Positions 1 to 64,000 of a DNA stretch of 64,000 bases are shown piece after piece (the first letter of the stretch is position 1; every line of letters starts with the position of its first letter). Where the stretch lies: IMG/VR virus record IMGVR_UViG_3300042302_000394, positions 124,001 to 188,000 of that record, one strand, 5' to 3'. The position numbers and the translations under genes were made by a program. The notes beneath the pieces were generated by a model. The model made no database searches, was not told the origin of the DNA, and worked only from the letters and a program-made list of their open reading frames with translations.

Positions 1-153
1 ATTGTCGTAACCTACTCTATAGTGATCACGAAATTGATTTTTTGGAATATTAGGAATAGGAGGGATTGGATTAATTTTATTTTCCATATTTGTATACCCG
101 TGATTTTGGTTCTCGTCTCTAGAGTTTTTAAAATTTTTAAACCAGTCAAACAT
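1..153 (-). CDS. hypothetical protein, partial (runs off window start)
   Basis: ATG at 153, open to position 1 (MFDWFKNFKNSRDE...HYRVGYDN); co-oriented with neighbours; not in ORF track. Confidence 0.5.
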   Translation of the reverse strand, partial: MFDWFKNFKNSRDENQNHGYTNMENKINPIPPIPNIPKNQFRDHYRVGYDN

Positions 154-222
154 ATTAACGTCCTAGATTATCTTGGTCAGCGGCAGGAATGTCAGACCCA
201 GGCGTTGCCAAATTTATCCAAA

Positions 223-504
223 TTAAGATTCTGGATTAACTACAGAAATACCCTGATTTTGGAAATACATGATTAGAAATCGTTTAGCGGCCTGTGCATC
301 AGATTTGCTTAGATTTTGGATAACTGTTTCAACTCTTACCAATTCTCCTGCTCGAATCTTTTGGTAAGTCTTGCTCATAACATCTAGAGATGCTTGTGCC
401 CAAGACTCGTGAATTTCTACTTTGTTTTCGCCCACGTTTTTGCGGGCGTGAATACCGATTGAGCCGTCTCGGTAGTGACGAATTAATACATTATGTTCTT
501 TCAT
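223..504 (-). CDS. hypothetical protein
   Basis: 93-aa ORF with AAGGAG Shine-Dalgarno upstream. Confidence 0.7.
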   Translation of the reverse strand: MKEHNVLIRHYRDGSIGIHARKNVGENKVEIHESWAQASLDVMSKTYQKIRAGELVRVETVIQNLSKSDAQAAKRFLIMYFQNQGISVVNPES

Positions 505-549
505 ACAATTTCTCCTTGTAAAATGCCGTTTCTCACAGCATAAAATTTA

Positions 550-651
550 TTAACGCTTTTTTGCGGCTCGACGAGCCATTTCGTTTACAGTCTTTGGCTT
601 TGGGGGCTTTTTGCCTTTTAAGATTTGACTGACTTTGCGTGGGCTTGGCAT
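550..651 (-). CDS. basic micropeptide c, 33 aa (MPSPRKVSQILKGKKPPKPKTVNEMARRAAKKR)
   Basis: Translated by hand; ATG 3 nt after stop of peptide b; 12/33 K+R. Confidence 0.7.
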   Translation of the reverse strand: MPSPRKVSQILKGKKPPKPKTVNEMARRAAKKR

Positions 652-654
652 AAG

Positions 655-729
655 TTATTTCCTTTTTTTGACAATTCGACGTGCAGTAGCACGTACTGAT
701 CGAGGATGATGTGCTCTAAATTTAGCCAT
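655..729 (-). CDS. basic micropeptide b, 24 aa (MAKFRAHHPRSVRATARRIVKKRK)
   Basis: ATG overlaps TGA of peptide a (TGATG coupling); 10/24 K+R, no acidic residue. Confidence 0.72.
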   Translation of the reverse strand: MAKFRAHHPRSVRATARRIVKKRK

Positions 730-803
730 CATTTTTTCTTTCTAAGTTGGCGGCGAACTGCAACTTTAATTGGACTTGTTGCCCTATCTGATCTACGTGC
801 CAT
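729..803 (-). CDS. basic micropeptide a, 24 aa (MARRSDRATSPIKVAVRRQLRKKK)
   Basis: AAGGAG SD at 810-815, 6 nt before ATG; TAAATA box at 829-834; 10/24 K+R. Confidence 0.75.
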   Translation of the reverse strand: MARRSDRATSPIKVAVRRQLRKKK

Positions 804-827
804 GATTATCTCCTTGTGTTTAGTGTA

Positions 828-1367
828 TTATTTATTGTTCAAGTTGTCAATGTTTAATTTACCCAAACTTTCTAGGTAGATGATTAACTTTTGTTGCTCA
901 TCTGACGACATATCTTGATAAAGATCAATGATAGTGGCTCTGCGTTCTTTATCCGAATTAGTATTTCCTCTATTTTCATTCAGACGCCTGCATCGGATAC
1001 GTAGATTTCCTGGAACATCCTTGCCGCCGAGACTTTTTGGAACAATATGGTCTAGATTAGGAACATGCAGATAATCTGAGGTAATCAAATTTTTGCCCTT
1101 GCCCCAATCGTAATAATATTCATTTACTCCGTCAGTCCATTTTATTGAATTCTCTTTATGATCTTCAATAAATTGATCTGCTTGCTCTCTAGTCCATTTA
1201 TATTCTTTTGCGTAATAACCGTAGACTGCTAGTTTAAAAAGAATAAACGGGTCGTCATGGTTATCACATACATAGTCATAAAGCTCGCCTGTAAAATAGG
1301 TACCTTCTTCACGCCCAGTAAAGAGGGACCTATTAGTTATAGCCTTGTTGATATCAATGTGGTTCAT
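828..1367 (-). CDS. HNH endonuclease-domain protein
   Basis: LDHIVPKSLGG...NLRIRCRRLNENRGN HNH motif. Confidence 0.8.
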   Translation of the reverse strand: MNHIDINKAITNRSLFTGREEGTYFTGELYDYVCDNHDDPFILFKLAVYGYYAKEYKWTREQADQFIEDHKENSIKWTDGVNEYYYDWGKGKNLITSDYLHVPNLDHIVPKSLGGKDVPGNLRIRCRRLNENRGNTNSDKERRATIIDLYQDMSSDEQQKLIIYLESLGKLNIDNLNNK

Positions 1368-2584
1368 GGCTTCTTAGGAATTGCTTTAAATCCTGCAAGT
1401 GCAACTTCAACATCTTGTCCATTGTAATTAATTGGTGCCCAATTAATTGTAGGATGTACAATTTTGCACAATTTACCAATACCGGCCGCAAGATATCTTG
1501 GCTCGGAGCAGTCTAGAAACTTACCGGCTTTAGCATTATTTTCCAAAAACTCACGAAATACTTTTTTAATATCTAAGTGCATGCCACTACGAACTGGATC
1601 TGTGTACTTGTAAGTAATTGCTTCCTGAATGTTCCAATCCAACTCCATTGAATCAGAGATGGGTCCGTTGTTTTCTTGTTCACGCAAGTATTCCATAATT
1701 CCCCACGCATTTGCAGTAGAGAACGGTGCTTTGGCAAATATAGAACATACTATTCCCACCGCACGTTCGTAGATGTCGGCTCCGTAAACATCGTAGTATT
1801 TTAGCATGTTACCCACGCCTGTACATTCTTTTGGTAACACATTATCCGTGCCTTTACCTTTTTCTACAAATCGACTTCCGTATCGAGCATGAATGTCAAA
1901 CACATGTTCACATTTGATATCTTCGGCAATTAAATCAGTTCGACCTTCTGCCTTACGTACTTGATTTCGTCGAACCTTAATTCGAAACTCGTCAAAAGGG
2001 CTAGCAGACAATGTATGCAGATTGTCTGTTGCATACAGGTCAACGTCTACACTTTCAAAATCACTAACTTTCCATTCTACCGGAACTTCACGTACCCCAA
2101 TAATAATACATGCAAGTGTTCGATGTTGACCATTATTAAGATTGTAAGTACCGTCACTGAGCTGCCGAGCCAGTCCCATTAATACATGACTAGGCTCAAA
2201 TTCAAAGAGGATGTCCTGCAATAGATGGCGTAACTGAATGCCGCGCTGAACAGAATTGTTTTTATATGCCTTGGCAGTGTGAATATAATGAGAAGGGTCG
2301 CGGAAAATTCCCCCATTTGACAAGGACATACACCAGTTAAGGTCAATACCATTTAGTGCCTTGGTATTCTTTAGTATTAACAGAATCTTGTTTGCAACCT
2401 GATAAAAGCTAGGACGTGGGCCAAGGTCGTCTGTTTCTACATATTCCGGTACTTTATCTAAAATAGCCTCTTTCTCAGCAGGAGTGAGTTTAGAAATATG
2501 TTTTCGAGCAGTGCGTGGTCCAAAAATTTGAATTAAGTCTTGCCCAAAATTATCTTTAGGGTCAGCATGTTGATTAAAAGCCAT
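1364..2584 (-). CDS. ParB/Srx-like (DGQHR-type) N-terminal domain protein
   Basis: YNLNNGQHRTLACIIIGVREVPV resembles the ParB/Srx DGQHR motif; start moved to ATG 2584 (AAAGGA SD, downstream of promoter). Confidence 0.6.
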   Translation of the reverse strand: MAFNQHADPKDNFGQDLIQIFGPRTARKHISKLTPAEKEAILDKVPEYVETDDLGPRPSFYQVANKILLILKNTKALNGIDLNWCMSLSNGGIFRDPSHYIHTAKAYKNNSVQRGIQLRHLLQDILFEFEPSHVLMGLARQLSDGTYNLNNGQHRTLACIIIGVREVPVEWKVSDFESVDVDLYATDNLHTLSASPFDEFRIKVRRNQVRKAEGRTDLIAEDIKCEHVFDIHARYGSRFVEKGKGTDNVLPKECTGVGNMLKYYDVYGADIYERAVGIVCSIFAKAPFSTANAWGIMEYLREQENNGPISDSMELDWNIQEAITYKYTDPVRSGMHLDIKKVFREFLENNAKAGKFLDCSEPRYLAAGIGKLCKIVHPTINWAPINYNGQDVEVALAGFKAIPKKP

Positions 2585-2611
2585 ATCAAATCCTTTTGTG
2601 TGTAAGTCTTT

Positions 2612-2640
2612 ATTATACAAGAAAAAACCAGTCCTGTCAA
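2612..2640 (-). promoter_or_regulatory. sigma70-type promoter TTGACA-17-TATAAT
   Basis: Perfect consensus upstream of the ParB-like/HNH pair. Confidence 0.8.
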
Positions 2641-2657
2641 GAACTGGTTTATCCAAA

Positions 2658-3188
2658 TTATCTAGGACGGATCTTCATTTTACTGTAGATATTTTGGACA
2701 CCTACTGCTTGTCGGATAGCATCTTGCAGAGCATCGTGTTTCCCACCTTTGGGCATGTCCGGATCAAATCCTAGATCAAACAGAGTGCGAGTGTCGCGTA
2801 ACTGCCAATAATTCCACGGCAACGGCTTACCAAGTTGGCGATAGATGTTTTCGATAATTACTAAGTCAAAGGTAGCACCGTGTGACCAAAATGCATCACA
2901 TCCCCAAGCAAACTTGTGAAACTGGTCCATTGCATCCGCAAGTGGAATTCGATTGTCTGGACTAAAGGCTTCTTCCATAATAACCGGATCTTGTTTACTC
3001 CACCAATCTAGTGTGTTTGGGTCAATTTCTCTACCCAATTTATCTTGGTCGTCGAGGTCAACACGGAAATAAATCTTCTCTCCATATCCGTTGCCCCAGG
3101 GATTAAAGTGTACAGCGCCTAAACTAAGGACAACTGCGTTTGGGGAGACAGCCATAGTCTCCATATCAATCATTAAGTGTTTTGCCAT
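2658..3188 (-). CDS. 3'-5' exoribonuclease (DEDDh, Rv2179c/RNase AS-like)
   Basis: HLMIDMETM, WSHGATFDLVII, RDTRT, HDALQDA motifs; start moved to ATG 3188. Confidence 0.8.
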   Translation of the reverse strand: MAKHLMIDMETMAVSPNAVVLSLGAVHFNPWGNGYGEKIYFRVDLDDQDKLGREIDPNTLDWWSKQDPVIMEEAFSPDNRIPLADAMDQFHKFAWGCDAFWSHGATFDLVIIENIYRQLGKPLPWNYWQLRDTRTLFDLGFDPDMPKGGKHDALQDAIRQAVGVQNIYSKMKIRPR

Positions 3189-3194
3189 ACTGTA

Positions 3195-3223
3195 AGTATA
3201 ACACACTTAATGATCTTTGTCAA
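3195..3223 (-). promoter_or_regulatory. sigma70-type promoter TTGACA-17-TATACT
   Basis: -10 ends 6 nt before ATG 3188, so the transcript is probably leaderless. Confidence 0.65.
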
Positions 3224-3453
3224 TACATTTTTTTAGGTAGTTCGTTATCGCGTAGTTTCTTTTGCCAACGAGATTTAGCTGCGCCTTTTTTTCGCTTTCT
3301 TTCGGTAGTTGGTTTTTCGTAAAACATTTTAGATCGGAGTGTTTCTAGTACTCCACTATCTTCTACCTTTTGTTTGAATTTTCTTAATGCCACATTTAAT
3401 GGCAAGTCGCCAACGATAACTTTATTACCGACTGCTTTATTTTGTTTGCTCAT
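3220..3453 (-). CDS. rpsU: 30S ribosomal protein bS21
   Basis: ALRKFKQKV...GVLETLRSKMFYEKPTTERKRKK signature; start overlaps clpX end. Confidence 0.9.
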   Translation of the reverse strand: MSKQNKAVGNKVIVGDLPLNVALRKFKQKVEDSGVLETLRSKMFYEKPTTERKRKKGAAKSRWQKKLRDNELPKKMY

Positions 3454-4666
3454 TTTTCTTTTTATCAAAAATCATTATGGCAGGTTTGCCATCAATCGTA
3501 TCTTTACTTATGCGAATAGCTGTTAAACCTCGAGCAACTAAGTCAACTGCATCAAATTGATATGGCAGCAATGTTTTTTCGATGATGTTTTTAAGTCCCC
3601 TAGCATTAGTTTTGAGATCTTTGGCTTTACGGGCAATTTCTTTTAGAGCTTGAATTTCAAATTCTAATTTAATACCATCTAACTCAAACATATACTGATA
3701 TTGTTTAACTGGGCTATTTTTAGTTTCAGTAAGGATATTGACTAGTTGATCCTCTGACAATTCGTCTACATTAGTAATAAGCCCAAATCGTCCTACAAAC
3801 TCGGGAATAAGACCGTATTTGATAAGATCTTTTGTACTGATGTCTTGTAGAACACTTGCGTCTTCGTCGATGTTGTCTACATTTGCATGGAATCCGACTG
3901 ACTTTGCACCCTTACGCTGTTTAATGATTTTGTCCAAGCCTACAAATGCTCCACCGCATATAAACAATATACCCCTAGTGTCAATTTCCTGCATATCACT
4001 TCCGGGATGTTTTCGTTTACCAGTCGATGGCACTCGCATAATCGATCCCTCGATCATTTTCAACAAGGCCTGTTGTACACCTTCTCCACTAACATCTCGG
4101 CTAATACTAACATTTTCGCCCTTCTTGGAAATTTTATCAATTTCGTCAATGTAGACAATGCCACGAGCCGCTTTATCAAGATCACCATCTGCTTCGTTGA
4201 TTAATCTTGTTAAAATGCTCTCAACATCATCACCGACATAACCTGCTTCTGTAATACCTGTGGCATCACATATGGCAAAAGGTAATTCTAAATATTGTGC
4301 AATTTTACGTGCCATCATGGTCTTACCGCAGCCCGTGGGTCCTAACAATAACACGTTGGTTTTCTCGAGCTCAATATCTTTACTAGGATTATTGATGCGT
4401 TTGTAATGCTGACTAACTGCAACACTAAGGCTAATTTTAGCATCATCCTGTCCTATAACGTACTCGTCAAGATAGTCTTTGATAGCAACAGGATTTAGAA
4501 GTTTAGAAGGTTCAGCAACTTTTTCTTTTTTGTCTTTTAGTATATCGACACAAAGGTCTACGCACTCGTTACAAATAGCCGCATGTTCACCTACGATCAG
4601 TTTCTCGACATCTTCTTTGCTCTTTCCGCAGAAGTCACAAGAGTGATCACTTTCTGTTTTGTTCAT
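3437..4666 (-). CDS. clpX: ATP-dependent Clp protease ATP-binding subunit ClpX
   Basis: C4 zinc finger, GPTGCGKT Walker A, GYVG pore loop, IVYIDEIDK Walker B, RDVSGEGVQQALLK, RKH loop, VGF (IGF-like) loop. Confidence 0.95.
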   Translation of the reverse strand: MNKTESDHSCDFCGKSKEDVEKLIVGEHAAICNECVDLCVDILKDKKEKVAEPSKLLNPVAIKDYLDEYVIGQDDAKISLSVAVSQHYKRINNPSKDIELEKTNVLLLGPTGCGKTMMARKIAQYLELPFAICDATGITEAGYVGDDVESILTRLINEADGDLDKAARGIVYIDEIDKISKKGENVSISRDVSGEGVQQALLKMIEGSIMRVPSTGKRKHPGSDMQEIDTRGILFICGGAFVGLDKIIKQRKGAKSVGFHANVDNIDEDASVLQDISTKDLIKYGLIPEFVGRFGLITNVDELSEDQLVNILTETKNSPVKQYQYMFELDGIKLEFEIQALKEIARKAKDLKTNARGLKNIIEKTLLPYQFDAVDLVARGLTAIRISKDTIDGKPAIMIFDKKKNEQTK

Positions 4667-5048
4667 TGAATGCCTTTTCTAAAAATGTTTCAATATTAGT
4701 TATCCGATCTTGGTTTATGTAGTGATAAACTGCGGACAGGCTTTCATCATCAACTTTATAGAATGTATTCTTTTTCCCTACAATGTATCCACTGAGTGAT
4801 CGAGTGACATCATTAACTTCGTTGAGATCGATGTATTTGTAATCGCATCTAGCCAACGCATGAAAGAGCCAAGGTAAATCTATTTCGTGATCGTAGAAGT
4901 ATACATTAATATGTTCTTCGATGTCTGATTCAGCTAACCATTTACTAACTAATTGTTGATCGGAATCGCTTAGATGCATAAACAGTACACTATACGAATC
5001 ATTTTCAAAAATGTCGGGAGGGGTGATGAGTGTAATTTTTCCGTTCAT
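4647..5048 (-). CDS. hypothetical protein
   Basis: 133-aa ORF overlapping both neighbours in an operon. Confidence 0.75.
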   Translation of the reverse strand: MNGKITLITPPDIFENDSYSVLFMHLSDSDQQLVSKWLAESDIEEHINVYFYDHEIDLPWLFHALARCDYKYIDLNEVNDVTRSLSGYIVGKKNTFYKVDDESLSAVYHYINQDRITNIETFLEKAFNEQNRK

Positions 5049-6322
5049 TATCTTCTCGCTCTGATATCTAATAAAAGATGTTCTGGAATATCTGCCATTG
5101 TAATTTCTTTGTTTCTAAGTTTTGTCAACCACTCGTTAAGTGTTGCTTCCTGTCTGCTAATTTCTGTATATTCTTCCTGACTAATAGCTTTAGCTGTTTT
5201 AGTCCATAGGCCACTATTTGACTGTTCTTCGTTTTGAACAAATAGCGGTTCTTCTAGAACCTGTAATTCTGTTTCGGGCGCAACTGCTGAGCGATCATTC
5301 ATTCTTTCTAGTTCGGGCTTATACACCATAGGTGCTAGATCTTTGAAATGTACAAACGGCTCTAACAGATAAGGATGGTGTGCTAAAATAGATGTGACAG
5401 TGGTTGCCGTGGAGACTACGTCATCAATCGGACCTGTTGGGCTGTCACCCTCCGTAGTCTCTTGTTGTTCTGTAACAGTAGGCGGCTCTGGGTCTACGAC
5501 CTCGGTGGTCCCTCCGGGGCTGTTACCCTCCACTAATTCCTTTTTACGGTCACGGAAATTCTGGAAACTGATCTGACTAGCTAACAATAAGATAACTGCC
5601 AACGGATCAAATACCACAATAAGAACAATAATTACCCATGTAACTGCTTTTTCCAAAATTGTAGGATCTGTTTCACCGTAGACAAACTGTGCAATATATT
5701 TTATCGGACCAACTTCTGCTTCAACCTTGCGTACTTCGGCTGCAATTGGCGCACGTTCTTCGCTAATAGAGGTAATAGTTTTCTGTTCGGCTTGGATCTC
5801 AGATTGAAGGCGGGCACGCTCTTTTTGTTGTGCGCGGCGTATAGCAACTGCCTTGTCGGCACCCGTTTCCGAACTGCTTCTTGCCATGACTTGGTCCACA
5901 GCCTCATCCATCTGTTTAAGCGCCTTACGGTTTGCATCTATATTTTCCTTTGCGGTTTTTATCTTTTCATCGTAGACTGCAATCTTACTCTGCACGTCAC
6001 CCGACACTAAACTTTGGTCACTGTGAGCCTGGCTGAGGAATCCAAAAATTCCCATCGAAGTAACGCCCATGAGAACAGCAATGGCAGTCAGCAGGTATGT
6101 TCTAACTAACCAGTGTGCAATTTTCCAATTTTGTTTGAGCCAAAGAGTAGCAGCAATCTTACCAATGCCCAATACAATGCCCATAATGATTACGGGAATT
6201 TGGGCGGCGGCAAAGATTGCAGTAAAGCCGATGATACTGTAGAATTCGGCGACTAGGCTGATAGCGAGACCGCTAAACAGTGCAAGATAGGCTATTAGTT
6301 TTTCATTTAATGTTACAGGCAT
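5048..6322 (-). CDS. membrane-anchored coiled-coil protein
   Basis: N-terminal hydrophobic helices, long coiled coil, further TM segment, acidic tail; TAAATA box 6 nt upstream. Confidence 0.75.
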   Translation of the reverse strand: MPVTLNEKLIAYLALFSGLAISLVAEFYSIIGFTAIFAAAQIPVIIMGIVLGIGKIAATLWLKQNWKIAHWLVRTYLLTAIAVLMGVTSMGIFGFLSQAHSDQSLVSGDVQSKIAVYDEKIKTAKENIDANRKALKQMDEAVDQVMARSSSETGADKAVAIRRAQQKERARLQSEIQAEQKTITSISEERAPIAAEVRKVEAEVGPIKYIAQFVYGETDPTILEKAVTWVIIVLIVVFDPLAVILLLASQISFQNFRDRKKELVEGNSPGGTTEVVDPEPPTVTEQQETTEGDSPTGPIDDVVSTATTVTSILAHHPYLLEPFVHFKDLAPMVYKPELERMNDRSAVAPETELQVLEEPLFVQNEEQSNSGLWTKTAKAISQEEYTEISRQEATLNEWLTKLRNKEITMADIPEHLLLDIRARR

Positions 6323-6331
6323 AGATGATAT

Positions 6332-6724
6332 TTATCGACGCATGTTGGCAATGGCCACAGCTTCCTCATCGCTAAAAATAGGCACAGCATTGCTCTTATG
6401 CATAGTACCGATACCTTTAATTTTAGTGCCTGTATAGACCTTAGCTGGTGCCAGTGCGGCAACGCCTGCTCCGGAATTTAAACTTTTGATGTGATGAGTA
6501 TTTGTCCTACCAACAGGTGTCGGTAATGAATATGACAATGTCTCTGCACTCATTGCTCGTTTACGCTTTTTGTCCTCTGCCTCTACTCCCCATTTCTTTT
6601 GGAGGGTGTTCCATTGCTCATCGAGCTCACGTGCCTTACGTGCTTCTTCAGCATTACGGAATTTGACTTTGCCCTTCTTCTTGCCGTTAAGACTAAGGCT
6701 AGGGTGATGCAGATGCATTGACAT
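6332..6724 (-). CDS. conserved phage hypothetical protein
   Basis: C-terminal YTGTKIKGIGTMHKSNAVPIFS motif recalled from T4-like phage hypotheticals. Confidence 0.7.
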   Translation of the reverse strand: MSMHLHHPSLSLNGKKKGKVKFRNAEEARKARELDEQWNTLQKKWGVEAEDKKRKRAMSAETLSYSLPTPVGRTNTHHIKSLNSGAGVAALAPAKVYTGTKIKGIGTMHKSNAVPIFSDEEAVAIANMRR

Positions 6725-7056
6725 TATGCAAGCTCAGTTTGAGGGAAGTTGATAGGATTGGCAGTATTTGATGCATGTGACTCAAATGTCTTTTGAACCT
6801 TGCTAGGGATACCTGTAAATCGTGCTACAGTACCATTGGGATTAATTTTAAGCGAACCGGCTACTACCCAAATTTGTTTGCCAGCTGGGTCAATACCTGC
6901 TAACTTTCGTACTACACCGTTAATCAATCCAGTTGCGGTATCCTTGCCTCTGTTCCATTGATATGTAGTATCTTTATTAAACCAAATCTGTTCATCTTTA
7001 GATTGGGCAATGCACCAAAGTTTCAATTGTGTAAGTGTATGTTCAGCATTATTCAT
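6724..7056 (-). CDS. hypothetical protein
   Basis: 110-aa ORF with GGAGG SD and TTGCAA-17-TATAGT promoter at 7087-7115. Confidence 0.75.
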   Translation of the reverse strand: MNNAEHTLTQLKLWCIAQSKDEQIWFNKDTTYQWNRGKDTATGLINGVVRKLAGIDPAGKQIWVVAGSLKINPNGTVARFTGIPSKVQKTFESHASNTANPINFPQTELA

Positions 7057-7130
7057 AGAACCTCCTAATGTGTATGTCTATGCACTACTATACAACAAAA
7101 CTGGTTTTATTGCAACCGAAAATTTTACCA

Positions 7131-7152
7131 AAAGAAAAGCACCCGAAGGTGC
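7131..7152 (-). terminator. intrinsic terminator after pstS
   Basis: GCACC-TTCG-GGTGC followed by TTTTCTTTT. Confidence 0.75.
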
Positions 7153-7199
7153 CAGTGCTGACTACTTATCACATTATACGCCGTCAGCCGGCGAGTATC

Positions 7200-8204
7200 T
7201 TATTTGATCTGTGTCCAAACACGTTCACGGATCTGCTTTGTCAAGCTGTCAGGCAATGCCACATAGTCTAGGTCGGCAGCATCTTTCTTACCATTCTTGA
7301 ATGCCCAATCAAAGAACTTTAATACTTCGTCACTAGTAGCTTTGTTAGCAGGAGTTTTGTACATGATGATAAAACTTGCTGAACTCACTGGCCATGCATT
7401 GGGATTCTTTTGATCCACGATGCTAAGTCCCATACCTGGAACACTGAACCAATCAGCACCATCTGCTGCGGCAGCAAATGTCAAGTCGTCCGGGCTTACA
7501 TACTTGCCACTCTTGTTTTGTAGTTGCAGGAATGTCATGTTGTTTTTCTTAACATAAGCATACTCTACATAACCAATTGAACCTTTGATTCTGTTCACAT
7601 TGGCAGCAACACCTTCATTGCCCTTGCCACCTACTGAAGTGGCTGCTGGCCACTTGACTGCGGCGCCACGACCCACACGTTGTAGCCACTCAGGGCTTAC
7701 TGTGGCCAAGTAATCGGTCCAGTTGAATGTTGTACCTGAACCATCAGCACGATGAACAATGGTGATGTTCTCGTTAGGTAGGTTCTTGCCTGGATTTAAT
7801 GCAGCCAGTTTAGGGTCATTCCACTTGGTGATGTTGCCCATAAACACTTCAGCCATAACTGGACCAGTGATGCGTAGTTCTCCGGGTTTGAATCCGTCTA
7901 AGTTTACCACAGGAACTGTGCCGCCAATGATAGCAGGAAATTGAACCTGTCCGTTCTTGTCCAAGTTCTCACCGCTTACCGGAGCATCTGTTGCACCAAA
8001 GTCAACGGTCTTTGCATTGATTTGACGAATGCCACCCGAACTTCCGATGCTTTGATAGTTCATGCCTGTACCTGTGGCTTTTTTGTAGCCTTCAGCCCAC
8101 TTGGCATAGATTGGGAATGGGAAGGTAGCTCCGGCACCTGTAATGTCTGCGGCTTGTGCTGACACTGCTACGGCTGCAAATAGAATAGCAAATAATTTTT
8201 TCAC
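7200..8204 (-). CDS. pstS: phosphate ABC transporter substrate-binding protein PstS
   Basis: Signal peptide, GAGATFP, YQSIGSSGG, VDFGATD, HRADGSGTT; start moved to GTG 8204 with AAGGAG SD. Confidence 0.95.
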   Translation of the reverse strand: MKKLFAILFAAVAVSAQAADITGAGATFPFPIYAKWAEGYKKATGTGMNYQSIGSSGGIRQINAKTVDFGATDAPVSGENLDKNGQVQFPAIIGGTVPVVNLDGFKPGELRITGPVMAEVFMGNITKWNDPKLAALNPGKNLPNENITIVHRADGSGTTFNWTDYLATVSPEWLQRVGRGAAVKWPAATSVGGKGNEGVAANVNRIKGSIGYVEYAYVKKNNMTFLQLQNKSGKYVSPDDLTFAAAADGADWFSVPGMGLSIVDQKNPNAWPVSSASFIIMYKTPANKATSDEVLKFFDWAFKNGKKDAADLDYVALPDSLTKQIRERVWTQIK

Positions 8205-8250
8205 TGTAAGTCTCCTTGTGTTTGTGATATTAATATTTAAACACAAAACG

Positions 8251-8268
8251 ATTACAATATGATTACAA
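8251..8268 (-). promoter_or_regulatory. putative Pho box
   Basis: TTGTAAT-N4-TTGTAAT direct repeat with 11-bp period upstream of pstS. Confidence 0.6.
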
Positions 8269-8286
8269 TTTTAAGAAATTTTTGCC

Positions 8287-8312
8287 AAAAAGAAACCCGC
8301 CGAAGCGGGTTC
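8287..8312 (-). terminator. intrinsic terminator after tmRNA
   Basis: GAACCCGC-TTCG-GCGGGTTTC followed by T-run. Confidence 0.85.
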
Positions 8313-8731
8313 TGCTATTTTGGGTGACAAGGTATAACTACCTCGTGGAGATCACGCTGCTAGGCGGTCTTCTCCAAAGTATGCATCGTTTGCATTTAGG
8401 TTTTTTGCTTCTGCGACCGGGTCACCCCAATCCTAACGGCTTCTACATTGCCGGACTGTCCATTTCAATACTCTTGACCCAATCGATCCTGTGTCAGGCC
8501 CATTATAAAACATACTCACCCGAATGGACATTGTCACCTCCGCCTACTGTCGGAAATATGTTTTATGGTGGACCTGGCGGGCACTGCCCCCGCGTCTTGA
8601 ATCCTTTTCTGTCTACTTCATACAGTCTTAACTTTTAACAGACTTCCCAGGGTGTGTTTGGCCTCTGCTAAGCCTGCAGGAATCTCACCTACTGCATATC
8701 TGCTACGCAAACTTGCCCCTGCGAAAGTCTA
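8313..8731 (-). ncRNA. ssrA: circularly permuted (two-piece) tmRNA; tag (A)ANDAYFGEDRLAA at 8352-8393
   Basis: T-arm, CAGGUCC-A-CCA end (8593-8566) upstream of 5' GGGCCUG (8501); G3-U70 alanine pair; P2 pairings; tag ORF ending LAA. Confidence 0.92.
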
Positions 8732-8737
8732 TTATTT

Positions 8738-8767
8738 ATTATACAACAGGATTGCCTTGACTGTCAA
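8738..8767 (-). promoter_or_regulatory. sigma70-type promoter TTGACA-18-TATAAT for tmRNA
   Basis: Consensus hexamers immediately upstream of the tmRNA precursor. Confidence 0.75.
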
Positions 8768-9230
8768 GTTCCATCCAAGTATGATCACCCATATATTTTA
8801 CGTGAGCAATATATTCATAATCTTCAGGAGCACTACTTGACCATCCATCCGGTCCCTGAAACACTAACAATGTTTTTGATTTCCTCTTGTCCCAAGTTAA
8901 CCAGTATGATTGTCCTAGCACAGGGCTGAATTGATATTCAGCGGCATGTACTGCGTCAGTTATTTCTAACCGTCGTTTGATCTGCTGGGCTTGTGTTTCA
9001 AGTACAGATACTAACTGCATAATCCGATCATATTCTTGCTGGGCATATATCCTAGCATGGTTGATCATGATATCTTTTTGCTTAGTTACGGGAACTAGGT
9101 CAAATTTGATACCGCCTGCTTCTGTGGGATATTCACTGACGTTTCTATTGAAGAACGGAATTAACGAACCAGTAGATGTAGAATCATAACTGGTTCTTCC
9201 TTTGGCAAGATTTGAACGTTCATCAGCCAA
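8739..9230 (-). CDS. DUF2452-like protein
   Basis: YPTEAGGIKFDLVPV...QEYDRIMQLVSVL...FSPVLGQSYWL pattern, recalled family resemblance. Confidence 0.65.
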   Translation of the reverse strand: MADERSNLAKGRTSYDSTSTGSLIPFFNRNVSEYPTEAGGIKFDLVPVTKQKDIMINHARIYAQQEYDRIMQLVSVLETQAQQIKRRLEITDAVHAAEYQFSPVLGQSYWLTWDKRKSKTLLVFQGPDGWSSSAPEDYEYIAHVKYMGDHTWMELDSQGNPVV

Positions 9231-9369
9231 TTCGGGTCCAGTTTAACACGTTACCTGAACCGTACTGTGCTTCTGCAAGCATCTTGGCCTGCAGGTCATC
9301 GTTAGCATTTACGCGAACGTGTGCGGTTTGATATGCGTTAAGTCGGATCCAAACTTCGTATGTGTACAT
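9223..9369 (-). CDS. small hypothetical protein (48 aa)
   Basis: ATG 9369 directly after csp stop; end overlaps next gene start. Confidence 0.6.
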   Translation of the reverse strand: MYTYEVWIRLNAYQTAHVRVNANDDLQAKMLAEAQYGSGNVLNWTRIG

Positions 9370-9370
9370 T

Positions 9371-9580
9371 TTAAACTTTCTTAGTTGATCGAATATTTTG
9401 AGCTTGCTTACCTTTGTCACCTTCAGTTAGATCAAATTCTACTTCTTGTCCAACTGCCAGTGTCTTATATCCTTCCATTTGGATTTGACTAAAGTGTGCA
9501 AACACATCATCAGTTGTACCATCTGGAACGATAAATCCAAAACCTTTTGAATTATTAAACCATTTAACTTTTCCCTGCAT
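9371..9580 (-). CDS. cold-shock domain protein
   Basis: GKVKWFN..KGFGFI (RNP1), DVFAHFS (RNP2). Confidence 0.95.
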
Positions 9581-9600
9581 ACTGCTTCCTACTTGTTTAT

Positions 9601-9629
9601 ATTATACTGTGATTTTACCAGTTTGTCAA
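9601..9629 (-). promoter_or_regulatory. sigma70-type promoter TTGACA-17-TATAAT
   Basis: Perfect consensus upstream of the cold-shock gene. Confidence 0.8.
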
Positions 9630-9633
9630 CCGA

Positions 9634-10461
9634 TTATTTGGTAATTCTCCAGCAACTTACCCAACTTGGATTACTTGCCGCTGTACCACCCGGGTATGAA
9701 ATTGTAACATCGCCATCATTTGGATTATTACTTGCTTTTGGACTTTGATTCCCGCCAACAAAAGTAAACTTTCCATTGTTAGCCGTGTAGACAAAGTTTA
9801 CGTGCCTATAACTCCAAAATGCAATATCACCTGGCTGTGCTTGATCTTTAGGTACCTGCACTGCACCCCAACGTTCGGGTGTGGTTGTTATTGCGGCTGC
9901 ACTTGCAGTCTGGACATATTTGTATCCTGAACACTTTAATCCAAAGTTTATGAAACCCATGCACCATGCAGTTTGATCACTGACCCACGGTCCTGAATTA
10001 GGGTATCCTAGATTGGACCATATACCTGTAATATTTTTATTACTAACGCCTCCGGCCTGACCAGTTTCTCTCCACATACCTCGACCTGCTTCTTCCATAG
10101 TGCGTTGCAAGAACGGAACGATATCGGATGCTGAAGTCGATGTGCTAACTGTACCTGTATTGAATGTTTGGTCTTCAATAGGTGCGTAATTTCCTTTTAC
10201 TCCGTCAACTGCTGCCTCTGGAGTATAATATTGATTTTGTCCGGAAGGGTTTGCTATCTGCGCCGCAACAAGATCGTTTGTCTGAGTTGCAATAGCAACT
10301 TCTACATCAGGCGGAATTGTTATTGCACTAGATGCACTTACACCTGCAAAGGCAGAACTGCCCCCGGGTGCAAGCCACAAGGCGACAGGAACATTGTTTA
10401 CATACACATTTCCGCTGCGATATACATCGCTAATTCTACCACCACCAGGAATATAAGGCAT
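9634..10461 (-). CDS. virion-associated peptidoglycan hydrolase, CHAP/NlpC-like (TIGR02594-like)
   Basis: DQTAWCMGF (catalytic Cys), HVNFV (His), GGNQS. Confidence 0.65.
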   Translation of the reverse strand: MPYIPGGGRISDVYRSGNVYVNNVPVALWLAPGGSSAFAGVSASSAITIPPDVEVAIATQTNDLVAAQIANPSGQNQYYTPEAAVDGVKGNYAPIEDQTFNTGTVSTSTSASDIVPFLQRTMEEAGRGMWRETGQAGGVSNKNITGIWSNLGYPNSGPWVSDQTAWCMGFINFGLKCSGYKYVQTASAAAITTTPERWGAVQVPKDQAQPGDIAFWSYRHVNFVYTANNGKFTFVGGNQSPKASNNPNDGDVTISYPGGTAASNPSWVSCWRITK

Positions 10462-10470
10462 AAGTTTAGT

Positions 10471-10938
10471 TTACAATGGAATAGCGGTACCGGTTATCTT
10501 ATACCAGTTACCGTTAAAATAAAATGCAGGCTTACTATTATCATTGGATACAGCACCTATCATACCGTTATCTGGATCAATGCTAATAGGGGTATCTACA
10601 ATGACAATGTTTTGAGTTACGGCTAATACTGCGCCCGAAGTGTTATTTTCTCTTAATTGGACGATGAAAAATTCTGGACCTTCAGGTGGTGTAGTAGTGT
10701 TTGTCGACATTGTTTTGGTAAAGGTAACTACACCGGATAATAAACTATCCGGTAATGTAATGTCTCCCCAAAGCCCAAAAACATCAGAAAAGTCTGTTGC
10801 ATTAGCAAATGTACTGGTTCCTGATTTAATAGTAACACCGTATGTACTAGTAGAACCGTCAGTTACATCAACCGTAAAAACAACACTGCCGCCTTCATCG
10901 ACTTCTATAATGTCCGGGGTAATAGAATATATCGCCAT
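10471..10938 (-). CDS. Calx-beta/Ig-like structural protein
   Basis: VDEGGSVVFTV...PEGPEFFIVQL beta-sandwich pattern. Confidence 0.55.
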   Translation of the reverse strand: MAIYSITPDIIEVDEGGSVVFTVDVTDGSTSTYGVTIKSGTSTFANATDFSDVFGLWGDITLPDSLLSGVVTFTKTMSTNTTTPPEGPEFFIVQLRENNTSGAVLAVTQNIVIVDTPISIDPDNGMIGAVSNDNSKPAFYFNGNWYKITGTAIPL

Positions 10939-10959
10939 ATTGATCTCTTAAACTAGTAT

Positions 10960-11247
10960 TTAAGCCATTGCTATACCAGTAGTACCTTGCATATATTGAT
11001 CTGCGGCTTCCTTTTGACTAGGTACCATACAAAATACGTGTGCTTTTTGTAATGTGATTATATTTTTTGCACCCAAGAACAACCAAGGAATCATTCCTAA
11101 TCCTTGTGCATTCATAGTCAATGCTTTTGGTCTGTCTAATTTAATCTCAGTGGCTGTTTCGCCTTCAAAACGTGCGATAATTTCGTCACCGTTTAATAAT
11201 TTAAGACTTACTACATCTCCTGTAGCGATTTGTTTTTCTAATAACAT
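10960..11247 (-). CDS. Sm/LSm-like fold hypothetical protein
   Basis: VVSLKLLNGDEIIARFEGE...IKLDRP pattern. Confidence 0.5.
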   Translation of the reverse strand: MLLEKQIATGDVVSLKLLNGDEIIARFEGETATEIKLDRPKALTMNAQGLGMIPWLFLGAKNIITLQKAHVFCMVPSQKEAADQYMQGTTGIAMA

Positions 11248-11250
11248 GTT

Positions 11251-11409
11251 TTATCCTTTTCGTTGTGCTAAAATGTTTATGTCTTGTTTACGTCGGGCGT
11301 TTTCTCTTTCTATAAAAGAGACACGCTGATTTAATTCTTTAACCTGCTGAGTTAGCCTAGCAAGTTGCTGCTCAAGTGCAGCTATCTTTTGATCTTTAGG
11401 ATCCGTCAT
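11251..11409 (-). CDS. small coiled-coil protein (52 aa)
   Basis: MTDPKDQKIAALEQQLARLTQQVKELNQRV...; fills the gap between neighbours; below ORF-track cutoff. Confidence 0.7.
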   Translation of the reverse strand: MTDPKDQKIAALEQQLARLTQQVKELNQRVSFIERENARRKQDINILAQRKG

Positions 11410-11842
11410 CTTTCTTCTCAGGTATCTCGCACAGTGCTTCTAGAGTTTTATAATGCTGGTATGCTTTCTGGAGTGCCTCAAAGTGCTCTAACTTGGCCGG
11501 ATCCGGAGTTAGGATAGCCAGTCTCTTTTCAATAGTAGTTAACAGTTCTCCAAGGCTTCGGCCCTTCCATTTAATGTCGCCATCAAACTTAGCATCGCTA
11601 GTAACGTGTAGCCCTGCGTGTGACATGCTTGCTACGCTGGAATTAGCAGTTGTAAAAACATAAGGGTTAGTTGCCCATGTTCCGTTACCCCCTGCTCCAG
11701 TAGATACATAATAAGATCCCGAAGCTCCTGTTGCACCAGTTGATGAAAAAGAGTAGTTCATCGTATTGCTAATGTCTATTGACATGGTATTGTCGAGTGG
11801 ATCATCTAAAGAGATGGATAGTTCATCATCACTATTAGCCAT
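11396..11842 (-). CDS. hypothetical protein
   Basis: 148-aa ORF overlapping both neighbours. Confidence 0.7.
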   Translation of the reverse strand: MANSDDELSISLDDPLDNTMSIDISNTMNYSFSSTGATGASGSYYVSTGAGGNGTWATNPYVFTTANSSVASMSHAGLHVTSDAKFDGDIKWKGRSLGELLTTIEKRLAILTPDPAKLEHFEALQKAYQHYKTLEALCEIPEKKDDGS

Positions 11843-12059
11843 TTAGTTTTGCCTTTAGTTCGGTGAAGCCGCCAACTAGCTCCCCATCTAAAAAGATTTG
11901 GGGAACTGCTCTAGCTGTTGGTACAGCTTCTAATAATTCTTCTTTGGTATAACCATCACCTATTTTCTTTTCTTCAAAGGCAATGCCTTTCTGTTTTAGT
12001 AATGCCTTTGCTTGATCGCAGTAGGGGCAATGGTACTTAGACCACACAATCGCTTTCAT
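11835..12059 (-). CDS. glutaredoxin
   Basis: CPYC active site, VPQIF, VGGF. Confidence 0.93.
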   Translation of the reverse strand: MKAIVWSKYHCPYCDQAKALLKQKGIAFEEKKIGDGYTKEELLEAVPTARAVPQIFLDGELVGGFTELKAKLNG

Positions 12060-12084
12060 TTTATATTTCCTTTAAACTGATAAT

Positions 12085-12411
12085 TCATACTCTAAAACTT
12101 TCACCGCATCCACATCGGTCACGTTCGTTAGGATTCTTAAATTCAAATCCTTCATTAAGTCCGTTGCGTACCCAGTGTACTTCCAATCCATTAACATACG
12201 GATAAGATTTTCCATCTACCCAAACTTTAACACCGTTGCTTTCGTAGACAAATTGATCGCGAGTTACTGGAACATGATCTACAAATTCTAACGTATAAGC
12301 CAAGCCAGAACACCCTGTGGTTTTTACACCGATACGTATCCCTAGCCCTTTGCCTCTTCGTTCTAGATGTTTCTTAACTTTAGCGGCAGCTTGTTCCATT
12401 AATGTTATCAT
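12085..12411 (-). CDS. iscA: iron-sulfur cluster assembly protein IscA
   Basis: GCSGLAY, CGCGESF. Confidence 0.92.
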
Positions 12412-12786
12412 TTAATGTTTTTTACGATAATCTTCAACAGCAGCTTTAATAGCATCTTCAGCCAATATACTGCAATGTATCTTAACGGGCGGTAGTGCTA
12501 ATTCTTCAGCAATCTGGCTATTACGAATGTTACTAGCATCATCCACATGCATTCCTTTAACCATCTCAGTGACAAGACTGGAGCTGGCGATTGCTGAACC
12601 ACATCCATATGTCTTGAAACGAGCATCTCTAATAATACCATTTTCATCTACCTTTATCTGTAATTTCATTACGTCACCGCAAGCAGGTGCACCGACCATG
12701 CCTGTACCTACAGTGTCGTCTATTTCAAACTTACCTACATTACGAGGGTTTTCGTAATGGTCAATTACTTTATTTGAGTATGCCAT
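12412..12786 (-). CDS. iscU: Fe-S cluster scaffold IscU
   Basis: MAYSNKVIDHYENPRNVG, PACGDVM, YGCGSAIASSS, LPPVKIHCS; start moved to 12786. Confidence 0.95.
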   Translation of the reverse strand: MAYSNKVIDHYENPRNVGKFEIDDTVGTGMVGAPACGDVMKLQIKVDENGIIRDARFKTYGCGSAIASSSLVTEMVKGMHVDDASNIRNSQIAEELALPPVKIHCSILAEDAIKAAVEDYRKKH

Positions 12787-12790
12787 AGTT

Positions 12791-13891
12791 TTATAAATCC
12801 GGTAATTCGTCGTAACTAACTGCATCACTCATAACACCGATGACATAGTTAGTACTTTCGTTTTCTTGCAAGGCGGTCTGTTTCTTATTGATATTAACGT
12901 GTTTGTTGAACCAAGGGATAGGACTAAACTTAGGATGCTCTCCTTGATACTTAATACCAATTTCCTTTAAACGCACAAACGCAGTGTAGTCAACAAAGTC
13001 AGACAGGATAGTAGCATTAAGGCCAATAACTGGTCCTAGCTTGAACAAATAATCTGCCCACTCTTTTTCTTCTCGGATGACATCCATATAGAGGGTATAG
13101 ACTTCTTCTGCACATTCTTCTTCAAGTTTTACAAAGTCTGTATCATCTTTAGTCACGTTGTTGATCAGCCAGGCAGTCCATTCTGTATGTAACAACTCAT
13201 CTTGTAGAATCAAACTGATGATGTTACCGTTGCCAATATAGATCTTATTCTCTACCATTGCTAGACTTGTGGCAAAACTTACCATGAAGCGTAGAGCCTC
13301 CAATGCATATGATGCGTGTAAGGCCAACCATATGGCTCGCTTATGAGTATGGAGTTCAATTTCCTCGCCCAACTCTTTACGACAGTTGAGCTGATGAAGA
13401 TCCTCATAGTAGCGACCAATGTTAGCAGCCATGCCAACAATTTCAGCCGTGTCGTGAATCTTGTTAAATTCTTCTTTAGGTACGCCATAGACATTACGAA
13501 TAATGTGACTGTAAGATTTTGAGTGAATATTTGTTTCAAAGAAACTCCAATTGCTTACTAATGCTTCTAGTTCAGGAATACTGATAACAGGTTGAAATAC
13601 TTGATTAGGTGCGCGACCTTGAATACTATCTAATGCTGTCTGACGCAGTAAGTTACTAGTAAAAATATGCTTAACTGCATCACTTGCATCCTTGTGATCC
13701 ATCTTGTCTTTAGTAAGACTGATCTCTTCTGGGACCCAAAAGAATCCACGAGCAAGTTCTTCGTACTTGGTAATCTTAGGGTACTTGACTTCTTCAAAGC
13801 GTTGCACAGTAACTGGACCAGCTGGATCCAGAAACATTGTACGTTTTAGATAGTTTGTTTGTTTTGATAGATTGTATTGTTCTTTGCTCAT
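12791..13891 (-). CDS. nrdB: ribonucleotide reductase class Ia beta subunit
   Basis: FFWVPEEISL, ETNIHSKSY, EALRFMVSF, DELLH, QENESTNY. Confidence 0.95.
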   Translation of the reverse strand: MSKEQYNLSKQTNYLKRTMFLDPAGPVTVQRFEEVKYPKITKYEELARGFFWVPEEISLTKDKMDHKDASDAVKHIFTSNLLRQTALDSIQGRAPNQVFQPVISIPELEALVSNWSFFETNIHSKSYSHIIRNVYGVPKEEFNKIHDTAEIVGMAANIGRYYEDLHQLNCRKELGEEIELHTHKRAIWLALHASYALEALRFMVSFATSLAMVENKIYIGNGNIISLILQDELLHTEWTAWLINNVTKDDTDFVKLEEECAEEVYTLYMDVIREEKEWADYLFKLGPVIGLNATILSDFVDYTAFVRLKEIGIKYQGEHPKFSPIPWFNKHVNINKKQTALQENESTNYVIGVMSDAVSYDELPDL

Positions 13892-13903
13892 GTGTGGTTC
13901 TCT

Positions 13904-16234
13904 TTATAATTTACAGGCTTCGCAATCATCATCGTACAATACTACATTATCTGCGGCATTGATTGCAATGGGGATAGATATGTTAGTGTTTGTTACATCT
14001 GCCTTTGCACCCATTTTATTAATTAAACTGTAATAGATTGTCTTAATGCCCCATTTGTAGGCTAACATTAAATTTTTAGCAATTAATGTACCCGGCACTT
14101 TTCCTCCAGCAAAATGTGCCGGGTTGTAGAATGTATTAGTGCTCAGGCTTTGATCAATGTAGGCAGCAAGCACAGCACTGGTCTTCAAATAGTCAACACA
14201 GTCCTTCTGATCCCACATCAACTGATAACGATTCTTTAGACGTTTGTACTCTGGCACGACTTGTACAAACGATCCAGCTTTCGATTCCTTTACAGAAATC
14301 AATTCCATCGGCATTTCAATTCCGTTGGTAGAGTTTAACACAACTGAACTGGACTCTACTGGTGCCACGGCCATTAAGGTAGCATTACGAATACCGTACT
14401 TGATCATTCTTTCACGTAATGGTTCCCAATCCATACTAGGAGTAAAGTCAGTTAATTCGTTAACTCCAGGTTTACGACGCTCCCAGGGAAACACTCCCTT
14501 ACCATAGTAAGTGTACTGACTACGTCCGCATGGGCCACGTTCTTGGGCAAGCTCGACACTCATTTCGGTTAGGTAGTATGCTTGGTGTTCCGTCCAACGC
14601 TTAACTTCAGCTAATGCTTCATCGGTCCCGTATTTGAAACTTTTACGTGCATGCCAGTAAGCAAGATTAGTAATGCCAACTCCAAGTGGTTCGAAGTCTT
14701 GATTAGCGAGTTTACTTTGTACACTTAAAAAATCTTGATATTGTAGTAAATTACTTAAACTTCGGACCAGCACACGACAGGCTTTTCTCATCTCTTGTGG
14801 GTTACGGAACGCTCCCCAGTTGATGCTGCCAAGAGTGCAAAGAGCAATTCGTCCCTCTGGATCTTCAATTCTCTGGAAAGGGCGGGTGGGTAAAAGTATC
14901 TCCTGGCATAAGTTTGATTGATATATTGGATCCAAGGTTGTATCAAATGGACCCTGGTTAATAACGTTGTCGATATTGACAAGATATATACGCCCCGTAT
15001 CAGTTCGCTCTTTAAGGATTCCATTTTTGAATATCTCATCCGCTGATACAACTTTCTTTTTCTTTGTCTTATCTTGTTCATATTGTAGATACAACTTTTC
15101 AAATTCTGCTGAGTCTCTGTAGTAGGCTTCGTATAGATCCGGAACTTCTGCTGGATCAAACAAACTCATTGTTTCGCCACGCTTATACCGATTCCAGAAC
15201 ATAGCATTAACAACAACACTATAGTCCATTTGGCGTACCCGCACTTCCTCGGTACCTTGGTTGTTCTTTAGAACAATAAGGTCCTCAAACTGATAATGCC
15301 AGATGGGAAAAGTTACTGTACAGCTAGCATTACGAATACCGCCTTGACTGCAACTGCGAAGGTCTGCAAACCATTTCTTTAAGAATGGTATCATACCCGT
15401 ATGCTTGATCTCACCGTTGCGAATAGGGGCCCCTAAGGGGCGGATTCTGCCAATTTCGAGACCAATTCCGGCTCGTTTTGAAGCATATTTGGCCATCATT
15501 TCGCCTGCGGCAAAGATCGAATCAAGAGTATCATCACTACTAATAAGTACGCAACTACTGAATTGTTTAGTTGTGGTGCCAAGGCCAGCAAGGACAGGGG
15601 TAGCTAAAGTAAAGTGGCCATCACTTGCACACTCATAATATTCCTTTACTAATTTTAGTCTTTTATCCTTAGATTCATTGTGAAAAGCTGTTGCGGCGGC
15701 AATAGCATAACGAACCTGAGGAGTTTCATAGATTATACCTGTAGCACGATTTTGTACTAGATACTTTTCAGCCAATTGTGCCACGGCTGCATAGGTATAG
15801 TTTTCATCTTTGCTATGATCAATGAATAGGTCAATAATATCCCATTCTTCTTGTGTATACCATTCTAGCAGATCACTAGTATACATACCTAGCTCTACAT
15901 TCTTTTTAACAATGCTGTATAGTTTAGGAGGATCATACTCTCCGTATACTTCTTTACGTAACATACTGACTTTTTGCCTGCCAGCTACCTGTTGATAGTT
16001 TACATTATTAATTTCTGGATTTTCTGTTTCGTCGATCAAGTCGACCATTGCTTTTAACAGTAGTTCGTCGATGGTTTTAGTGGTCATTCCGTCGTGTAGT
16101 TCAATCTGTGCCTTGATCTCAATCATGGATGGACTTACTCCATCTATACCTCTACACGAATATGCTACCTGTCTTTGTATCTTTGCTATGTCTAAGGGGA
16201 CACGATTCCCATTACGTTTAACCACTGTAATCAT
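13904..16234 (-). CDS. nrdA: ribonucleotide reductase class Ia alpha subunit
   Basis: N-terminal ATP cone, FSSCVLI, QSNLCQEI, C-terminal CEAC; uninterrupted. Confidence 0.96.
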   Translation of the reverse strand: MITVVKRNGNRVPLDIAKIQRQVAYSCRGIDGVSPSMIEIKAQIELHDGMTTKTIDELLLKAMVDLIDETENPEINNVNYQQVAGRQKVSMLRKEVYGEYDPPKLYSIVKKNVELGMYTSDLLEWYTQEEWDIIDLFIDHSKDENYTYAAVAQLAEKYLVQNRATGIIYETPQVRYAIAAATAFHNESKDKRLKLVKEYYECASDGHFTLATPVLAGLGTTTKQFSSCVLISSDDTLDSIFAAGEMMAKYASKRAGIGLEIGRIRPLGAPIRNGEIKHTGMIPFLKKWFADLRSCSQGGIRNASCTVTFPIWHYQFEDLIVLKNNQGTEEVRVRQMDYSVVVNAMFWNRYKRGETMSLFDPAEVPDLYEAYYRDSAEFEKLYLQYEQDKTKKKKVVSADEIFKNGILKERTDTGRIYLVNIDNVINQGPFDTTLDPIYQSNLCQEILLPTRPFQRIEDPEGRIALCTLGSINWGAFRNPQEMRKACRVLVRSLSNLLQYQDFLSVQSKLANQDFEPLGVGITNLAYWHARKSFKYGTDEALAEVKRWTEHQAYYLTEMSVELAQERGPCGRSQYTYYGKGVFPWERRKPGVNELTDFTPSMDWEPLRERMIKYGIRNATLMAVAPVESSSVVLNSTNGIEMPMELISVKESKAGSFVQVVPEYKRLKNRYQLMWDQKDCVDYLKTSAVLAAYIDQSLSTNTFYNPAHFAGGKVPGTLIAKNLMLAYKWGIKTIYYSLINKMGAKADVTNTNISIPIAINAADNVVLYDDDCEACKL

Positions 16235-16269
16235 GAGGTACTTCCTTTATTTTTCTTCTAAGCTGGTAT

Positions 16270-16704
16270 TTACCTGGGGGCAGTAACTTCAACTAGATTT
16301 TCTATCTTAAATGACCCGTTGACTTTATCAACTGGTACAGGTCCGTTGTCGTCATAATTGACAACCCACTTATCATCAATATAAACTAAATTATACTCTC
16401 TCGTTTGGTTGTTGTCTACTAAAGTGCGGACTTCAATGTTACTATCCTTAAATTTTTTTGTCAATTTAAGCGTCCAGCTAATCATTAGTGCTTTGGTAAA
16501 ATCGTCGTAGACGTTTTCTACAATAATTTCCCAAGGACTGGGCCAGCTTTGTTGATAGTAAGGATCAATTGATCTATTATATGGTATGAAGGGGGCATGG
16601 TGCCAAAAATCCCAAACTACCTGTAAGGGATTCTCAACCTCGTCTAATTTCCTTCTATGATTTGTCCACTCTGTTAATCTGTCATCTACAGGTTGGTTAA
16701 ACAT
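16270..16704 (-). CDS. hypothetical protein
   Basis: 144-aa ORF directly downstream of the tailspike-like gene. Confidence 0.7.
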   Translation of the reverse strand: MFNQPVDDRLTEWTNHRRKLDEVENPLQVVWDFWHHAPFIPYNRSIDPYYQQSWPSPWEIIVENVYDDFTKALMISWTLKLTKKFKDSNIEVRTLVDNNQTREYNLVYIDDKWVVNYDDNGPVPVDKVNGSFKIENLVEVTAPR

Positions 16705-16711
16705 ATTTTCC

Positions 16712-18643
16712 TTACAGCATTAATTTATTTTGGAATTCAAGAACTACGGGAACTGTTATAACAGGACCAAAATTTGTGTCTGTATTTAAACTTGCACTAA
16801 TTTCGTAATAGCTTCCTGTATTATTTACGCTGACAAAGAACGCTAGGCCACCGTCTGAATTAATAAAGTTGTAATCGTCAGTGACCAATACATTAGGGTT
16901 TGCACTATCTTGTAGGTAAACACCTAGGTTACCCATTCTATCTAACTGTGAAGCAAAAGCTAAAATGTCAGTTGCCGCCAATGTAACAGTATTTGAAAAT
17001 GTGATCGTATTTGTATCATAATCAACCGCATCAATTACTGTATTAGGTGGAATAACTGAAGTTACTGTAGAAGCTACAAGAATTTCAACGGTAGAAAACT
17101 CTAACACTGAAGTAGTATCATTTATAGTAGCAGTGGTTCCGTTTATTGTGCCAATAATAACAGTAGCAGTACTTGCTCCTGCATTTTGTCTAAATGCACT
17201 GTACTTAATACCTAAATGTTGACTGTTGCCTGTAATAGGTAATCTTAAGAAGGTAGTTGCAGTGTTGCCAGGATAGATAGTTGCAGTGGTAACAAATACT
17301 TCGTCTAGTGTAGTTCTTCCGTCAACTAGAGGTCTATAATATGTAGTTAAAGGAGTGTTGATATATTGCTTATGAACAAGTGCTCGTCTAAAATGATCAT
17401 TGATGCTGGAGTTTTGATCAGATAAGAAACTAATAACCGCGCTGGCGGTTGATCCTATGTCACCGTATTCGTCATCGTGTCGTATGCCAACTCTTTCAAA
17501 AAAGTTGTTCTGACTTATTACATAACTACCTGTGTTAGAACCATTACTACCTACGTAAATAGCTTCTCGTTCTATAACATCAAATCTGTTGTTGGCAATT
17601 TTTACAAAGGTAGGTCCAACTAAGGCTGTTCCGTCTTTAGGATCATTAAATGTTACGCCTCTTACCAATGTATTAAATTCTGAGTTTTGAATCGTAATTG
17701 TTTTAATATCATGATTAGATATAACTCCAGAATAAAGACCATCAAAGGAACAATTGTCAATAATAGAATTAGCATGTGTTCCGTTTTCTGTCTTACCTCG
17801 TAGGTTTAATCCTACGTAACCTGATGTAGTTAATACTCCAGTTCCCGTTGTGTGATTGCCTTTAAACTCTACATTCCTAATTAACGAGTTGTCGGCACAG
17901 TCAAGACTTAACAAACTCATTGCTGATGTAACAGTTGTAGCTGTATTATACTGTAATGTAAGATCACTCATTTGAATGAATCTTGCAGTACCTGTAGTTA
18001 CAAAACCACCTGAGTCGAATGTAAGTGGGTTAAGGCCACTGACGGACCGACTATCCATTGTTTTAATCATAGCAGATGTATTCGTTGTCAAAACAAATAC
18101 AGTCTTTCCAATACCATCACCTATAATATTAGTATAAGCAGGAATATAAACAGTTCCTGTTATGTAATATGTACCGGCTGGAAAATACAACTTTTTAGCC
18201 GGATCAATATTGTACTTTGCATTATTTAAAAACAGCCTATCAATAGTAAATTGTAACCTATCTAGATCCCAATCATTACCATTGCCGTAAACTCCAAAAT
18301 CTCTTACACTAACAATATCATCTAATTTATCTTGTATAGTTCGATCCCATTCGGCACCACCATACTCAGTAATACCGTCAATTCCTGCCACAGCAGAAGC
18401 CGAACCTTCTCTATAGATATAAGTTGATGTTGTGAAACTAACTTGGAAGAAGTTCTTCAGATGATTTTCTGTTAGAATTTCTACATTTGCGTCACGTGAC
18501 CCACCGTCATCTCTTCTTAAGCCGACGAACAGACGTTCTGTATCAGCAGCCCAAGCAAATTCGCCACCTGCAAGTGCAGGTATTCCTGTTTGATTTTCTT
18601 GTCCTCTTCGGACCTGGATTTTTGCAATCTCGATGACAGCCAT
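16712..18643 (-). CDS. tailspike-like protein with pectate-lyase (beta-helix) domain
   Basis: N-terminal IQVRRG...GEFAWA; VSVRDFGVYGNG...LYFPAGTYYI. Confidence 0.75.
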   Translation of the reverse strand: MAVIEIAKIQVRRGQENQTGIPALAGGEFAWAADTERLFVGLRRDDGGSRDANVEILTENHLKNFFQVSFTTSTYIYREGSASAVAGIDGITEYGGAEWDRTIQDKLDDIVSVRDFGVYGNGNDWDLDRLQFTIDRLFLNNAKYNIDPAKKLYFPAGTYYITGTVYIPAYTNIIGDGIGKTVFVLTTNTSAMIKTMDSRSVSGLNPLTFDSGGFVTTGTARFIQMSDLTLQYNTATTVTSAMSLLSLDCADNSLIRNVEFKGNHTTGTGVLTTSGYVGLNLRGKTENGTHANSIIDNCSFDGLYSGVISNHDIKTITIQNSEFNTLVRGVTFNDPKDGTALVGPTFVKIANNRFDVIEREAIYVGSNGSNTGSYVISQNNFFERVGIRHDDEYGDIGSTASAVISFLSDQNSSINDHFRRALVHKQYINTPLTTYYRPLVDGRTTLDEVFVTTATIYPGNTATTFLRLPITGNSQHLGIKYSAFRQNAGASTATVIIGTINGTTATINDTTSVLEFSTVEILVASTVTSVIPPNTVIDAVDYDTNTITFSNTVTLAATDILAFASQLDRMGNLGVYLQDSANPNVLVTDDYNFINSDGGLAFFVSVNNTGSYYEISASLNTDTNFGPVITVPVVLEFQNKLML

Positions 18644-18673
18644 AAAAAATATCCCCGTTATGGGATATTTATC

Positions 18674-19399
18674 TTACTGAGTGAGCATTTGCTTTAAGCC
18701 CTGCATGCCTTTAGTGTAGTATTCTTCTACTTTTCCTAACCACATGTCTTCGTACTTGTTAAAGTTGTCTTTGTTTAGATCAAACTGCTGATACTGTAAA
18801 TCGCGGCTGCACATAAAAATAACACCCCTACGAATGTTAGTTCCGTAGACTTCATTATGTGCTAATATATAGGCAACTAACTGTACATAATAGTCCTCGA
18901 CCCACTCTGCTTTTTTAGGCTTGTTAGTCTGCTTATGATCGCATACTGCTGGCTCATCCTCGAATACTCCAACTAGGTCAGTAGTACCACTGTATAGTCC
19001 CGGGAAATACAGGCTCTGTTCCATGGCCCATACTTCGTTCATTTTACTCAGTCCGTTTTCAATGATGATATCAGCCATTTTATTAGCCTGCACATGCACT
19101 GGGTTATTACCGGGCTGTCGCTGTTCACCAATTAGGAATCGTTCTAAATTGGCGTGCATGGCTGTACCTACGCCTGCTGCCTCTGTGGTGATCTGTTGCG
19201 CTTTCTCAGCACCTACTCGTTTACGCCATTCAATCAAGTGCGTCTGATCTTTGGTGGCACTGAGGATAGTAGTTACGCTGGGTAGCTTTTCACCGTCAGG
19301 TGTTTGATAAACTCGTTTCCGTGTTACGGGATCATTTATCTGCTGACAATTTTTGTATTGGAATCGTTCAATGAACGGGGGAGGAGTATAAACTTGCAT
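18674..19399 (-). CDS. PD-(D/E)XK exonuclease
   Basis: PSVTTIL, GTAMH, MEQSLY, SGTTDLVG, DHKQTNKPK, QLVAY. Confidence 0.85.
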   Translation of the reverse strand: MQVYTPPPFIERFQYKNCQQINDPVTRKRVYQTPDGEKLPSVTTILSATKDQTHLIEWRKRVGAEKAQQITTEAAGVGTAMHANLERFLIGEQRQPGNNPVHVQANKMADIIIENGLSKMNEVWAMEQSLYFPGLYSGTTDLVGVFEDEPAVCDHKQTNKPKKAEWVEDYYVQLVAYILAHNEVYGTNIRRGVIFMCSRDLQYQQFDLNKDNFNKYEDMWLGKVEEYYTKGMQGLKQMLTQ

Positions 19400-19406
19400 T
19401 ACTATA

Positions 19407-19435
19407 ATTATAGCATCGCAAGTTTATAAGGTCAA
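19407..19435 (-). promoter_or_regulatory. sigma70-type promoter TTGACC-17-TATAAT
   Basis: -10 ends 7 nt before ATG 19399. Confidence 0.7.
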
Positions 19436-19770
19436 ATATTTGGCGATAATTGTTTGGCGTTGCTAGATGCCATTGCATCTACTGCCGGGGAACCTGTGGG
19501 TTCTTGTGGTTGATTTGGATTTGCTTCGCCTGTATTAAGGATAACATTTCCTTGATCATCAATGTCTTGAATAACATCTCCTGCTGGATCTACTTCATTT
19601 TTAAGAGCAATTAACCCGTCTGGAGTACTAATTCCCAAACCAAATGGTCTAATTAGTTTTATGACAACAGCAAAAGGCAAAGTTGAACTTTGCCCTGCTC
19701 TATTTGCCTGTCCTTGAAGAACTGCTAAGACATCCCTAGCACTTCCTAAGTCTACTTCAAATAATCTCAT
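19432..19770 (-). CDS. putative head-internal protein (MRLFEV N-terminus)
   Basis: ORF in late cluster; CTS-like N-terminus. Confidence 0.65.
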   Translation of the reverse strand: MRLFEVDLGSARDVLAVLQGQANRAGQSSTLPFAVVIKLIRPFGLGISTPDGLIALKNEVDPAGDVIQDIDDQGNVILNTGEANPNQPQEPTGSPAVDAMASSNAKQLSPNI

Positions 19771-21080
19771 TTTGCCAATTTAGACATAATGCTGTGAGAC
19801 TCGGCCAACTTGCGGGCAAAACGGCTTTCACGCATTTCTCGACCTGTTGTGCCCATGCCTGCTGCTGCATCACTAGCACCAAACTCGTCACCGGCCGGTG
19901 CAGGTGCATTCATATCGTCTGGTGCCGCAATATCCATGCTTGGATCATCTGTTGGCATACCTGCGTCCATGCCTGGCTCCATTCCCATATTGCCCATGTC
20001 TGGAGTAGCTTCGCCTGCCAACACTGCAACTGCGCCGCTTACTGCTTCACGCTGTTGTGTCAATACTTCTAGTGTTGCGCTCAGTGCCGGGCCTACGGAT
20101 GCCTTGAATGCTTCTGCTTCTTGTGCTCCAAAGTCTGCCTTGATAGCATCAGCCAATTCAATCATTGTCTTTGTCTGATATTGACCAACACGTTGCATCC
20201 AACTTGTAAAGTCATTGACCATGTCGCCTGCGGCTGTGATAGCCTTGGCCTTGCCTTCTTCGTCTTCTTGCAATAAGAACTGTAGGCTCTCATTTACAAA
20301 GTGAACGTTGTGGTTAAATTGGCTTTCTTTCATAGCCTTCTTAGCTTTCTTATCGCTGTCTGGTGCTTTAGGAGCATCCTTACCACCGTAGTTCTTGCCT
20401 GCTGTGTGCTTTAGACCTGTAGCAGTTTTAGTAATCTCGCCACCTGTGCTTGACTTCTTCTTCTCGCCTGCTTTCATACTGGCTGTACCAGCGGCTGCTT
20501 TCTTAGCATCGTCAACAGTTGGGAAACCTTCTTTGACTTTTTTGTCTTTAACGGCTTTCTTCATCGGTTCTTTTTTATTACCGTCTTTGTCCATGTCGAG
20601 GAAGTCTGGCTTAGATCCTTTACCTTCTTCAAATGGCTTGCCTGACTTGGCAGCAGCTTTAGCACGACTACCCCAGACTTCGTCCTTAGGGCTTTCTTTC
20701 TTGCCATCGCCGTCGTAGTCTTTAGCAGAGGTACCCTGTGAGTGAATCTTGTACTTAGGTGCTTTGACGCCCTTTTTAGCTTCACTTAGCTCTGTCATTT
20801 TGTCACGTAGTTTTTTGATGTCTTCACCTAGCATTTCTTTAATCCTTGTGTTGAGCAAGTCCAACATGGCCTTGTCTTTTTGGTATGTTTCGTTAGTTAG
20901 CAGATCGTTAATACCTGCACGTCCTTCTTGTTGGAACACCCTTGTGCGTAGTTTGTTACGCATATCTTCTAGCTGCTCTCTGTCATATTTGTCAAGATGA
21001 ACGTTAAGGCCAAACATTTTATTCATGTTTTCCTTTAGTTTAAAACTAGTAATTGTAGCTGAAAAATCTGTTGTCTTCAT
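19767..21080 (-). CDS. putative prohead core/scaffold-like protein
   Basis: 437 aa, Lys-rich low-complexity middle with DYDGDG/DMDKDG motifs, acidic Pro-rich tail. Confidence 0.55.
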   Translation of the reverse strand: MKTTDFSATITSFKLKENMNKMFGLNVHLDKYDREQLEDMRNKLRTRVFQQEGRAGINDLLTNETYQKDKAMLDLLNTRIKEMLGEDIKKLRDKMTELSEAKKGVKAPKYKIHSQGTSAKDYDGDGKKESPKDEVWGSRAKAAAKSGKPFEEGKGSKPDFLDMDKDGNKKEPMKKAVKDKKVKEGFPTVDDAKKAAAGTASMKAGEKKKSSTGGEITKTATGLKHTAGKNYGGKDAPKAPDSDKKAKKAMKESQFNHNVHFVNESLQFLLQEDEEGKAKAITAAGDMVNDFTSWMQRVGQYQTKTMIELADAIKADFGAQEAEAFKASVGPALSATLEVLTQQREAVSGAVAVLAGEATPDMGNMGMEPGMDAGMPTDDPSMDIAAPDDMNAPAPAGDEFGASDAAAGMGTTGREMRESRFARKLAESHSIMSKLAK

Positions 21081-21110
21081 AGTGGTTCCGAAAGAATTGG
21101 TTAAATTTAT

Positions 21111-21581
21111 TTATCTAAACCGCATTAGTTTCTCGAAGACTTTCTTAACTTCAAACATGTGCTGATTCTTTTTGTGTCTTGCAATAATTGACTTTGTGTA
21201 CATCATTTCGGCTTTGTCTAGGTCTTTTTTACCTAGGCTGCGCTCAGCTAAATGAGTATGCAATTCTTCATCGAAATGTGCATGGCCATATTTTGTATCT
21301 GCCTGCATTATATTGTCATCTATATACTTGCCCAGTGCTAACCTGTTGGCCTGTATTGCTGCGGTTTGCGGTAAGTTTATACGATTAAGTATAACTTCAT
21401 TTTTAAAATCCAGTATGGAGTAAAATCCAGACCCTTCTTTTTTGATGCTGTACGAACCTATTTGAATAGATCCATCACGTTTCTTTACAGGAACAACAAT
21501 GCCCTGACGTTTAAGTGTTTCCTTAACATCAGTGCTGATTTGTTGAATCTTTAAATAAATTTCATCTGAAGTTATTTTCAT
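21111..21581 (-). CDS. hypothetical protein
   Basis: 156-aa ORF in operon. Confidence 0.7.
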   Translation of the reverse strand: MKITSDEIYLKIQQISTDVKETLKRQGIVVPVKKRDGSIQIGSYSIKKEGSGFYSILDFKNEVILNRINLPQTAAIQANRLALGKYIDDNIMQADTKYGHAHFDEELHTHLAERSLGKKDLDKAEMMYTKSIIARHKKNQHMFEVKKVFEKLMRFR

Positions 21582-21771
21582 CTAATTTCTTTATAATTGA
21601 TCGGCTGTCATTACTTAGTTCATAGATGCCCTTGCGTACAAGGTTCTGAGCAATCCATTTATCTCGCTCGTCTAGTGCGTTGATAGTGGCTTCAGGGAAA
21701 CGCTTTACAAATTTTTGTTCTTCATTTGTAAGTGCAATTGAAACACCGTCTAAAAGTTGTGCAATTTTCAT
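21562..21771 (-). CDS. small hypothetical protein (MKIAQLLD N-terminus)
   Basis: 69-aa ORF coupled to neighbours. Confidence 0.65.
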   Translation of the reverse strand: MKIAQLLDGVSIALTNEEQKFVKRFPEATINALDERDKWIAQNLVRKGIYELSNDSRSIIKKLDENNFR

Positions 21772-21772
21772 A

Positions 21773-22189
21773 TTACATTGTTCCCTGTGCAGGAGTTGTT
21801 TGGCCTGGCAGGGTAGCAGGCTTTTGTCCCATTGGCTGACCTGGCTTTTGTGCAGATAATTGTTTTAGAGCAGTTGCAAATCCTTGATTCTTCATCATAG
21901 GATTAACTAGTTTACCTAACAGCTCTTGCTGATCAGGCCTTAATTGTTTAGGATTCTGCATGGCAACTTGCAGAGCGGATGTGGCATTGTTTAGATCTTC
22001 CGGGTTTGTAATACCCTGTGGCATCAACAACTTGGCCATCTTTTCTTGATCGGGATTTGTGGTTGCCTTATTATCAGTATTGGTCGGTGCAGATGATTGA
22101 CTAACTTGAGGAACCTGACCAGGAGTGCCTGCAGTTGAGCCCACACTGCCAATTGGTTGAATCTGCTCTAGAAGTTCGAATATACGCAT
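21773..22189 (-). CDS. putative head-internal protein (MRIFELLE N-terminus)
   Basis: Gln/Pro-rich 138 aa; CTS-like N-terminus. Confidence 0.65.
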   Translation of the reverse strand: MRIFELLEQIQPIGSVGSTAGTPGQVPQVSQSSAPTNTDNKATTNPDQEKMAKLLMPQGITNPEDLNNATSALQVAMQNPKQLRPDQQELLGKLVNPMMKNQGFATALKQLSAQKPGQPMGQKPATLPGQTTPAQGTM

Positions 22190-22190
22190 G

Positions 22191-22496
22191 TTATTTTATA
22201 AATTTTAAGATAGTGTCAGCATGTGCTGTTGCCCAACCTAATACTATCATTCCGCCGGCAAACGTATACATCCACCTGTCTTTTAATCTTTCCATGGCAG
22301 ATATTTTTTTAGCCAGTTCCTCGTGCTGCTGGCAACTGGCCTGATACATAGTATCAAGTTTAACTCCTAGTTCATCACGAGTTTTATCTAGACAATCGTG
22401 CATTTCTTTTACATCGACTTTAAGATTGTCTAATTTTTCATCTAAGTTAGTGACCTTGGTCTCTACTATACCAAGTCGCTCTACTGTTGTTGCCAT
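22191..22496 (-). CDS. coiled-coil protein with C-terminal TM (XhlA/holin-like)
   Basis: Heptad repeats then hydrophobic WMYTFAGGMIVLGWA; AGGAGA SD. Confidence 0.5.
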   Translation of the reverse strand: MATTVERLGIVETKVTNLDEKLDNLKVDVKEMHDCLDKTRDELGVKLDTMYQASCQQHEELAKKISAMERLKDRWMYTFAGGMIVLGWATAHADTILKFIK

Positions 22497-22534
22497 TGAG
22501 GCTCTCCTTAATTTTTAAAACTGAAACTTACTAC

Positions 22535-22960
22535 TTAGTTATTGCCTTGGATTGCCTTGATGATGGTATTTTTAGTGGCGGCGTTTTTTAACTCAAACAT
22601 GGCCGTATCCATATTTATAGTTTCTGTCAATTTTTGGATAACGGGGACTCCGTTGACATCGTCGAGTAGTGCGCCAACTTCGTTGTTTCCTTCTATGTAA
22701 GCCCCACTACGATCTGGATAGAATCGGAATGTCCATACCCTGTGTTTGCCCTTGTATTGTGATCCAAATCCTAGATCCTTGATGTCGACTGTTTCCACAG
22801 TTGGACTAGCGTCATAGCTGATAATAGATCTAATCTCAACACATTGTCTCAGTGTTGTAAAGTTTCGATATTGATCGTGTGCTAGAACAGATCCTTGATT
22901 GGGTCTAGCGACTTTAGTGTCTGTAATGTCTACAAGTGTTTGAATTTCGATGGTTTGCAT
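22535..22960 (-). CDS. hypothetical protein
   Basis: 141-aa ORF with TAAATA box upstream. Confidence 0.7.
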   Translation of the reverse strand: MQTIEIQTLVDITDTKVARPNQGSVLAHDQYRNFTTLRQCVEIRSIISYDASPTVETVDIKDLGFGSQYKGKHRVWTFRFYPDRSGAYIEGNNEVGALLDDVNGVPVIQKLTETINMDTAMFELKNAATKNTIIKAIQGNN

Positions 22961-22992
22961 AAAGTACCTATTTAATTACAGATATTTATGTC

Positions 22993-23024
22993 AAAGAAAA
23001 AGGACGCTAAAAAACGTCCTTCTC
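22993..23024 (-). terminator. intrinsic terminator
   Basis: AGGACG/CGTCCT stem followed by T-run on minus strand. Confidence 0.7.
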
Positions 23025-23041
23025 TTATCTAAGTAATTAGA

Positions 23042-23446
23042 TTATAGTGCGTAAGCAACTACGGTAGCATTTGCAAGGTTAACACCCTGGTGTGTACCAG
23101 CGGCAATAACTAGGTCTTCTAGGTGAACAGCGAAAGCTTCGCTGTTTGTACCGTCATATGTGTCAGCACCGTATGCACCGCCGATTGCTGCAACAGCAAT
23201 ACGTAGGCCATTACCAGCACCGCCAGTTGCATCACCTGCACCGATAATTTCGATGCTAGCAACTTGTGCAATTGCTTCTAGAGCAACAGCAACTGGGCTG
23301 CGTGGAGCATTTGGGAATCCAACTGGGTCAGAATCGAACATTGCAGATACGTCTGCGCCGAAGTCAATTTGGAAGAACTGTAGTGTTACGCCGTTCTTGT
23401 AAAAAGGTGCTACTACCTTTTCGTTTTTGTTTGTTAATGTTGCCAT
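23042..23446 (-). CDS. probable abundant small virion protein
   Basis: Own TAAATA box, 5' hairpin, AAGGAG SD and terminator; Ala/Gly-rich. Confidence 0.65.
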   Translation of the reverse strand: MATLTNKNEKVVAPFYKNGVTLQFFQIDFGADVSAMFDSDPVGFPNAPRSPVAVALEAIAQVASIEIIGAGDATGGAGNGLRIAVAAIGGAYGADTYDGTNSEAFAVHLEDLVIAAGTHQGVNLANATVVAYAL

Positions 23447-23539
23447 TTTAATGGTCTCCTTAATCGTTTTTGAACTCCCCTATGGAGCTCGTTATGTTTT
23501 TATTTAGTCTCTTTGAAAAAAATTTACTCAAATGACTGA

Positions 23540-23869
23540 TTAATCGTCATCTTTTAGGTCACCCTCGATAACTTTTAACCCTTTAGCAGTTTCTTTACTA
23601 TCACGTAACTTACGTATACCCCTAGTAAATTTAGTAGGATCACCTGCTTTGATGCTGTTTAAGAGGCGCCGCTCTAACTCATACGCCTGCTCAGGTGGGA
23701 AATTTTCCTTAATGATTGCTAAAAGATTAATTGCGCTATTAATGACATGAGCAGCTCTACTTTCTACAATAGCTTCGCCGTCTTTCTTAAGCGTAATTGA
23801 ATTTAGTTCTTCTAATAGGCTTTTTGTGGCTCTTTTCAAGTTAGTATCCTTTGCAATATTTAGTTTCAA
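23540..23869 (-). CDS. hypothetical protein
   Basis: 109-aa ORF; start uncertain. Confidence 0.65.
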   Translation of the reverse strand: MKLNIAKDTNLKRATKSLLEELNSITLKKDGEAIVESRAAHVINSAINLLAIIKENFPPEQAYELERRLLNSIKAGDPTKFTRGIRKLRDSKETAKGLKVIEGDLKDDD

Positions 23870-23932
23870 ATAAAGTATAATAGATATTTTGGTAAAATAC
23901 TATCTTGTTTTAACTCAGTAGAAACACTAATA

Positions 23933-23940
23933 TATAAATA
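23933..23940 (+). promoter_or_regulatory. T4-type late promoter TATAAATA
   Basis: Exact T4 gp55 consensus upstream of the plus-strand island. Confidence 0.6.
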
Positions 23941-23989
23941 CAGAGTCAGTAGAAACCATGAGTCTACCCACACTTACAGAGGAAAAAAT

Positions 23990-24166
23990 ATGAAAATTAT
24001 ATCAGAATTTATGCTAGGACTAATGGAACGTTTAAGTGAGATGTTTCCGGGATCTAGTTATCAAAGCCGCTTAGACGCATATCTAAGCACCAAAGGCATT
24101 ACCGATGCCGCACAGTTGGAAACTTACGTCCGACAATTTAATTCTCAAAAGGAAAACTATCTATGA
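23990..24166 (+). CDS. small protein, DUF3563-like (58 aa)
   Basis: MKIISEFMLGLMERLSEMFPGSSYQSRLDAYLSTKGITDAAQLETYVRQF; GAGGA SD; family resemblance recalled only. Confidence 0.6.
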   Translation: MKIISEFMLGLMERLSEMFPGSSYQSRLDAYLSTKGITDAAQLETYVRQFNSQKENYL

Positions 24167-24285
24167 AAAAATTACTAAACATTCTATACGAAATTGGCCT
24201 AAGCATTGGTCAAGCTCGTGCTGCTTCTGCTATGGTTCGTGCAGGCATGCACAAAGAAGCACAGACATTACTGGCTGGCAAGTAA
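24163..24285 (+). CDS. small helical protein (40 aa)
   Basis: ATGA overlap with preceding gene; MKKLLNILYEIGLSIGQARAASAMVRAGMHKEAQTLLAGK. Confidence 0.6.
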   Translation: MKKLLNILYEIGLSIGQARAASAMVRAGMHKEAQTLLAGK

Positions 24286-24391
24286 TATCGTATTTTGTCA
24301 GATCGCTTTACACAGCGTAACAAGATCTATATAATAAATACTTAGGCAGTAATGATACTGCTTATACAAACATACACACAAGGAGAAAAAT

Positions 24392-24646
24392 ATGTTTTCA
24401 GCATTTGCACCATACTTTACGCTCGAGGCACAGATCGATGCGTTTCAAACTACCAAGCGTGGTTTAACAGATAAGATCATCACTGATCCTACATTGAACA
24501 AAGCGGCACACCAATACATCGATGCTCAGACTACATTTGCCAAGATGTTGTCTAAGAACTTCGCTGATCTTGCCAAGTATTCCGTGGATTCTTTTGCCAA
24601 CAAGGCATTTCCACAGACTAAAGAAAAAGCCACTACTAAGGCTTAA
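24392..24646 (+). CDS. small amphipathic helical protein, possibly phasin-like
   Basis: AAGGAG SD, TAAATA box and 5' hairpin; phasin call is resemblance only. Confidence 0.55.
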   Translation: MFSAFAPYFTLEAQIDAFQTTKRGLTDKIITDPTLNKAAHQYIDAQTTFAKMLSKNFADLAKYSVDSFANKAFPQTKEKATTKA

Positions 24647-24668
24647 TACACACATACAGGAAAAAAAT

Positions 24669-24938
24669 ATGACAGACTTTAATACACCAAAGCTACCAGA
24701 AGTTAAATTTAATAAGAACGGCTACGAAATCCGTACAGACATTCTAGGCATGGCAAAAAGCCTAGTACAAGAAGATTTCCATGCTAAATTTCAAGGCTGG
24801 GAAATGACTGCTACTCGTGACGAGAAGACTGGTCAGATCGTCAGTACTGTTGCAATGCCGACTTTTCCAGGACTAGACAAAGTTCTTGAAACAGCAGAAA
24901 AAATGTACGCATTTGTCAACGCTGGCGCCAAGAAATAA
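24669..24938 (+). CDS. conserved phage hypothetical protein X (89 aa)
   Basis: ATG 24669 with CAGGA SD; NKNGYEIRTDIL motif; second copy at 29038. Confidence 0.8.
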   Translation: MTDFNTPKLPEVKFNKNGYEIRTDILGMAKSLVQEDFHAKFQGWEMTATRDEKTGQIVSTVAMPTFPGLDKVLETAEKMYAFVNAGAKK

Positions 24939-25013
24939 TTTATAATAATATTAGGGCATAGCCCATAAAATAATATACTAGAAAATAAAAAAGGACCTTC
25001 GGGTCCTTTTTTT
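24678..25013 (+). repeat. direct repeat copy 1 (gene X + 3' UTR + terminator)
   Basis: Homologous to 29038-29374; 44-bp perfect core 24798-24841 = 29158-29201. Confidence 0.85.
24987..25013. terminator. bidirectional intrinsic terminator
   Basis: AAAAAAGGACC-TTCG-GGTCCTTTTTT between convergent genes. Confidence 0.85.
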
Positions 25014-25416
25014 ATAGTGGCTTGCTTCTTAGATAGTTAGGATATCGTTTATTGAAGTTACGCATAATAACTCCTGCTATCTCATGTGCTTGATTTTCAT
25101 GCGGACTACCTGTTTCACCACTAGTATCCGTTAGCTCACCTTGCTGATCTTGTTTGTAATGAACCAGCTCGTGTGCCACTGTTCTCAGTATGTCAACAGG
25201 GTGACGGTTCTTTAAGGCAACTAACAGCATATTCTCACTCGGCACGTATGCACCAAAGCTGGGCTGCTCGCCTGTATTTAGATCCGGGGCAAACTGCATC
25301 TTAGGCAACTGATCTATTTCAAGGATCTCCATAGCTAGAGGTAGAAACTTTTGAAACATTTCCACAACGTTGGCATTTTCCTCTGCGCCTTCAACAATAA
25401 ACTGACGTGCTCTCAT
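25012..25416 (-). CDS. HExxH zinc-metallopeptidase-like protein with CTS-like N-terminus
   Basis: DILRTVAHELVHYKQ ... PHENQAH; starts MRARQFIVE. Confidence 0.65.
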   Translation of the reverse strand: MRARQFIVEGAEENANVVEMFQKFLPLAMEILEIDQLPKMQFAPDLNTGEQPSFGAYVPSENMLLVALKNRHPVDILRTVAHELVHYKQDQQGELTDTSGETGSPHENQAHEIAGVIMRNFNKRYPNYLRSKPL

Positions 25417-25424
25417 AGCAGTAT

Positions 25425-28400
25425 TTAGCGCCGAACAAAATGATAATCACCGTCGGGTCCGTTGTTGCTAAAGATACCCAAACAGTCGAACCCTTGTGTG
25501 TCCATATATGCTATTACATCATCTTTTAACGGGGCACCTTTATTGTATTCTACAACCTGTAGTTCTAGAATAACATGTTTCACTGTGGATAATGTTTCTA
25601 CAGCACCCTTTAGCACATCTAACTCTGCACCTTGTACATCCATTTTAATCATATCTGGGGGAGGAAAGTTTTTAAGGCGGCGTACAGCATCTAGGGTCAC
25701 TGTCTTTAGCCTACGACGATGTGTTTCGTTAAAGTAGTTGACTGTTTCGGGATTTACTTCTTCGTTTTCTTTGTAATAACTGTTGCCACCCGGATGTACA
25801 TCATTTTGATAGAAGTCAACTTCTTTGCCACTCTGGTCACTTAGCACACCCATATGATATTGCAAATTACGTTCTTTATATAGGAACTCGCTACTGTCCA
25901 TTGCTTCAAATACAACATACTTTGCTCGATCCCAAATACGTTGTGCTTCGTTAGTCCAGTGCAGAACACATGCACCGATATCGTATATAACCTTTGGTTC
26001 AAACCCTTCATTCTTGAGTTTGGCAAGATAATCTACATGGTTACGAGGAATCAGTCGTTGACTTCCTAACTCCCGTAAACGATCCTGTATGTTAAACGGT
26101 GTTACATCTGGGGCAGCAGTAATGGCATTATCTACATTAAAAGTAAAGCTGCCAGTATGGCTGCATAACACACTGGGATCTGCCCAAATTTTAAATCCTT
26201 TGTCCCGGGCCTTGCGACAGAAATCTACATCTTCTGAAACAGTGTTCCTATGATCGATAGCACTATAATACTTAAATTGTGGATAACCTATTTCACACAT
26301 AACTTCTGCTTTGACTAGAGCACAACCAAATCCACAGCCGGCAATTTCAACTAAAGGTCTACCCTTTAGCTTTTCATACGGCATATTGCTTACTCCGCCA
26401 TTCTGATTGTGTTCATATATTTCTAAAATATGTAATCCAGGTTTACGTTGTATGTATAAACCGCTGACAACATCCTTATCGTGCGATAGCAACTTTGACA
26501 GTGTGTTAGGAGGGAAGCTAATATCACTATCTACACTGAATAGATAATCAAATCCTTTTACTACCCAGTCGGCAATCAAGTTGCGTACCTGATCAATATT
26601 GTATCCGTAAAAATATTGGAACGTTGCTTCGTAGCCCTCGGGGATGATTAAGTCATAGATACTTTTAAAAGTTTCCGGTTCAATATTACGAGCTGTTGGA
26701 ATTGCTATGAGAATCTTTTTTTTAGATGGATTCATTTTTTTAATAATAGATTTAGCTGCTACGTTTTGTTCAATAGCATTTACTTTGTAATCGTTGAGTG
26801 GATTAACATCATTGTAATTATATACAATATCTTGTAGACATTTAACTTTACTAGGATCAGCATTTTCGATTAGTGCATAGAAAATACTGCCGTCACCGCC
26901 TGCCTTATACCATGCACCTGTGTCATCTTGGAATAGGCTATCGTCTAGACCGTCAATTAACTGTTGTTTAAATGTGCGTAGGTGTGTGTAAGGTAAGATC
27001 CAATTAAAGTGATGATTCCTGTATTCTTTGCTGTTCTTTACGTGCTCGGGATAAGGCTGACTAATCAATGGAATATTATCAACCATTGACCAGCAACTAC
27101 CGTAGGTAAATTCTGTTGTGCCGTCATACACATTGTTATAGTAGCTGAACACAGTGTTGTCATTAACTAGACTGTCGTCACCGTCGAGTATCATTACAAT
27201 AGCATTGGGATCTTGTAGACTTCTAAATGTATCTATTTGATTTTTTACTGCGCCTACGTTATTTTGATTTTCAATAACTTCAAACTTGGCTCGAATGTGT
27301 GCAGGATAGGCTGACAGTGCAGTGTACAATGCTTCCAGTGTATTATCAGTACTTGCATCGTCTACCAAAATACATCGATAGTTGTCGTAGTCTTGTGTAG
27401 CAATACTGTTGATGCAACGTGCAATATAATTTTTGCAATTGTAGAATGTGCTAACAACCACAATAGGTTGCTCTGTTCCCGGCTTGTAATCTTCTAATTC
27501 AACTGTATTATGAAACTTGCGATTGTAAATCTTGTGCAGTCTGTGGTTGATTTTGCTAACAGCACGATAGTCACTGCTGCTTAGATAATGTCCTGTCTTT
27601 TTATAAAAATGCTGCTTCCATTGCAGTGCTACACTGTCCCAACCCGCAATGTCTTTAACAATGTTGCAATAGTATTGTTTCTGTTGATGTAGATACGGAT
27701 TACGATATGCTTCTACCGTGGTCTTGACAAACTGTTCAACCTGTGTTGGTACACTGATATCCGGAAACAGTCCATTGGGTTCAATAGCATAGTCAATTAA
27801 GTAACAAGCACCTGCCACTGCAATTTCTTCTAATGCACCAAAGCGGCAAGTTATGATAGGAGTGTTGTAGCATAAACTCTCCATTGATGAAATGCCGTAG
27901 GTTTCCGGAAACGCTGCCGGATACAGCATGAAGTTAGCAGTAGTTAGTATATCGGCAATTTCTTTCTGCGGTATAACACCTGTAAATTCTATACCTTGTG
28001 CTGCTAGCTGCGGATCAGCAGCCATCTCGCGCCAATCTTTTTCTTGTTGATCAGGTTCTGCATTTGTGCTAAATCTATAGTAGCCGCCTATGACTTTTAG
28101 TTTAGCTTCAGGTATATGTCGCTTGACATGTGGCCAGATCATTTTAACCAGCGGAATCATTCCTTTGGTCACTGATGCATTATAAACAAACAAATTCTTA
28201 TCTTTGGCTTTGATATCCACTTCGCGATTATAGATGCGTACACCGTTACGTGTGATGAACATCTTACGCTTTAGTACTTCGAAGTTTCGTCTGCGGCCAT
28301 GATGACAGTTAGTAACATAGGTTAGGTGGAAATCGCTTAGTGTAAAGATGTCTGTAATTCTATCTGCAACAGCAAGCTCTTCGATCAAGTTATCGCCTAG

Positions 28401-28793
28401 ACAGAATGTGTCGTGCATCCACAATACTCGCATTTTAGCTTTACTGATAATCCTGTCGTATAGATTCATAGACATGAATGGTACACTGCGATTATCGTTT
28501 AATCTCGGATAATCTTTCGGATCAGTGAATGGAATAATTGTGCGACTGCTTATAACAATATCAAACTCGTGATTGTTAGCTAGATCTGTAAGTGGCCTAT
28601 AAGTTACTGTGTCGTACTTGCCAGGTACTGCATGATCAATGTTACAGTTATTGAACACTGTAACATCAAATCCAATTTGTGCGAGTTCCCTACTCATTAG
28701 GATAACAGCACTTTCGCTGCCTCCTAGTCCTTGTTTGAATACCGTAGTTCCGTCGTATGGGATGCCGATAATATCTATAATAGCTAGCTTCAT
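25425..28793 (-). CDS. multidomain glycosyltransferase (GT4 + GT2 + GT2-like) fused to FkbM-type methyltransferase
   Basis: GLGGSE and FPETYGISSMES (GT4); ILVDDAS, ILDGDD (GT2); LIAIPT, FSVDSD, SEDVDFC; YDIGAC, IKMDVQGAE (FkbM). Confidence 0.85.
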   Translation of the reverse strand: MKLAIIDIIGIPYDGTTVFKQGLGGSESAVILMSRELAQIGFDVTVFNNCNIDHAVPGKYDTVTYRPLTDLANNHEFDIVISSRTIIPFTDPKDYPRLNDNRSVPFMSMNLYDRIISKAKMRVLWMHDTFCLGDNLIEELAVADRITDIFTLSDFHLTYVTNCHHGRRRNFEVLKRKMFITRNGVRIYNREVDIKAKDKNLFVYNASVTKGMIPLVKMIWPHVKRHIPEAKLKVIGGYYRFSTNAEPDQQEKDWREMAADPQLAAQGIEFTGVIPQKEIADILTTANFMLYPAAFPETYGISSMESLCYNTPIITCRFGALEEIAVAGACYLIDYAIEPNGLFPDISVPTQVEQFVKTTVEAYRNPYLHQQKQYYCNIVKDIAGWDSVALQWKQHFYKKTGHYLSSSDYRAVSKINHRLHKIYNRKFHNTVELEDYKPGTEQPIVVVSTFYNCKNYIARCINSIATQDYDNYRCILVDDASTDNTLEALYTALSAYPAHIRAKFEVIENQNNVGAVKNQIDTFRSLQDPNAIVMILDGDDSLVNDNTVFSYYNNVYDGTTEFTYGSCWSMVDNIPLISQPYPEHVKNSKEYRNHHFNWILPYTHLRTFKQQLIDGLDDSLFQDDTGAWYKAGGDGSIFYALIENADPSKVKCLQDIVYNYNDVNPLNDYKVNAIEQNVAAKSIIKKMNPSKKKILIAIPTARNIEPETFKSIYDLIIPEGYEATFQYFYGYNIDQVRNLIADWVVKGFDYLFSVDSDISFPPNTLSKLLSHDKDVVSGLYIQRKPGLHILEIYEHNQNGGVSNMPYEKLKGRPLVEIAGCGFGCALVKAEVMCEIGYPQFKYYSAIDHRNTVSEDVDFCRKARDKGFKIWADPSVLCSHTGSFTFNVDNAITAAPDVTPFNIQDRLRELGSQRLIPRNHVDYLAKLKNEGFEPKVIYDIGACVLHWTNEAQRIWDRAKYVVFEAMDSSEFLYKERNLQYHMGVLSDQSGKEVDFYQNDVHPGGNSYYKENEEVNPETVNYFNETHRRRLKTVTLDAVRRLKNFPPPDMIKMDVQGAELDVLKGAVETLSTVKHVILELQVVEYNKGAPLKDDVIAYMDTQGFDCLGIFSNNGPDGDYHFVRR

Positions 28794-28800
28794 GCTATTA

Positions 28801-28828
28801 ATTATACAGTATATCTTAGTAGGGTCAA
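28801..28828 (-). promoter_or_regulatory. sigma70-type promoter TTGACC-16-TATAAT
   Basis: -10 ends 7 nt before the GT start codon. Confidence 0.6.
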
Positions 28829-28878
28829 TGATATTGATTTTTACTCATTGATCGGATAATGCTCGTGAAATTAATCTT

Positions 28879-29041
28879 TTAATAATCTAGGTAAGACTCT
28901 GTCAGTGCTGTAAAGTTAAGAAGTTTGGAAAGGACCTGCAGGTGCCGTGAAGTTAGCAGTGTAACGTGCTACACCATTGGTAATTCTGAAGTCACTAATG
29001 TATCCGTTCAAATAATCACCAGCCTGGCCTCCAAAGTTTTG
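28879..29041 (-). pseudogene. orphan alternative C-termini of the LamG fibre gene
   Basis: 28916-29008 encodes [30 protein letters not shown], matching the end of the 1526-aa protein; 28879-28917 encodes NFTALTESYLDY*. Confidence 0.75.
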
Positions 29042-29298
29042 AAACCCCAAAATTGCCAGAAGTTAAATTCAACAAAAACGGATACGAAATCCGTACAGAT
29101 ATCCTAGATATGGCAAAGGGACTAGTAAGCGAAGAATTTCATTCCAAATTTCAAGGTTGGGAAATGACTGCTACTCGTGACGAGAAGACTGGTCAGATCG
29201 TTACCAAAGTTGGTATGCCAGAGTTTCCAGGACTTGAAAAAGTTCTTGAGACAGCGGAAAAAATGTATAGTTTTGTCAATGCTGGTGCTAAGAAATAA
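29038..29298 (+). pseudogene. 5'-truncated second copy of gene X
   Basis: 69/80 aa identical to 24669-24938; lacks ATG/SD (only TTG at 29053); fused to the LamG remnant. Confidence 0.7.
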
Positions 29299-29350
29299 TT
29301 TTATAATAATAATATTAGGGCATAGCCCAAACATAATATAGTAAGTAATG

Positions 29351-29374
29351 AAAAAGGACCCGAAGGTCCTTTTT
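29351..29374. terminator. bidirectional intrinsic terminator
   Basis: AAAAAGGACC-CGAA-GGTCCTTTT. Confidence 0.85.
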
Positions 29375-29390
29375 CTATAGTATTTCGCTG

Positions 29391-32300
29391 TTACTGAGTC
29401 AGGGAAACACCTGTAGGTGGTGTAAAGTTAGCAGTGTAACGGGCAATACCTAGGGTGATTCTAAAGTCACTAATATAACCATTGACACTATGAGCAGCAC
29501 TAAAGCTACTGCCACCTATATATATAAGACCGGTAGCAGATGCAAAATTAGTTGAATTAGAAGTAGTGGAGCCAACTTGTGTTCCGTTAACAAATAATCT
29601 CAGTGATGTGCCTGATCTGGTAGCTGCTATATGAGTCCAAGTATTTGCTACTACTGCTGTGGTCGTCACATTTAATATAACCGCGTTTCTTGCGTCAAGC
29701 TTCAGTTGGGTGGTGCTCCAATCGTAACCAAATGACACTACCGATCCTCCATCGTCAGGTCGTAAAAACGAAGAAAATGTACTAGTGTTTGCCATGTTTA
29801 CCCAAAGTTCTATAGTAAAGTCGCCTGTACCAAAATTTATAGAGGCACCGCCTATATAAGTCAAACTATCCCCATTACCGTCAAACTTCACGCTTTCTGT
29901 GCCGGTGAATTTAACTACTGTGGTGTCAATTTTAGCATCACCCACAGTTTCATAATTGTTCATTCCCGAACTGTCATAGACACCAGCACCGGTTCCGTTG
30001 ATCAATAATACAGTGTTTCTAACTGCTGTTAATGGTGTGTTTTGTGGTACGAAATTTGAGGTGTAGAGTGCGGTACCTTTGACATATCTAAAATCGCTGA
30101 TGTAACCAGTAACACCTACTGGGTTAAAAGCAGTCCAATTGGTTGAATTAACGCCTAACCATAATCCGTTAGGTCCAGCTAAATCATATCGACTACTCAA
30201 TGGTTGTGCTGCACCAGGTGCGCTGACCGCTGTTCCTCCTACTCCATTTACATACACTTTAATAAAATTACTCGAACGAACTAGCGCAATGTGGTTCCAG
30301 CTATTAGTTGATAAAGTAGCCGACGACGGAAATAGCGCGGTATATTGTACAGAGCTCGTATTACTGCCGCCGCTGATAAAGATACTTGCGCTTTTGTTAG
30401 TAATCCAAATAACCCGCTCACTGTTATATGCTTCTTTGTAAGTGCCGTAGTTTGCTATTGTGTAATCTGCCAAACCGCTAGTTGAGTAAACCCATAACTC
30501 CATAGTGAAGTCTTGACCGGAAGCAAAATTCATTACGGATGTGGTATTGGTCTGAGCAGAACCAATCCAATCATTGGTACCATCAAAGCGTGAACTACCG
30601 CCAAACACTTGTGGTGTATAACGTTGTCTAGTAGTGTAAGCGACGTTGAATGGTGCGAATTGGGATGGTATCGTGTTACCAACCGCAGTTATTGCAAAAT
30701 TGTTTGTACTGTTATCTATGAAAGTATTAGATTGGCAAGTCAATAAACTTGTACCTGCGATAGCAGTTAGTGGTTCAGTAGGTACTGTTATCGTAGTAGA
30801 TGTAGCAGCGTAGGGAGCAGAACCAGTAGCACCATTATAAATCCTAACGTTACTAATATACCCCACATGGCCTCCGCCCCCAGCAATGATGCCAAAACCA
30901 ATATATAAAGCACTGGCACTGGTTTTTGCAGCAGTGTTCAATCCGTTGAAAGATGTTGCCCTAGTGCCATTGATGAACAAAGCCCAGTCTGCATTTGTTT
31001 TGACCAATGCCAAGTGATACCACTGACCTGCAACAGGAACGGTACTAGAAGGAAGAACGCCGATCCCCGAGCTGCCAGGTGCACCAGAAGCTCCCCAATT
31101 TATAGCAATTTGACTAGATGCATTTAAATATATTGCCCAGTTTGAAAAAGAGACAGTATCTAATCCGCCGTTGTCAATGATAGTTCGGTTGGCACTAACA
31201 GTAGCAAAGTTTACCCAAAGCTCGCAACTAAAAGAATCTGTGCTACCCGAAGTGATATTAAATGCAGCATTTGATGGTACAGTTAAATAATCCCCAGTAC
31301 CATCAAAGTAGTTGCTATAATAAGGTGTAGGTAATGAGGTTTCTGTAAAAGGACTGAACTTTTGCACACTGACATCACCCGCCTTGGTGACGGCAAAGTT
31401 GTTGGGGCTGGCATCGACGAGTCGATTGCGAGCACAGGTCAACAAACTTGTTCCAGCTATGGGTTGCAGTGGGGCGGTGCTTGGTGTAAAGTTAGCGGTA
31501 TAAAGTGCGGTGCCTTTGACTAACCTTAAATTACTAATATAACCGGTAACATATTCAGATGTTCCGTCTGAATATGCTCCAACAGTCACTTGGCTTGCAC
31601 CGTCGGTTAGTGCTCCTATTGTGCCGGTAGTTGCATCTAATACTCCGTTCACAAACAATCTAACAGTACTGCTGGATCGTGTAATTGCAACGTGATTCCA
31701 TTGGTTGATGACTACCGCAGTGGTAGTTCCTGTTACATTGGTAGCAGCCCCTGAAAATTGTAGTCGACCAGCAGCAACATATCTAAAGATCCATGCATTA
31801 CCGGTACCCCATTGTGCCAATATATTATTATTTCCTGAAGTAATAGAAGTTGGATACACCCAGCATTCAAAAGTAAAGTCATTAGTGCCCAATGTGAACG
31901 CAGCGTTGTCCGGAATACTTAAATAATCGCCAGTACCATCAAAGTAGTTGCTCCATCCACCACCGTAGGGACTGAATGTTCCTTGTGTAGTATTACCATT
32001 TCTTGTTATCAAGAAATTGTTAGTGCTGTTGTCAATGAACACATTGTTGTTGACTGGTTGATTGGTTTGGCAAGTCAATAAACTTGTACCTGCGATAGCA
32101 GTTAGTGGTTCAGTAGGTACAGTTAATGTAGTTTGTGTCGGATCGTAAACTGCTGTACCTATAACAACTCTAAAATTACTAATATAACCAAAAAACATCT
32201 GTGAAGCTGCACCGCCTATAGTTGCTGGTCCTGCTACATAATTTGTGCTGACTGTACCATTGACATTACGAACACCGTTAAAAAATATACTTGTTTGGTT

Positions 32301-33971
32301 TGCACCTGTTCCACTTCTTACAGCCACAATATGTAACCATCTATTTGTAACAAACGGACTTCCCGATGTTGCTATAGTATTGCCTACGCCGTATGTACCA
32401 ATATTTAAATTTCCACCGCTATCTGTTTGTAATTGTATACCTCCGTTTGTAGTGGTACCAAATATAATAGCGTTTGTTGGTATTGATGTAGGATAAGCCC
32501 AAAACTCTATAGTAAAGGCACTAGTTCCGAGCGTCATTGATTGTGCCGTTAAAAAGTCCCCAGTACCATCAAAGTAAGTACTGCCGTATCCACTATAACT
32601 AGTATTGGGTACAAACGGATCAAACCCTGATATAGCCAAATTTCCATTTACTGTTAGTGCAAAATTGTTTGTACTGTTATCAATAAATCTATTGCTCTGA
32701 CAAGTTAATAAAGTAGTACCTGCAATAGCAGTTAGTGGTACCGTAGGCGGTGTAAAGTTAGCTGTATAAACAGCAGAACCTTTGACTATTCTTACATTAG
32801 AAATATATCCGTTGAAGTCCCATCCACTGCCTGCATCTGGATTTCTACCAATGTAAAATGTACTTGCATTATCGGAGCCCGGGACAAGTGCGCCAGTAGC
32901 TGTTTGCGCTACACCGTTTAAGTACAGTATATTTGTTGTTCCGTCGTAACACATGGCAACATGATTCCACTGGTTCAAAGGAGCAGTATTGTTTGATAGT
33001 TGACTACTGCCAGTATTAAATAACCAAGTCACTTGTTGAGATGTGTTTACATCAAGTCGCCATCTTGCGGCGCCTGATGAAATTAATTGAACTTGTTTTG
33101 AGCTTGTTTGATAAAACCAACATTCAACAGTCCACGACCCGGAGCTTAGGTTAAATGCTACATTTCCCGGATTAGATATAAAATCACCAGTACCATCAAA
33201 GAAATTACTGTAATATCCAGGTGTATATGGACCGAAGTTATTTGGTCTAGTATCGCCAAATATAGATACTGGGAAGTTGTTTGTACTTGCATCGTCGACA
33301 AATACACTAGTTGCAGGGGAATTTGCACTAATCAATGTAGTGACATTTTTAAAGAAAGGGTCAGCGATCGTTATAGTAACAGTAAAGGCTCTGGGGCTTT
33401 CTTGTAATTCCACATCAATTGCTTCTATAGTAAAATTATAAAGTGTTTCAACACCCACTGCAACTAATCCAGTAATTAATCCACTGCTGGACAATGAAAC
33501 ACCGCTCGGTAAACTACTACCGGCTTGAACCGCATATGTTAGTGGTGAATCTCCGGTTGTTTCTAGTTGTATAGAGATGGCAGTATTTGCCGGTTGATCG
33601 GGCAATGTACTACCTGTTACCCAAGTAGGGTTTCCACTATAGGTTAACCCATTAACTCGTATTGCGACTCCACCATCGGGATTGACTACATACACTACAT
33701 ATGTACCCGCAACCTGTGCAGGAACCTGTACATTTAGGGTAGTACTATTTACAAATGTAACTGATGTTGCGTTTGCACTGCCTAAAATAACTTGACATCC
33801 TGAAACAAACTTAGTTCCTGTGAGTTTTATGTAACCACCGGATAGTAATACAGCGGTATCATCAATAATAGCATAACTGGCATCTGTTATTTGTACGTTG
33901 GTTAACGTAGGGCCGCCCAACGCGGCTAATGTTGCAGGTTGTATGTTGTCTTGACTAATTTGAGTAGGCAT
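29391..33971 (-). CDS. large fibre/adhesin with IPT/TIG, Ig-like and repeated LamG (ConA-like) domains
   Basis: Repeated YFDGTGDYL...FT.E.W...W.H.A...GYISN.R..KG.A.YT.NFT units. Confidence 0.85.
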   Translation of the reverse strand: MPTQISQDNIQPATLAALGGPTLTNVQITDASYAIIDDTAVLLSGGYIKLTGTKFVSGCQVILGSANATSVTFVNSTTLNVQVPAQVAGTYVVYVVNPDGGVAIRVNGLTYSGNPTWVTGSTLPDQPANTAISIQLETTGDSPLTYAVQAGSSLPSGVSLSSSGLITGLVAVGVETLYNFTIEAIDVELQESPRAFTVTITIADPFFKNVTTLISANSPATSVFVDDASTNNFPVSIFGDTRPNNFGPYTPGYYSNFFDGTGDFISNPGNVAFNLSSGSWTVECWFYQTSSKQVQLISSGAARWRLDVNTSQQVTWLFNTGSSQLSNNTAPLNQWNHVAMCYDGTTNILYLNGVAQTATGALVPGSDNASTFYIGRNPDAGSGWDFNGYISNVRIVKGSAVYTANFTPPTVPLTAIAGTTLLTCQSNRFIDNSTNNFALTVNGNLAISGFDPFVPNTSYSGYGSTYFDGTGDFLTAQSMTLGTSAFTIEFWAYPTSIPTNAIIFGTTTNGGIQLQTDSGGNLNIGTYGVGNTIATSGSPFVTNRWLHIVAVRSGTGANQTSIFFNGVRNVNGTVSTNYVAGPATIGGAASQMFFGYISNFRVVIGTAVYDPTQTTLTVPTEPLTAIAGTSLLTCQTNQPVNNNVFIDNSTNNFLITRNGNTTQGTFSPYGGGWSNYFDGTGDYLSIPDNAAFTLGTNDFTFECWVYPTSITSGNNNILAQWGTGNAWIFRYVAAGRLQFSGAATNVTGTTTAVVINQWNHVAITRSSSTVRLFVNGVLDATTGTIGALTDGASQVTVGAYSDGTSEYVTGYISNLRLVKGTALYTANFTPSTAPLQPIAGTSLLTCARNRLVDASPNNFAVTKAGDVSVQKFSPFTETSLPTPYYSNYFDGTGDYLTVPSNAAFNITSGSTDSFSCELWVNFATVSANRTIIDNGGLDTVSFSNWAIYLNASSQIAINWGASGAPGSSGIGVLPSSTVPVAGQWYHLALVKTNADWALFINGTRATSFNGLNTAAKTSASALYIGFGIIAGGGGHVGYISNVRIYNGATGSAPYAATSTTITVPTEPLTAIAGTSLLTCQSNTFIDNSTNNFAITAVGNTIPSQFAPFNVAYTTRQRYTPQVFGGSSRFDGTNDWIGSAQTNTTSVMNFASGQDFTMELWVYSTSGLADYTIANYGTYKEAYNSERVIWITNKSASIFISGGSNTSSVQYTALFPSSATLSTNSWNHIALVRSSNFIKVYVNGVGGTAVSAPGAAQPLSSRYDLAGPNGLWLGVNSTNWTAFNPVGVTGYISDFRYVKGTALYTSNFVPQNTPLTAVRNTVLLINGTGAGVYDSSGMNNYETVGDAKIDTTVVKFTGTESVKFDGNGDSLTYIGGASINFGTGDFTIELWVNMANTSTFSSFLRPDDGGSVVSFGYDWSTTQLKLDARNAVILNVTTTAVVANTWTHIAATRSGTSLRLFVNGTQVGSTTSNSTNFASATGLIYIGGSSFSAAHSVNGYISDFRITLGIARYTANFTPPTGVSLTQ

Positions 33972-33973
33972 AG

Positions 33974-34321
33974 TTATACTATTGTTATTCCATTCGGTTT
34001 TACTGCAACTTTTCCATTGTCAGTGGTTGTGACATAAACAATGTAATTTCCCACAGCTAGTGCAGGTACTTGAATATTTATTCTAACAGAGCTTACAAAT
34101 GTAACTGTGCTGGCCAGTGCTGTACCTATCACAACATTGATGTTACTTGAAAAATTAGATCCGTTGATGATTGCAAACCCACCTGTTGTGCCTATTGTGG
34201 TTCCGCCTGTTGCAATATAAGAACCATTAGCAACCTGCACGCTGGTAATTTTAGGGCCAGATATATATATAATATCCAATGTACTGGGCTGAATATTGTT
34301 CGATGATATTTGAGTAGTCAT
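33974..34321 (-). CDS. stand-alone IPT/TIG domain, paralog of the LamG protein N-terminus
   Basis: MTTQISSNNIQP vs MPTQISQDNIQP; VTFVSS..INIQVPA vs VTFVNS..LNVQVPA. Confidence 0.75.
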   Translation of the reverse strand: MTTQISSNNIQPSTLDIIYISGPKITSVQVANGSYIATGGTTIGTTGGFAIINGSNFSSNINVVIGTALASTVTFVSSVRINIQVPALAVGNYIVYVTTTDNGKVAVKPNGITIV

Positions 34322-34348
34322 TTATTTAAATTTTGATCAAATAACGTT

Positions 34349-34714
34349 TCAAGACAGCGTGAGTAGAATCCAAGATTGTGTATCTTCGTCCCATGTATAT
34401 GTTTCACCGTCAGTTGGATACGGTACTGGAGCAGTCCATTGGCTGGTATCTGTGTCAAGAACCCAACTTGGATAGGGACTGGGAGGTATAAATGCGTCTA
34501 ATTCTAGATCATATGTATGGCCCGTGCCCGCATAATTTTTTCTAAAATTAGCATTGTAACTGGTTTGAACCCAATTTCCACCCAATAACTGTGTACAAAA
34601 TTCTTGACCCAATTGTTCACTTTCATTACCGTTAGCATCCAATAAAACATCGTTGTTTACTACGATTACTTGAATTACTGAATTATTTTCATCTAGTTGG
34701 GCAAAATGTGCCAT
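34349..34714 (-). CDS. putative fibre-associated small protein
   Basis: MAHFAQLDENN...WVQTSYN...FRKNYAG...FIPPSPYPSW. Confidence 0.7.
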   Translation of the reverse strand: MAHFAQLDENNSVIQVIVVNNDVLLDANGNESEQLGQEFCTQLLGGNWVQTSYNANFRKNYAGTGHTYDLELDAFIPPSPYPSWVLDTDTSQWTAPVPYPTDGETYTWDEDTQSWILLTLS

Positions 34715-34731
34715 ATCTTTTCCTTTAATAT

Positions 34732-35670
34732 TTAAAATGTAATAGAGCCTGAGCCAATGAAGGAGTAGATTCTAAAACCGTTCAATAATGTAATAGTTGG
34801 ACCACCAGTAGTAGATGTGGCCGCCGGGTACGCACTTGAGTATCTAAGTACCACAACTCCGGACGAACCGGCGGTACCTGTCGAACCTGTGCCACCACCA
34901 CCACCGCCACCACCCGTGTTTGCATCGCCAGCAACTGGTCTATTACCTGCGGCGGTTGGAGCGCCTTGGCCACCTGGTGAATAAGTTACAGCAGAGCCCC
35001 TAATACCATTAGATAACCCTGCACCTCCGGCGGCCAGCACTATACCAGCACCGTTTGCGCCCACGCCGCCAGCTCCACCACCACCTGCGCCGCCGCCGCC
35101 GCTGGTGCCAGTTTCTGCTGTAGATCCACCGTTTCTACCGTAAACTCCGCCTGCACCAGCAGCGCCACTGGAGTTGGCGCCACCGCCTCCAGACCCATTT
35201 CCGGAACTATTTCCGGCACGAGTTGCAGCATAACTAGAGCCAGTACCACCGGCAGTTCCACCAAAACCTCCTCCATTGGCTGTGACAGAATACGCAACTG
35301 CTCCTGCTGTTGTAATACTGCTATTACCTCCGTTGGTTTGAGTTCTACTGGCCACGCCTCCAATTGTGCCGCCGCCGCCTACTGTGATGATATAGGTTTG
35401 GCCAATCTCAAAATTCTGAGAAGACAATGTTAAGTATGCGCCGCCGCCGCCACCTCCGCCGCCACGTGCATTATTTGCTCCGGCACCGCCCGCTCCACCC
35501 CCTCCGACTATAAGTATATCATCAACAGGTATACGAAACAGCGGCGGCCAGGTATTAGTTTGTCTAGCCTGCATTTGCTGAGTAACATTAAAAACTCCAT
35601 TTATCGCCGCTACTGCGCTAATAGTTGGGGGTGTAGCCGATATTATTCCGCCAAGGTACCGTTTTACCAT
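34732..35670 (-). CDS. glycine-rich fibre/tip protein
   Basis: ILIVGGGGAGG...GSSGVVVLRY...RIYSFIGSGSITF; paralog of 36551-37465. Confidence 0.75.
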   Translation of the reverse strand: MVKRYLGGIISATPPTISAVAAINGVFNVTQQMQARQTNTWPPLFRIPVDDILIVGGGGAGGAGANNARGGGGGGGGAYLTLSSQNFEIGQTYIITVGGGGTIGGVASRTQTNGGNSSITTAGAVAYSVTANGGGFGGTAGGTGSSYAATRAGNSSGNGSGGGGANSSGAAGAGGVYGRNGGSTAETGTSGGGGAGGGGAGGVGANGAGIVLAAGGAGLSNGIRGSAVTYSPGGQGAPTAAGNRPVAGDANTGGGGGGGGTGSTGTAGSSGVVVLRYSSAYPAATSTTGGPTITLLNGFRIYSFIGSGSITF

Positions 35671-35671
35671 G

Positions 35672-36043
35672 TTAACTTATATCCTCATAACTACAAGTAA
35701 CTATCAATGAATTTCCTGTCGCCGCCGCAGCGCCTAGACTATTGTTTTCTTCTAAATAGTACTGACTAGTTTTGTCAATAACGTTCAATGTTGCTCCCGC
35801 CGGCACCGCTGCATTACTTATAATTGCAAACGCAGCACCTCCTATGCTTGCAGTATTATACCAACTTACAGTTACATTGGTTGCTGTGGCTCCATAATTT
35901 GCCACGTTCAATGTGTTGACTTTCAAACATTTTCCACTATCTGATGGATTATTCAACACTGTAGTAGTTGATGTTGTGGTAAGACTAGTTCCGGTGGTCT
36001 TACCTGTAATTGTTGTTGCGCCGATTAAGTTTGGTGCTGTCAT
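35672..36043 (-). CDS. small adaptor-like virion protein
   Basis: MTAPNL...CSYEDIS; start moved to 36043 after GGAGG. Confidence 0.7.
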   Translation of the reverse strand: MTAPNLIGATTITGKTTGTSLTTTSTTTVLNNPSDSGKCLKVNTLNVANYGATATNVTVSWYNTASIGGAAFAIISNAAVPAGATLNVIDKTSQYYLEENNSLGAAAATGNSLIVTCSYEDIS

Positions 36044-36044
36044 A

Positions 36045-36506
36045 TTATCCTCCAAAGACTAAATTGTATCCTGCTATTGCTGCGTTGCTAGTTCCGCCGG
36101 ATCCACCAGAGCCACCAGAGCCACTAATGATTATTTCTCTTATCTGTATGGCCATATTTGTTGTAGGTGCTGTGACAAATATTAAGTTTGTGCCACTAAC
36201 AGTATAATCAGTTGTGGGAAACTGCATAATACCGTTTTCAAATACAAACACACTGTTTACAGTCAATCCGTTCGTAATGGTAAAGGTTGTATTACTACCA
36301 TTACCTGTGTAATTTCTAGTTACAAAATTTATTGATGCGCTGCTGCCTTGACTACCTGTATATCCAATATCACCCTTTGAACCAGTATATCCCAATTCTC
36401 CCTGGGGTGGAACAACTTCCCAGCCCTCGCCATTAAACTTCCATGTTCTAGTTCCTAGAGTATAGAGAGCGTCGAGGGCCGGTGATGATGGAAAATTTAA
36501 TGACAT
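36045..36506 (-). CDS. short collagen-containing fibre protein
   Basis: [16 protein letters not shown]; YTGNGSNTTF beta-repeat. Confidence 0.7.
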   Translation of the reverse strand: MSLNFPSSPALDALYTLGTRTWKFNGEGWEVVPPQGELGYTGSKGDIGYTGSQGSSASINFVTRNYTGNGSNTTFTITNGLTVNSVFVFENGIMQFPTTDYTVSGTNLIFVTAPTTNMAIQIREIIISGSGGSGGSGGTSNAAIAGYNLVFGG

Positions 36507-36550
36507 AATATTGTATACTTATCTGTTGTTTGATAACTGATTGTTACTTT

Positions 36551-37465
36551 TTAGAATGTTATGCTACCGGACCCGGTGAAGGTATAGATTCTAAATCCAC
36601 CAACTGTGGTAATTGTAGGGCTTCCTGTTGTGGCTGATGCTGCATTGAATCTGTCTGGATAGCGAATGATGACAATGCCAGATCCACCACCACCGCCAGC
36701 ACTGGTAGTGTTGCCGGCGCCACCGCCGCCACCACCTGTATTAGAAGTTCCCGGGGCAAACCCGCCGCTAGCTCTACCACCTTGGCCACCACCGCCAGCG
36801 CCTCCTGCAGGAAAAAAGCCAGCCGTTCCAGCAAAATGTCCGCCGCCTCCGCCGCCTGCATAGGTTACGGCATTTCCTGAAATAGCCGATGATGTTCCTG
36901 CGCCGCCAGCGCCGCCGCCAGTAGTATTGCCGGCAAATCCAGTACCACCTGCTCCACCACCACCACCAGCTGAAAACTGTGGGCTACCGGGACCTCCTTG
37001 TCCACCATTACTACCTTGAGACGGAGTTGTAGACGGGGTATTACCGTCGCCGGCAGCTCCACTAGTATAGGAGCCACCTCCTCCTGAACCACCCGCAGCA
37101 CCTGCTCCGGCATTGCTAACACCACCTCTACCTCCACCGGTAGAAGTTATAGAAGAAAACACAGAGTTCACTCCGCTTGCAGCAGTAGTGCCGCCACTAC
37201 CTCCTGCACCTACTGTTATTGTATAACTTACTTGACTTGCAATACTTAAAGTTCCGGTTCTAAATCCTCCTGCGCCACCACCACCATAATTGCTGCCGCC
37301 GCCGCCGCCAGCAACAACTAGATATTCAACTTCAGATACGATAAACCCCGGTGGCCATCTATTAAAGTTTTGCTGTTGTTCACTAATAGACCATATACCT
37401 GAAGATCCTAGCAGAGGATCTGGTGTATTCAACGAACCTATAAGGCCGCCATTATTCCTGCCCAT
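36551..37465 (-). CDS. glycine-rich fibre/tip protein
   Basis: EYLVVAGGGGG...GGSGIVIIRY...RIYTFTGSGSITF. Confidence 0.75.
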   Translation of the reverse strand: MGRNNGGLIGSLNTPDPLLGSSGIWSISEQQQNFNRWPPGFIVSEVEYLVVAGGGGGSNYGGGGAGGFRTGTLSIASQVSYTITVGAGGSGGTTAASGVNSVFSSITSTGGGRGGVSNAGAGAAGGSGGGGSYTSGAAGDGNTPSTTPSQGSNGGQGGPGSPQFSAGGGGGAGGTGFAGNTTGGGAGGAGTSSAISGNAVTYAGGGGGGHFAGTAGFFPAGGAGGGGQGGRASGGFAPGTSNTGGGGGGAGNTTSAGGGGGSGIVIIRYPDRFNAASATTGSPTITTVGGFRIYTFTGSGSITF

Positions 37466-37818
37466 TACTGAATTTCCTCATATGAGCACACTGCCTGTAG
37501 ACGAGAATTGACCCCAGCAGTCAATCTCAATGTATCACCTTCTTCTAGATAAATTGATTTATTAATTACATCTAGTGTTGCATCAGCAGGTACAACTACA
37601 GTTTTGGCAATGTGATATGCAACACTGCTTCTAAACACATCTACAGTGACGGATTCATTATTTGTACCATCCACATTACTAATGTATAATGCGCTGATTT
37701 TCAACACAGTGTTGCTGGCAGTGCTGTTGGTAACAATAGCAGTTGCGGCAGTTGTTATTGATTGAACTGCGGTTTTTGGTGTAATTGTTGTTAAACTTAA
37801 TAAATTTGGTGTTGCCAT
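37465..37818 (-). CDS. small adaptor-like virion protein
   Basis: MATPNL...CSYEEIQ; start moved to 37818. Confidence 0.7.
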   Translation of the reverse strand: MATPNLLSLTTITPKTAVQSITTAATAIVTNSTASNTVLKISALYISNVDGTNNESVTVDVFRSSVAYHIAKTVVVPADATLDVINKSIYLEEGDTLRLTAGVNSRLQAVCSYEEIQ

Positions 37819-37819
37819 G

Positions 37820-39799
37820 TTATCCTCCAAAACTAAACACTGTGCCTAGTCCATAAACTTGTGAAGCGGTTAAGCCGCCCCCGCTGCCTGTCCCTACACT
37901 TCCAGTAAATCCAAGAGTACCTGGATTACTGAACTCTACCCACTGAGTAGAATTGCCGTCATCTATATAAAAATATTGTATGCCCGTGTCAGTATCAATC
38001 CAAACATCACCTAATGATGGTGTGACTGGTGGCGTCGCAGATATTGTTGCTACTACTGCTCCTCGACTACCAGTGAATCCGACTCCTTGACTACCAGTGA
38101 ATCCAACTCCCTGACTACCAGTGAATCCTTGACTACCCACAAATCCATTAATACCTTGACTACCAGTGAATCCAACTCCCTGACTACCAGTGAATCCTTG
38201 ACTTCCGTCATATCCATTAATACCTTGACTACCAGTGAATCCAACTCCCTGACTACCAGTGAATCCTTGACTTCCCACAAATCCAACACTGCCAGTAAAT
38301 CCCTGACTACCGGTATAGCCAATATCCCCCTGCGGCCCAACAATGCTGCCAACTGCATTCCATGTTGAACCAGTCCAAACATTAAGATATCCATTGTCTG
38401 TTGTAATGTATCCGTCGCCTATATTGCCTGAATAAGGATCAGGTAACGCAGTGTAAGTAGAAGTAGACCCAACGATAGCCACAGAAGTTCCGTCATTTCC
38501 TTGACTACCAGTATATCCTTGACTACCAGTATATCCAATAACAGTGCTTGCCGAACCAGTGAATCCGACTCCTTGTGATCCAGTATAGCCAATATCTCCT
38601 TGACTACCTGTATAACCTTGACTGCCAGTAAATCCTTGACTTCCGGTATAGCCAATATCTCCTTGACTACCCACAAATCCAACACTGCCAGTAAATCCTT
38701 GACTCCCGGTATAGCCAATATCTCCTTGACTACCCACAAATCCAACACTGCCAGTAAATCCTTGACTTCCGGTATAGCCAATATCTCCTTGACTACCTGT
38801 ATAACCTTGACTACCAGTAAATCCTTGACTTCCGGTATAGCCAATATCTCCTTGACTACCTGTATAACCTTGACTACCAGTGAACCCCTGACTACCAGTA
38901 AATCCCTGACTACCAGTAAATCCCTGACTACCAGTATAGCCAATATCTCCCTGACTGCCAGTATAACCATCAGCGCCATCTGAGCCATTAGTACCGTCTG
39001 TACCCGGGTCTCCTTGGCTACCTGTATATCCCGTATCGCCTTGACTACCAGTATACCCTTGTGATCCGTCATAGCCTCTAGATCCAGTATATCCGTAGCC
39101 TACACTGATTCCATTTCTGAATATCTCTCCGGCAATTTGTAGATCCTTACCAATGCCCGCGCCACCGGCAACTACTAACGCACCAGTTTCTGTTGATACG
39201 GAGTTAGTATCATTGTCCACTGTGAATACATCATCAGTGACAATAGATGTTGTAGTAATTGTAGTCAGCTGTATTGTTAACTTTTCAGCAACAATCTCAC
39301 CACCTACATATAGGTTTCCGCCGATGCCCACTCCGCCTGCTACTACTAATGAGCCCGTAACAGTTGATGTTGACTGTGTTGCAGTTGTCAACACTATGCT
39401 GGCAGCAGTTATAGTAGAATTGGCATTTATTCCACTAGTGAATAACGTTCCATTCTGATATAGGTCACCGCCAAAGTATATATTGCCACCGACTCCTAGG
39501 CCGCCAGAAATAACCAATGCACCCGTTGTAGTGCTAGTAGATTCTGTGTCATTGACTATTGATAGGATACCGCTTACAGTTCCTGTAGTTATTGTAACAA
39601 AATCTAAAGTTAGATTAGTTAATGTTTGTGACCAATATCTTAAACCATCGATACTACCTAATAATACAGAATTGTCATCGTTGGGTAGACCCAAGTCAGG
39701 TTCCGCTTGACTTACATCTAAATATTCGTAGCGATCAACGGAGAGTTGCCCTCCGCTTAACTTTTTTATCTTACCGCTGAAGAGTCTGCTCTTACTCAT
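37820..39799 (-). CDS. collagen-like fibre protein
   Basis: Long Gly-X-Y tract of [12 protein letters not shown] triplets. Confidence 0.8.
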   Translation of the reverse strand: MSKSRLFSGKIKKLSGGQLSVDRYEYLDVSQAEPDLGLPNDDNSVLLGSIDGLRYWSQTLTNLTLDFVTITTGTVSGILSIVNDTESTSTTTGALVISGGLGVGGNIYFGGDLYQNGTLFTSGINANSTITAASIVLTTATQSTSTVTGSLVVAGGVGIGGNLYVGGEIVAEKLTIQLTTITTTSIVTDDVFTVDNDTNSVSTETGALVVAGGAGIGKDLQIAGEIFRNGISVGYGYTGSRGYDGSQGYTGSQGDTGYTGSQGDPGTDGTNGSDGADGYTGSQGDIGYTGSQGFTGSQGFTGSQGFTGSQGYTGSQGDIGYTGSQGFTGSQGYTGSQGDIGYTGSQGFTGSVGFVGSQGDIGYTGSQGFTGSVGFVGSQGDIGYTGSQGFTGSQGYTGSQGDIGYTGSQGVGFTGSASTVIGYTGSQGYTGSQGNDGTSVAIVGSTSTYTALPDPYSGNIGDGYITTDNGYLNVWTGSTWNAVGSIVGPQGDIGYTGSQGFTGSVGFVGSQGFTGSQGVGFTGSQGINGYDGSQGFTGSQGVGFTGSQGINGFVGSQGFTGSQGVGFTGSQGVGFTGSRGAVVATISATPPVTPSLGDVWIDTDTGIQYFYIDDGNSTQWVEFSNPGTLGFTGSVGTGSGGGLTASQVYGLGTVFSFGG

Positions 39800-40127
39800 T
39801 GCTTGTTTCTAGAATACTTAGAATTAAATTTACACTGTTATTGGCACCGGCGCTGGCAGTAACAGATGAACCTGTTTCGATTACCAATTTACCTGTAGTT
39901 ACTTCAGCCGCATCATTAACAGGGATTTCAAAATCTTTTAACATGACAAAATTTGTATCATTTTTAATCAAGGTAAATCTAACAGTAACTGGGTCATTAC
40001 CTATGTTGTTTGCCTGAGCGCCTAGTACGATGGTAGTAATATCAGCCGGCGTTTCATATATTGTCTGCGTCGATGTTGTTAACTCGAATGCCATAGTTTT
40101 AAACGAATTTAAGGGTAGCGTTGCCAT
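39792..40127 (-). CDS. small adaptor-like virion protein (third paralog)
   Basis: Similar size and pattern (IYETP, AQANN, IPVND, LVIETG). Confidence 0.6.
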   Translation of the reverse strand: MATLPLNSFKTMAFELTTSTQTIYETPADITTIVLGAQANNIGNDPVTVRFTLIKNDTNFVMLKDFEIPVNDAAEVTTGKLVIETGSSVTASAGANNSVNLILSILETSNE

Positions 40128-40130
40128 TTT

Positions 40131-42374
40131 TTAGGATCCTATTGCCAGTATATATGGCGTCATTACTGCGAACAGACTCTTGGTAAATGTTCTACCAGAT
40201 ATTGTTCCTATGCTGTTATTTATAACCAGGTCATTACCAATACGGAAATCTCCCTGCTGGTCTGTACCGGTATAGTAGACTTTCCCCCCATCTAATGCCA
40301 CTGCTTGATTATCACTGTTGGGTTCACCGCCTAGATAGGGCAAGGCCGAATTGATGTTTATACCTGCACCAATCCATTCAAAGTTGTGTGCCGAACTCTG
40401 TATTTGACTGTATTGATGGAATGATACCACAGTGTTGTCCGCAACAGCCGGACTAACTGACGACTGTAAGGTAACTGTGCTCGAGTAAGCGTTTTCTAAT
40501 ATGTTAGATACGATTGCTACTAATGCCTGTGCTCTTGCTGATTCAGTAGATGTTCCTGCTGTGGTACTAGTATTCTGCACTACACTAGACTGCAATGGAG
40601 TAACGGCTGTTGCTAATATACAATCATCTACAATTGTACTGATAAAATCATATGCTGCAATAGTAGCAGGTTTTTCTTCTAATGGTATTCTAAACACTGC
40701 TCCGTCGTAGTAGGAATCGGCAGCATCGGCAGTCTGACTATTGCCCCCGTATAATACATCGTAACTTACTGCATCTATAATATATCCTACATCTCTCTTG
40801 CAGGTGCCTGTATTGTAGACAAGAGAAGGATATTCATCAGCAATATAGGCTATAGTTTCTTCTGCAATGAATGCTCTATTAGACTGAAGTAAAGTAACTG
40901 CATTAACAGTAGAAGTACTTGCACCTGTTGGTGTATTATAAGCCAGTGCAGGCGCTGCCGATTCGCCATTCTCTAATATGTTTAATAATATATCAAACAG
41001 ATTAGATGTGCGTGTATAGGCAGTAGTTGCCGGAGTTAATAAAGCCAGTGTCTTGGTTTTTAAGAAACTGATAGCACTTAATGTTTCAGTTAATTGATCT
41101 TCTACGACTACTAAACTTGCTGCTCTATAATAACTCGTGCCTGCTTTCACAGTTTGATAGTTAGTGTTTAACACCATGTCGTATGCCACAGCATTTAAAA
41201 TGTCACCTACGTCTCTACTGCACTTGAATTGATTAAAATCAAATCCTGGAAATGTTTCAAGAACATGATTAATAGTCATCACCTGTAATTTTGGCTTTTC
41301 GTTGAGTATAACTTGTCTAGAATTTCTTAAACCTGCATCTTCTGCTGTTAATATAGGATAGACAATGTCTGTGTTGCCCGTTTTAAATGCAGTTGCACTG
41401 ACAATGGTATAGTATGTACTAGTACCGAAACTGATAGCATCTCCCACGGATGGTTTAATACTTAAATTATCAATAGTAATTGTTCTACCACTAGATGTGC
41501 TGACTACCTTGCCTGTGTATTTTGCGGGACTTACTCCTACTGCTTTTAATGCATAGTTACCGAAACTGCTGTTACTGTTGGTAATAGAACAGAATCCGCC
41601 TGTTTCACACAAAAATCCCACATCGCAGCAAATGGTAAACACTGACACTAAAGATGCATATCCACTGTTTAACATATGTATGCCGATGCCGCCCTGGTTA
41701 TACTGCGTGAACGCATCAACCATCATACTCTTTGTACCCAGTGCATGATCCCCGTCAACACGCATACCAGTACCGCTGCTGGTCATACTGGTGCAGTTTT
41801 GCACATATGGACTAGTAGATATAACACCTGCACTACCGTCCGGATCAAATGCCACTGCTGCGGAGGGGCTTACATGATCCTTAAATGTCATGTGTGCTAG
41901 GTAAGATCCATTGTTTACGTAGAATAAGTCGTTAGTGGGAGTTTGTGGACGAACTGTAACAGATCTTAAATTATCACCAATTACAGATACAAAATCTGGT
42001 ACTGTGATAGGATTTGCTTCAGTGTAGTCCCCGCTCTTGACAAAAACTGTAGTACCGCGAGTAGCAATAGCTAACGCTGCTTTGATAGTTCTTTTGCTTA
42101 AATTTAGTGCAGTTCCAGAATTTGCATCGTTGCCGCTTTCACTAACATACAGAACATTATCGACTGCAATGTTGCCCACGCTACCTGCATAACCTACACT
42201 ACCTGTATAGCCGCGAATCCCGCCGTAGTCTAAATCTAGCCAGTTGTCCTGGCCGTTACCTATTTTAAACAGATCAGTATCTGTTTCTATACCCATTTCG
42301 GCTACAGCTAGGGCAGGGTTAACGCTAGCCCATTCCGCTGCTGTCCCCCTTTTAAATTGAATCTGTATTGCCAT
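40131..42374 (-). CDS. fibre/spike protein with Mtd-like N-terminus and pectin-lyase-like fold
   Basis: MAIQIQFKRGTAAEWASVNPALAVAEMGIETDT; YVSESGNDANSG. Confidence 0.75.
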   Translation of the reverse strand: MAIQIQFKRGTAAEWASVNPALAVAEMGIETDTDLFKIGNGQDNWLDLDYGGIRGYTGSVGYAGSVGNIAVDNVLYVSESGNDANSGTALNLSKRTIKAALAIATRGTTVFVKSGDYTEANPITVPDFVSVIGDNLRSVTVRPQTPTNDLFYVNNGSYLAHMTFKDHVSPSAAVAFDPDGSAGVISTSPYVQNCTSMTSSGTGMRVDGDHALGTKSMMVDAFTQYNQGGIGIHMLNSGYASLVSVFTICCDVGFLCETGGFCSITNSNSSFGNYALKAVGVSPAKYTGKVVSTSSGRTITIDNLSIKPSVGDAISFGTSTYYTIVSATAFKTGNTDIVYPILTAEDAGLRNSRQVILNEKPKLQVMTINHVLETFPGFDFNQFKCSRDVGDILNAVAYDMVLNTNYQTVKAGTSYYRAASLVVVEDQLTETLSAISFLKTKTLALLTPATTAYTRTSNLFDILLNILENGESAAPALAYNTPTGASTSTVNAVTLLQSNRAFIAEETIAYIADEYPSLVYNTGTCKRDVGYIIDAVSYDVLYGGNSQTADAADSYYDGAVFRIPLEEKPATIAAYDFISTIVDDCILATAVTPLQSSVVQNTSTTAGTSTESARAQALVAIVSNILENAYSSTVTLQSSVSPAVADNTVVSFHQYSQIQSSAHNFEWIGAGININSALPYLGGEPNSDNQAVALDGGKVYYTGTDQQGDFRIGNDLVINNSIGTISGRTFTKSLFAVMTPYILAIGS

Positions 42375-42406
42375 TTTTATATATTCCAGTTGACAGGATA
42401 TTTATT

Positions 42407-45400
42407 CTAAACAATGTAGCCTGCATCTAAGGCAGTAATGCCCACATGATTTGAGTCCGGAGTCCCGCCATCGTAATTACCGGATGCGCCGCTGCCACCC
42501 GATATAGTAACTACGACGGCTCCTGTGCCACTTGACACAGCAGACACTCCGTCCCCTAAGAATGTGATACTTGTAACGGTGTTAGTTATAGTAGTTGTTT
42601 GATCGACAATTTTAATAGAAGATCCTGATCCGGCGCTACCAGTGTAACCAACAGCAGCATATTCACCCGGGATACCTTGGCTACCAGTGTATCCTAGATC
42701 GCCCTTACTTCCGGTAAATCCAGTTTCACCTTGACTACCGGTAAATCCAGATCCTTGACTGCCGGTGTATCCAATACTGCCAATAAATCCAACTGATCCC
42801 ACAAATCCAGTTTCACCTTGACTACCTGTGAATCCGGTTCCTTGACTGCCGGTGTATCCAACTGATCCCACAAATCCAGTTTCACCTTGACTACCTGTAA
42901 ATCCAGCTCCTTGGCTACCAGTAAATCCAATACTGCCAGTGTATCCAACTGATCCCACAAATCCAGATTCGCCTCGACTACCTGTAAATCCAACTCCTTG
43001 ACTACCTGTGTAACCTAAATCGCCGGCAATACCCTGACTACCAGTGAAACCTGTAATGCCTTGACTACCTGTAAATCCAATACTGCCTGTATAACCTTTA
43101 CTACCCGTAAAGCCCTTGCCGCCGGCAACAGGTGTAAACACAACAATTAAATTAAACGTTGCTGATGCTGTTTGTGGAACTGTGTCTTGCACTGTCACAG
43201 TAAAAGCAGCAGAATTCGTCAGTACAGTAGGAATACCAGTGATAAATCCTGTAGCAGTGTTGAAACTTAGACCTGCAGGAAGATTAGGACTGATAGAATA
43301 AGTAACTGCACCAAAGCCCCCGGACACGATCACTGGCTGAAATTCTGTTTCAGCGTTTAATTCTAAAGCAACATCGCTGTTTTGCGGTGCAGCAACTAAC
43401 GACGGAGGAACAGCATCATTTACTACTAAGTTAAAGTTAGCCGACGCAGTTATGCCCACACTGTCCAATGCAGTTACTGTATAAGTTGCTGAGGATTCAG
43501 TAGTAGGGGTTCCTGTAATTTGTCCGCTGGCGGTGTTAAATGTCAATCCGATAGGAAGCGAAGGACTAATGCTATATGTTTTAGATCCAGTGCCGCCTGT
43601 AGCAGTGACAGGGCTGACTGCTGTAATTTGAACATACTCTGTCAATACAATAGTTGGATTATTAACTACGGCAACTAACGGTTGTGCGATTACAGATAGA
43701 CTAAAAGTGTTACTGCTGGTTTGCGATAAACTATCAGTTACTGTAACAGTAAAATTAGTAGAAGTTAATAGTGCAACAGGTGTTCCTGTTATTCTTCCTG
43801 TGCTGCTGGCAAATTGTAAACCAGTTGGCAAACTCGGGCTGATAGAAAATACTAGTGTACCATCGCCGCCTGTGGCAGTAACTGGAATAACGGGTGTGAT
43901 CGTTTGACTTATAACTAGCTCAACTGACGCAGTACTCAACACAGTGTTAACTGGCGGAGGATCTATTACAGTTAACAAGAATGTGGAAGAATTTGAAGAC
44001 CCTACACTGTCAGACACAATAACAGTAAAAGATGTAGCTGTCAACAAAGAATTAGGTTTACCGCCAACGAGTCCAGTGTTGACATTTAATGTCATTGTTG
44101 CAGGTAATGAAGGGCTTATGCTGTAAACCAAAGGAGCAATACCTCCAGCGCCGTTCACTGGTTTAAATGCTGTTGTTTCTTTTGTTCTTGTTGCAGTAGT
44201 TGAAGCAATCACCGTTGTTGCAGTAACAGGTGGATTGTTCAACGTTAAATTAAATTGTTTACTACTGACTTGTGCAATAGAATCATTTGCCGTAATAGTA
44301 TAAGTTTGGTTAACTAATACTGTGGCAACACCGCTGATTCTACCGTTGCCACTGTTAAAACTTAATCCTGCGGGCAAACTTGGGCTAATAGCAAAACTTA
44401 TTGAACCAAAGCCGCCGGATGCGCTTACCGGGACTATGCTGATTGTGTCGGTTACTCTGTTAAATGTAGCAGACGATATAACCAAAGTGGTAGTTAATGG
44501 TGGCGGCTCATTTACTGTTATTTTAAATGTGTTGCTGGCTGTTTGACTTAAACTGTCTGTAACAGTAACTGTATAAGTTGTTTCTGTTGATACAACTGTA
44601 GGGGTTCCAGTGATCTGTCCAGTTGAAGTGCTAAATGCTAGCCCTGCAGACAAATTTGGTGCTACGCCGTAAGAATAAATTAAAGACCCGCCTGTAGCAG
44701 TCACTGGTGTAAATGCTGAAATTGGTACAGTTCTAATCAGTGTCGAACCTGCAACAGATTGTTGTGCTTGTAATGGAGGCGTTTCAACTGTTAAACTAAA
44801 ACTCTCGCTAGCAGACTGTGTAGCCTGATCTGAGACTGTTACAGTATGATTGGTAGCAGTACGGAAAATAGTAGCGGTGCCTGATACCTGTCCAGTTGCT
44901 GCGTTAAAATTTAAACCTGTAGGGAGTGCTGGATTAATTGCAAATGTCAGTGTACCAAATCCGCCAGTTGCAGTTATTGGAATAAAAGGAGTGTCTGCTA
45001 GATTTTGAACCAGTGTCTTAGTACCAATACTGGAAATTATCAATATAGGTGCAGGGTCTACTTTAAGACTAAATGTTTTGCTGCTAGTCTGTGGGGTACT
45101 ATTACTGTCAGTTACTGTAACAGTGTTGTTGGTGTTAGCACTTACAACTGTAGAAGATCCTGTTATTTGTCCAGTCGCAGTATTAAATGACAATCCTGAG
45201 GGCAAGCTAGGACTAATTGCAAATGTCAGTGTACCTTCGCCACCACTTGCAGTTACCGGTGTAAAGGGAGCACTAACTTGCGAATTCTGAATCAATGTTC
45301 TAGAAGAAATCGCCAGTGTCGTTGATAATACAGGTGGGCCAACTAGAATAGTAAACTGTTTTGATGTAGTTTGTGTTGCTTGATCCGTTATGGTAACTGT

Positions 45401-47029
45401 ATACTGCGTCTGAGTAGAAGTAACAGTAGGACGACCAGATATTTGACCAGTTGTAGTACTGAATGTTAATCCAGCAGGTAGTGCCGGACTAATTGCATAA
45501 GATAAAGTTAAATACCCACCGCTAGCAGATACTGGAGTAAATGCCGTAATGGTAGTATTTTTAATGAATGTACTAGTTGCAACTAGTAGTGTTGAATTAA
45601 GAGCAGGTAATGCTTCAACTGTTAAACTAAAAGTTTTGCTGCTAACTTGTGAAGGACTACTAGAGTCAGTAACTGATACAGTGTAAGTCGAAGCTGCAAT
45701 GGCTTCAGTGGCCGTGCCCGATACTACCCCAGTTGATGTGTTAAAACTTAACCCAGCAGGCAATGCTGGACTAATTGAAAATGCTAAAGGCGTTATACCA
45801 CCGCTAGCAGTTACTGGAGTAAATGCTGTGAACGCAATAGTTCTAATTAGAGTTCTACTAGAAACATTTTGTACAGTAATTAGCGCCGGAGGAAGTATTT
45901 CTAAACTAAAAGTCTTACTGCTAGTAGCACCAGAACTGTCGCTAACAGTAATAACAAAATTATTCTGTGCAAAAGATACAGATGGTGTTCCTGAAATAAA
46001 TCCTGTTGCAGTATTAAATGTTAGTCCTGCAGGTAATGCAGGATTGATAGAATATGTTAAAGTTCCAATTCCGCCTGTACCATTAACTGGTTTAAATGCG
46101 GTAATAGATAAATTTTGTGTAAGTGTTCTACTTGCCGTGTCTAGTGTAGAACCCAATTGGGTTGCTCCTGCGGCAACAGCTAATGTAAATGTTGCACTGC
46201 CTGTTTGACCGCTAGCATCTGTAAAAGTCATTACATATGAAGTAGATGGCGATGCTACTGTAGGAGTTCCGGCGATAACAATATCAAGATAGTTGTACCA
46301 GTAATTAACTGTGTCCGCTGCTGTTATCGATTTAACAGTAGCATCAGTGATACTAACAGTTGCACCTGTATTCCACGCAACCTGTCCTATCGGTGATGTT
46401 CCTCCGCTTAGACTAGGATTAGCATTATATCTAAGCGTGATTGTGGATACTGTAACAGCAGTACATTCCCATATTCCGTTGTAGCTGGTTTTAGTTTGTC
46501 CTCTTACTGCGTAAAAACTTCCAGCAACAGGAGTTTGTCCGTTAGAAGTATATTGATATGTTACAGACCACGAAGTTCCAGATCCTGATATAGTAGGAGC
46601 AGTGCCAGAGACATTTAGATCAACTCTAGTTTTTTTAATAGCAAGTCCAGCAGGCAGTGCAGGATTGATACTAACATTTAAAATTTCAGTTGGTATCGCA
46701 CTTCCGCCGTACACACTTACCGGATTAAAGGTGGCCAGTGTGCCTTGTGTAAAATTCAATGTAGGAACTAAGGTCGTTGCTACAATATTAGGCGGAGTAG
46801 GAGGTGAAGCTAGACCGGGAAATCTAGAACCTGTTACGCCCAGGTAAGGTTTTGTTAAATCGTAGTTGCCCAGTGTAATCTTACCAGCAGACAACCCAGT
46901 ACCTAATACGCCCGTTCTGGCAGCGCCGTTTTGGTTGATATAAGCGTCTTGAGCACCGAAGTAATTGTCACCTGCTACAGTAGCGGGTGCAGGTTGAGCT
47001 GTTGGATAGGGAAAGTAATAAATGGTCAC
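42407..47029 (-). CDS. large fibre with tandem putative-Ig (He_PIG-like) repeats and collagen segment
   Basis: About 95-aa repeats (ISPALPAGL.FNT.TG.ISGTP); GTG start 7 nt after TAAATA. Confidence 0.8.
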   Translation of the reverse strand: MTIYYFPYPTAQPAPATVAGDNYFGAQDAYINQNGAARTGVLGTGLSAGKITLGNYDLTKPYLGVTGSRFPGLASPPTPPNIVATTLVPTLNFTQGTLATFNPVSVYGGSAIPTEILNVSINPALPAGLAIKKTRVDLNVSGTAPTISGSGTSWSVTYQYTSNGQTPVAGSFYAVRGQTKTSYNGIWECTAVTVSTITLRYNANPSLSGGTSPIGQVAWNTGATVSITDATVKSITAADTVNYWYNYLDIVIAGTPTVASPSTSYVMTFTDASGQTGSATFTLAVAAGATQLGSTLDTASRTLTQNLSITAFKPVNGTGGIGTLTYSINPALPAGLTFNTATGFISGTPSVSFAQNNFVITVSDSSGATSSKTFSLEILPPALITVQNVSSRTLIRTIAFTAFTPVTASGGITPLAFSISPALPAGLSFNTSTGVVSGTATEAIAASTYTVSVTDSSSPSQVSSKTFSLTVEALPALNSTLLVATSTFIKNTTITAFTPVSASGGYLTLSYAISPALPAGLTFSTTTGQISGRPTVTSTQTQYTVTITDQATQTTSKQFTILVGPPVLSTTLAISSRTLIQNSQVSAPFTPVTASGGEGTLTFAISPSLPSGLSFNTATGQITGSSTVVSANTNNTVTVTDSNSTPQTSSKTFSLKVDPAPILIISSIGTKTLVQNLADTPFIPITATGGFGTLTFAINPALPTGLNFNAATGQVSGTATIFRTATNHTVTVSDQATQSASESFSLTVETPPLQAQQSVAGSTLIRTVPISAFTPVTATGGSLIYSYGVAPNLSAGLAFSTSTGQITGTPTVVSTETTYTVTVTDSLSQTASNTFKITVNEPPPLTTTLVISSATFNRVTDTISIVPVSASGGFGSISFAISPSLPAGLSFNSGNGRISGVATVLVNQTYTITANDSIAQVSSKQFNLTLNNPPVTATTVIASTTATRTKETTAFKPVNGAGGIAPLVYSISPSLPATMTLNVNTGLVGGKPNSLLTATSFTVIVSDSVGSSNSSTFLLTVIDPPPVNTVLSTASVELVISQTITPVIPVTATGGDGTLVFSISPSLPTGLQFASSTGRITGTPVALLTSTNFTVTVTDSLSQTSSNTFSLSVIAQPLVAVVNNPTIVLTEYVQITAVSPVTATGGTGSKTYSISPSLPIGLTFNTASGQITGTPTTESSATYTVTALDSVGITASANFNLVVNDAVPPSLVAAPQNSDVALELNAETEFQPVIVSGGFGAVTYSISPNLPAGLSFNTATGFITGIPTVLTNSAAFTVTVQDTVPQTASATFNLIVVFTPVAGGKGFTGSKGYTGSIGFTGSQGITGFTGSQGIAGDLGYTGSQGVGFTGSRGESGFVGSVGYTGSIGFTGSQGAGFTGSQGETGFVGSVGYTGSQGTGFTGSQGETGFVGSVGFIGSIGYTGSQGSGFTGSQGETGFTGSKGDLGYTGSQGIPGEYAAVGYTGSAGSGSSIKIVDQTTTITNTVTSITFLGDGVSAVSSGTGAVVVTISGGSGASGNYDGGTPDSNHVGITALDAGYIV

Positions 47030-47052
47030 AGTATTATATTTACCCTATTTTA

Positions 47053-48744
47053 TTATGCTCTCACTGTCAAGTCTAATATGTCAAAATATCCTAATCCAGT
47101 ATCGTAACAAATGAATATAGCAGCATTGACATCATCATAGTAATAGTCACCGGGTTTAAGATCGCTTAGGCTTAATCCGTTTGCAGCATCTGCATTGGTA
47201 TACATTCTAGGTGCAGCTGACAGTTGTCCCGAGCCATCTGGAAATACTAGGGTGTAACCCGATTGTATAGTAATAGAACCGATACCGTCTGAAACAAGAC
47301 CTTCTACGGCACTACCTGTATAGCCAATGTCCCCTTGACTACCTGTATAACCATCACGTCCTATTACACCGTCAACACCTGCACTACCTGTGAATCCAAT
47401 ACTACCTGTATAACCTAGATCACCGGCGCTGCCTACATCACCTTTTTCTCCTTGCGAACCTACATAACCTACGTTGCCTCTCGAACCTACATAGCCCACA
47501 TCGCCTTGTGAACCTACATAGCCCACATCGCCTTTTTCTCCCTGCGAACCTACATAACCTACGTTGCCTCTCGAACCTACATAGCCCACATCGCCTTGTG
47601 AACCAGTATATCCATCTATGCCTTGGCTACCAGTAAAACCAATACTTCCAGTATACCCTAACTCTCCCTGCGGTCCTACAATATTTCCAACATCTAACCA
47701 ATCATCACCGACCCAAATGTTTAAGTGGCCATTATCAGATGTAATGTATCCATCACCGATATTTCCTAGATAGGACCCGGGGAGAGTTGCGTAGGTAGAA
47801 GTACTACCTAAAATCTGTACACTAGTACCGTCAGTACCTCGACTACCCACATAGCCCACATTTCCCTGACTACCTGTAAATCCTAATTCTCCTTGTGAAC
47901 CCGAGTATCCAATGCTTCCAGTAAAACCTAGATCACCTTGACTACCTGTAAATCCTAATTCACCTTGTGATCCGGTAAAACCTTGTGATCCAGTATATCC
48001 ACGACTTCCAGTAAATCCTATATCGCCTTGACTACCAGTAAATCCAGTATCACCAACTGATCCATCAACACCGGCACTTCCAGTAAATCCTATATCGCCT
48101 TGACTACCAGTAAATCCAGTATCACCAACTGATCCATCAACACCGGCACTTCCAGTAAATCCAGTATTGCCTTGACTACCAGTAAATCCAGTATCACCAA
48201 CTGATCCATCAACACCGGCACTTCCAGTAAATCCAGTATTGCCTTGACTACCAGTAAATCCAGTATCACCAACTGATCCAGTATAACCTACATTCCCTTG
48301 ACTACCTGTAAAACCTTGACTGCCTGTGTAGCCCGTATATCCGAGATTTCCCTGAGATCCAGTGTACCCGGTATCTCCACGCGAGCCTGTATAGCCAATA
48401 TTACCCTGCGAACCTGTATAGCCTGTAGGGCCTTGTATTTTTCCTACATCAACCCAAACTGTCCCGTCCCATACCCATAAATTTCCAGTGGCTTCTTCAA
48501 TAAATCCATCACCGGAATCGCCTGCGTAACTAGTTTCCAATTGAGTACTATTAGATACGCTGCCTGTAATAGTAACGCCACTACCCGAACCATTAAATTG
48601 CAGTAATCTGCCGCCAGGGGTAACGCCGTCACCTATGCGTAGGTCCCCTAATGTCTCATCATACCAAATTGTGCCCTTGTCCCCTACCCAGTCGTAAGAA
48701 TTGACAGTTATTATTCTACCGGCTTGTATTTTATAGATTGGCAT
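47053..48744 (-). CDS. collagen-like fibre protein
   Basis: GFT/GYT-GSQ collagen tract. Confidence 0.8.
48005..48279. repeat. 72-bp tandem repeat (about 3.8 copies) within collagen gene
   Basis: Unit starts at 48005, 48077, 48149, 48221; encodes [19 protein letters not shown](N/D)(T/I)GFT. Confidence 0.85.
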
Positions 48745-48765
48745 AACGATATTTATCGTATGCTG

Positions 48766-49056
48766 TTATCTTGACATTAATGCTTTTAGTTGTTGAATAA
48801 TGTCGTTCTGCTCAGGGGGCTCTTCGCCCACTGTTTCCTGACCTGTTAGTTTGTCTATAACAGGGCTGTCTTTGCCTGCTGCGGCTTTAGCAAGTTCTAG
48901 TTCTTGCTGCTGTGGGCTGATCATCACAGGATTTTGCTGCAATTCTGTATCGGCTTCCTCGGGTGGGTTTTGACCAGCAGCATTAACCACAGGATCTTCA
49001 TCACCATTAATTGTAATGGTAATAGGTACATTAATGGTGAATTCTTTTGCTCTCAT
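48766..49056 (-). CDS. small acidic protein (MRAKEFTI N-terminus)
   Basis: TAAATA 4 nt upstream; CTS-like start. Confidence 0.7.
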   Translation of the reverse strand: MRAKEFTINVPITITINGDEDPVVNAAGQNPPEEADTELQQNPVMISPQQQELELAKAAAGKDSPVIDKLTGQETVGEEPPEQNDIIQQLKALMSR

Positions 49057-49066
49057 GATGTATTTA

Positions 49067-49194
49067 GTTGCCGGTTACTTAATCCGGCGCCGAATTTTTT
49101 ATGGCTCAGCAGTGTAATTACGCCGGCAATTTACGTTTGCTAGACGGACGCCTGCCCGGTGGGCTAACCGTTACGACAACGGACCTAAGGTGGT
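49067..49194. other. GC-rich structured intergenic element of unknown class
   Basis: TTGCCGG/CCGGCAA, CCGTT/AACGG and GCCC/GGGC complementarities. Confidence 0.4.
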
Positions 49195-49635
49195 TTAGTT
49201 ACACCAACTTTGTTTAGCATCGCCGTAATATTCGCGTGCTAGACCGTTGGCAATTAATCCTTGACGAATGCTCTGTCCATTGACTAAGATGTCTCCTAGA
49301 ATGCGACCGCCAAACTTGTCCCAACCGTAGATGATAACTTGATGTTTAGGGTGGGATTGAATCGCATGTGTGGTAAATTTGCTGGCCACTAATGCTCTCT
49401 CGTTTTCTTGCGGGCACTGTGCTCTGTGTCCTTTTTCCGGAGTATCAACACCAAATATACGAACTGCTAGTTCTGGCTTTAGTGGAGCAGGAAGGAATGG
49501 TGCTGCAATCACAATAGTGTCACCGTCGCTTACACGTATAATCTGTGCGTCATAAGTTGCACCTTTAGGTGTCTTTTGTGCTAGAGCAGGAACTGCCGCC
49601 ACTGCTAATAATAGGGTTAATAATAGTTTTTTCAT
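49195..49635 (-). CDS. thermonuclease (SNase-like) with signal peptide
   Basis: DGDT, VRIFGVDTPE, DKFGGRILG; MKKLLLTLLLAVAAVPALA; start moved to 49635. Confidence 0.88.
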   Translation of the reverse strand: MKKLLLTLLLAVAAVPALAQKTPKGATYDAQIIRVSDGDTIVIAAPFLPAPLKPELAVRIFGVDTPEKGHRAQCPQENERALVASKFTTHAIQSHPKHQVIIYGWDKFGGRILGDILVNGQSIRQGLIANGLAREYYGDAKQSWCN

Positions 49636-49642
49636 AATGTAT

Positions 49643-51355
49643 TTAAGTAATTTCTTGCCAGCCAATTTGTGCCAGCACGTCTGCGTTGTTTGATGTTGCT
49701 GCCATAGTTAGTGTCACAATATCGCTGACTCCTGCCAATGTTCTGCCTAACTGAAACGCAAACGCATCTGCTCCTAGTTCCGATAGTTCTCTACTGCTGA
49801 CATAACCAGTTTGTAGTTCTATACCGCCCGAAACTCCTGTGGCGGCCGTGTCATATTCAACAGTTCCTGAAGTACTGGTTCCTGCCCAAGTAGCACCAGT
49901 TAGGGTAGGGTTTAGCACCAATCTCCAACGATAGTAATTCACTGTGGGACTCAGCACATCCACTTGTCTGGGCAACACAATAGCATCTAATCTTGTGCTG
50001 GCCAATCTAATGCTGACCAACGGATAGTATGTTCCGGCATTGACCAATCTCAACACACTGGTGCCACGTCCTGCTGATTCGCTGTAGGTAAATGCGTTGT
50101 AGCCACCTTCGCTGATTACAGTGGAGCATATCTGTCTCATCATACTGGATGAAGCAGTGGCTCCAGTATTGGTTATTTCATAACGCACTGGCAGTACAGC
50201 CGTGGTCATATAAGTGGTGGTATTATTCACAACATTGGCATGATGGAATGTGTGGCAAAGCACATAAGCACCGTTGACAACAAATCCACAGCGAACACTT
50301 CCCACGCCCAACCACTCAATGTCTGTCCAAAATATCTGTGTCCTGTCTACATTTAATGCGGCGAATGGATTGTCCCAAGCGTCTTGTCTTATCCTATCTT
50401 CAACCAACGCACCTGTACTATAACTTCTTATTACCAAATAGTTATATGCGCCATCATTTTCAAAATAGACTCCGTTGTTGGTGGTAAAATATCCCACACG
50501 CTGACGCAGGTTGGCCTTGGGAGTGTTCATGGCAAAAGTGGCCAACACCAGCAGACTCTTGCCTGGCTGATAAGGAAAAACTCTTTTGGTTTCTCGTATG
50601 ACACTGGATCCATTACTTGTGCTCACTGCCAGTCTAAATGTAGAACTGTCTGTTTCGTAGACCACTGTGCCGCCAGTGCTGGTGCTACTGCTAAAATCAT
50701 TGTGGTCGTAATATCTTGCTCTACTGTCAAACAGTGTATAAGGCTCACTGACTCGCAGTCTACCAAACGCATCAGTAGATCCTGTGCCCAATGTAAATGT
50801 GTTAGTGCCAGTTAGTGTGGCAGTTACCGTACCACTGACGGGTATAGGATTACCTGAATCGTTTTTAATCTCTACTTCCGGAAGGCTTGAGATAGCAACT
50901 GTGCCAGTTATAGTCCACGGTATTGTACCTTGGTATACTGTGGAGGTGGTTGGAAAGTTAGTTACAGCAAAACTGGTGTTGCTGATTGTCAGTGTATTGC
51001 TTACAAATACAGTTGAAGTAAAATTACTTACTGTGACTGTTCCTGTGATAGCAGGTAGAGAAGAAATATTTACAGTTGATGTAAAATTGCTGACTACAAC
51101 TTGTCCGTTGGTTCCTATGCTAACTGTCCAGGTGCCTTCTTGACGAACACTAATGCTTTCTAATGCAGCCAGTGTTGATGTACTTAAACTTACAGTGTCA
51201 ACAATAACATCACCTTCAAGATTGATACCATCAACATGTACACGAGCCACGGGTTGCCCCTGGCTGTTGTACTGCATAGTCTTATGAATATTTAGAAGAT
51301 TGCTCTCCTGTGGATGTTCATAGGCTGTGCTGTTCTGATAGCGATCAACCGCCAT
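49643..51355 (-). CDS. putative virion structural protein
   Basis: 570 aa, Thr/Ser-rich; DAFGRLRVSEP motif. Confidence 0.7.
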   Translation of the reverse strand: MAVDRYQNSTAYEHPQESNLLNIHKTMQYNSQGQPVARVHVDGINLEGDVIVDTVSLSTSTLAALESISVRQEGTWTVSIGTNGQVVVSNFTSTVNISSLPAITGTVTVSNFTSTVFVSNTLTISNTSFAVTNFPTTSTVYQGTIPWTITGTVAISSLPEVEIKNDSGNPIPVSGTVTATLTGTNTFTLGTGSTDAFGRLRVSEPYTLFDSRARYYDHNDFSSSTSTGGTVVYETDSSTFRLAVSTSNGSSVIRETKRVFPYQPGKSLLVLATFAMNTPKANLRQRVGYFTTNNGVYFENDGAYNYLVIRSYSTGALVEDRIRQDAWDNPFAALNVDRTQIFWTDIEWLGVGSVRCGFVVNGAYVLCHTFHHANVVNNTTTYMTTAVLPVRYEITNTGATASSSMMRQICSTVISEGGYNAFTYSESAGRGTSVLRLVNAGTYYPLVSIRLASTRLDAIVLPRQVDVLSPTVNYYRWRLVLNPTLTGATWAGTSTSGTVEYDTAATGVSGGIELQTGYVSSRELSELGADAFAFQLGRTLAGVSDIVTLTMAATSNNADVLAQIGWQEIT

Positions 51356-51357
51356 AA

Positions 51358-51648
51358 TTAATCAGCGTCGATAAGTGTAACGTAACCTAAACCCGTTGGA
51401 CTGATAAACGCAACGTGCGTTCCTGTAGTAACATTAAAATCCATCATAGAGTTTGCAGGAACTACACAGCTGGCAGTCGTTGCAGCAACAGTTCCTGTAC
51501 CGAATGACATGAACTGGCTAGTACCGTTGGTTACTACAGTAATACGTCTTGCGGTAATTGCTGTATTAACACTGGCTGCACCTGTTTGCAGTGTGGTGAA
51601 TTTTGGAGTGGCGCTATTGCTAGCATAAAGGGTGTGATATCTACTCAT
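51358..51648 (-). CDS. small putative structural protein
   Basis: 96-aa beta-rich ORF in operon. Confidence 0.65.
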   Translation of the reverse strand: MSRYHTLYASNSATPKFTTLQTGAASVNTAITARRITVVTNGTSQFMSFGTGTVAATTASCVVPANSMMDFNVTTGTHVAFISPTGLGYVTLIDAD

Positions 51649-51650
51649 TG

Positions 51651-51953
51651 TTATTCCTTGGTTTGAAAGTTTGGATACATGCTTACGCTGTCTGATCTAA
51701 TGTCACTAGGGTTTTTAGGACCGTTTAGTCCGCCTAGCCCTGCGGCTGTGGTCACGCTGTCAATGCCTTGTACATGCACGTCTGGACTGTTGTCATACAT
51801 GCCAGCAGATTTAACTTCTACAGGTTCTGCTGATAATTGTGCAAACAGTTGTGCAAAGGCACCACCGATCGGATCTTGCTGTGTAGATTGTTGGGCGCAC
51901 TCAACTTGATCAATAAGATCCAGTACGCCACGAATAATTTCAGTTGCTCTCAT
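51651..51953 (-). CDS. small protein (MRATEII N-terminus)
   Basis: TAAATA 6 nt upstream; CTS-like start. Confidence 0.7.
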   Translation of the reverse strand: MRATEIIRGVLDLIDQVECAQQSTQQDPIGGAFAQLFAQLSAEPVEVKSAGMYDNSPDVHVQGIDSVTTAAGLGGLNGPKNPSDIRSDSVSMYPNFQTKE

Positions 51954-51983
51954 AATGTGTATTTACTCGTAAGTTAACACTGA

Positions 51984-54683
51984 TTAGACTATGTTGATAA
52001 CATTACCCATTACGCCATGGATAGTGCATTGATAATACAGTGTAGATGGTGCATTCATTGGCACAGTAAATGTCTGTGTGCCTGCTTGACTGCCTGAAAC
52101 GCCGTCAGTATAAGCTGCGCCGCCGTCACTTACTCTAATAGCAAAGGGATGACTGCCACCCGTAGTGTTGATAAAAGTATAGGTAAATCCTCTGTATAGA
52201 TATAGCACAGGATCATTAGTGTTGCCTGCAACTACACCGGGTCCGCTGAATACGTAATCACTAGTTCCAGTAGATGATACTGACCACGTAATAGAAGCAC
52301 TAGGGCCAGTTGGCCCTGTATCGCCTTGTGGTCCTTGTGGTCCAGTTACTCCTTGTGGACCAGTTGGACCTACGTTTCCTTGAACGCCTTGTGAACCACT
52401 TGGCCCAGTTGGCCCTGATGGTCCAATAAATCCTATGCCGTTTGCTCCACTAGGTCCTGATGGCCCGGTTGGCCCGGTGGGTCCTGTGGCCCCGTCGACT
52501 CCTGTGGGTCCCGATGGCCCAGTAGGACCCGAAGGTCCTGCTACTGCGCTTGCCGGTCCTGCTGGTCCAGTGGCGCCTGATGGGCCAGTAGGTCCTGTAT
52601 CACCAGATGGTCCTTGTGGACCAGTTGGGCCTGCACCTGTAGGTCCTGTATCGCCTGGAATTCCTTGAGCACCTGATGGTCCAGTTGGACCAGTTGGACC
52701 TACAGCTCCTTGAACACCCTGTGGGCCAGTTGGACCCACGTCTCCTTGAACGCCTTGTGGACCTTGCGGGCCACCGGATGGGCCAGTTGGACCCACGTCT
52801 CCTTGAACGCCTTGTGGACCAGCAGGGCCAGTTGCACCAGTAGGCCCCTGTGGACCTACGTCTCCTTGAACGCCTTGTGGACCTTGCGGGCCACCGGATG
52901 GGCCAGTTGGACCCACGTCTCCTTGAACGCCTTGTGGACCAGCAGGGCCAGTTGCACCTACCGATCCTTGACCACCGGCAGGGCCAGTTGGACCCACGTC
53001 TCCTTGAACGCCTTGTGGACCAGCAGGACCAGTTGGACCTACAGCTCCTTGACCACCAGCAGGTCCTTGTGGGCCAGTTAGTCCTTGTGATCCGGTACTT
53101 GCAACTACAATACCATTTACACTTATATCACCTTCGAGTGTAACTTGCAAAGGAATACCGCCAAAATATACGGTGCTAGTCCCAACATACAAACTACGCC
53201 ATTGTTTATCAGCACTACCTAAATCAAATCTTATATCATCTGTTGGAATTAAACTGTTTTGCACTTGTAAGTCTGTACCTGTTGCCAGTGACCCTATCTT
53301 TGTAAACTTAAATGTTCCTGTTGATGAAAGCTCCGATGAAACTATGCTAGTAGTAGTAGTTCCGGAGTTAGTAAAAAACATAAACTTGGCAGTGGGGAAA
53401 GTCCCTGTGTTTTCAACTCGAACGTGTATTCTTGCGGGAGCCATGAATTGTGTTGGAGTTCGAGTTGAAAACACAAGCTCTGCAATATTATCATTTTCTA
53501 ACAAAGGTGTTGGTGCAGTTGCTGTTCCTCTAGTTCTAACCCATCTAAAATCTAATGCATCTGGTTGATCAAAGTGTTGTGAAAATGACCAACCTGCGGC
53601 ACCTGGTATAAAAAGTTCTCTAGACCAAGCAACACTTGTACCAGTATTAGAGGTAGCACCACCAATAAAAATTACCTGACTATCGAAATTGTAAGACATT
53701 GCTAAACTAGGAGAAATTTCTGTATTATTAGTTGTTCCGTAGAGTGCAAATCTTCCAAATTGACCAGGATTTACTCTTCCTTGTCTAATACCATCTATAC
53801 TAATTCCGGTTGTTGGATCTACAGATACTTGGTAATTGTCAAAGTACATGGATGTAGATGCTACATGTATCGTTCCACTGTTTAGGTATAGATTGCCTTG
53901 TCCAGTTAGTTCTAACTTTTTAACCCAGGTAGTTTCCTGTCCGGTGGTAGGGACTGTATAGGTTTCAAATGAATTGTCAGCAACACCGATACCGAATAAT
54001 GTCTGTGAATCACCCGGTCCCGTATCCCCTAGAAATAAAACTTGATTTATGTTTGCATCTTCATTTACTAAAACTGTTGATTGCTCGTATGCCGAGGCGA
54101 ATCCGTATGCTCGATATTCACCTCCGGTAAATGGAGTTGATTCTAAGTGACGTATTCTACTATAATTGTCACTATCATAACCTCCAACAACAATAGCTTG
54201 ACGAATGGTAAGTGTGTTAACATAGACGGTATTCCATCTACGTAGGTCAGATCCTAAGTTAAATTGGTTACTAGCATTGGGTAATACATTACCGGAAGTT
54301 ACTAAGTTTCCAAAGCTATTTAGACTAGTAACAAAAGATCCGTTAACCAGAGACGACGTGGTTGAAAATCCGCCCCCGGTACCGGCAGGGCCAGTTGGGC
54401 CAGTCTCACCTTGTGGCCCAGCAGGGCCGGTAGGACCGGCAGCTACAGTAAATTGAACAATATTTAATGCATCATTATATACAGCAGTCATGCCACTATG
54501 ACTACTATGAACTAATAGCGTAGCACCAGCGTCTGCTACTGCTTCTGTAAAATCAGTACCAGTTGTTCCTAGCAGTGTGGCAATTTCTGTAAAATTTTGA
54601 TTTACTTTGATAAATGCAGATCGTATGCTGTCACCGTCGCCTGAGTTTGCATTAGAACCTGTATTGATAACTTGAATGGTCAT
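51984..54683 (-). CDS. baseplate-anchored fibre: T4 gp9/gp10-like N-terminus, Pro-rich collagen, C-terminal cupredoxin-like domain
   Basis: [26 protein letters not shown]; GPT/GPQ triplets; SHPF...[11 protein letters not shown]. Confidence 0.75.
52738..52958. repeat. 120-bp-period direct repeat in collagen tract
   Basis: 52738-52838 identical to 52858-52958. Confidence 0.8.
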
Positions 54684-54685
54684 TT

Positions 54686-54973
54686 TTATAATCCTGCTAG
54701 TTTTCTAATTGACTCTAACTGATCCGGTTTCTCTAGAATCTTGTCATAATCTTGCATAGTGAGTACACCCTTGTTCTTAATAGCCAAAATGTTAGTGATA
54801 ACAAAGTGCAGGTCTGCATCCGATTTTACGTCCTCGCGGGCTAGTTCTAAAATTCGAGTAAGTAATGGAATATCCAATGTTACTGTATCAACAGCATCTG
54901 CGGACTCCTTTACTGTAATATTTGGTTTGGCAGGGTTTACAATGCCGGAATGTATAAAAGTTGAGTGACTCAT
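54686..54973 (-). CDS. hypothetical protein
   Basis: 95 aa; TAAATA 5 nt upstream. Confidence 0.7.
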
Positions 54974-54985
54974 ATGACTATTTAG

Positions 54986-55014
54986 TTGCTCTTTATGGTA
55001 AATGACTGTATAAT
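54986..55014 (+). promoter_or_regulatory. sigma70-type promoter TTGCTC-17-TATAAT
   Basis: Upstream of plus-strand HNH gene. Confidence 0.6.
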
Positions 55015-55049
55015 AAATACTGGGTCACAACAACCTTTGAAAGTAGTAA

Positions 55050-55562
55050 ATGAGTTCGACATTATTGTTAAATGCAGACGGAGCCCCGATTTCTTGGCTA
55101 CCGTTGAGCACAATTTCCTGGGAAGAATCTATTAAGTTCATAGTGCTTGAAAAAGCCACTGTGTTAGATGTCTACGATAATTGGGTCGTGCATAGTGCAA
55201 ACTGGGAAACACAGGTTCCTGCCGTTATGATTCTTCGCGAGTACGAAAAGCGCAAGACTGCAATTCGTTATTCCAAACATAATGTGTTCCTTCGTGATGG
55301 CTATACATGCCAGTACTGTGGGGATGATGTAAGCCGTAAAACAGCCACGTTAGACCACGTGCTGCCAGTTAGTCACGGTGGTAAGACTACCTTTGAAAAC
55401 ACTGTCTGCGCCTGCGCGAGCTGTAATGCAAACAAGGGTAACGACAAGAAGATTGTGCCAAAGCACAAGCCAGTTAAGCCCACCTACTATCAATTAGTAG
55501 ACAAGCGTAGACAGCAAAAGTGGGATATACCACACCCATCGTGGGCCAACTACTTAGGATAA
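55050..55562 (+). CDS. HNH endonuclease (McrA-like)
   Basis: RDGYTCQYCG...TLDHVLPVSHGG...NTVCACASCNANKG. Confidence 0.9.
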   Translation: MSSTLLLNADGAPISWLPLSTISWEESIKFIVLEKATVLDVYDNWVVHSANWETQVPAVMILREYEKRKTAIRYSKHNVFLRDGYTCQYCGDDVSRKTATLDHVLPVSHGGKTTFENTVCACASCNANKGNDKKIVPKHKPVKPTYYQLVDKRRQQKWDIPHPSWANYLG

Positions 55563-55565
55563 AAG

Positions 55566-55590
55566 AAAAGCACCGTAAGGTGCTTTTTTT
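55566..55590. terminator. bidirectional intrinsic terminator
   Basis: AAAAGCACC-GTAA-GGTGCTTTTTTT. Confidence 0.85.
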
Positions 55591-55602
55591 ATGACCCAAA
55601 TT

Positions 55603-55821
55603 TTATTTTGAACGATATACTATACGACATTTAGTTAAGTCGTATGGGCTCATTTCTACCCTAACTCTATCCCCTAACAGTATTTGAATTCTGTTCTGTC
55701 GCATCTTGCCCGAGATGAATCCCAGAACTGCGGAACCTTGTTCCAACCTTACCCGAAACATTGCGTTGGGTAGTACTTCTTCGATCCTGCCCTCAAGGCT
55801 GATCATATCTTCTTTAGCCAC
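55603..55821 (-). CDS. infA: translation initiation factor IF-1
   Basis: [22 protein letters not shown]...[28 protein letters not shown]. Confidence 0.95.
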
Positions 55822-55823
55822 GA

Positions 55824-56066
55824 TTAAACACTTTCTCCTTTAAGTCCTTTAATGACCATTTCTTTAGCTCTCCTATCTAAATCAGCTACTTCAGCTTTGT
55901 GTATATTTACTGCCATTTGAATCATAAAGTCCGTTATGGCAATCTTGCCCCGATCAGTAAAATAACAGTATTCTGGACCTACGGCACTGCGGTGGTAGAA
56001 TCGATCGTCCCTGGCCAACTCGCAGAAGCCTCCGAACATTAAATTTTTAACAGCTTCTTTATCCAT
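55824..56066 (-). CDS. hypothetical protein (80 aa)
   Basis: ATG 56066 directly after the ligase stop; upstream extension in the ORF track overlaps ligase and is rejected. Confidence 0.7.
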
Positions 56067-56067
56067 A

Positions 56068-57360
56068 TTATAGTTTCTCACCTGCTTTAAAACCTCGGAA
56101 TCGAAGAGCCCGTGGAAATCGGAGGCTGTATACGTCTTCACTATCTTGGCTCCGAGTAATTGCATCTGCTCGCACTTCCAAGACTTGACCAATAACCTCA
56201 TCGTCAACTTCGGCTCTCTGATCATCTGTCCAGCCAGAGCCAACATTAACACGGATGAACTTGCCATCCTCTTCGCCTTCGCAGATAACTGCGCCCATTT
56301 TGCCTTCATTTTTACCTGTTCCTGGCTCGATGCCCACAATGGTTAAACTTACTTCGATAAATGGCTTTTGTTTGAGCCACGCCACATGACGCTTACAGAC
56401 ATAAGGTGCATCAATGTCTTTGATCATAATGCCTTCAAACCCTGCATCAATGGCATCTTTGTTATATTGTTTAAATTGCATTTCACCAACTGCTGTGTCT
56501 AGATCCACTTCAAGTTGAGGAATAATATCAATGTTCCCAATCTTATCCAGTACAGACTGCATACTGCGTAGGAGATTACTACGACGGCGTTGTCCCAGAA
56601 TGCTTTTACCTTTTCGGAATTCACTAAGTGGAAGAACATCAAAGGCCATCAGTCGTGCATCGCTGGCATCTGCATCGCTTTTACGATGTACCTGTTTCAT
56701 TAGTGCTTGGAAGCTAGAGCTAACCACTTCACCGTCAATGACAATACTGCGATCAAACAGTTCGATGTTATCTTCAATGCCTTTGGTAATGTGTCCAAAG
56801 TTTTCTAAAATTTTGCCATTGCGGCTGTAGACAGTTGCAGTCTTAGCATCGGCATCAACAATCAACACAGCACGAACACCGTCCAGTTTAGGCTCAAGCA
56901 GTTTCTTACCTGCGACTTTGCTTTCGTGGTTGGCGCCGTCGTGAGCCAACATGCACTCGAACAATGGTACAGCGTCTTTCTTAATCTTATTGATAGTCTT
57001 TTCACTAACACCGCAACGGAGATCCTTGATTAGGATACGACGATACCAATCATTCCATTGCTTCTGTGTGCTTGCACTCAATGCCAATTCGATTGCATCA
57101 CGTGCGGCATCGCCTGTTAGTTGTCGAGTGCGTAGAAGTTCGCACAGTTCTTTAAATGCAACCCAAGGCAGACCCTGTCCGCTACCACCTGTGCTGGTAG
57201 GTACTTTCTTTACACCAAATGTAATAAATGGACTTAGAGCCAGTTGAAAGCCTTCAAACAACTCTACGTTGTCGATTTCTGCTTCTAGGATTGCTTCTTT
57301 GTTTAGTCGGCTGGAGTGTTCTTCCAGACTGCGGATTACTGCATCGCAAGGAGTTGTCAT
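56068..57360 (-). CDS. ATP-dependent DNA ligase
   Basis: EPKLDGVR (motif I), DGE, FDV, EGIMIK, WLKQK, OB domain with LRFPR. Confidence 0.93.
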   Translation of the reverse strand: MTTPCDAVIRSLEEHSSRLNKEAILEAEIDNVELFEGFQLALSPFITFGVKKVPTSTGGSGQGLPWVAFKELCELLRTRQLTGDAARDAIELALSASTQKQWNDWYRRILIKDLRCGVSEKTINKIKKDAVPLFECMLAHDGANHESKVAGKKLLEPKLDGVRAVLIVDADAKTATVYSRNGKILENFGHITKGIEDNIELFDRSIVIDGEVVSSSFQALMKQVHRKSDADASDARLMAFDVLPLSEFRKGKSILGQRRRSNLLRSMQSVLDKIGNIDIIPQLEVDLDTAVGEMQFKQYNKDAIDAGFEGIMIKDIDAPYVCKRHVAWLKQKPFIEVSLTIVGIEPGTGKNEGKMGAVICEGEEDGKFIRVNVGSGWTDDQRAEVDDEVIGQVLEVRADAITRSQDSEDVYSLRFPRALRFRGFKAGEKL

Positions 57361-57391
57361 GTGTGTTTCATTAGTGTGTTACGATAAGACA

Positions 57392-57420
57392 ATTATACAA
57401 CATTTTTGGAACAGTGTCAA
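57392..57420 (-). promoter_or_regulatory. sigma70-type promoter TTGACA-17-TATAAT
   Basis: Perfect consensus upstream of ligase. Confidence 0.8.
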
Positions 57421-57438
57421 TGGACATTTTACCAAAAT

Positions 57439-57762
57439 TTAAATGGAGAAGCTACTGCCGCAGCCGCAAGTGGATTGAGCGTTTGGATTTTTTATTGAAA
57501 AGCTAGATCCGGAAAGATCTTCTTTGTAATCAATTTCGGCACCTTGTAGATACTGCATACTCATAGCATCTACTACGACTTTAAATTCACCAATTGGAAA
57601 TTGGAAATCATCTTCGTTAAATTCTTCATCAAAGGTAAATCCGTAACTAAATCCAGAACAGCCGCCACCTTGTACAAAGGTTCTTAAGGCAAGTTTTGGA
57701 TTATTTTCCTCCATTAGGAGGTCTGTAATCTTTGTCTTAGCATTTGATGTTATGTTGATCAT
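57439..57762 (-). CDS. A-type Fe-S carrier (ErpA/IscA family)
   Basis: [17 protein letters not shown]; start moved to ATG 57762, 5 nt after TAAATA. Confidence 0.9.
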
Positions 57763-57767
57763 ACTAC

Positions 57768-57784
57768 TATTTACACTATAAATA
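57768..57784. promoter_or_regulatory. back-to-back late-type boxes TAAATA (-) and TATAAATA (+)
   Basis: 57768-57773 on minus strand, 57777-57784 on plus strand. Confidence 0.6.
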
Positions 57785-57802
57785 TCCAAGCAGGAGAAAA
57801 AC

Positions 57803-57967
57803 ATGGAACAATACATGGATGACTTTCAAAACTACAAACGATTTACAGCTAAATGCAAATGCGGATGTCCTGCACACTGCAATCATAGTTGTACTGAATG
57901 CGAATACTGCCCGGACTGCGAATGTCCAGAGTGCATAGAATTAGATAATAGCAGAGGGTACAATTAA
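57803..57967 (+). CDS. Cys-rich metallothionein-like micro-protein (54 aa)
   Basis: CAGGAG SD; [27 protein letters not shown]; TAATG coupling to next gene; not in ORF track. Confidence 0.75.
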
Positions 57968-58320
57968 TGGCATACTGGTCTAGAGATGATACTAAAGAAT
58001 GGATCATACAGTTAGAGCATCGTATTGACGACATCGACTACTATTTGAATAAAACTTTAGAATGGTGCGAAGAATACGGTATAGAAAATCAACGTGTGAT
58101 TTTTATGTGCAGTTTCTTAACCTGTATTTGGGTTAGCCAGGTTCGGGGAGAGACTATAACGTTTACAGAACTAATGGAAATGTTAGGCGTTTCGGAATGG
58201 GAAACTAATTTTAATAACGAAGAAAAAATATATGAACTCGACAAGTGTTTCGCCGAGTTAGATCATCACGAGTTGTTAGAAACGGCCGTGCTGAAACTCA
58301 ATCAGAATGACGAGTGGTAA
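57967..58320 (+). CDS. hypothetical acidic protein
   Basis: 117 aa, coupled to preceding ORF. Confidence 0.7.
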   Translation: MAYWSRDDTKEWIIQLEHRIDDIDYYLNKTLEWCEEYGIENQRVIFMCSFLTCIWVSQVRGETITFTELMEMLGVSEWETNFNNEEKIYELDKCFAELDHHELLETAVLKLNQNDEW

Positions 58321-58572
58321 TCATTTACTGTCGTAGTCTTTAACAGGGCCGCCGTGTAATTCACTCTTAGACTTTTTGCCTTTGAGTCTTACACCGCTGC
58401 CTGCCTTGCCCTGTGTACCCGTACCGTCAGTATGATTGCTATCATGTTTAAGCATGCCGCGGCTCACGCATTGTGAATAGCGCACATTACTCAATCTAGA
58501 ACGCCCAATAGAGCATTGGCTAGCAGTAGGTGCGGCTATTTTCTTTTCGGCAAGTAGTTCTGTGATTCGCAT
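58321..58572 (-). CDS. small basic protein (MRITELLAE N-terminus)
   Basis: TAAATA 5 nt upstream; CTS-like start. Confidence 0.7.
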   Translation of the reverse strand: MRITELLAEKKIAAPTASQCSIGRSRLSNVRYSQCVSRGMLKHDSNHTDGTGTQGKAGSGVRLKGKKSKSELHGGPVKDYDSK

Positions 58573-58580
58573 AGATTTAT

Positions 58581-58901
58581 TTATTTGAATAGGATCAAAC
58601 TCATAATTACTGTCTGTGCCGCAAAGCCCAAACAGATAGTAGCAATGTACAAGAAGTTACGTTCAATAAGAGCTTTAAAAAACAGCGTGATCAATGCACT
58701 CCAAACAAATACCATTAAATCTACAGGAGGCAGCTTATCGCTCTGCGCCATCAATACTGCTACAAGAGTAGGAATACTAGACAGATGCAGTAGGATAATT
58801 GTAACCCAACCTAATGTATGGGCACTTACATGCCCAAGGTGATCTTTAGCAAATTTAACAAGAAATAATACTGCGTCTTTAATTTGATCAATGATAAACA
58901 T
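58581..58901 (-). CDS. small multi-pass membrane protein
   Basis: Three to four hydrophobic segments. Confidence 0.7.
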   Translation of the reverse strand: MFIIDQIKDAVLFLVKFAKDHLGHVSAHTLGWVTIILLHLSSIPTLVAVLMAQSDKLPPVDLMVFVWSALITLFFKALIERNFLYIATICLGFAAQTVIMSLILFK

Positions 58902-58909
58902 ACTTGTCC

Positions 58910-59491
58910 TTACTTGTAAAAAATGTGATTGCCGATTTTAGTGATACGTTCTCTCTTCCAGCCTGGATTGATATAATCACCGTGGAAGTACATGGCCTCT
59001 TTTAGGCTAGGAAGGCGAAATCCTTCTAGTAGAACTTTCTTAGCGACTTCTTCGCTTTCTTTAAAAGAAGCCTTGTTCACTGCCCTAGTTGGAACAGTCC
59101 TGTCACAGACCCAACTAAATTGGCATAGGACCTTTTCATAGACAATGTTCTTTTGATAGATTGTCTTGCAGATATCGCTTGGATACTGCCCGCTTTCAGT
59201 TCTGTTTATTGTAACTTGTGCAACTGCAACCTTGCCCTCAAACGGCTGATTGCCTGCTTCATAATAGATGTTCTTGGCGAGACAAGCTAATTGTCTTTCG
59301 CGAACTTCTGTTGTAATTTGGGAACTATCTGTTACTTGATAATTAGATTGCTTGTTAGCAATGGCCCATTGTAATAGAGATACAGATCCATAAGCAGCTA
59401 CAATCATCAACAATAATGTGATGATCTTCAACAAAGTCGAAGAAACTTGCACCTGTGTATCTTGATCCCTATCTAGCGTTAACTCAGTCAT
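58910..59491 (-). CDS. cell wall hydrolase SleB family with N-terminal membrane anchor
   Basis: CLAKNIYYEAGNQ..GKVAVAQV..NR, CQFSW, IGNHIFY. Confidence 0.88.
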   Translation of the reverse strand: MTELTLDRDQDTQVQVSSTLLKIITLLLMIVAAYGSVSLLQWAIANKQSNYQVTDSSQITTEVRERQLACLAKNIYYEAGNQPFEGKVAVAQVTINRTESGQYPSDICKTIYQKNIVYEKVLCQFSWVCDRTVPTRAVNKASFKESEEVAKKVLLEGFRLPSLKEAMYFHGDYINPGWKRERITKIGNHIFYK

Positions 59492-59590
59492 ATAGACCTC
59501 CTTTTTCGTTAGTGGTAAAATAATTATACAACAATGACTATTATACAGTCAAAGTTGGTAAAAAGCAACCGGTTTTGGTAAAATCTAGGA

Positions 59591-60142
59591 TTACTTAATG
59601 CCAATAAGCATAAATCTTGAGAACTTCCAAGTGGGGTACTCAAAGTCTTTTTGGCCGCGGTACAGTAGGTTACTAACTGGATAAGTCCCGATGAACTCGT
59701 CTAAACTACTGCTGTGTATGTGGTGGTCTTCGTGCGGCATATTGTTGCCTTGAAGTACTACAGTGGTTCCTTTTGGGATACTGTTCCACCAATCCAAACT
59801 TTCGAAGTGTTCGGTGCTTGTATTTATAACCAAATCTGGGCCGTGCCAGTCCAGATCAAGTAGATTACAGTCCTGGGTTTTAGCTTTAAACTTCCAGTTA
59901 TCTATAACCCAATTCTCGTTGATCATGTCCGCCACAGCTTCGCATTTTGGATCAACGTCGTAACTGCGTATCTTTCCAATCTGTATATTGCCTCGACTGT
60001 TTAATAGGAACGCTGTTACTCCATACCATCCGCCGTAGATCCAAATACTATCGACAGAATCAAAAAGTTTTTCTAATTCTTCGCAGAGCCAAATCTTACT
60101 TCCTATTTGACCGCTACTAAATGCATCCTTATTCACTATCAT
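59591..60142 (-). CDS. class I SAM-dependent methyltransferase-like protein
   Basis: IYGGWYG, SYDVDP, INTSTEH. Confidence 0.55.
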   Translation of the reverse strand: MIVNKDAFSSGQIGSKIWLCEELEKLFDSVDSIWIYGGWYGVTAFLLNSRGNIQIGKIRSYDVDPKCEAVADMINENWVIDNWKFKAKTQDCNLLDLDWHGPDLVINTSTEHFESLDWWNSIPKGTTVVLQGNNMPHEDHHIHSSSLDEFIGTYPVSNLLYRGQKDFEYPTWKFSRFMLIGIK

Positions 60143-60251
60143 ACTTTAATTTCAATATTTTTTTCAAGACTAGGAACCCTAAATATAGCATCTATTTACT
60201 GAGAGATCAAATGTTGTTAATATAACAGTATTTTATTTAATAAATACCGCT

Positions 60252-62216
60252 ATGCCTGATAGATCTATACAATTACTAACTGATGTTTTTCCAAATTCAA
60301 CTACAAATCATGGTAATTTGAACAATCCCGATATAATACTAGTCCAGGCACCTGGATGGGGAGTGCAAACAGCTCCGCTTTCTTTAGCATCACTTTCAGC
60401 CTATGTTCGGCAGAAAGGATACAAGATTTTACCATTAGATTTAAATGTTGAATTTTTTGCTATTAGACCTGAGAAATTTTCCATAATGTGGGACATAGAT
60501 CAATCTCAGTGGTTTTGGGAATCTAAAGACTGCGTTAATGACCTGTTAACCGAATACAAAAAAGAAATTGATGACTTTGTCGAGTTAGTGGTGTCGACTA
60601 ATACACCATTAGTTGGATTTAGTTTATACAACACTTCAATGCATACTTCGATGCATCTTATCAAACTGCTCAAAGCACGTAAGCCTGAGCTAAAGATTAT
60701 TGTCGGTGGTCCTCATGCCCACCGATATCTAGCTGGTAATGTTTTGGCAAAAAATCCGTTAATAGATGCAGTCGCCCAGGCTGAGGGAGAAGAAACATTA
60801 GTAGACATAATTGAGCGTGTTCGAAAAAATCAATCATTGCTCGATTGCCCTGGATTGTTAGTGTTTAAAGACGGAGCAGTACATGCTACTCCAACAAGGC
60901 CAATGATTCCAAAAATCGACACTCTTCCGATACCCCACTACAGTGATTTTTCATTAGCTCCTTACCTATCCCCAACACGATTACCAATGGCGTCTAGTCG
61001 AGGGTGTCCTAATAAATGTATATTCTGTAATGAGCAACCTTATTGGGAATCATATCGATTTCGGTCTGCAGAAAGCATGATTGAAGAAGTTAAGTACCAA
61101 TTAAAATTATATCCTGAAATTGACTTTATTGACTTTCAAGATAGTTTATGTAACGGGAAGATAAGCGCAATTGAAAAGTTTGCCGAATACCTCATTGAAA
61201 ATAAAATTAAAATACAATGGGCCGGACAGGCAGTTATTAGAAAAGAAATGACCGAAGAACTGATGATAAAATTAAAACAGTCCGGATGTGTGGTCATGGC
61301 CTACGGATTAGAAACTCCAAACCCTACACTTATGAGGAGTGTAGGAAAGTTATTATCAAAAGGTGCCGATATTGATAAAATTGCTGAATCTCATGCAAGG
61401 ACCGGACTTAATGCAGTTTACAATGTCATGTTTGGGTTACCGGGAGAAACTGAAGAAGATTCATTAATGGTCTTAGAGTTTTTAAGACGTAATTCAAAAA
61501 ATAAATTATATGTAAATCCCAGTGCAGCATTTTGCGGATTTGCTAACGGAACTCCTGGATGGGAGAACGCAGAAAAATTCGGTATTGACAAAACACTCGG
61601 CGGAACTTTTTGGAAAAGTGTAGATGGTAATAACACATTCCTAGTTCGATTAAAAAGATTTGAAGATTTTTGTCGATTAGTTTCCGACTTAGGTATAAAA
61701 ACCACTTATCCGTCGACATATCTTCTCAATAGAAATCAAGTCATTGCCCAATATTATATTGCAATAGGTCAACCAGAAAAAGCAATATACTATTACACAG
61801 AATGGGTTAAAGATCATCCCGAAGATCAAATAGCTAAAAAGTTTTTATTCGAATATTCAGGTTTCTTAAAAAGTACCCCAAGTTCAAATGTTTATGCAAT
61901 TAGCCGGCATTCGGATGAGAATTGGTTAAATGGTGTTGCTAGAAATTGGGGGCCTGCAATATTATTTTCACATGTTCCTTACATTTTAGAAGAATTAACA
62001 GTTGGTAAAATTGTACAGTTTTCAGATCTTCAAACAAGAAAAATAATTAGAGTTGAAGATAATTTTGAAAATGATTGTATTGTAATACACCTCGACGGCA
62101 CTCATTTAGATGGAGATCAAGTTGGTTGGCCAAAACTAATAACTGTTTTAGAGGAGCCTAGCAAAGTTATCCCTATTAAGATAGTTAATTACACAGAAAT
62201 AGATTTTAAAAAATGA
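60252..62216 (+). CDS. cobalamin-binding radical SAM enzyme
   Basis: VGFSLY..IIVGGPHA B12-binding domain; SRGCPNKCIFC CxxxCxxC; YGLET; TPR-like C-terminal segment. Confidence 0.88.
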   Translation: MPDRSIQLLTDVFPNSTTNHGNLNNPDIILVQAPGWGVQTAPLSLASLSAYVRQKGYKILPLDLNVEFFAIRPEKFSIMWDIDQSQWFWESKDCVNDLLTEYKKEIDDFVELVVSTNTPLVGFSLYNTSMHTSMHLIKLLKARKPELKIIVGGPHAHRYLAGNVLAKNPLIDAVAQAEGEETLVDIIERVRKNQSLLDCPGLLVFKDGAVHATPTRPMIPKIDTLPIPHYSDFSLAPYLSPTRLPMASSRGCPNKCIFCNEQPYWESYRFRSAESMIEEVKYQLKLYPEIDFIDFQDSLCNGKISAIEKFAEYLIENKIKIQWAGQAVIRKEMTEELMIKLKQSGCVVMAYGLETPNPTLMRSVGKLLSKGADIDKIAESHARTGLNAVYNVMFGLPGETEEDSLMVLEFLRRNSKNKLYVNPSAAFCGFANGTPGWENAEKFGIDKTLGGTFWKSVDGNNTFLVRLKRFEDFCRLVSDLGIKTTYPSTYLLNRNQVIAQYYIAIGQPEKAIYYYTEWVKDHPEDQIAKKFLFEYSGFLKSTPSSNVYAISRHSDENWLNGVARNWGPAILFSHVPYILEELTVGKIVQFSDLQTRKIIRVEDNFENDCIVIHLDGTHLDGDQVGWPKLITVLEEPSKVIPIKIVNYTEIDFKK

Positions 62217-62995
62217 AAAGTTTTTTAAATCAATATAATGTTATATCTGAAGATATACCAGGGTCCTTACAATTTCCCAGTGCATTAGTATGGGACTCGT
62301 TATTAGGTTATCAAACCGAAAATAAAGTTGTGCGTAATTTTTTAGAAATAGGTGTATTACATGGAAAGTCTGCAATGCTAAGTGGGCTATATGCACAGGC
62401 CAACAACACACAGCAGGTGATTGTAGATCCCGGTGAATGGATGGACACAACTTATTCAAATTTACTATCAAAGATTGAGGGATTAAATCTAAGATTAATA
62501 AATGATTATTCTAACAGTTTGGTGCATTTTCATTATTCTATTTTTCAAGAACATTCTCGCGATTATTCATGGTTTCATATTGATGGCGATCATAGTTATG
62601 CACAATGCTATAAAGATTTAATTTTAGCTGATCATTTTTTGTCTGACTATGGAGTTGTTATTGTTGATGATTTCTTTTCAACCATGTTTCCTCAGGTTAC
62701 AGCTAGCACTTTTTCATATTTAGAAAAACATCCATTAAATTTAAAAATGTTTTTAGTTGGTCAATGTAATAAAGCATATCTATGCAGACCGCCAGCATTT
62801 GATTTTTATAAAACGTTTTGCATAGATGTATTATCTAAAGATATGAAAGACCGAAAATATCCTGTAACTATAACTAAAACAACTTATCCTCAGGATTTTG
62901 ATTGTTACGGGTATCAACCCATAGGATGGACTGATGACAGAATGGAGTTTCGTGGTCCGGACTGGGATAGAACTAATTTTATAAAATATACCTAA
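62213..62995 (+). CDS. class I SAM-dependent methyltransferase (Methyltransf_24-like)
   Basis: FLEIGVLHGKS, FHIDGDHSY, VIVDDF. Confidence 0.82.
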   Translation: MKSFLNQYNVISEDIPGSLQFPSALVWDSLLGYQTENKVVRNFLEIGVLHGKSAMLSGLYAQANNTQQVIVDPGEWMDTTYSNLLSKIEGLNLRLINDYSNSLVHFHYSIFQEHSRDYSWFHIDGDHSYAQCYKDLILADHFLSDYGVVIVDDFFSTMFPQVTASTFSYLEKHPLNLKMFLVGQCNKAYLCRPPAFDFYKTFCIDVLSKDMKDRKYPVTITKTTYPQDFDCYGYQPIGWTDDRMEFRGPDWDRTNFIKYT

Positions 62996-62998
62996 CAG

Positions 62999-64000
62999 TT
63001 AATTTTTCCACCACGGCAAATATTTTTCTGTATTGTGATTTCGATAAGCATCCATCTTTTTTATTATCGAAACACTGTTTTTAAAATTTATATCTGACTC
63101 AGGTGTTCCGATTAAAAATGTAATCATTGCACTCAATATGTTAGCCTTTTCTTTAACTGCATCTTTTTCAAGTAGTTCTCTATTGTTTTCAAACCAGGTT
63201 GCAATTTCTTGATACACTGTATTTTTATAAGCTGTTGGTAAATTACTCGGGGATGCATAGCTTGGATCGTAGATATAATTTATGTGAGGAAAGTTTAAAA
63301 TATTCTTTCCTTCCAACCTCACAATATAATCTAACAATTCTGTAAATTTATGTGTATTAAAAATAGAAAACACAGTGTGAAACTCGATACCAATATTTTC
63401 GTTTTCATTCGAATATTGAACTATGCTATCAATATTATCTTTAACAATGTTCCATTTTCCAGGATATCTAATATATTCGTACATATCAGCAACAGCATCA
63501 ATACTTACTTTAATAGTCATAGTCTTAAAATGGCTCCAGATGTCAAACCATTTTGACGGTGTCACAGTTAAATTTGTATGTATAGATAAGTCAACCTGTT
63601 TAGATAAACCTGAACTAATTAGTTCTTTACAAAATGTATAAAAATCGTTGTTGATTAATGGTTCACCACCGGTTACTAATATCTGCACTAATCCGTCAGT
63701 CTTTACTAGGTCAAGGATATGTTTAATTTGATCATAGTTCCATTGAGCTTTATAATCACTTTCTTTTTCACCCCATGGTTTAATGTTGAGGAATTTAAAT
63801 TCTTTTATTAGTTGATCGCTAGCTCCCGGGGTACACATCTTGCATTGTAGATTACACTTATTCGACCAACTTAAATCTAAGTAATTTACATCAACAGATT
63901 CTAACTTGCCCGTATGCATTTCAGTGTTTGTTATAATATCTTCAATCGGCCATCTCTTTACAAACCAATTTCTAACACTTTCACCCCCATTGTCCTCAAC
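62999..64000 (-). CDS. radical SAM protein, partial (5' end beyond window)
   Basis: KCNLQCKMC, TGGEPL; frame stays open from 63919 to 64000. Confidence 0.85.
   Translation of the reverse strand, partial: VEDNGGESVRNWFVKRWPIEDIITNTEMHTGKLESVDVNYLDLSWSNKCNLQCKMCTPGASDQLIKEFKFLNIKPWGEKESDYKAQWNYDQIKHILDLVKTDGLVQILVTGGEPLINNDFYTFCKELISSGLSKQVDLSIHTNLTVTPSKWFDIWSHFKTMTIKVSIDAVADMYEYIRYPGKWNIVKDNIDSIVQYSNENENIGIEFHTVFSIFNTHKFTELLDYIVRLEGKNILNFPHINYIYDPSYASPSNLPTAYKNTVYQEIATWFENNRELLEKDAVKEKANILSAMITFLIGTPESDINFKNSVSIIKKMDAYRNHNTEKYLPWWKN

Follow-up and report, generated by a model that had tools for sequence, protein, structure and literature searches.

Three micro-ORFs in an uncultured giant lake phage

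We examined a 64-kb window of DNA (positions 124,001 to 188,000 of IMG/VR record IMGVR_UViG_3300042302_000394) from an uncultured giant lake phage, in which three short, consecutive ORFs on the minus strand encode strongly positively charged peptides of 24, 24 and 33 residues, here termed pep1, pep2 and pep3. An initial annotation, made from sequence alone, had described them as coupled micro-ORFs rich in Arg and Lys with a common RRxx(K/R)3-type C-terminus, preceded by an AAGGAG Shine-Dalgarno (SD) site and a TAAATA late-type box. Reanalysis confirmed this observation, with all three ORFs present exactly as described. The features relevant to the locus are as follows:

822..850, minus strand: sigma-70-like promoter, TTGACA-17-TACACT, with an ATAAATA box (835..829) in the spacer
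810..815, minus strand: AAGGAG SD site, 6 nt before the pep1 ATG
729..803, minus strand: pep1, 24 aa, family C, with a C-terminal AAVRRQLRK(K/R)K motif
655..729, minus strand: pep2, 24 aa (25 aa from the ATG at 732), family B, MAKF(R/K)AHHxRS..ATARR..KK(R/K)K; its ATG overlaps the pep1 stop codon (TGATG)
659..664, minus strand: AAGGAA SD site for pep3, formed by the last Lys/Arg codons of pep2
550..651, minus strand: pep3, 33 aa, family A, MPSPRRVSQILKGKKPPKPK..AMAKR..K(K/R)K; its ATG lies 3 nt after the pep2 TAA
223..504, minus strand: ORF of 93 aa without a family match, with its own AAGGAG (517..512), probably co-transcribed downstream of the cassette
498..792, strand not resolved: the only stretch of window positions 1-3300 recovered in a lake-water metatranscriptome
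828..2656, minus strand: conserved upstream gene pair, ParB-like (2656..1364) and HNH-like (1367..828)
8352..8644, minus strand: permuted (two-piece) tmRNA gene, 7.5 kb upstream on the same strand

The promoter, inferred from sequence alone, matches 10 of 12 consensus positions, and no terminator-like site was detected between pep3 and the 93-aa ORF. To assess whether such a cluster might arise by chance, we compared all 586 ATG-initiated ORFs of 15-45 aa in the window. The cluster is not a chance occurrence: only eight distinct ORFs had a K+R fraction of at least 0.33, of which three form this contiguous run, while the others lie inside larger genes. The window also holds the genes that the initial annotation had cited as context, namely bS21 (3453..3220), IF-1 (55821..55603) and the permuted tmRNA, in addition to CspA and ClpX. 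ARAGORN did not detect the tmRNA, which was identified using the Rfam model RF04321 (8352..8627; 101.9 bits against a gathering score of 47).

The metatranscriptome signal consisted of two 151-nt contigs with 100% identity covering 498-648 and 642-792 and nothing on the flanking genes; with a depth of 2, no strand information and possible DNA carry-over, these data indicate presence only.

Conservation and selection

We next asked whether the frames persist in relatives, as their absence had been named beforehand as the outcome that would disprove the annotation. All three frames are conserved in many relatives with mostly synonymous change. Each peptide belongs to a family found in dozens of uncultured viral contigs, with dN/dS values of 0.06-0.16 at saturated synonymous sites. 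For pep3, 42 viral loci with 29 distinct nucleotide versions gave a dN/dS of 0.06 at a dS of 1.3 and codon-position entropies of 0.34, 0.22 and 1.15; pep3 was also called as a gene in Logan contigs. For pep2, 67 viral loci were identified, with a dN/dS of 0.12 at a dS of 1.4; relatives start at MAKF, which favors the ATG at 729. Orthologues of pep1 showed 57-76% identity in the alignment used, a dN/dS of 0.11-0.16 and a third-position entropy about three times that of positions 1-2. The sister families D, E and B' gave values of 0.07-0.11. Across these families, dS was about 0.3-2.7 and third-position entropy 1.5-4 times that of positions 1-2. We are, therefore, highly confident that these are genuine protein-coding genes. 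The alternative of chance ORFs in a noncoding or RNA-coding spacer, suggested by their size below usual gene-calling cutoffs and by the absence of the exact sequences from the protein collection, is refuted by the codon-position pattern and further contradicted by conservation in 40-70 loci for each of the three families, by the SD sites and coupling, and by the lack of an Rfam hit in the region.

Conservation was sequence specific and not confined to charge. Of 16 invariant columns in pep3, 12 are nonbasic, while K/R interchange is common elsewhere; in pep2, F4, H7, H8, S11 and T15 are invariant. The peptides contain 36-48% K+R (36-42% in pep1-3, with K and R about equal) and no hydrophobic segment. 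Profile comparison suggested that the shared C-terminal motif is probably a homologous module of about 15-17 residues (pep3 18-33 against pep2 8-24, probability 66%; pep1 against pep2, 56%). AlphaFold2 predicted for pep3 a helix at residues 4-11, an extended segment at 12-21 and a second helix at 22-32 (pLDDT 89).

Cassette architecture and genomic neighborhood

The micro-genes form shuffled cassettes of one to four cistrons drawn from at least five related families, which we found only in uncultured, mostly freshwater, T4-like large phages (contigs of 208 kb and up to 376 kb). In a relative with 88% identity, pep2 and pep3 are retained in swapped order, pep1 is replaced by two other family members and the 93-aa ORF keeps its position. 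The ParB-like and HNH-like genes are adjacent in all 15 relatives with 38-70% identity and represent a syntenic anchor after which gene content varies (groES/groEL, an epimerase, rIIA/rIIB and others); in relatives at or below 70% identity of the ParB-like protein, synteny ends after the HNH-like gene and no peptides were present, so that these could not be used for dN/dS analysis.

In total, we compared 73 distinct contexts, with the caveat that these are phylogenetically related and the counts, thus, not independent. Family B was the most widespread, occurring in 49. The compound promoter architecture recurred, with the sigma-70-like motif in 16/73 upstream regions against 2.3% background and ATAAATA in 17/73 against 1.9%, usually 15 nt after the start of the −35 element; a late-promoter role of this box, as proposed by the initial annotation, remains putative. 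An SD-like motif lies within 18 nt of the first ATG in 52/73 cassettes, and the K-R-K codons (AAG AGG AAA) that provide the next SD site recur at cistron ends.

In 22 of the 73 contexts, a permuted tmRNA gene lies within 1 kb downstream, and it is the first downstream feature in 12. In 11 measured loci, the gap between the last stop codon and the start of the tmRNA model is 4-30 nt (median 7), leaving no room for a separate promoter. Genes upstream vary while the tmRNA stays. These downstream tmRNAs scored 75-144 bits and passed the gathering scores of RF04321, RF01850 or RF01849. Loci retrieved through the tmRNA alone included two with a single C-type or D-type micro-ORF in the same position, and one metagenome locus showed the same arrangement. 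However, phage tmRNAs do not generally carry such cassettes, which occurred in only about 2 of 45 phage permuted tmRNA loci. In 51 of 73 contexts, including the window, no tmRNA lies within 1 kb downstream, and the adjacency may, therefore, be a lineage trait. Other recurring neighbors are iscU, commoner than tmRNA as the first downstream neighbor (16/73), cspA (adjacent in 13 contexts), tRNAs, including a tRNA-Ser gene that starts 1 nt after the pep3 stop in one locus, and, upstream in 11/73, a gene for a 64-aa protein made only of the Hc1 histone-H1-like N-terminal domain without the usual basic tail.

The cassettes are always located at the 5′ end of a unit, with 0-30-nt junctions to the next feature. 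Together with the SD sites created by terminal Lys/Arg codons and the varying downstream partners, this might suggest cis-acting leader cistrons, for which the act of translation rather than the peptide matters, stabilizing, processing or coupling expression of the tmRNA precursor, iscU or the 93-aa ORF. We consider this very unlikely, since purifying selection acts at the amino-acid level while synonymous sites vary freely, the families keep their sequence whatever lies downstream, and several cassettes (at loci L056, L062, L064 and L065) are stand-alone units ending in a strong intrinsic terminator.

Searches for related proteins

No match was found in Pfam, NCBIfam, PHROG, PDB, cellular genomes, deposited phages or the literature. 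Pfam-A and NCBIfam searches returned no hit even at E ≤ 10 for pep1-3 or for representatives of families D, E and B'. Searching window positions 1-3500 at the DNA level, and pep3, pep2 and the ParB-like protein by tblastn, against deposited phages (50,697 genomes) yielded no match, indicating an uncultured lineage. No pep3 relative was detected in 185,579 cellular species representatives, and the ESM Atlas returned only unnamed, uninformative clusters (score ≤ 0.87). Profile searches of PDB chains gave nothing for pep3 and pep1, a chance WD40 motif and a nonsignificant Dap1b N-terminal match for pep2, and only designed repeat proteins for family D.

For family E, the only PDB hit was ribosomal protein bL35 (RpmI), at an E value of 2.5 and aligned residue 1 to residue 1 (MPKIKSVR..A.R...T against MPKIKTVR.AAKRFKKT). 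We compared hhalign scores against a bL35 alignment with 150 composition-preserving column shuffles each; the observed scores were 20.5 for E (reached by no shuffle), 16.3 for pep3 residues 17-31 (reached by one) and 14.2 for D (reached by two), although this similarity is short (15-19 residues), was noticed before it was tested and is not significant in database-wide searches, of which two further ones did not recover it. The shared module of pep3 and D aligns to bL35 residues 2-20. Tested directly, pep2 and pep1 did not exceed the null. A search for more E-family members added only one sequence. A possible bL34 relationship of pep2, considered because of its FRA...ARR..K.R pattern, was rejected, as no family exceeded the shuffle null against bL34. 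A ClpX C-motif-2 degron (RRKKAI type) was considered and dropped, since the peptides end in basic residues rather than in the hydrophobic end of that motif.

Possible functions

The initial annotation had proposed either protamine-like DNA-condensing core peptides or mimics of tiny basic ribosomal proteins (bS22/bTHX/eL41 class), the latter fitting a phage with bS21, IF-1 and tmRNA. This interpretation is supported in part: conservation and selection uphold three coupled, translated genes for basic peptides with a common C-terminus, whereas membership of bS22, bTHX or eL41 is not supported, with no hit in Pfam-A, NCBIfam or PDB chains, and neither function is demonstrated.

A ribosome-directed or RNA-directed role fits better, on the basis of the frequent tmRNA, tRNA and cspA neighbors, of conservation that falls mainly on nonbasic residues and, within the limits given above, of the bL35-N-terminus-like module in pep3 and families D and E. 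What the analysis establishes is that the genes are coding and under strong purifying selection, share a basic C-terminal module, usually have their own strong promoter-like and SD signals, and in about a third of contexts sit just upstream of the permuted tmRNA gene. The remainder of our preferred reading is inference, in the absence of binding, localization or translation data, and is offered tentatively. In this view, the three co-transcribed genes would be expressed in large amounts from a host-type promoter, with the peptides coming from the same precursor transcript where a tmRNA follows. They would bind a specific structured RNA target in the host translation apparatus, most likely rRNA and possibly the tmRNA-ribosome-rescue complex, through a short amphipathic basic helix resembling the rRNA-binding N-terminal arm of bL35, and thereby tune or protect translation for a phage that also brings its own bS21, IF-1, CspA, tmRNA and ClpX.

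A DNA-condensing or charge-neutralizing role remains possible but unlikely. Such peptides, similar to protamines, adenovirus Mu or histone H1 tails, would be packaged with or coat the 200-380-kb genome or compact the host nucleoid. High K+R content without hydrophobic segments, several cistrons behind strong signals, the recurring T4-late-like ATAAATA box, the Hc1-like neighbor and the very large genome would agree with this idea. On the other hand, protamine-like condensers conserve composition rather than sequence, while these families show sequence-specific constraint; moreover, the genes lie among tmRNA, tRNA, cspA, iscU and bS21-type auxiliary genes rather than in the head-morphogenesis module, and the main promoter element is of the sigma-70 type.

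Two further alternatives appear unlikely. As ribosome-rescue accessories, the basic tails would insert into the empty mRNA channel of stalled ribosomes, as do those of ArfA, ArfT, ArfB and SmpB, and assist, replace or block host rescue alongside the phage tmRNA. This would agree with co-location and probable co-transcription with the tmRNA, with the phage ClpX and with a size range matching ArfT (40 aa) and mature ArfA (52-55 aa), whose channel-binding motifs KGKGS and KKGGSTNKK (PMC6299226) resemble the invariant KGKK of pep3. However, only pep3 has the KGK motif, no release-factor-binding part is evident, and most cassettes, including this one, are not next to a tmRNA. Alternatively, the peptides might be inhibitors or decoys of a host protein or defense system, for example, a nuclease, a protease adaptor or a nucleic-acid sensor. 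The accessory region after a conserved anchor and the rapid turnover of cassette content between close relatives are typical of counter-defense loci, and many characterized small phage proteins act on host proteins (PMC11323111). Against this, the sequences are very strongly conserved across deep divergence (dS > 1), unlike arms-race genes, no partner is identifiable, and the extreme positive charge points to a nucleic-acid target.

A more far-reaching version of the ribosome-directed reading, which we regard as unlikely although not excluded, is that a lineage of large freshwater phages carries mobile cassettes of 21-38-residue ‘mini ribosomal-protein arms’, at least some of which would descend from or mimic the rRNA-binding N-terminus of bL35. 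Transcribed as the 5′ leader of the two-piece tmRNA precursor, they would dock on host ribosomes or the tmRNA-ribosome complex and reprogram or protect translation during infection. In that case, they would be the smallest virus-encoded ribosome ligands known and the first protein-coding leader described for a tmRNA gene.

These genes, although absent from every family library searched, are among the most strongly conserved sequences in this phage group and occur in over a hundred viral contigs, which shows that micro-ORFs in phage ‘intergenic’ regions deserve systematic annotation. If they bind ribosomes or tmRNA, they would add a new and very small class to the phage toolkit for taking over translation, beside bS21, IF-1 and tmRNA, and would be short enough to synthesize as probes or inhibitors of bacterial ribosomes. 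If they condense DNA instead, they would be the first protamine-like system of tailed phages.

Comparison with known systems

Like bL35, the phage peptides are very basic and Ala-rich, but at 21-38 aa against about 65 aa they lack the rest of the bL35 domain. They gave no hit to Pfam PF01632, and no full rpmI gene occurs in the 275 loci retrieved; the resemblance may reflect homology or convergence. Very small basic ribosomal proteins (bS22, bTHX, bL36, bL34 and eL41; 20-46 aa) are similar in size and charge, and bS21 and IF-1 in the phage context are shared with other large phages carrying translation genes (PMC7162821, PMC9723584). No sequence match to any of these proteins was found in Pfam or NCBIfam, and variable multicopy cassettes are not known for ribosomal protein genes.

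ArfA, ArfT and SmpB C-terminal tails are also short, Lys/Arg-rich and of the KGK type, with a functional link to tmRNA that is here physical. No homology was detectable (no Pfam hit to ArfA, PF03889, at E ≤ 10 and no PDB hit to ArfA, ArfB or SmpB), and several paralogous peptides occur rather than one factor. Protamine-like viral condensers (adenovirus Mu/VII, baculovirus P6.9) and chlamydial Hc1 are short polycations as well, but in the phage peptides K and R are mixed rather than Arg-dominated, the sequence is strictly conserved also at nonbasic positions, and no Pfam match was found.

A two-piece tmRNA behind an early promoter is already described for phage Melnitz (PMC9004378). In the phages studied here with an adjacent tmRNA, protein-coding micro-cistrons lie between the promoter and the acceptor piece, an arrangement not described in that paper and lacking in about 43 of 45 other phage permuted tmRNA loci. 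Whichever function applies, this promoter-microcistron-tmRNA order is a new gene organization for tmRNA. In the window phage, where the tmRNA is distant from the cassette, its gene is preceded by a TTGACA-18-TATAAT promoter followed by AAATAAT, and its tag was read as ANDAYFGEDRLAA.

Organization of the microcistron cassette

We first examined the left end of the window, where all genes run on the minus strand and a conserved gene pair precedes the micro-ORFs. In order of transcription, the features are as follows.
2656..1364 (minus strand), ParB-like gene (430 aa)
1367..828 (minus strand), HNH-like gene (179 aa)
850..822 (minus strand), sigma-70-like promoter, TTGACA-17-TACACT, with an ATAAATA box in the spacer
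815..810 (minus strand), AAGGAG Shine-Dalgarno site
803..729 (minus strand), pep1, 24 aa
729..655 (minus strand), pep2, 24 aa (25 aa from the ATG at 732)
651..550 (minus strand), pep3, 33 aa
504..223 (minus strand), ORF of 93 aa with its own AAGGAG

The pep2 start overlaps the pep1 stop (TGATG), while pep3 starts 3 nt after the pep2 stop and uses an AAGGAA Shine-Dalgarno site formed by the last Lys/Arg codons of pep2. No terminator-like site was detected between pep3 and the 93-aa ORF. The run is not a product of chance; among 586 ATG-initiated ORFs of 15-45 aa in the window, only eight distinct ORFs have a K+R fraction of at least 0.33, of which three form this run and the others lie inside larger genes. 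The observation of three consecutive basic micro-ORFs made in the initial annotation is, therefore, confirmed. The HNH endonuclease is not a mobile homing gene here. It is adjacent to the ParB-like gene in all 15 relatives at 38-70% identity and in the closer relatives whose contigs reach that far, so that the two form a conserved gene pair. The listed TTG start of the ParB-like ORF is probably about 24 codons too early, since homologues align from M25.

Genome context

The window belongs to an uncultured large phage. Identical copies lie on IMG/VR contigs of up to 208 kb, and the longest contig carrying the neighboring gene is 376 kb. Searches of deposited phage genomes returned no match at the DNA level, nor at the protein level for the ParB-like anchor gene and the peptides. 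A structural protein resembles those of T4-like cyanophages, and a close relative (locus L026) carries rIIB and ClpP. The initial annotation was correct in stating that this phage carries bS21, IF-1 and tmRNA. Together with CspA and ClpX, these form a sizeable translation and proteostasis gene set.
8644..8352 (minus strand), permuted two-piece tmRNA (Rfam RF04321, 101.9 bits)
3453..3220 (minus strand), bS21 (PF01165, E 4e-14)
55821..55603 (minus strand), IF-1 (PF01176, E 4e-25), with an apparent GTG start and the N terminus MAKED...
9580..9371 (minus strand), CspA
4666..3437 (minus strand), ClpX

The tmRNA gene was missed by ARAGORN but found with Rfam. Its tag reads ANDAYFGEDRLAA, its putative promoter is TTGACA-18-TATAAT followed by AAATAAT and a hairpin plus T-run terminator lies at about 8320..8290. 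It is located between a DUF2452-like gene (9230..8739) and pstS (8246..7200).

Conservation and selection

To assess whether the micro-ORFs are genes, we compared the locus with its relatives. Relatives at 38-70% identity of the ParB-like protein retain the ParB-like/HNH-like pair, but gene content diverges immediately afterwards and the peptides are absent, placing the cassette in a variable region. A relative with 88% identity contains four micro-ORFs between the HNH-like gene and the 93-aa gene, comprising orthologues of pep3 and pep2 in swapped order and two different basic peptides in place of pep1. Pattern searches then identified pep3 in 42 viral loci, pep2 in 67 and pep1 in at least seven more. 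The first 29 codons of pep3 exist in 29 distinct nucleotide versions, with entropies by codon position of 0.34/0.22/1.15 and a dN/dS of 0.06 at a dS of about 1.3; the other families give dN/dS values of 0.07-0.16. A lack of conserved frames in relatives, set in advance as grounds for dismissing the ORFs, was clearly not what we observed, and these are protein-coding genes under strong purifying selection. The only disrupted copy seen was a pep3 frameshifted in a poly-A run (locus L065:3001-3081), which is either a sequencing error or a pseudogene. Weak support for expression comes from a lake-water metatranscriptome, in which the only part of window 1-3300 recovered is 498-792, that is, the cassette, although at a depth of 2 these data show presence only.

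Family structure

Across 73 distinct sequence contexts, the cassettes hold one, two, three or four cistrons (29, 30, 8 and 6 cases, respectively), drawn from the families listed below. A few peptides fit no family, and order and content vary even between close relatives.

Microcistron families across the 73 sequence contexts
Family A; window member pep3; 32 contexts
Family B; window member pep2; 49 contexts
Family B'; no window member; 5 contexts
Family C; window member pep1; 25 contexts (the regular expression used missed the window's own pep1 variant, which was counted as 'other')
Family D; no window member; 13 contexts
Family E; no window member; 3 contexts

Profile comparison aligned pep3 residues 18-33 with pep2 residues 8-24 (probability 66%) and pep1 with pep2 (56%). 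The common C terminus pointed out in the initial annotation is, therefore, probably a homologous module of the form P-(K/R)-(S/T)-(V/I)-x-A-x-A-(K/R)-R-x-x-(K/R)-K-(K/R)-K. A distant branch of the pep3 family (MGIRKISWRLKGK...) occurs as a tandem duplicate in a different phage context, with no tmRNA in the 6.5-kb locus (L079:3887-4105). Conservation is not merely compositional; 12 of the 16 invariant pep3 columns are non-basic, and pep2 has invariant F4, H7, H8, S11 and T15. This pattern weakens the DNA-condensing, protamine-like reading that the initial annotation had proposed as one of two options. For pep3, AlphaFold2 predicts two short helices joined by the extended KGKKPPKPK segment (pLDDT 89).

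No match was found in Pfam, NCBIfam or PHROGs, in 185,579 cellular species genomes, in a profile search of 1.8 billion proteins beyond the family itself or in full-text literature. Searches of PDB sequences yielded only weak hits, including bL35 for a family E peptide, as described below, and, for residues 5-22 of the pep2 family alignment, a non-significant similarity (E 0.2) to the N-terminal KAGHPPAVKAGGKRVVKK motif of Dap1b, a chain in the ribosome-complex entries 7oya and 7oyd. The families are new and unannotated.

Genomic associations

The strongest lead came from the sequence just downstream of many cassettes, which proved to be the acceptor piece of a permuted tmRNA. A tmRNA lies within 1 kb downstream in 22 of 73 contexts (21 of the 60 with at least 500 nt of downstream sequence) and is the first downstream feature in 12. 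In 11 loci, the gap from the last stop codon to position 1 of the RF04321 model is 4-30 nt (median 7). As a separate promoter does not fit into this space, we infer that the tmRNA precursor is transcribed from the cassette promoter. The genes upstream of these cassettes differ while the tmRNA stays. Loci found through the tmRNA motif alone include two with a single C- or D-type micro-ORF at the same place, and a metagenome locus adds another. However, only about 2 of 45 phage permuted tmRNAs have a cassette, the contexts are related to each other so that the counts are not independent, and in this window the tmRNA lies 7.5 kb away. The promoter-microcistron-tmRNA arrangement appears to be undescribed. 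A rescue-factor-like role in the empty mRNA channel would explain the tmRNA link and the KGKK motif of pep3, given the motifs of ArfA and ArfT (PMC6299226), but it has no homology support and we consider it unlikely.

Variations on this arrangement were also seen. In one metagenome contig, a 22-codon hydrophobic micro-ORF, a putative membrane peptide, lies between the basic cassette and the tmRNA acceptor piece (L277:1354-1430 approx.). At two loci (L071:4753-4828 and L206), ARAGORN called a tRNA with a CUA anticodon, labeled Pyl, about 1.1 kb downstream of the cassette and its adjoining tmRNA, a possible amber-suppressor tRNA in these phages. A 2OG-Fe(II) oxygenase (PF13759) is the gene directly upstream of two tmRNA-linked cassettes (L044:2142-2807 and L051), although any modification of the Lys-, Arg- and Pro-rich peptides by this enzyme would be speculative.

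Where no tmRNA follows, the cassette ends in a strong intrinsic terminator or runs into another gene. Stand-alone cassettes, together with selection at the amino acid level, conflict with a purely cis-acting leader function, which we regard as very unlikely. Other neighbors also recur, comprising iscU-iscA downstream (16 contexts), cspA (13) and, upstream, a 64-aa protein made only of the Hc1 (chlamydial histone-H1-like) N-terminal domain without a basic tail (11, including L061:2769-2963). This protein sits directly upstream of basic micro-ORFs, which are followed by iscU-iscA, and the micropeptides might supply the missing basic tail in trans.

Similarity to the bL35 N terminus

Family E peptides begin with MPKIKSVR, a sequence reminiscent of the N terminus of bL35, which we took only as a lead. 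bL35 was the only PDB hit of an E peptide, aligned residue 1 to residue 1 but at E 2.5, and the E-family profile did not recover it. We then compared the families by hhalign with an alignment of real bL35 proteins, using 150 composition-preserving column shuffles as the null. Scores exceeded the null for three families, with E at 20.5 (0 shuffles reaching it), pep3 residues 17-31 at 16.3 (1 shuffle) and D at 14.2 (2 shuffles), whereas pep2 and pep1 did not exceed it. The identical test against bL34 was negative for every family, and the signal is, therefore, not just basic composition. No full rpmI gene occurs in the 275 fetched loci. Because the similarity is short and the hypothesis was formed before the test, we treat these results as moderate support that the shared module is an rRNA-binding arm by descent or by mimicry, and not as family membership.

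Proposed function

The analysis establishes that the genes are coding, conserved, modular and coupled, that they carry strong expression signals at the sequence level and that they are often physically joined to the phage tmRNA gene. That they are expressed at a high level, and together with the tmRNA where it follows, and that they bind a specific structured nucleic acid target is our inference from these data. The translation apparatus would be the most likely target because of the neighborhood, the other translation genes of the phage and the bL35-like module, an assignment that we make only tentatively. The interpretation offered in the initial annotation, that of ribosome-binding mimics or protamine-like condensers, is partly supported, with the ribosome- or RNA-directed option favored over the protamine option. 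The DNA-condensing alternative, although less likely, is kept alive by the Hc1-like neighbor, the late-type box and the genome size, whereas the pattern of conservation and the gene location weaken it. A protein-directed or counter-defense role is unlikely but cannot be excluded.

Promoter and transcript elements

The strict sigma-70-like motif occurs upstream of 16 of 73 cassettes (background 2.3%) and ATAAATA upstream of 17 of 73 (background 1.9%), the latter usually 15 nt after the start of the -35 element. The promoter of the window's tmRNA has the same TATAAT-AAATAAT arrangement. The sequence singled out in the initial annotation as a late-type box is, therefore, a recurring element, with any role as a late promoter remaining putative. 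The terminal K/R codons double as the Shine-Dalgarno site of the next cistron, which may add a nucleotide-level constraint on the C termini. Lastly, a short stem-loop without a T-run lies between the last micro-ORF and the 93-aa gene (window 520..545, minus strand, and locus L027:2770-2800); its position is conserved in the 88% relative but its sequence is not, suggesting that it may be a processing or stability element.

What the first reader, a model, noticed from the sequence alone, without database searches (positions are those of the whole stretch)
3188..60254. Widespread leaderless gene starts: TAAATA box 4-7 nt before the start codon
Seen: TAAATA sits 4-7 nt before starts at 6322 (6), 25416 (5), 47029 (7), 48744 (5), 49056 (4), 49635 (4), 51953 (6), 54973 (5), 57762 (5), 58572 (5) and 60252 (5), leaving no room for an SD. 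Three sigma70-type -10 boxes end 6-7 nt before ATG (3188, 19399, 28793). Established: the T4 late box TATAAATA spans about -13 to -6, so a 5-nt gap puts the A of AUG at +1. Inference: this phage relies heavily on leaderless late mRNAs, which could explain why it carries initiation-related genes (IF-1, bS21).
Basis: partly seen in the sequence, partly recalled or inferred. Interest (0 to 1): 0.62.

Follow-up and report, generated by a model that had tools for sequence, protein, structure and literature searches.

The report
Promoters fused to start codons (leaderless)
In this large uncultivated lake phage and its relatives, many late (T4-type TAAATA) and early (sigma-70) promoters sit exactly where transcription should begin on the A of the ATG, so about one gene in six is predicted to be made from an mRNA with no ribosome-binding leader; T4 and a T4-like cyanophage show none of this.

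Summary
One further site (22960) was missed.

- **Excess:** 24 motif-independent starts in the 208-kb contig carry TAAATA 3-8 nt upstream, against 2.7 +/- 1.6 in shuffles.
- **Two spacing classes:** the TAAATA-to-ATG distance peaks at 5 nt (no SD), with a second mode at 13-33 nt (with SD). Near-consensus TTGACA-N17-TATAAT promoters peak at 6 nt, with a second mode at 20-31 nt. The 1-nt offset matches the known positions of the T4 late box (-13..-6) and the sigma-70 -10 box (-12..-7), so +1 falls on the A of ATG in both.
- **Replication:** two complete relatives (349 and 355 kb) with no DNA similarity show the same pattern and encode a gp55-type late sigma. Our contig is about 58% complete and lacks that block.
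- **Controls:** T4 and a cyanophage have no such short gaps.
- **Other support:** 77 of 78 candidates start with ATG, a pyrimidine is usual at -1, predicted 5' structure is weak, TAAATA is depleted inside genes, and the box is conserved before orthologues.
- **Limits:** no RNA data exist, so transcription start sites are inferred. The proposed link to IF-1 and bS21 is untested, and the published bS21 data point the other way.

This is a new variant of known kinds.

The parts
6320..6334 (-). Late box TAAATA (6329-6334), 6-nt spacer and ATG at 6322. Gene 5048-6322, a 424-aa protein of unknown function. The TAA of the box is the stop codon of upstream gene 6332-6724.
   Evidence: The box is kept 4-8 nt before ATG in about 45 of 56 distinct homologous IMG/VR loci.
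22958..22974 (-). Late box (22969-22974), 8 nt, ATG at 22960. Gene 22535-22960, 141 aa. A second box lies 22 nt upstream of the ATG, and a hairpin followed by a T-run lies just before it.
25414..25427 (-). Late box (25422-25427), 5 nt, ATG at 25416. Gene 25012-25416, 134 aa, with an N-terminus of the MRAxEF type. The TAA of the box is the stop codon of the 1122-aa upstream gene.
47027..47042 (-). Late box (47037-47042), 7 nt, GTG at 47029. Gene 42407-47029, a 1540-aa tail fibre. This is the weakest case because the start codon is not AUG.
48742..48755 (-). Late box (48750-48755), 5 nt, ATG at 48744. Gene 47053-48744, a 563-aa collagen-like tail fibre.
49054..49066 (-). Late box (49061-49066), 4 nt, ATG at 49056. 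Gene 48766-49056, 96 aa, with an MRAKEF N-terminus. The G002 orthologue is also late-leaderless.
49633..49645 (-). Late box (49640-49645), 4 nt, ATG at 49635. Gene 49195-49635, a 146-aa SNase-like nuclease. The TAA of the box is the stop codon of the 570-aa virion protein gene.
51951..51965 (-). Late box (51960-51965), 6 nt, ATG at 51953. Gene 51651-51953, 100 aa, with an MRATEI N-terminus.
54971..54984 (-). Late box (54979-54984), 5 nt, ATG at 54973. Gene 54686-54973, 95 aa. It heads a divergent unit: the opposite strand carries a box for gene 55050-55562.
57760..57773 (-). Late box (57768-57773), 5 nt, ATG at 57762. Gene 57439-57762, a 107-aa IscA-like Fe-S protein. This start matches the family's length better than the longer ORF start at 57816.
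58570..58583 (-). Late box (58578-58583), 5 nt, ATG at 58572. Gene 58321-58572, 83 aa. The TAA of the box is the stop codon of the upstream gene.
60241..60254 (+). Late box (60241-60246), 5 nt, ATG at 60252. Gene 60252-62216, a 654-aa B12-binding radical-SAM enzyme.
3186..3223 (-). Sigma-70 promoter TTGACA-N17-TATACT (3195-3223), 6 nt, ATG at 3188. Gene 2658-3188, a 176-aa exonuclease-like protein. The -35 hexamer overlaps the bS21 stop codon.
19397..19435 (-). Sigma-70 promoter TTGACC-N17-TATAAT (19407-19435), 7 nt, ATG at 19399. Gene 18674-19399, a 241-aa exonuclease. The G002 orthologue (85% identical) also has a fused sigma-70 promoter.
28791..28828 (-). Sigma-70 promoter TTGACC-N16-TATAAT (28801-28828), 7 nt, ATG at 28793. 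Gene 25425-28793, a 1122-aa glycosyl- and methyltransferase-like protein.
34712..34734 (-). Comparator: a leadered late box (34729-34734) followed by a 14-nt leader with AAGGAAAAG, then ATG at 34714.
16232..16272 (-). Comparator: a leadered late box (16267-16272) with a 32-nt leader carrying AAGGAAG, then ATG at 16234. The gene is the ribonucleotide reductase large subunit.
2582..2640 (-). Comparator: a perfect sigma-70 promoter TTGACA-N17-TATAAT (2612-2640) with a 27-nt leader carrying AAGGA, then ATG at 2584.
3220..3453 (-). Phage bS21 gene (Pfam Ribosomal_S21, E = 1.3e-14). The likely start is the ATG at 3453. It is not preceded by a box.
55603..55821 (-). Phage IF-1 gene (Pfam eIF-1a, E = 1.3e-25). 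It has a GTG start with an AGGAG SD upstream and a terminator-like hairpin downstream (55566-55587).

Best explanation
TAAATA is the core of a -35-less late promoter read by host RNA polymerase carrying a phage gp55-type sigma. In this phage clade about two thirds of the late boxes that can be assigned to a gene start lie 4-8 nt (mode 5) before an ATG. Transcription would then begin on, or 1-3 nt before, the A of the start codon. The resulting mRNA has no Shine-Dalgarno leader and would be translated by the leaderless route, in which a 70S ribosome binds a 5'-terminal AUG.

The same design is used with ordinary host sigma-70 promoters for a subset of early genes, where the -10 box ends 5-7 nt (mode 6) before ATG. 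The remaining promoters of both classes drive conventional leaders of about 15-30 nt with an AGGAG SD.

Shown directly: the spacing, its statistics, its conservation, and the presence of the late sigma in complete relatives. Inferred: the transcription start position and translation of the leaderless transcripts.
For: 1. Both promoter classes are bimodal. TAAATA-to-ATG peaks at 5 nt, with a second SD-containing mode at 13-33 nt. The sigma-70 -10-to-ATG distance peaks at 6 nt (10 of 15 short-gap sites), with a second mode at 20-31 nt.
2. The 1-nt offset between the two short modes equals the known offset between the T4 late box (ends at -6, PMC1524935) and the -10 hexamer (ends at -7; this position is from general knowledge).
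3. The pattern recurs in three genomes with no DNA similarity. G000 has 34 short-gap late boxes, G001 has 32 and G002 has 34. The sigma-70 6-nt mode has 10, 11 and 6 sites respectively. It also recurs in 1.16 Mb of other clade loci.
4. In T4 and cyanophage S-RIM12, ATAAATA-to-ATG is unimodal at 12-32 nt, with no site under 12 nt.
5. Promoter-like behaviour: 43% of TAAATA copies lie in the 12% of the contig that is intergenic, against 8-24% for permuted hexamers. The motif is depleted in genes on both strands. There is no -35 enrichment. Short-gap and leadered boxes share flank preferences that the other 290 copies lack.
6. A late sigma (phrog_12791, E = 3.6e-84; T4 gp55, E about 1e-7) is present in both relatives that are at least 97% complete, in gp55-gp47-gp46 order. 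At least 595 IMG/VR contigs carry it.
7. Boxes precede tail fibres and virion proteins here, and the gp13, gp17 and gp25 homologues in G002.
8. Leaderless hallmarks: 77 of 78 candidates start with ATG, against 285 of 316 SD-led genes. The -1 base is a pyrimidine in 75-92% of candidates in the three classes of adequate size (3 of 5 in G002's five sigma-70 sites), against 44-48% of SD-led genes. Mean MFE of +1..+40 is -1.64 against -3.24 kcal/mol, p = 8e-10.
9. Orthologues keep the fused box (7 of 12 late, 3 of 8 sigma-70), with N-termini aligned from residue 1. The 424-aa family keeps it in about 45 of 56 loci while the flanks diverge.
10. Divergent gene pairs 26 nt and 66 nt apart carry a box for each gene, which leaves no room for any leader.
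Against: - No RNA 5'-end data exist for this phage or its clade: the 24 runs that hold it are all DNA.
- gp55 is not on this contig. Its presence is inferred from synteny of the missing block.
- The co-activator gp33 and the clamp gp45 were not detected by sequence in a complete relative.
- About a quarter of the boxes overlap the upstream gene's stop codon, so read-through transcripts with termination-reinitiation could also express those genes.
- Gaps of 4 or 7-8 nt need some flexibility in start-site choice.
- One site (47029) uses GTG, which works poorly on leaderless mRNA in E. coli.
- The host is unknown, so its capacity for leaderless translation is unknown.
Confidence: 0.72

Rival explanations
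1. The boxes are genuine late promoters, but the proteins are made mainly from longer polycistronic read-through transcripts. Translation would then occur by coupling, reinitiation or 70S scanning, so the leaderless transcripts are minor or untranslated by-products of a compact genome.
For: In about 9 of 36 sites the TAA of the box is the upstream gene's stop codon. Most of these genes lie in long same-strand blocks. Some orthologues use an SD instead.
Against: This does not explain the sharp 5-nt and 6-nt modes, the near-absolute use of ATG, the pyrimidine at -1 or the weak 5' structure. Boxes also head divergent units with 26-66-nt intergenic gaps, where no same-strand upstream gene exists. 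Fused sigma-70 promoters show the same geometry without any stop-codon overlap.
Confidence: 0.12
2. TAAATA at 4-8 nt is a translation signal, not a promoter. It would be an A/U-rich, SD-replacing ribosome-binding element, perhaps read by ribosomes carrying the phage bS21.
For: The box occupies the position an SD would occupy. The phage encodes bS21, which contacts the anti-SD region (PMC9723584, PMC10491246). Two clade genomes carry bS21 and IF-1, while T4 and S-RIM12 carry neither.
Against: The same box, with the same flank preferences, lies upstream of ordinary SDs in 37 leadered cases. It is the late-promoter core in T4 relatives (PMC1524935). It is depleted on the antisense strand of genes, which a translation signal would not require. 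The sigma-70 class shows the same short spacing with unmistakable -35 and -10 elements. The pyrimidine at -1 fits a start-site rule.
Confidence: 0.08
3. The pattern is a chance result or an annotation artefact caused by AT-rich upstream regions and mis-called starts.
For: Upstream regions are AT-rich, and the starts were called by a home-made ORF caller.
Against: The observed count is 24 against 2.7 +/- 1.6 in dinucleotide shuffles using motif-independent starts. Permuted hexamers show no comparable peak. The pattern is replicated in three genomes and absent in two controls. Start codons are confirmed by N-terminal alignment of orthologues.
Confidence: 0.02

Closest known systems
T4-type late promoters (TATAAATA at -13..-6, read by the gp55 sigma with gp33 and the gp45 clamp)
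   Same: The core is TAAATA and there is no -35 element. The boxes precede virion genes. A gp55 homologue sits in gp55-gp47-gp46 synteny in complete relatives. The first T of the box is variable, as in RB49, KVP40, S-PM2 and Aeh1 (CTAAATA).
   Different: Here most boxes abut the start codon, whereas T4 and cyanophage S-RIM12 have none closer than 12 nt. The two bases upstream of the core are purine-rich rather than TA. gp33 and gp45 were not detectable by sequence. The sigma is 302 aa against 185 aa in T4.
Leaderless phage mRNAs from host sigma-70 promoters (lambda cI from PRM is the classic case)
   Same: The -10 box ends 5-7 nt before an AUG, so +1 falls on the A of the start codon. AUG is required.
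   Different: This involves dozens of genes per genome, not one regulatory gene. It is combined with a second, phage-sigma promoter class built the same way.
Organisms and phages with many leaderless transcripts (mycobacteria, PMC4633059; Caulobacter, cited in PMC9031893; Thermus phages, from my own knowledge)
   Same: A sizeable fraction of genes (about 10-18% here) lacks a 5' UTR.
   Different: The fraction here is predicted from promoter geometry only. The phage otherwise uses strong AGGAG SDs, and the host is unknown. The jumbo phages with mapped start sites, phiKZ and AR9, have no leaderless transcripts (PMC8244752, PMC5312081).
bS21-encoding freshwater huge phages (Chen et al. 2022, PMC9723584)
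   Same: They are large lake phages that carry bS21, with a proposed role in translation takeover.
   Different: Those phages are predicted to infect Bacteroidota, which ignore SDs, whereas this clade uses canonical sigma-70 promoters and AGGAG SDs. That paper does not mention promoters or leaderless mRNAs.

Membership tests
T4-type gp55-dependent late promoter | Conserved (T)ATAAATA-like box about one helical turn upstream of the start site | tested here: met
   The TAAATA core was used as the search term. Its non-random placement is shown by 43% of copies being intergenic and by a sharp spacing to gene starts. The upstream two bases are R-rich rather than TA.
T4-type gp55-dependent late promoter | No -35 element | tested here: met
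   The best TTGACA-like match upstream of 100 short-gap boxes is no better than at random positions: 25% against 24% with two or fewer mismatches.
T4-type gp55-dependent late promoter | A gp55-type late sigma encoded by the phage | tested here: inconclusive
   It is absent from this contig by tblastn, phmmer, Pfam Sigma70_r2 and phrog_12791, but the contig is only 58% complete. It is present in both relatives that are at least 97% complete. The missing part of our phage maps to the G002 block that holds it.
T4-type gp55-dependent late promoter | Boxes lie upstream of late (virion) genes | tested here: met
   Boxes precede tail fibres and virion proteins in the window and the gp13, gp17, gp18 and gp25 homologues in G002. 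They also precede some enzymes: a radical-SAM enzyme, an IscA-like protein and an SNase-like nuclease.
T4-type gp55-dependent late promoter | Co-activator gp33 and sliding clamp gp45 | tested here: inconclusive
   Neither was detected in G002 by phmmer or Pfam DNA_PPF. The gp44 clamp loader is present in both G000 and G002. Both proteins are small and diverge quickly, so non-detection is weak evidence.
T4-type gp55-dependent late promoter | Transcription starts about 6 nt downstream of the box, late in infection | not testable with these tools
   No RNA run holds this phage.
Leaderless mRNA | The primary 5' end lies at or within a few nt of the start codon | not testable with these tools
   This is inferred from promoter geometry only (PMC1524935).
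Leaderless mRNA | No SD or other leader-borne ribosome-binding site | tested here: met
   Only 4-8 nt separate the box from the ATG, and none of these spacers carries an SD. SD-led genes form a separate class.
Leaderless mRNA | AUG start codon strongly preferred | tested here: met
   77 of 78 candidates use ATG, against 285 of 316 SD-led genes. The exception is the GTG at 47029.
Leaderless mRNA | Accessible, unstructured 5' end | tested here: met
   Mean MFE of +1..+40 is -1.64 against -3.24 kcal/mol for SD-led genes, Mann-Whitney p = 8e-10.
Sigma-70 promoter fused to the start codon (lambda PRM-cI type) | -35 and -10 hexamers 16-18 nt apart, with the -10 box ending 5-7 nt before ATG | tested here: met
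   There are 15 such sites in G000, three of them in the window, each with at most one mismatch per hexamer. The mode is 6 nt in G000, G001 and G002.

The most novel reading that the evidence does not exclude
The phage-encoded bS21 and IF-1, which are syntenic in at least two clade genomes and absent from T4 and a cyanophage, remodel host ribosomes or initiation so that 5'-terminal-AUG phage mRNAs outcompete SD-led host mRNAs. That would make promoter-to-ATG fusion part of a translational takeover programme.
Probability: 0.12. Interest if true: 0.85.

Novelty: new variant of a known kind. Interest (0 to 1): 0.56.

Why it matters
- **Clade size.** If confirmed, a very large and abundant clade of uncultivated freshwater huge phages expresses roughly a tenth to a sixth of its genes from leaderless mRNAs in both early and late programmes. 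At least 595 IMG/VR contigs carry its late sigma. This has not been described for T4 relatives.
- **Annotation.** RBS-based gene callers will mis-place these starts.
- **Host prediction.** The host must translate 5'-terminal AUGs well.
- **RNAP biology.** The fixed 5-nt and 6-nt spacings act as a natural ruler for start-site choice by gp55 holoenzyme compared with sigma-70 holoenzyme.
- **Testable question.** The architecture offers a concrete way to ask why huge phages carry bS21 and IF-1.

Tried and rejected
- A megablast of 6.3 kb against the phage collection found no match.
- A tblastn of T4 gp55, gp45, gp44, gp62, gp46, gp47, regA and rpbA against the contig found nothing significant. This first suggested a non-T4 phage. 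It was later explained by the contig lacking the core block.
- Pfam Sigma70_r2 found nothing in G000-G004.
- The search for RNA runs returned 24 holders, all DNA lake metagenomes. Read laying was therefore not used, since contigs of DNA runs cannot show RNA 5' ends.
- Host inference from IF-1 failed: the best cellular relatives are about 64% identical and spread over Proteobacteria, Chloroflexota, Bacteroidota and others.
- gp33 and gp45 were not detected.
- None of 79 gp55-bearing IMG/VR loci overlaps G000 at the DNA level, so there is no direct physical link.
- The terminator scan did not show terminators systematically ahead of the fused boxes.
- A at +4, proposed to stack on A1493 in lambda cI mRNA, is no more frequent in the candidates than in SD-led genes.
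- Reading TAAATA as a host sigma-70 -10 box was rejected. It lacks the -7 T, and the boxes have no -35 partner.

Full report
**What the window is.** The window is bases 124,001-188,000 of a single 207,813-bp IMG/VR contig with 41% GC. CheckV rates the contig 58% complete. It is found in at least 24 lake-water DNA metagenomes and in no RNA run.

In gene orientation every claimed gap is correct. The three sigma-70 cases are complete promoters (TTGAC[A/C]-N16/17-TATA[A/C]T) ending 6-7 nt before ATG. One site was missed (22960, gap 8). The start at 47029 is GTG, with no nearby in-frame ATG.

Genome-wide there are 172 TAAATA copies. Thirty-four lie 4-8 nt before an ATG that opens at least 50 codons, with the peak at 5 nt (16 sites). 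The fourteen permuted hexamers mostly give 0-3 per bin, with higher counts only where a permutation overlaps the box. Using only longest-ORF starts, chosen without reference to the motif, 24 of 257 have the box at 3-8 nt. Dinucleotide-preserving shuffles give 2.66 +/- 1.62, with a maximum of 9 in 500. Only about 9 of 36 boxes use their TAA as the upstream gene's stop codon.

**Two classes of start, two classes of promoter.** The phage is not SD-less: AGGA or AGGAG peaks 5-8 nt before many starts. With a simple classifier, 126 of 257 genes are SD-led, 32 have a fused late box and 13 have a fused sigma-70 promoter.

The key result is bimodality in both promoter types. Near-consensus TTGACA-N16-18-TATAAT promoters are followed by ATG either after 5-7 nt (15 sites, 10 of them at exactly 6) or after 20-31 nt containing AGGAG. 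Almost nothing falls in between. TAAATA is followed by ATG either after 4-8 nt or after 13-33 nt containing an SD.

PMC1524935 states that the T4 late box occupies -13 to -6, that its first T is poorly conserved among T4 relatives, and that phage Aeh1 uses CTAAATA. TAAATA therefore ends at -6, and a 5-nt gap puts +1 on the A of ATG. A -10 hexamer ends at -7 (general knowledge), so a 6-nt gap does the same. The observed modes of 5 and 6 reproduce this 1-nt offset.

**The box behaves as a promoter, not as a ribosome-binding site.**
- Forty-three percent of TAAATA copies lie in the 12% of the contig that is intergenic, against 8-24% for permuted hexamers.
- The motif is depleted inside genes on both strands: 38 antisense copies, against about 77-169 for permutations.
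- There is no -35 partner.
- Short-gap and leadered boxes share flank preferences (purines at the two upstream positions, little G just downstream) that the other 290 copies lack.
- Divergent gene pairs 26 nt and 66 nt apart carry one box per gene.

**Who reads it.** The contig itself has no sigma or gp55 homologue. The 424-aa protein at 5048-6322 has 517 IMG/VR relatives, including two contigs rated 97% and 100% complete: G001 (349 kb) and G002 (355 kb). Both encode a T4 gp55 homologue. The G002 protein matches phrog_12791, "sigma factor for late transcription", at E = 3.6e-84. It sits in gp55-gp47-gp46 order as in T4. G002 also has homologues of gp44, gp4, gp13, gp17, gp18, gp20, gp21, gp23, gp25 and UvsW.

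G000 and G002 share 109 reciprocal best hits with a median identity of 58%. These map to G002's 0-90 kb and 250-350 kb regions and almost never to 100-250 kb, the block that holds gp55 and the core virion genes. The missing 42% of our phage is therefore most likely that block. This is an inference: no gp55-bearing locus overlaps G000 at the DNA level. The late sigma is found on at least 595 IMG/VR contigs at 70-90% identity. gp33 and gp45 were not detected.

**Replication and controls.** G002 (40% GC) and G001 (46% GC) have no DNA similarity to G000 or to each other, yet show the same patterns. TAAATA at gap 5 gives 22 and 14 sites, with second modes at 16-25 nt. The sigma-70 gap of 6 gives 6 and 11 sites, with second modes at 20-31 nt. 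Across the three genomes there are 100 short-gap late boxes. Another 1.16 Mb of clade loci behaves likewise. In T4 and cyanophage S-RIM12, analysed identically, ATAAATA-to-ATG is unimodal at 12-32 nt, with no site below 12 nt. The leaderless spacing is thus a trait of this clade, not of T4 relatives in general.

**Conservation.**
- In about 45 of 56 distinct homologous loci of the 424-aa gene (50-80% amino-acid identity), (A)TAAATA lies 4-8 nt before the ATG. The upstream sequence, and sometimes the upstream gene, differs. The first codons vary mainly at third positions. One relative has GAGGAGG instead.
- Between G000 and G002, 7 of 12 late-fused and 3 of 8 sigma-70-fused genes keep their class, with alignments starting at residue 1. 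Others have switched to an SD.

**Hallmarks of leaderless initiation.** The review PMC9031893 states that leaderless translation needs a 5'-terminal AUG in E. coli and Caulobacter.
- 77 of 78 candidates use ATG, against 285 of 316 SD-led genes.
- The -1 base is a pyrimidine in 27 of 32, 12 of 13 and 21 of 28 candidates by class, against 61 of 126 and 84 of 190 SD-led genes. G002's five sigma-70 sites give 3 of 5. This fits the pyrimidine(-1)/purine(+1) start-site preference.
- Predicted structure of +1..+40 is much weaker: -1.64 against -3.24 kcal/mol, p = 8e-10.

**Which genes.** In the window the fused late boxes precede two tail-fibre genes, several small proteins, an SNase-like nuclease, an IscA-like protein and a B12 radical-SAM enzyme. 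The fused sigma-70 promoters precede two exonuclease-like genes and a large glycosyl- and methyltransferase. In G002 the gp13, gp17 and gp25 homologues are fused. The sheath (gp18) has an SD leader behind a late box, and the capsid (gp23) has one behind a variant TAAAATA box. "Relies heavily" is therefore fair for promoters, about two thirds of assignable late boxes (68 fused against 37 leadered). It is not fair for the most abundant virion proteins.

**The IF-1 and bS21 idea.**
- Both genes are real and syntenic in G002. T4 and S-RIM12 have neither. That is a single phylogenetic co-occurrence.
- IF-1 has a GTG start with an AGGAG SD, and bS21 follows a ClpX-like gene without a box. Neither is itself leaderless.
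- Published data say IF1 and IF2 stimulate leaderless translation non-specifically and IF3 inhibits it (PMC9031893). E. coli ribosomes lacking uS2 and bS21 favour leaderless lambda cI mRNA (PMC10491246).
- The link therefore remains a speculation. I rate it at about 0.12.

**Novelty.** No paper in the searchable library contains both "leaderless" and "TATAAATA". Start-site maps of the jumbo phages phiKZ and AR9 found no leaderless transcripts. The bS21-phage paper does not discuss promoters or leaders. Leaderless phage mRNAs and gp55 promoters are each well known, but their systematic fusion in a large clade appears undescribed. This is a new variant of known kinds.

**Limits.** Transcription starts and translation are inferred, not observed. 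The host is unresolved. Gene calls come from my own ORF caller, though the main statistics do not depend on it.

Noticed in passing
G000 198,400-207,700 (outside the window); similar cassettes at window 2582-2640 and 9580-9629: About 18 small tandem genes are each preceded by a perfect TTGACA-N17-TATAAT promoter. The promoters share a conserved spacer (GGTAAAACC-like) and a conserved leader (ACAYACWTACACA...AGGAGC). They look like repeated early promoter-leader cassettes, and a few of them are the fused, leaderless version. In several, a hairpin followed by a T-run spans the -35 element and the spacer (for example window 2625-2650).
   Followed up: partly
window 25012-25416, 48766-49056 and 51651-51953; also G002 57368-57916, 72584-73566, 265181-265546 and 299981-300256: A set of otherwise dissimilar small proteins shares the N-terminus MRA(K/R/T)E(F/I), encoded as ATGAGAGCA.... 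Most have a fused late box and lie next to tail-fibre genes. [quoted passage not shown]
   Followed up: partly
window 5048-6322 (-): This 424-aa protein has no Pfam or PHROG family but has at least 517 relatives in IMG/VR. It is a useful marker for the clade, and its function is unknown.
   Followed up: partly
window 3195-3223 and 3220-3222: The bS21 stop codon (TGA) lies inside the -35 hexamer of the next gene's fused sigma-70 promoter. bS21 itself directly follows a ClpX-like ATPase gene (3437-4666).
   Followed up: no
window 55566-55870: The phage IF-1 gene starts with GTG behind an AGGAG SD and is followed by a 9-bp-stem terminator-like hairpin. A TAAATA copy lies about 85 nt upstream, inside the preceding gene.
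   Followed up: no
G002 (L100-L117), whole genome: The relative G002 strongly avoids AATT (observed/expected 0.30) and TGCA (0.49), while G000 avoids neither. Both genomes avoid CGCG (about 0.46). This suggests the two phages face different restriction pressures or hosts.
   Followed up: partly
window 7200-8246, 12791-16234, 56068-57360 and 60252-62216; G000 13782-16073 and 117347-118741: The contig has a rich accessory gene content: PstS-like phosphate-binding protein, class I ribonucleotide reductase, ATP-dependent DNA ligase, several radical-SAM/SPASM enzymes, ClpB-like and ClpX-like ATPases, NAMPT, PhoH, UvdE and glycosyltransferases.
   Followed up: partly
G000 2669-5065 and 30484-32031 (outside the window): Two tail-fibre-like proteins begin with an Mtd_N domain (major tropism determinant N-terminal domain), and many fibres carry collagen repeats. 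I did not check whether a diversity-generating retroelement is present.
   Followed up: no

What the first reader, a model, noticed from the sequence alone, without database searches (positions are those of the whole stretch)
3220..55821. Candidate phage-run ribosome-rescue and proteolysis circuit (tmRNA + ClpX + bS21 + IF-1 + Csp + exoribonuclease)
Seen: tmRNA, ClpX, bS21, a cold-shock protein and a DEDDh exoribonuclease lie within about 7 kb, and IF-1 is in the same window. The tag ends in LAA, the established ClpX degron, and phage ClpX retains the loops that read it. No smpB, sspB or clpP is visible here. Inference: the phage supplies both the tagger and the reader, either to free ribosomes stalled on degraded host mRNA or to counter host anti-phage systems that cleave tRNA, mRNA or rRNA.
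Basis: inference. Interest (0 to 1): 0.75.

Follow-up and report, generated by a model that had tools for sequence, protein, structure and literature searches.

The report
Giant lake phage tmRNA–ClpXP–bS21 genes
A giant freshwater phage really does carry its own ribosome-rescue RNA (tmRNA), a complete ClpXP protease, ribosomal protein bS21, IF-1 and a cold-shock protein, but these are known phage accessories that boost a host pathway rather than forming a closed phage-run circuit, and ClpX is most tightly tied to bS21, not to the tmRNA.

Summary
They are a two-piece tmRNA (tag ANDAYFGEDRLAA), a full-featured ClpX, bS21 overlapping the clpX stop, Csp, a DEDDh exonuclease and IF-1.

- **Added by me:** the same 208-kb contig encodes a genuine ClpP outside the window. 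SmpB, SspB and ArfB are absent, also from a complete 322-kb relative. The tmRNA is the betaproteobacterial two-piece type, with its own consensus sigma-70 promoter and terminator.
- **For the circuit idea:** 38 of 50 related viral records with this ClpX also carry the tmRNA. Tags vary in the middle, but 32 of 33 end in [L/M/V/I]AA. The ClpX pore-1, pore-2, RKH and ClpP-docking loops are kept.
- **Against a dedicated circuit:**
  - The tmRNA is missing at four separate tips of the clade's ClpX tree, while ClpX-bS21 stays.
  - Other ClpX phages lack a tmRNA, and other tmRNA phages lack ClpX.
  - The tags match cellular tags.
- **Strongest linkage:** the invariant pairing is ClpX-bS21 (76 of 80 loci). 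It recurs in a Pseudomonas jumbo phage, and as ClpX-IF-3-bS21 in Atu_ph07-like phages.

This is a new member of a known kind, of moderate interest.

The parts
2658..3206 (-). DEDDh 3'-5' exonuclease (Rv2179c-like). It has its own 11/12 sigma-70-like promoter at 3223-3195 and a terminator at 2650-2625.
   Evidence: PF16473 128.9 bits; phrog_255 'exonuclease' 170.8 bits; promoter and terminator. It lies within about 1.3-8 kb 3' of ClpX in 70 of 80 related loci. Whether the substrate is RNA or DNA was not tested.
3220..3453 (-). Ribosomal protein bS21 (77 aa from the ATG at 3453). It overlaps the clpX stop by 17 nt.
   Evidence: PF01165 51.5 bits; phrog_21469. It sits directly 3' of ClpX in 76 of 80 related loci.
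3437..4666 (-). ClpX unfoldase with a C4 zinc finger, Walker A/B, pore-1 GYVG, pore-2, RKH loop and a VGF ClpP-docking loop.
   Evidence: Pfam zf-C4_ClpX, AAA_2 and ClpB_D2-small. E=4e-123 to solved ClpX structures. Motif conservation. Phage-specific lineage in the tree.
4647..5048 (-). Conserved 133-aa acidic protein directly 5' of clpX (overlap 20 nt), with a flavodoxin-like fold and unknown role.
   Evidence: Present in 78 of 80 loci. AF2 pLDDT 90.5. Only weak matches to nucleoside-deoxyribosyltransferase-like, TIR and receiver folds. Not SmpB-, SspB- or ClpS-like.
5048..6322 (-). Conserved 424-aa protein that reads, by eye, as a membrane protein with a coiled-coil stretch, in the same gene string.
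   Evidence: Present in 74 of 80 loci. Weak DUF4407 match. Sequence.
6332..6724 (-). Conserved 130-aa basic protein (phrog_27048) in the same gene string.
   Evidence: Present in 76 of 80 loci. phrog_27048 99 bits. AF2 model of low confidence (pTM 0.29): helices, a disordered stretch and a small hairpin.
8291..8681 (-). Two-piece (circularly permuted) tmRNA gene of betaproteobacterial type.
- Acceptor piece: T-arm from 8593, ACCA at 8569-8566.
- Intervening segment: 8565-8502.
- Coding piece: starts GGGCCUG at 8501 (G3:U70).
- Tag ORF: 8393-8352.
   Evidence: RF04321 101.9 bits at 8352-8627. RF01850 full-length, 59 bits. Relatives score up to 201 bits for RF01850. Compensatory acceptor- and T-stem changes occur with G3:U70 kept.
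8352..8393 (-). Tag reading frame: ANDAYFGEDRLAA followed by a stop.
   Evidence: Read from the sequence. Tags could be read in 33 of 34 relatives (none in L114); 32 of them start AN and end [L/M/V/I]AA, and one ends LLAANA.
8738..8767 (-). Consensus sigma-70 promoter (TTGACA-18-TATAAT, 12/12) upstream of the tmRNA.
8293..8312 (-). Terminator hairpin followed by a T-run. It is also the 3'-terminal helix of the beta_tmRNA model.
9371..9580 (-). Cold-shock protein (CSD) with its own 12/12 sigma-70 promoter at 9629-9601.
   Evidence: PF00313 100.6 bits; promoter. It lies within 10 kb of ClpX in only 22 of 80 loci.
55603..55821 (-). Translation initiation factor IF-1, next to an HNH endonuclease gene and the tail-fibre block.
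   Evidence: PF01176 87.8 bits. Present in 7 of 12 large related records, including the complete one.

Best explanation
The window belongs to a giant (about 320-360 kb) freshwater myophage with T4-like tail genes. It shows a clade-conserved set of genes for taking over translation and protein turnover.

**Shown**
- A complete two-piece tmRNA gene of betaproteobacterial type, with its own consensus sigma-70 promoter and terminator. It encodes the tag ANDAYFGEDRLAA.
- A full-featured ClpX of a phage-specific lineage.
- A genuine ClpP about 86 kb upstream of the window.
- bS21 overlapping the clpX stop codon.
- IF-1, Csp and a DEDDh exonuclease.
- No SmpB, SspB or ArfB.

**Inferred mechanism**
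1. Host AlaRS charges the phage tmRNA, using the G3:U70 identity pair.
2. Host SmpB and EF-Tu bring it to ribosomes stalled on truncated mRNAs. Such mRNAs should accumulate during infection.
3. The tmRNA frees the ribosome and adds an AND...[L/M/V/I]AA degron.
4. ClpXP, both the phage's and the host's, reads and destroys the tagged product.

The phage therefore raises the capacity of an existing host pathway rather than running a closed circuit of its own.

ClpX's most constrained partner is bS21 (IF-3 in a sister lineage). ClpX therefore probably has a further, possibly primary, role tied to ribosome or initiation takeover.
For: **tmRNA integrity**
- Covariance-model scores.
- G3:U70, ACCA and compensatory stem changes.
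- Its own promoter and terminator.

**Degron**
- The C-terminal degron is conserved while the interior of the tag varies.

**ClpX and ClpP**
- ClpX loops: GYVG, pore-2 and [I/V]GF are invariant in the 28 clade sequences aligned, and RKH is present in 73 of 80 loci.
- ClpP scores 255 bits and carries Ser/His/Asp motifs by eye. ClpP is also present in the complete relative.
- Predicted ClpX-ClpP docking goes through ClpX residues 256-265, the VGF loop. The tool's verdict is weak support: score 0.51, best of 3 controls 0.00. That mark was reached by 51 of 78 solved complexes and 2 of 108 mismatched pairs. At 0.60 or under it was reached by only 5 of those 78, and by all 4 mismatches that passed.

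**Co-occurrence and synteny**
- 38 of 50 related records carry both tmRNA and ClpX.
- The tmRNA lies on the same strand, 2.9-9.6 kb from ClpX, in 50 of 80 loci.

**Precedents**
- Phage G has ClpP-ClpX plus a tmRNA (PMC12484599).
- Phosso and AP-J-162 have both (PMC11242549).

**Expression hint**
- Lake metatranscriptome contigs 85-99% alike cover the region. The tmRNA bin is the deepest in 2 of 4 runs. This is weak evidence, because the runs were chosen using that gene.
Against: - There is no SmpB, SspB or ArfB in the contig or in the complete relative.
- The tmRNA is absent at four separate tips of the clade's ClpX tree, with ClpX-bS21 kept. These include records of 66, 113 and 149 kb.
- Atu_ph07 and Pseudomonas phage 30-3 have ClpX but no tmRNA.
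- Melnitz-type phages have a two-piece tmRNA and bS21 but report no Clp gene (PMC9004378).
- The tags equal cellular betaproteobacterial tags, for example ANDERFALAA, so no phage-specific reader is needed.
- The tmRNA and the clpX operon have different promoters, and clpP lies far away.
- There are no time-resolved expression data, and the host is unknown.
Confidence: 0.5

Rival explanations
1. The genes are independent accessories. The selected role of phage ClpX(P) is tied to bS21 and translation initiation, or to degrading particular host or phage proteins. Examples would be remodelling 30S subunits so that phage bS21 replaces the host copy. The tmRNA simply supplements host trans-translation and relies mainly on host proteases.
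For: - ClpX-bS21 overlap occurs in 76 of 80 loci.
- The same overlapping pair occurs in Pseudomonas jumbo phage 30-3. There the bS21 gene is unannotated, the RKH loop is lost and there is no tmRNA.
- A ClpX-IF-3-bS21 cluster occurs in Atu_ph07 and Phosso, whose ClpX is sister to this clade.
- The tmRNA is repeatedly absent while ClpX-bS21 is kept.
- Clp protease families were tabulated within 10 genes of phage bS21 (n = 50 and 47) in PMC9723584.
Against: - The RKH loop, which by established ClpX biochemistry is needed for ssrA-tag recognition, is retained in 73 of 80 clade members.
- No substrate is known, and gene adjacency alone does not show a physical or functional link.
- The ClpX-tmRNA co-occurrence of 76% is still high.
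Confidence: 0.3
2. Counter-defence. The tmRNA, tRNA set, ClpXP and exonuclease exist to neutralise host systems that cleave tRNA, mRNA or rRNA.
For: - There are 40 tRNA genes elsewhere in the contig.
- The tmRNA would rescue ribosomes stalled on cleaved mRNA, by general knowledge of trans-translation.
Against: - No RtcB was found. The T4-type RNA ligase search also found nothing, but its control did not ring, so it is uninformative.
- Nothing in the locus is specific to defence.
- The same genes are explained by ordinary host shut-off.
Confidence: 0.1
3. The tmRNA gene is not functional as a tagger. It would be a leftover of integration at a host ssrA site, or a decoy that titrates host SmpB.
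For: - Phages often integrate in ssrA.
- A tRNA-like-domain-only tmRNA is known in mycobacteriophage DS6A (PMC4131195).
Against: - The gene is full length, with both pieces, a promoter and a terminator.
- The tag frame is conserved, with a constrained C-terminus, in 32 of the 33 relatives where a tag could be read.
- The stems carry compensatory changes.
Confidence: 0.05

Closest known systems
Bacterial trans-translation plus ClpXP (E. coli and Caulobacter ssrA/SmpB, SspB, ClpXP)
   Same: - tmRNA with G3:U70, a resume codon and an AND...LAA tag.
- ClpX with zinc finger, GYVG, pore-2, RKH and IGF-type loops.
- ClpP with Ser/His/Asp motifs seen by eye.
   Different: - SmpB and SspB are not encoded.
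- clpP and clpX are about 90 kb apart instead of adjacent.
- clpX is fused in an operon with rpsU (bS21).
- The ClpX lineage branches outside the sampled bacterial ClpX.
Bacillus phage G (ClpP-ClpX gp257/258 plus a one-piece tmRNA)
   Same: A giant phage with ClpXP and a complete tmRNA, and no SmpB reported (PMC12484599).
   Different: - Phage G's ClpX nests within Bacillota ClpX, so it looks host-derived.
- clpP and clpX are adjacent.
- The tmRNA is one-piece and about 220 kb away, and its tag ends QVA.
- No bS21 was found.
Methylophilales phage Melnitz and pelagimyophages (PMC9004378)
   Same: Aquatic T4-like myophages with a complete two-piece tmRNA downstream of an early promoter, plus bS21. 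The hypotheses of 'maintaining hijacked machinery' or 'tagging host proteins' have already been voiced for them.
   Different: - Their tmRNA is of the alphaproteobacterial type.
- No Clp gene is reported.
- Their genomes are about 141 kb.
- No glutamine riboswitch was detected here.
Agrobacterium phage Atu_ph07, Sinorhizobium phages Phosso and AP-J-162
   Same: - Their ClpX is sister to this clade's (SH-aLRT 92).
- In Atu_ph07 and Phosso, ClpX is followed directly by a translation-initiation gene, with bS21 1.4-7 kb further on.
- Phosso and AP-J-162 carry a tmRNA (PMC11242549).
   Different: - The neighbour is IF-3 rather than bS21.
- The RKH loop reads RKN.
- Atu_ph07 has no detectable tmRNA.
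- They encode several more Clp paralogues (PMC6102473).
Pseudomonas jumbo phage 30-3 (Wroclawvirus; I take it to be PA5oct-like)
   Same: - clpX with an overlapping downstream 68-aa gene that is bS21 (57.5 bits). It is annotated only as hypothetical.
- A QueD gene lies beside clpX, as QueD lies beside clpP here.
   Different: - The ClpX RKH loop is lost.
- There is no tmRNA.
- ClpX is only 44% identical.
Freshwater bS21-encoding phages of Chen et al. 2022 (PMC9723584) and huge phages of Al-Shayeb et al. 2020 (PMC7162821)
   Same: - Large aquatic phages with bS21, IF-1, tmRNA and Clp protease genes.
- Clp protease families were already counted within 10 genes of bS21.
   Different: - Those clades place bS21 among capsid genes and are assigned to Bacteroidetes hosts.
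- No ClpX-bS21 or ClpX-tmRNA functional link was proposed.

Membership tests
Two-piece (permuted) tmRNA | Match to the curated covariance model at or above its cut-off | tested here: met
   RF04321 101.9 bits against a cut-off of 47.
Two-piece tmRNA, betaproteobacterial type (RF01850) | Match at or above the gathering score of 84 bits | tested here: not met
   The window scores 59 bits over the full model length. Most relatives pass, at up to 201 bits. The window copy is therefore a divergent member of a beta-type family.
Two-piece (permuted) tmRNA | tRNA-like domain: 7-bp acceptor stem with G3:U70, a T-arm and a 3' ACCA on the upstream piece | tested here: met
   GGGCCUG pairs with CAGGUCC-ACCA, with T-stem GCGGG/CCCGC. 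Relatives show compensatory variants and keep G3:U70.
Two-piece (permuted) tmRNA | Resume codon and a short tag frame ending in a hydrophobic residue plus AA, then a stop | tested here: met
   ANDAYFGEDRLAA followed by a stop. 32 of the 33 relatives with a readable tag end in [L/M/V/I]AA.
Two-piece (permuted) tmRNA | Processing of the precursor into two base-paired RNAs | not testable with these tools
   Only assembled metatranscriptome contigs of relatives were available.
Self-sufficient trans-translation system (tmRNA + SmpB) | SmpB encoded alongside the tmRNA | tested here: not met
   PF01668 is absent from the contig and from 5 large relatives, including the complete 322-kb genome. The controls were positive.
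ClpX | N-terminal C4 zinc finger plus an AAA+ module with Walker A and B | tested here: met
   PF06689 55 bits, PF07724 103 bits, with GPTGCGKT and IDEIDK motifs.
ClpX | Substrate-reading loops: pore-1 GYVG, pore-2 and RKH | tested here: met
   GYVG, SRDVSGEGVQ and KRKH are present. RKH is present in 73 of 80 clade members.
ClpX | IGF-type loop and a ClpP partner | tested here: met
   A VGF loop lies at residues 257-259, and ClpP is in the genome. Predicted docking through residues 256-265 is weak support only: score 0.51, best of 3 controls 0.00. The mark was reached by 51 of 78 solved complexes and 2 of 108 mismatched pairs. At 0.60 or under it was reached by only 5 of those 78, and by all 4 mismatches that passed.
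ClpX | ATP-dependent degradation of ssrA-tagged substrate | not testable with these tools
   This needs biochemistry.
ClpP | Family profile match and the Ser-His-Asp triad | tested here: met
   PF00574 255 bits. The motifs GQACSMG, MIHQP and a downstream Asp are seen by eye in the 194-aa ORF.
SspB adaptor | SspB domain protein encoded | tested here: not met
   PF04386 is absent from the contig and from 4 large relatives. The conserved ClpX neighbour o133 has an unrelated flavodoxin-like fold.
Ribosomal protein bS21 | Family profile match above the cut-off | tested here: met
   PF01165 51.5 bits against a cut-off of 27. Incorporation into ribosomes was not tested.
IF-1 and cold-shock protein | Family profile matches above their cut-offs | tested here: met
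   PF01176 87.8 bits and PF00313 100.6 bits.
DEDDh exoribonuclease (Rv2179c-like) | Family profile match, and RNA as the substrate | tested here: inconclusive
   PF16473 scores 128.9 bits. PHROGs calls the family only 'exonuclease'. Whether it acts on RNA or DNA cannot be told from the sequence.

The most novel reading that the evidence does not exclude
The translationally coupled ClpX-bS21 pair (ClpX-IF-3-bS21 in the sister lineage) is a phage device for remodelling host ribosomes. Phage ClpX(P) would extract or destroy the host's exchangeable 30S initiation components, such as host bS21, IF-3 or hibernation factors, so that phage bS21 takes their place. The tmRNA would then clear the ribosomes that stall during the switch. 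This would be a new job for a viral AAA+ unfoldase, shared by at least three jumbo-phage lineages.
Probability: 0.12. Interest if true: 0.8.

Novelty: new member of a known kind. Interest (0 to 1): 0.45.

Why it matters
This clade gives a large natural data set for asking why giant phages carry ribosome-rescue and proteolysis genes. At least 236 viral loci hold this ClpX, all of the best 80 come from the clade, and there is one complete 322-kb genome.

It shows that the tmRNA works only with host SmpB. It shows that the tag's degron is under constraint. It also shows that the gene most tightly bound to phage ClpX is bS21.

That last point turns a loose list of 'translation genes in huge phages' into a concrete and testable pairing. 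The question it raises is whether a viral unfoldase helps a viral ribosomal protein into host ribosomes.

Tried and rejected
- **ARAGORN:** finds no tmRNA in the window or the contig. Only covariance models detect the permuted gene.
- **Megablast:** 9 kb of the region against deposited phages found nothing, so there is no cultured close relative.
- **Host or donor inference from ClpX:** failed. All bacterial ClpX are about 50-55% identical, and the clade branches outside them.
- **Host naming from tmRNA:** only partial. The best cellular match is an unnamed 2.0-Mb genome whose tmRNA locus is about 40% GC, in the GTDB order that holds Burkholderiales. Variovorax and four other members lack the two-piece type.
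- **Cryptic SmpB or SspB among the conserved ClpX neighbours:** rejected. o133 folds as a flavodoxin-like domain. o130 gives a low-confidence helical, disordered model.
- **One-piece tmRNA in relatives lacking the permuted one:** none above the cut-off.
- **T4 late-promoter motif TATAAATA:** not enriched.
- **RNA-run search with the 6-kb stretch:** none was listed.
- **Laid metatranscriptome contigs:** they come from relatives and cannot show processing or timing.
- **RKH loop against tmRNA presence:** 48 loci have both, 25 have RKH only, 2 have tmRNA only and 5 have neither. The data are too few and not independent.
- **IF-3 and ArfB/RF-1:** absent.
- **RtcB and T4-type RNA ligase:** RtcB was not found. 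The T4-type RNA ligase search found nothing, but its control did not ring, so it is uninformative.

Full report
**Context.** The window is bases 124001-188000 of a single 207,813-bp IMG/VR viral contig. The contig has 40.8% G+C and is estimated to be 58% complete. Window bases 25-55 kb encode large tail-fibre and baseplate-wedge-like proteins typical of T4-like myophages. A block of 39 tRNA genes lies at contig 83-92 kb, with one more near the contig's end. Near-identical DNA is held by many lake-water metagenome runs. No deposited phage matches at the DNA level.

**Observation.**
- Rfam finds a permuted tmRNA at 8352-8627 on the - strand (RF04321, 101.9 bits, cut-off 47). ARAGORN finds nothing.
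- A focused scan aligns 8291-8681 to the whole betaproteobacterial two-piece model (RF01850). The score of 59 bits is below its cut-off of 84.
- Reading the sequence gives these features:
  - T-stem GCGGG/CCCGC.
  - Acceptor 3' strand CAGGUCC followed by ACCA, ending at 8566.
  - A 64-nt intervening segment.
  - The 5' strand GGGCCUG from 8501, which gives G3:U70.
  - A resume codon GCA at 8393.
  - The frame ANDAYFGEDRLAA followed by a stop.
- A 12/12 sigma-70 promoter lies at 8767-8738. A terminator at 8312-8293 closes the gene.
- Pfam confirms the protein genes:
  - bS21, ClpX (zinc finger plus AAA+) and Csp.
  - IF-1.
  - The Rv2179c-like DEDDh exonuclease at 2658-3206.
- ClpX aligns end to end with solved ClpX structures (E=4e-123). 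It keeps GYVG, the pore-2 loop, KRKH and a VGF ClpP-docking loop.

- The contig encodes a genuine ClpP at C1:38184-38729 (255 bits). By eye it has Ser, His and Asp motifs. It sits beside a QueD-like gene.
- SmpB, SspB, ArfB/RF-1 and IF-3 were not found in the contig. They were also not found in large relatives, including G028, a complete 322,512-bp genome with terminal repeats.
- G028 has ClpP, ClpX, the tmRNA and IF-1.
- A fold of two ClpP copies with ClpX 56-409 placed ClpX residues 256-265 (the VGF loop) in the cleft between the ClpP copies. The tool's verdict is weak support: score 0.51, best of 3 controls 0.00. That mark was reached by 51 of 78 solved complexes and 2 of 108 mismatched pairs. 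At 0.60 or under it was reached by only 5 of those 78, and by all 4 mismatches that passed. The result may also reflect memory of solved ClpXP.

**Relatives.**
- 236 IMG/VR stretches encode a relative of this ClpX. The best 80 are 63-100% identical.
- Of 50 records searched whole, 38 have a permuted tmRNA above the cut-off.
- Most of these tmRNAs match the beta-type model over its full length, at up to 201 bits.
- A tag could be read in 33 of the 34 fetched relatives (none in L114). Examples are ANDNVYALAA, ANDEMFALAA, ANDSQFALAA, ANDELYSMAA, ANDDAYLMAA, ANDERFALAA and ANDDYFGEVRLAA. All 33 begin AN, and 32 end [L/M/V/I]AA. One ends LLAANA.
- Acceptor stems vary by compensatory changes (GGGCCUG, GGGGAUG, GGGCCCG, GGGCCAG) with G3:U70 kept. 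The intervening segment ranges from 57 to 183 nt.
- Three of 151 sampled cellular genomes of the order holding Burkholderiales carry the same RNA type. Their tags are ANDEHFAIAA, ANDERFALAA and ANDENFALAA. The closest genome has 2.0 Mb, and its tmRNA locus is about 40% G+C.
- The phage tags are therefore ordinary cellular-type degrons.

**Linkage.**
- Across the 80 loci, these genes are nearly fixed:

| Gene and position | Loci (of 80) |
|---|---|
| bS21, directly after ClpX, mostly overlapping its stop | 76 |
| 133-aa protein, directly before ClpX | 78 |
| 424-aa protein read as membrane/coiled-coil | 74 |
| 130-aa basic protein | 76 |
| exonuclease | 70 |

- The tmRNA is on the same strand, 2.9-9.6 kb from ClpX on its 5' side, in 50 loci. 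Csp is within 10 kb in 22 loci and PstS in 19.
- On the ClpX tree, the clade is one group (support 100). It is sister to Atu_ph07/Phosso (92) and lies outside the sampled bacterial sequences (96). Phage G's ClpX sits inside Bacillota. This is a quick tree, and its long branches need caution.
- Absence of the tmRNA maps to four separate tips of that tree. These include records of 66, 113 and 149 kb with no one-piece tmRNA either.
- Outside the clade:
  - Pseudomonas jumbo phage 30-3 has clpX overlapped by an unannotated bS21 gene (57.5 bits). It has lost the RKH loop and has no tmRNA.
  - Atu_ph07 and Phosso have ClpX, then IF-3, then bS21 within 1.4-7 kb. A tmRNA is present only in Phosso.
  - Phage G has adjacent ClpP-ClpX and a distant one-piece tmRNA.

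**Conserved neighbours.** The 133-aa protein gives a confident model (pLDDT 90.5) with a flavodoxin-like fold. It has only weak likeness to nucleoside-deoxyribosyltransferase-like, TIR and receiver domains. The 130-aa protein gives a poor model. Neither resembles SmpB, SspB or ClpS.

**Expression hints.**
- The tmRNA and Csp each have perfect sigma-70 promoters, and the exonuclease has an 11/12 one. The string from o110 to bS21 has only weak matches. Timing may therefore differ.
- Contigs 85-99% alike from four lake metatranscriptomes cover parts of the region. The tmRNA bin is the deepest in two of them. The runs were picked with that gene and may contain DNA, so this is weak evidence.

**Literature.** Each element is known.

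| Known element | Source |
|---|---|
| tmRNA, SmpB, bS21 and IF-1 in huge phages | PMC7162821 |
| A complete two-piece tmRNA behind an early promoter in phage Melnitz, with the same two functional guesses | PMC9004378 |
| ClpX and ClpP in group 2.2 jumbo phages | PMC7824862, PMC6102473 |
| ClpXP plus tmRNA in phage G | PMC12484599 |
| tmRNA, ClpX, bS21 and IF-3 in AP-J-162 | PMC11242549 |
| Clp protease families counted near phage bS21 | PMC9723584 |

None of the papers I retrieved proposes a tmRNA-ClpX circuit or a ClpX-bS21 link.

**Conclusion.** The most likely reading is that the phage adds capacity to the host's trans-translation and ClpXP pathway. It does this with a host-type tmRNA that needs host SmpB, and with its own complete ClpXP. 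The pairing is common but dispensable. The evolutionarily tight unit is o133-ClpX-bS21, which points to an additional role for ClpX in ribosome or initiation takeover. The anti-defence reading has no specific support.

Noticed in passing
window 3437-3453; L199:4211-4417: The bS21 gene overlaps the clpX stop codon here and in most relatives. The same overlapping pair occurs in Pseudomonas jumbo phage 30-3, where the 68-aa gene is annotated only as a hypothetical protein.
   Followed up: yes
L196 (Atu_ph07) and L197 (Phosso): ClpX is followed directly by IF-3, with bS21 1.4-7 kb further on the same strand. The published accounts linked this ClpX to topoisomerase and replication instead.
   Followed up: partly
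window 4647-5048: A 133-aa acidic protein is fixed directly 5' of clpX in 78 of 80 loci. Its confident model is flavodoxin-like, with weak likeness to NDT, TIR and receiver folds. Its function is unknown.
   Followed up: partly
window 5048-7056: A 424-aa protein that reads as membrane/coiled-coil, a 130-aa basic protein (phrog_27048) and a 110-aa protein form a conserved string with clpX-rpsU. There is no strong promoter or terminator between them.
   Followed up: partly
L082-L115 (tmRNA loci of relatives): - Two T-loop types occur within one phage family (UUCGAUU and GGCAGUG).
- The intervening segment ranges from 57 to 183 nt.
- A subclade that includes the window has a 13-residue tag (...YFGExRLAA) instead of 10 residues.
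- One relative's tag ends LLAANA.
   Followed up: partly
G000:C1:36684-40229 (L001): ClpP lies beside a QueD-like 6-carboxytetrahydropterin synthase and a cytidylyltransferase-like gene. In Pseudomonas phage 30-3, QueD lies beside clpX.
   Followed up: no
G000:C1:83070-92415: A block of 39 tRNA genes covers 19 of the 20 amino acids. One more tRNA-Arg lies near the contig's end.
   Followed up: no
window 11835-16234: Glutaredoxin, IscA-like and IscU/NifU-like Fe-S assembly genes sit directly beside the class I ribonucleotide reductase subunits. IscU and IscA are present in only 14-16 of 80 relatives.
   Followed up: no
window 7200-8246: A PstS-like periplasmic phosphate-binding protein gene lies between the clpX string and the tmRNA. 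It is within 10 kb of ClpX in 19 of 80 relatives.
   Followed up: no
window 828-1367 and 55050-55562: Two HNH endonuclease genes are present. The first occurs in only 6 of 80 relatives and the second abuts IF-1. They are likely mobile homing endonucleases.
   Followed up: no
window 8492: Two metatranscriptome contigs of one run end here and continue into Illumina adapter sequence. This is 9 nt inside the predicted 5' end of the coding piece (8501). It may mark an RNA end, but the contigs come from relatives.
   Followed up: no
window 25425-54683: There are very large tail-fibre and baseplate-wedge-like genes (up to 1540 aa) with collagen-like repeat matches. There is also an 1122-aa protein combining glycosyltransferase-like and methyltransferase-like parts.
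   Followed up: no
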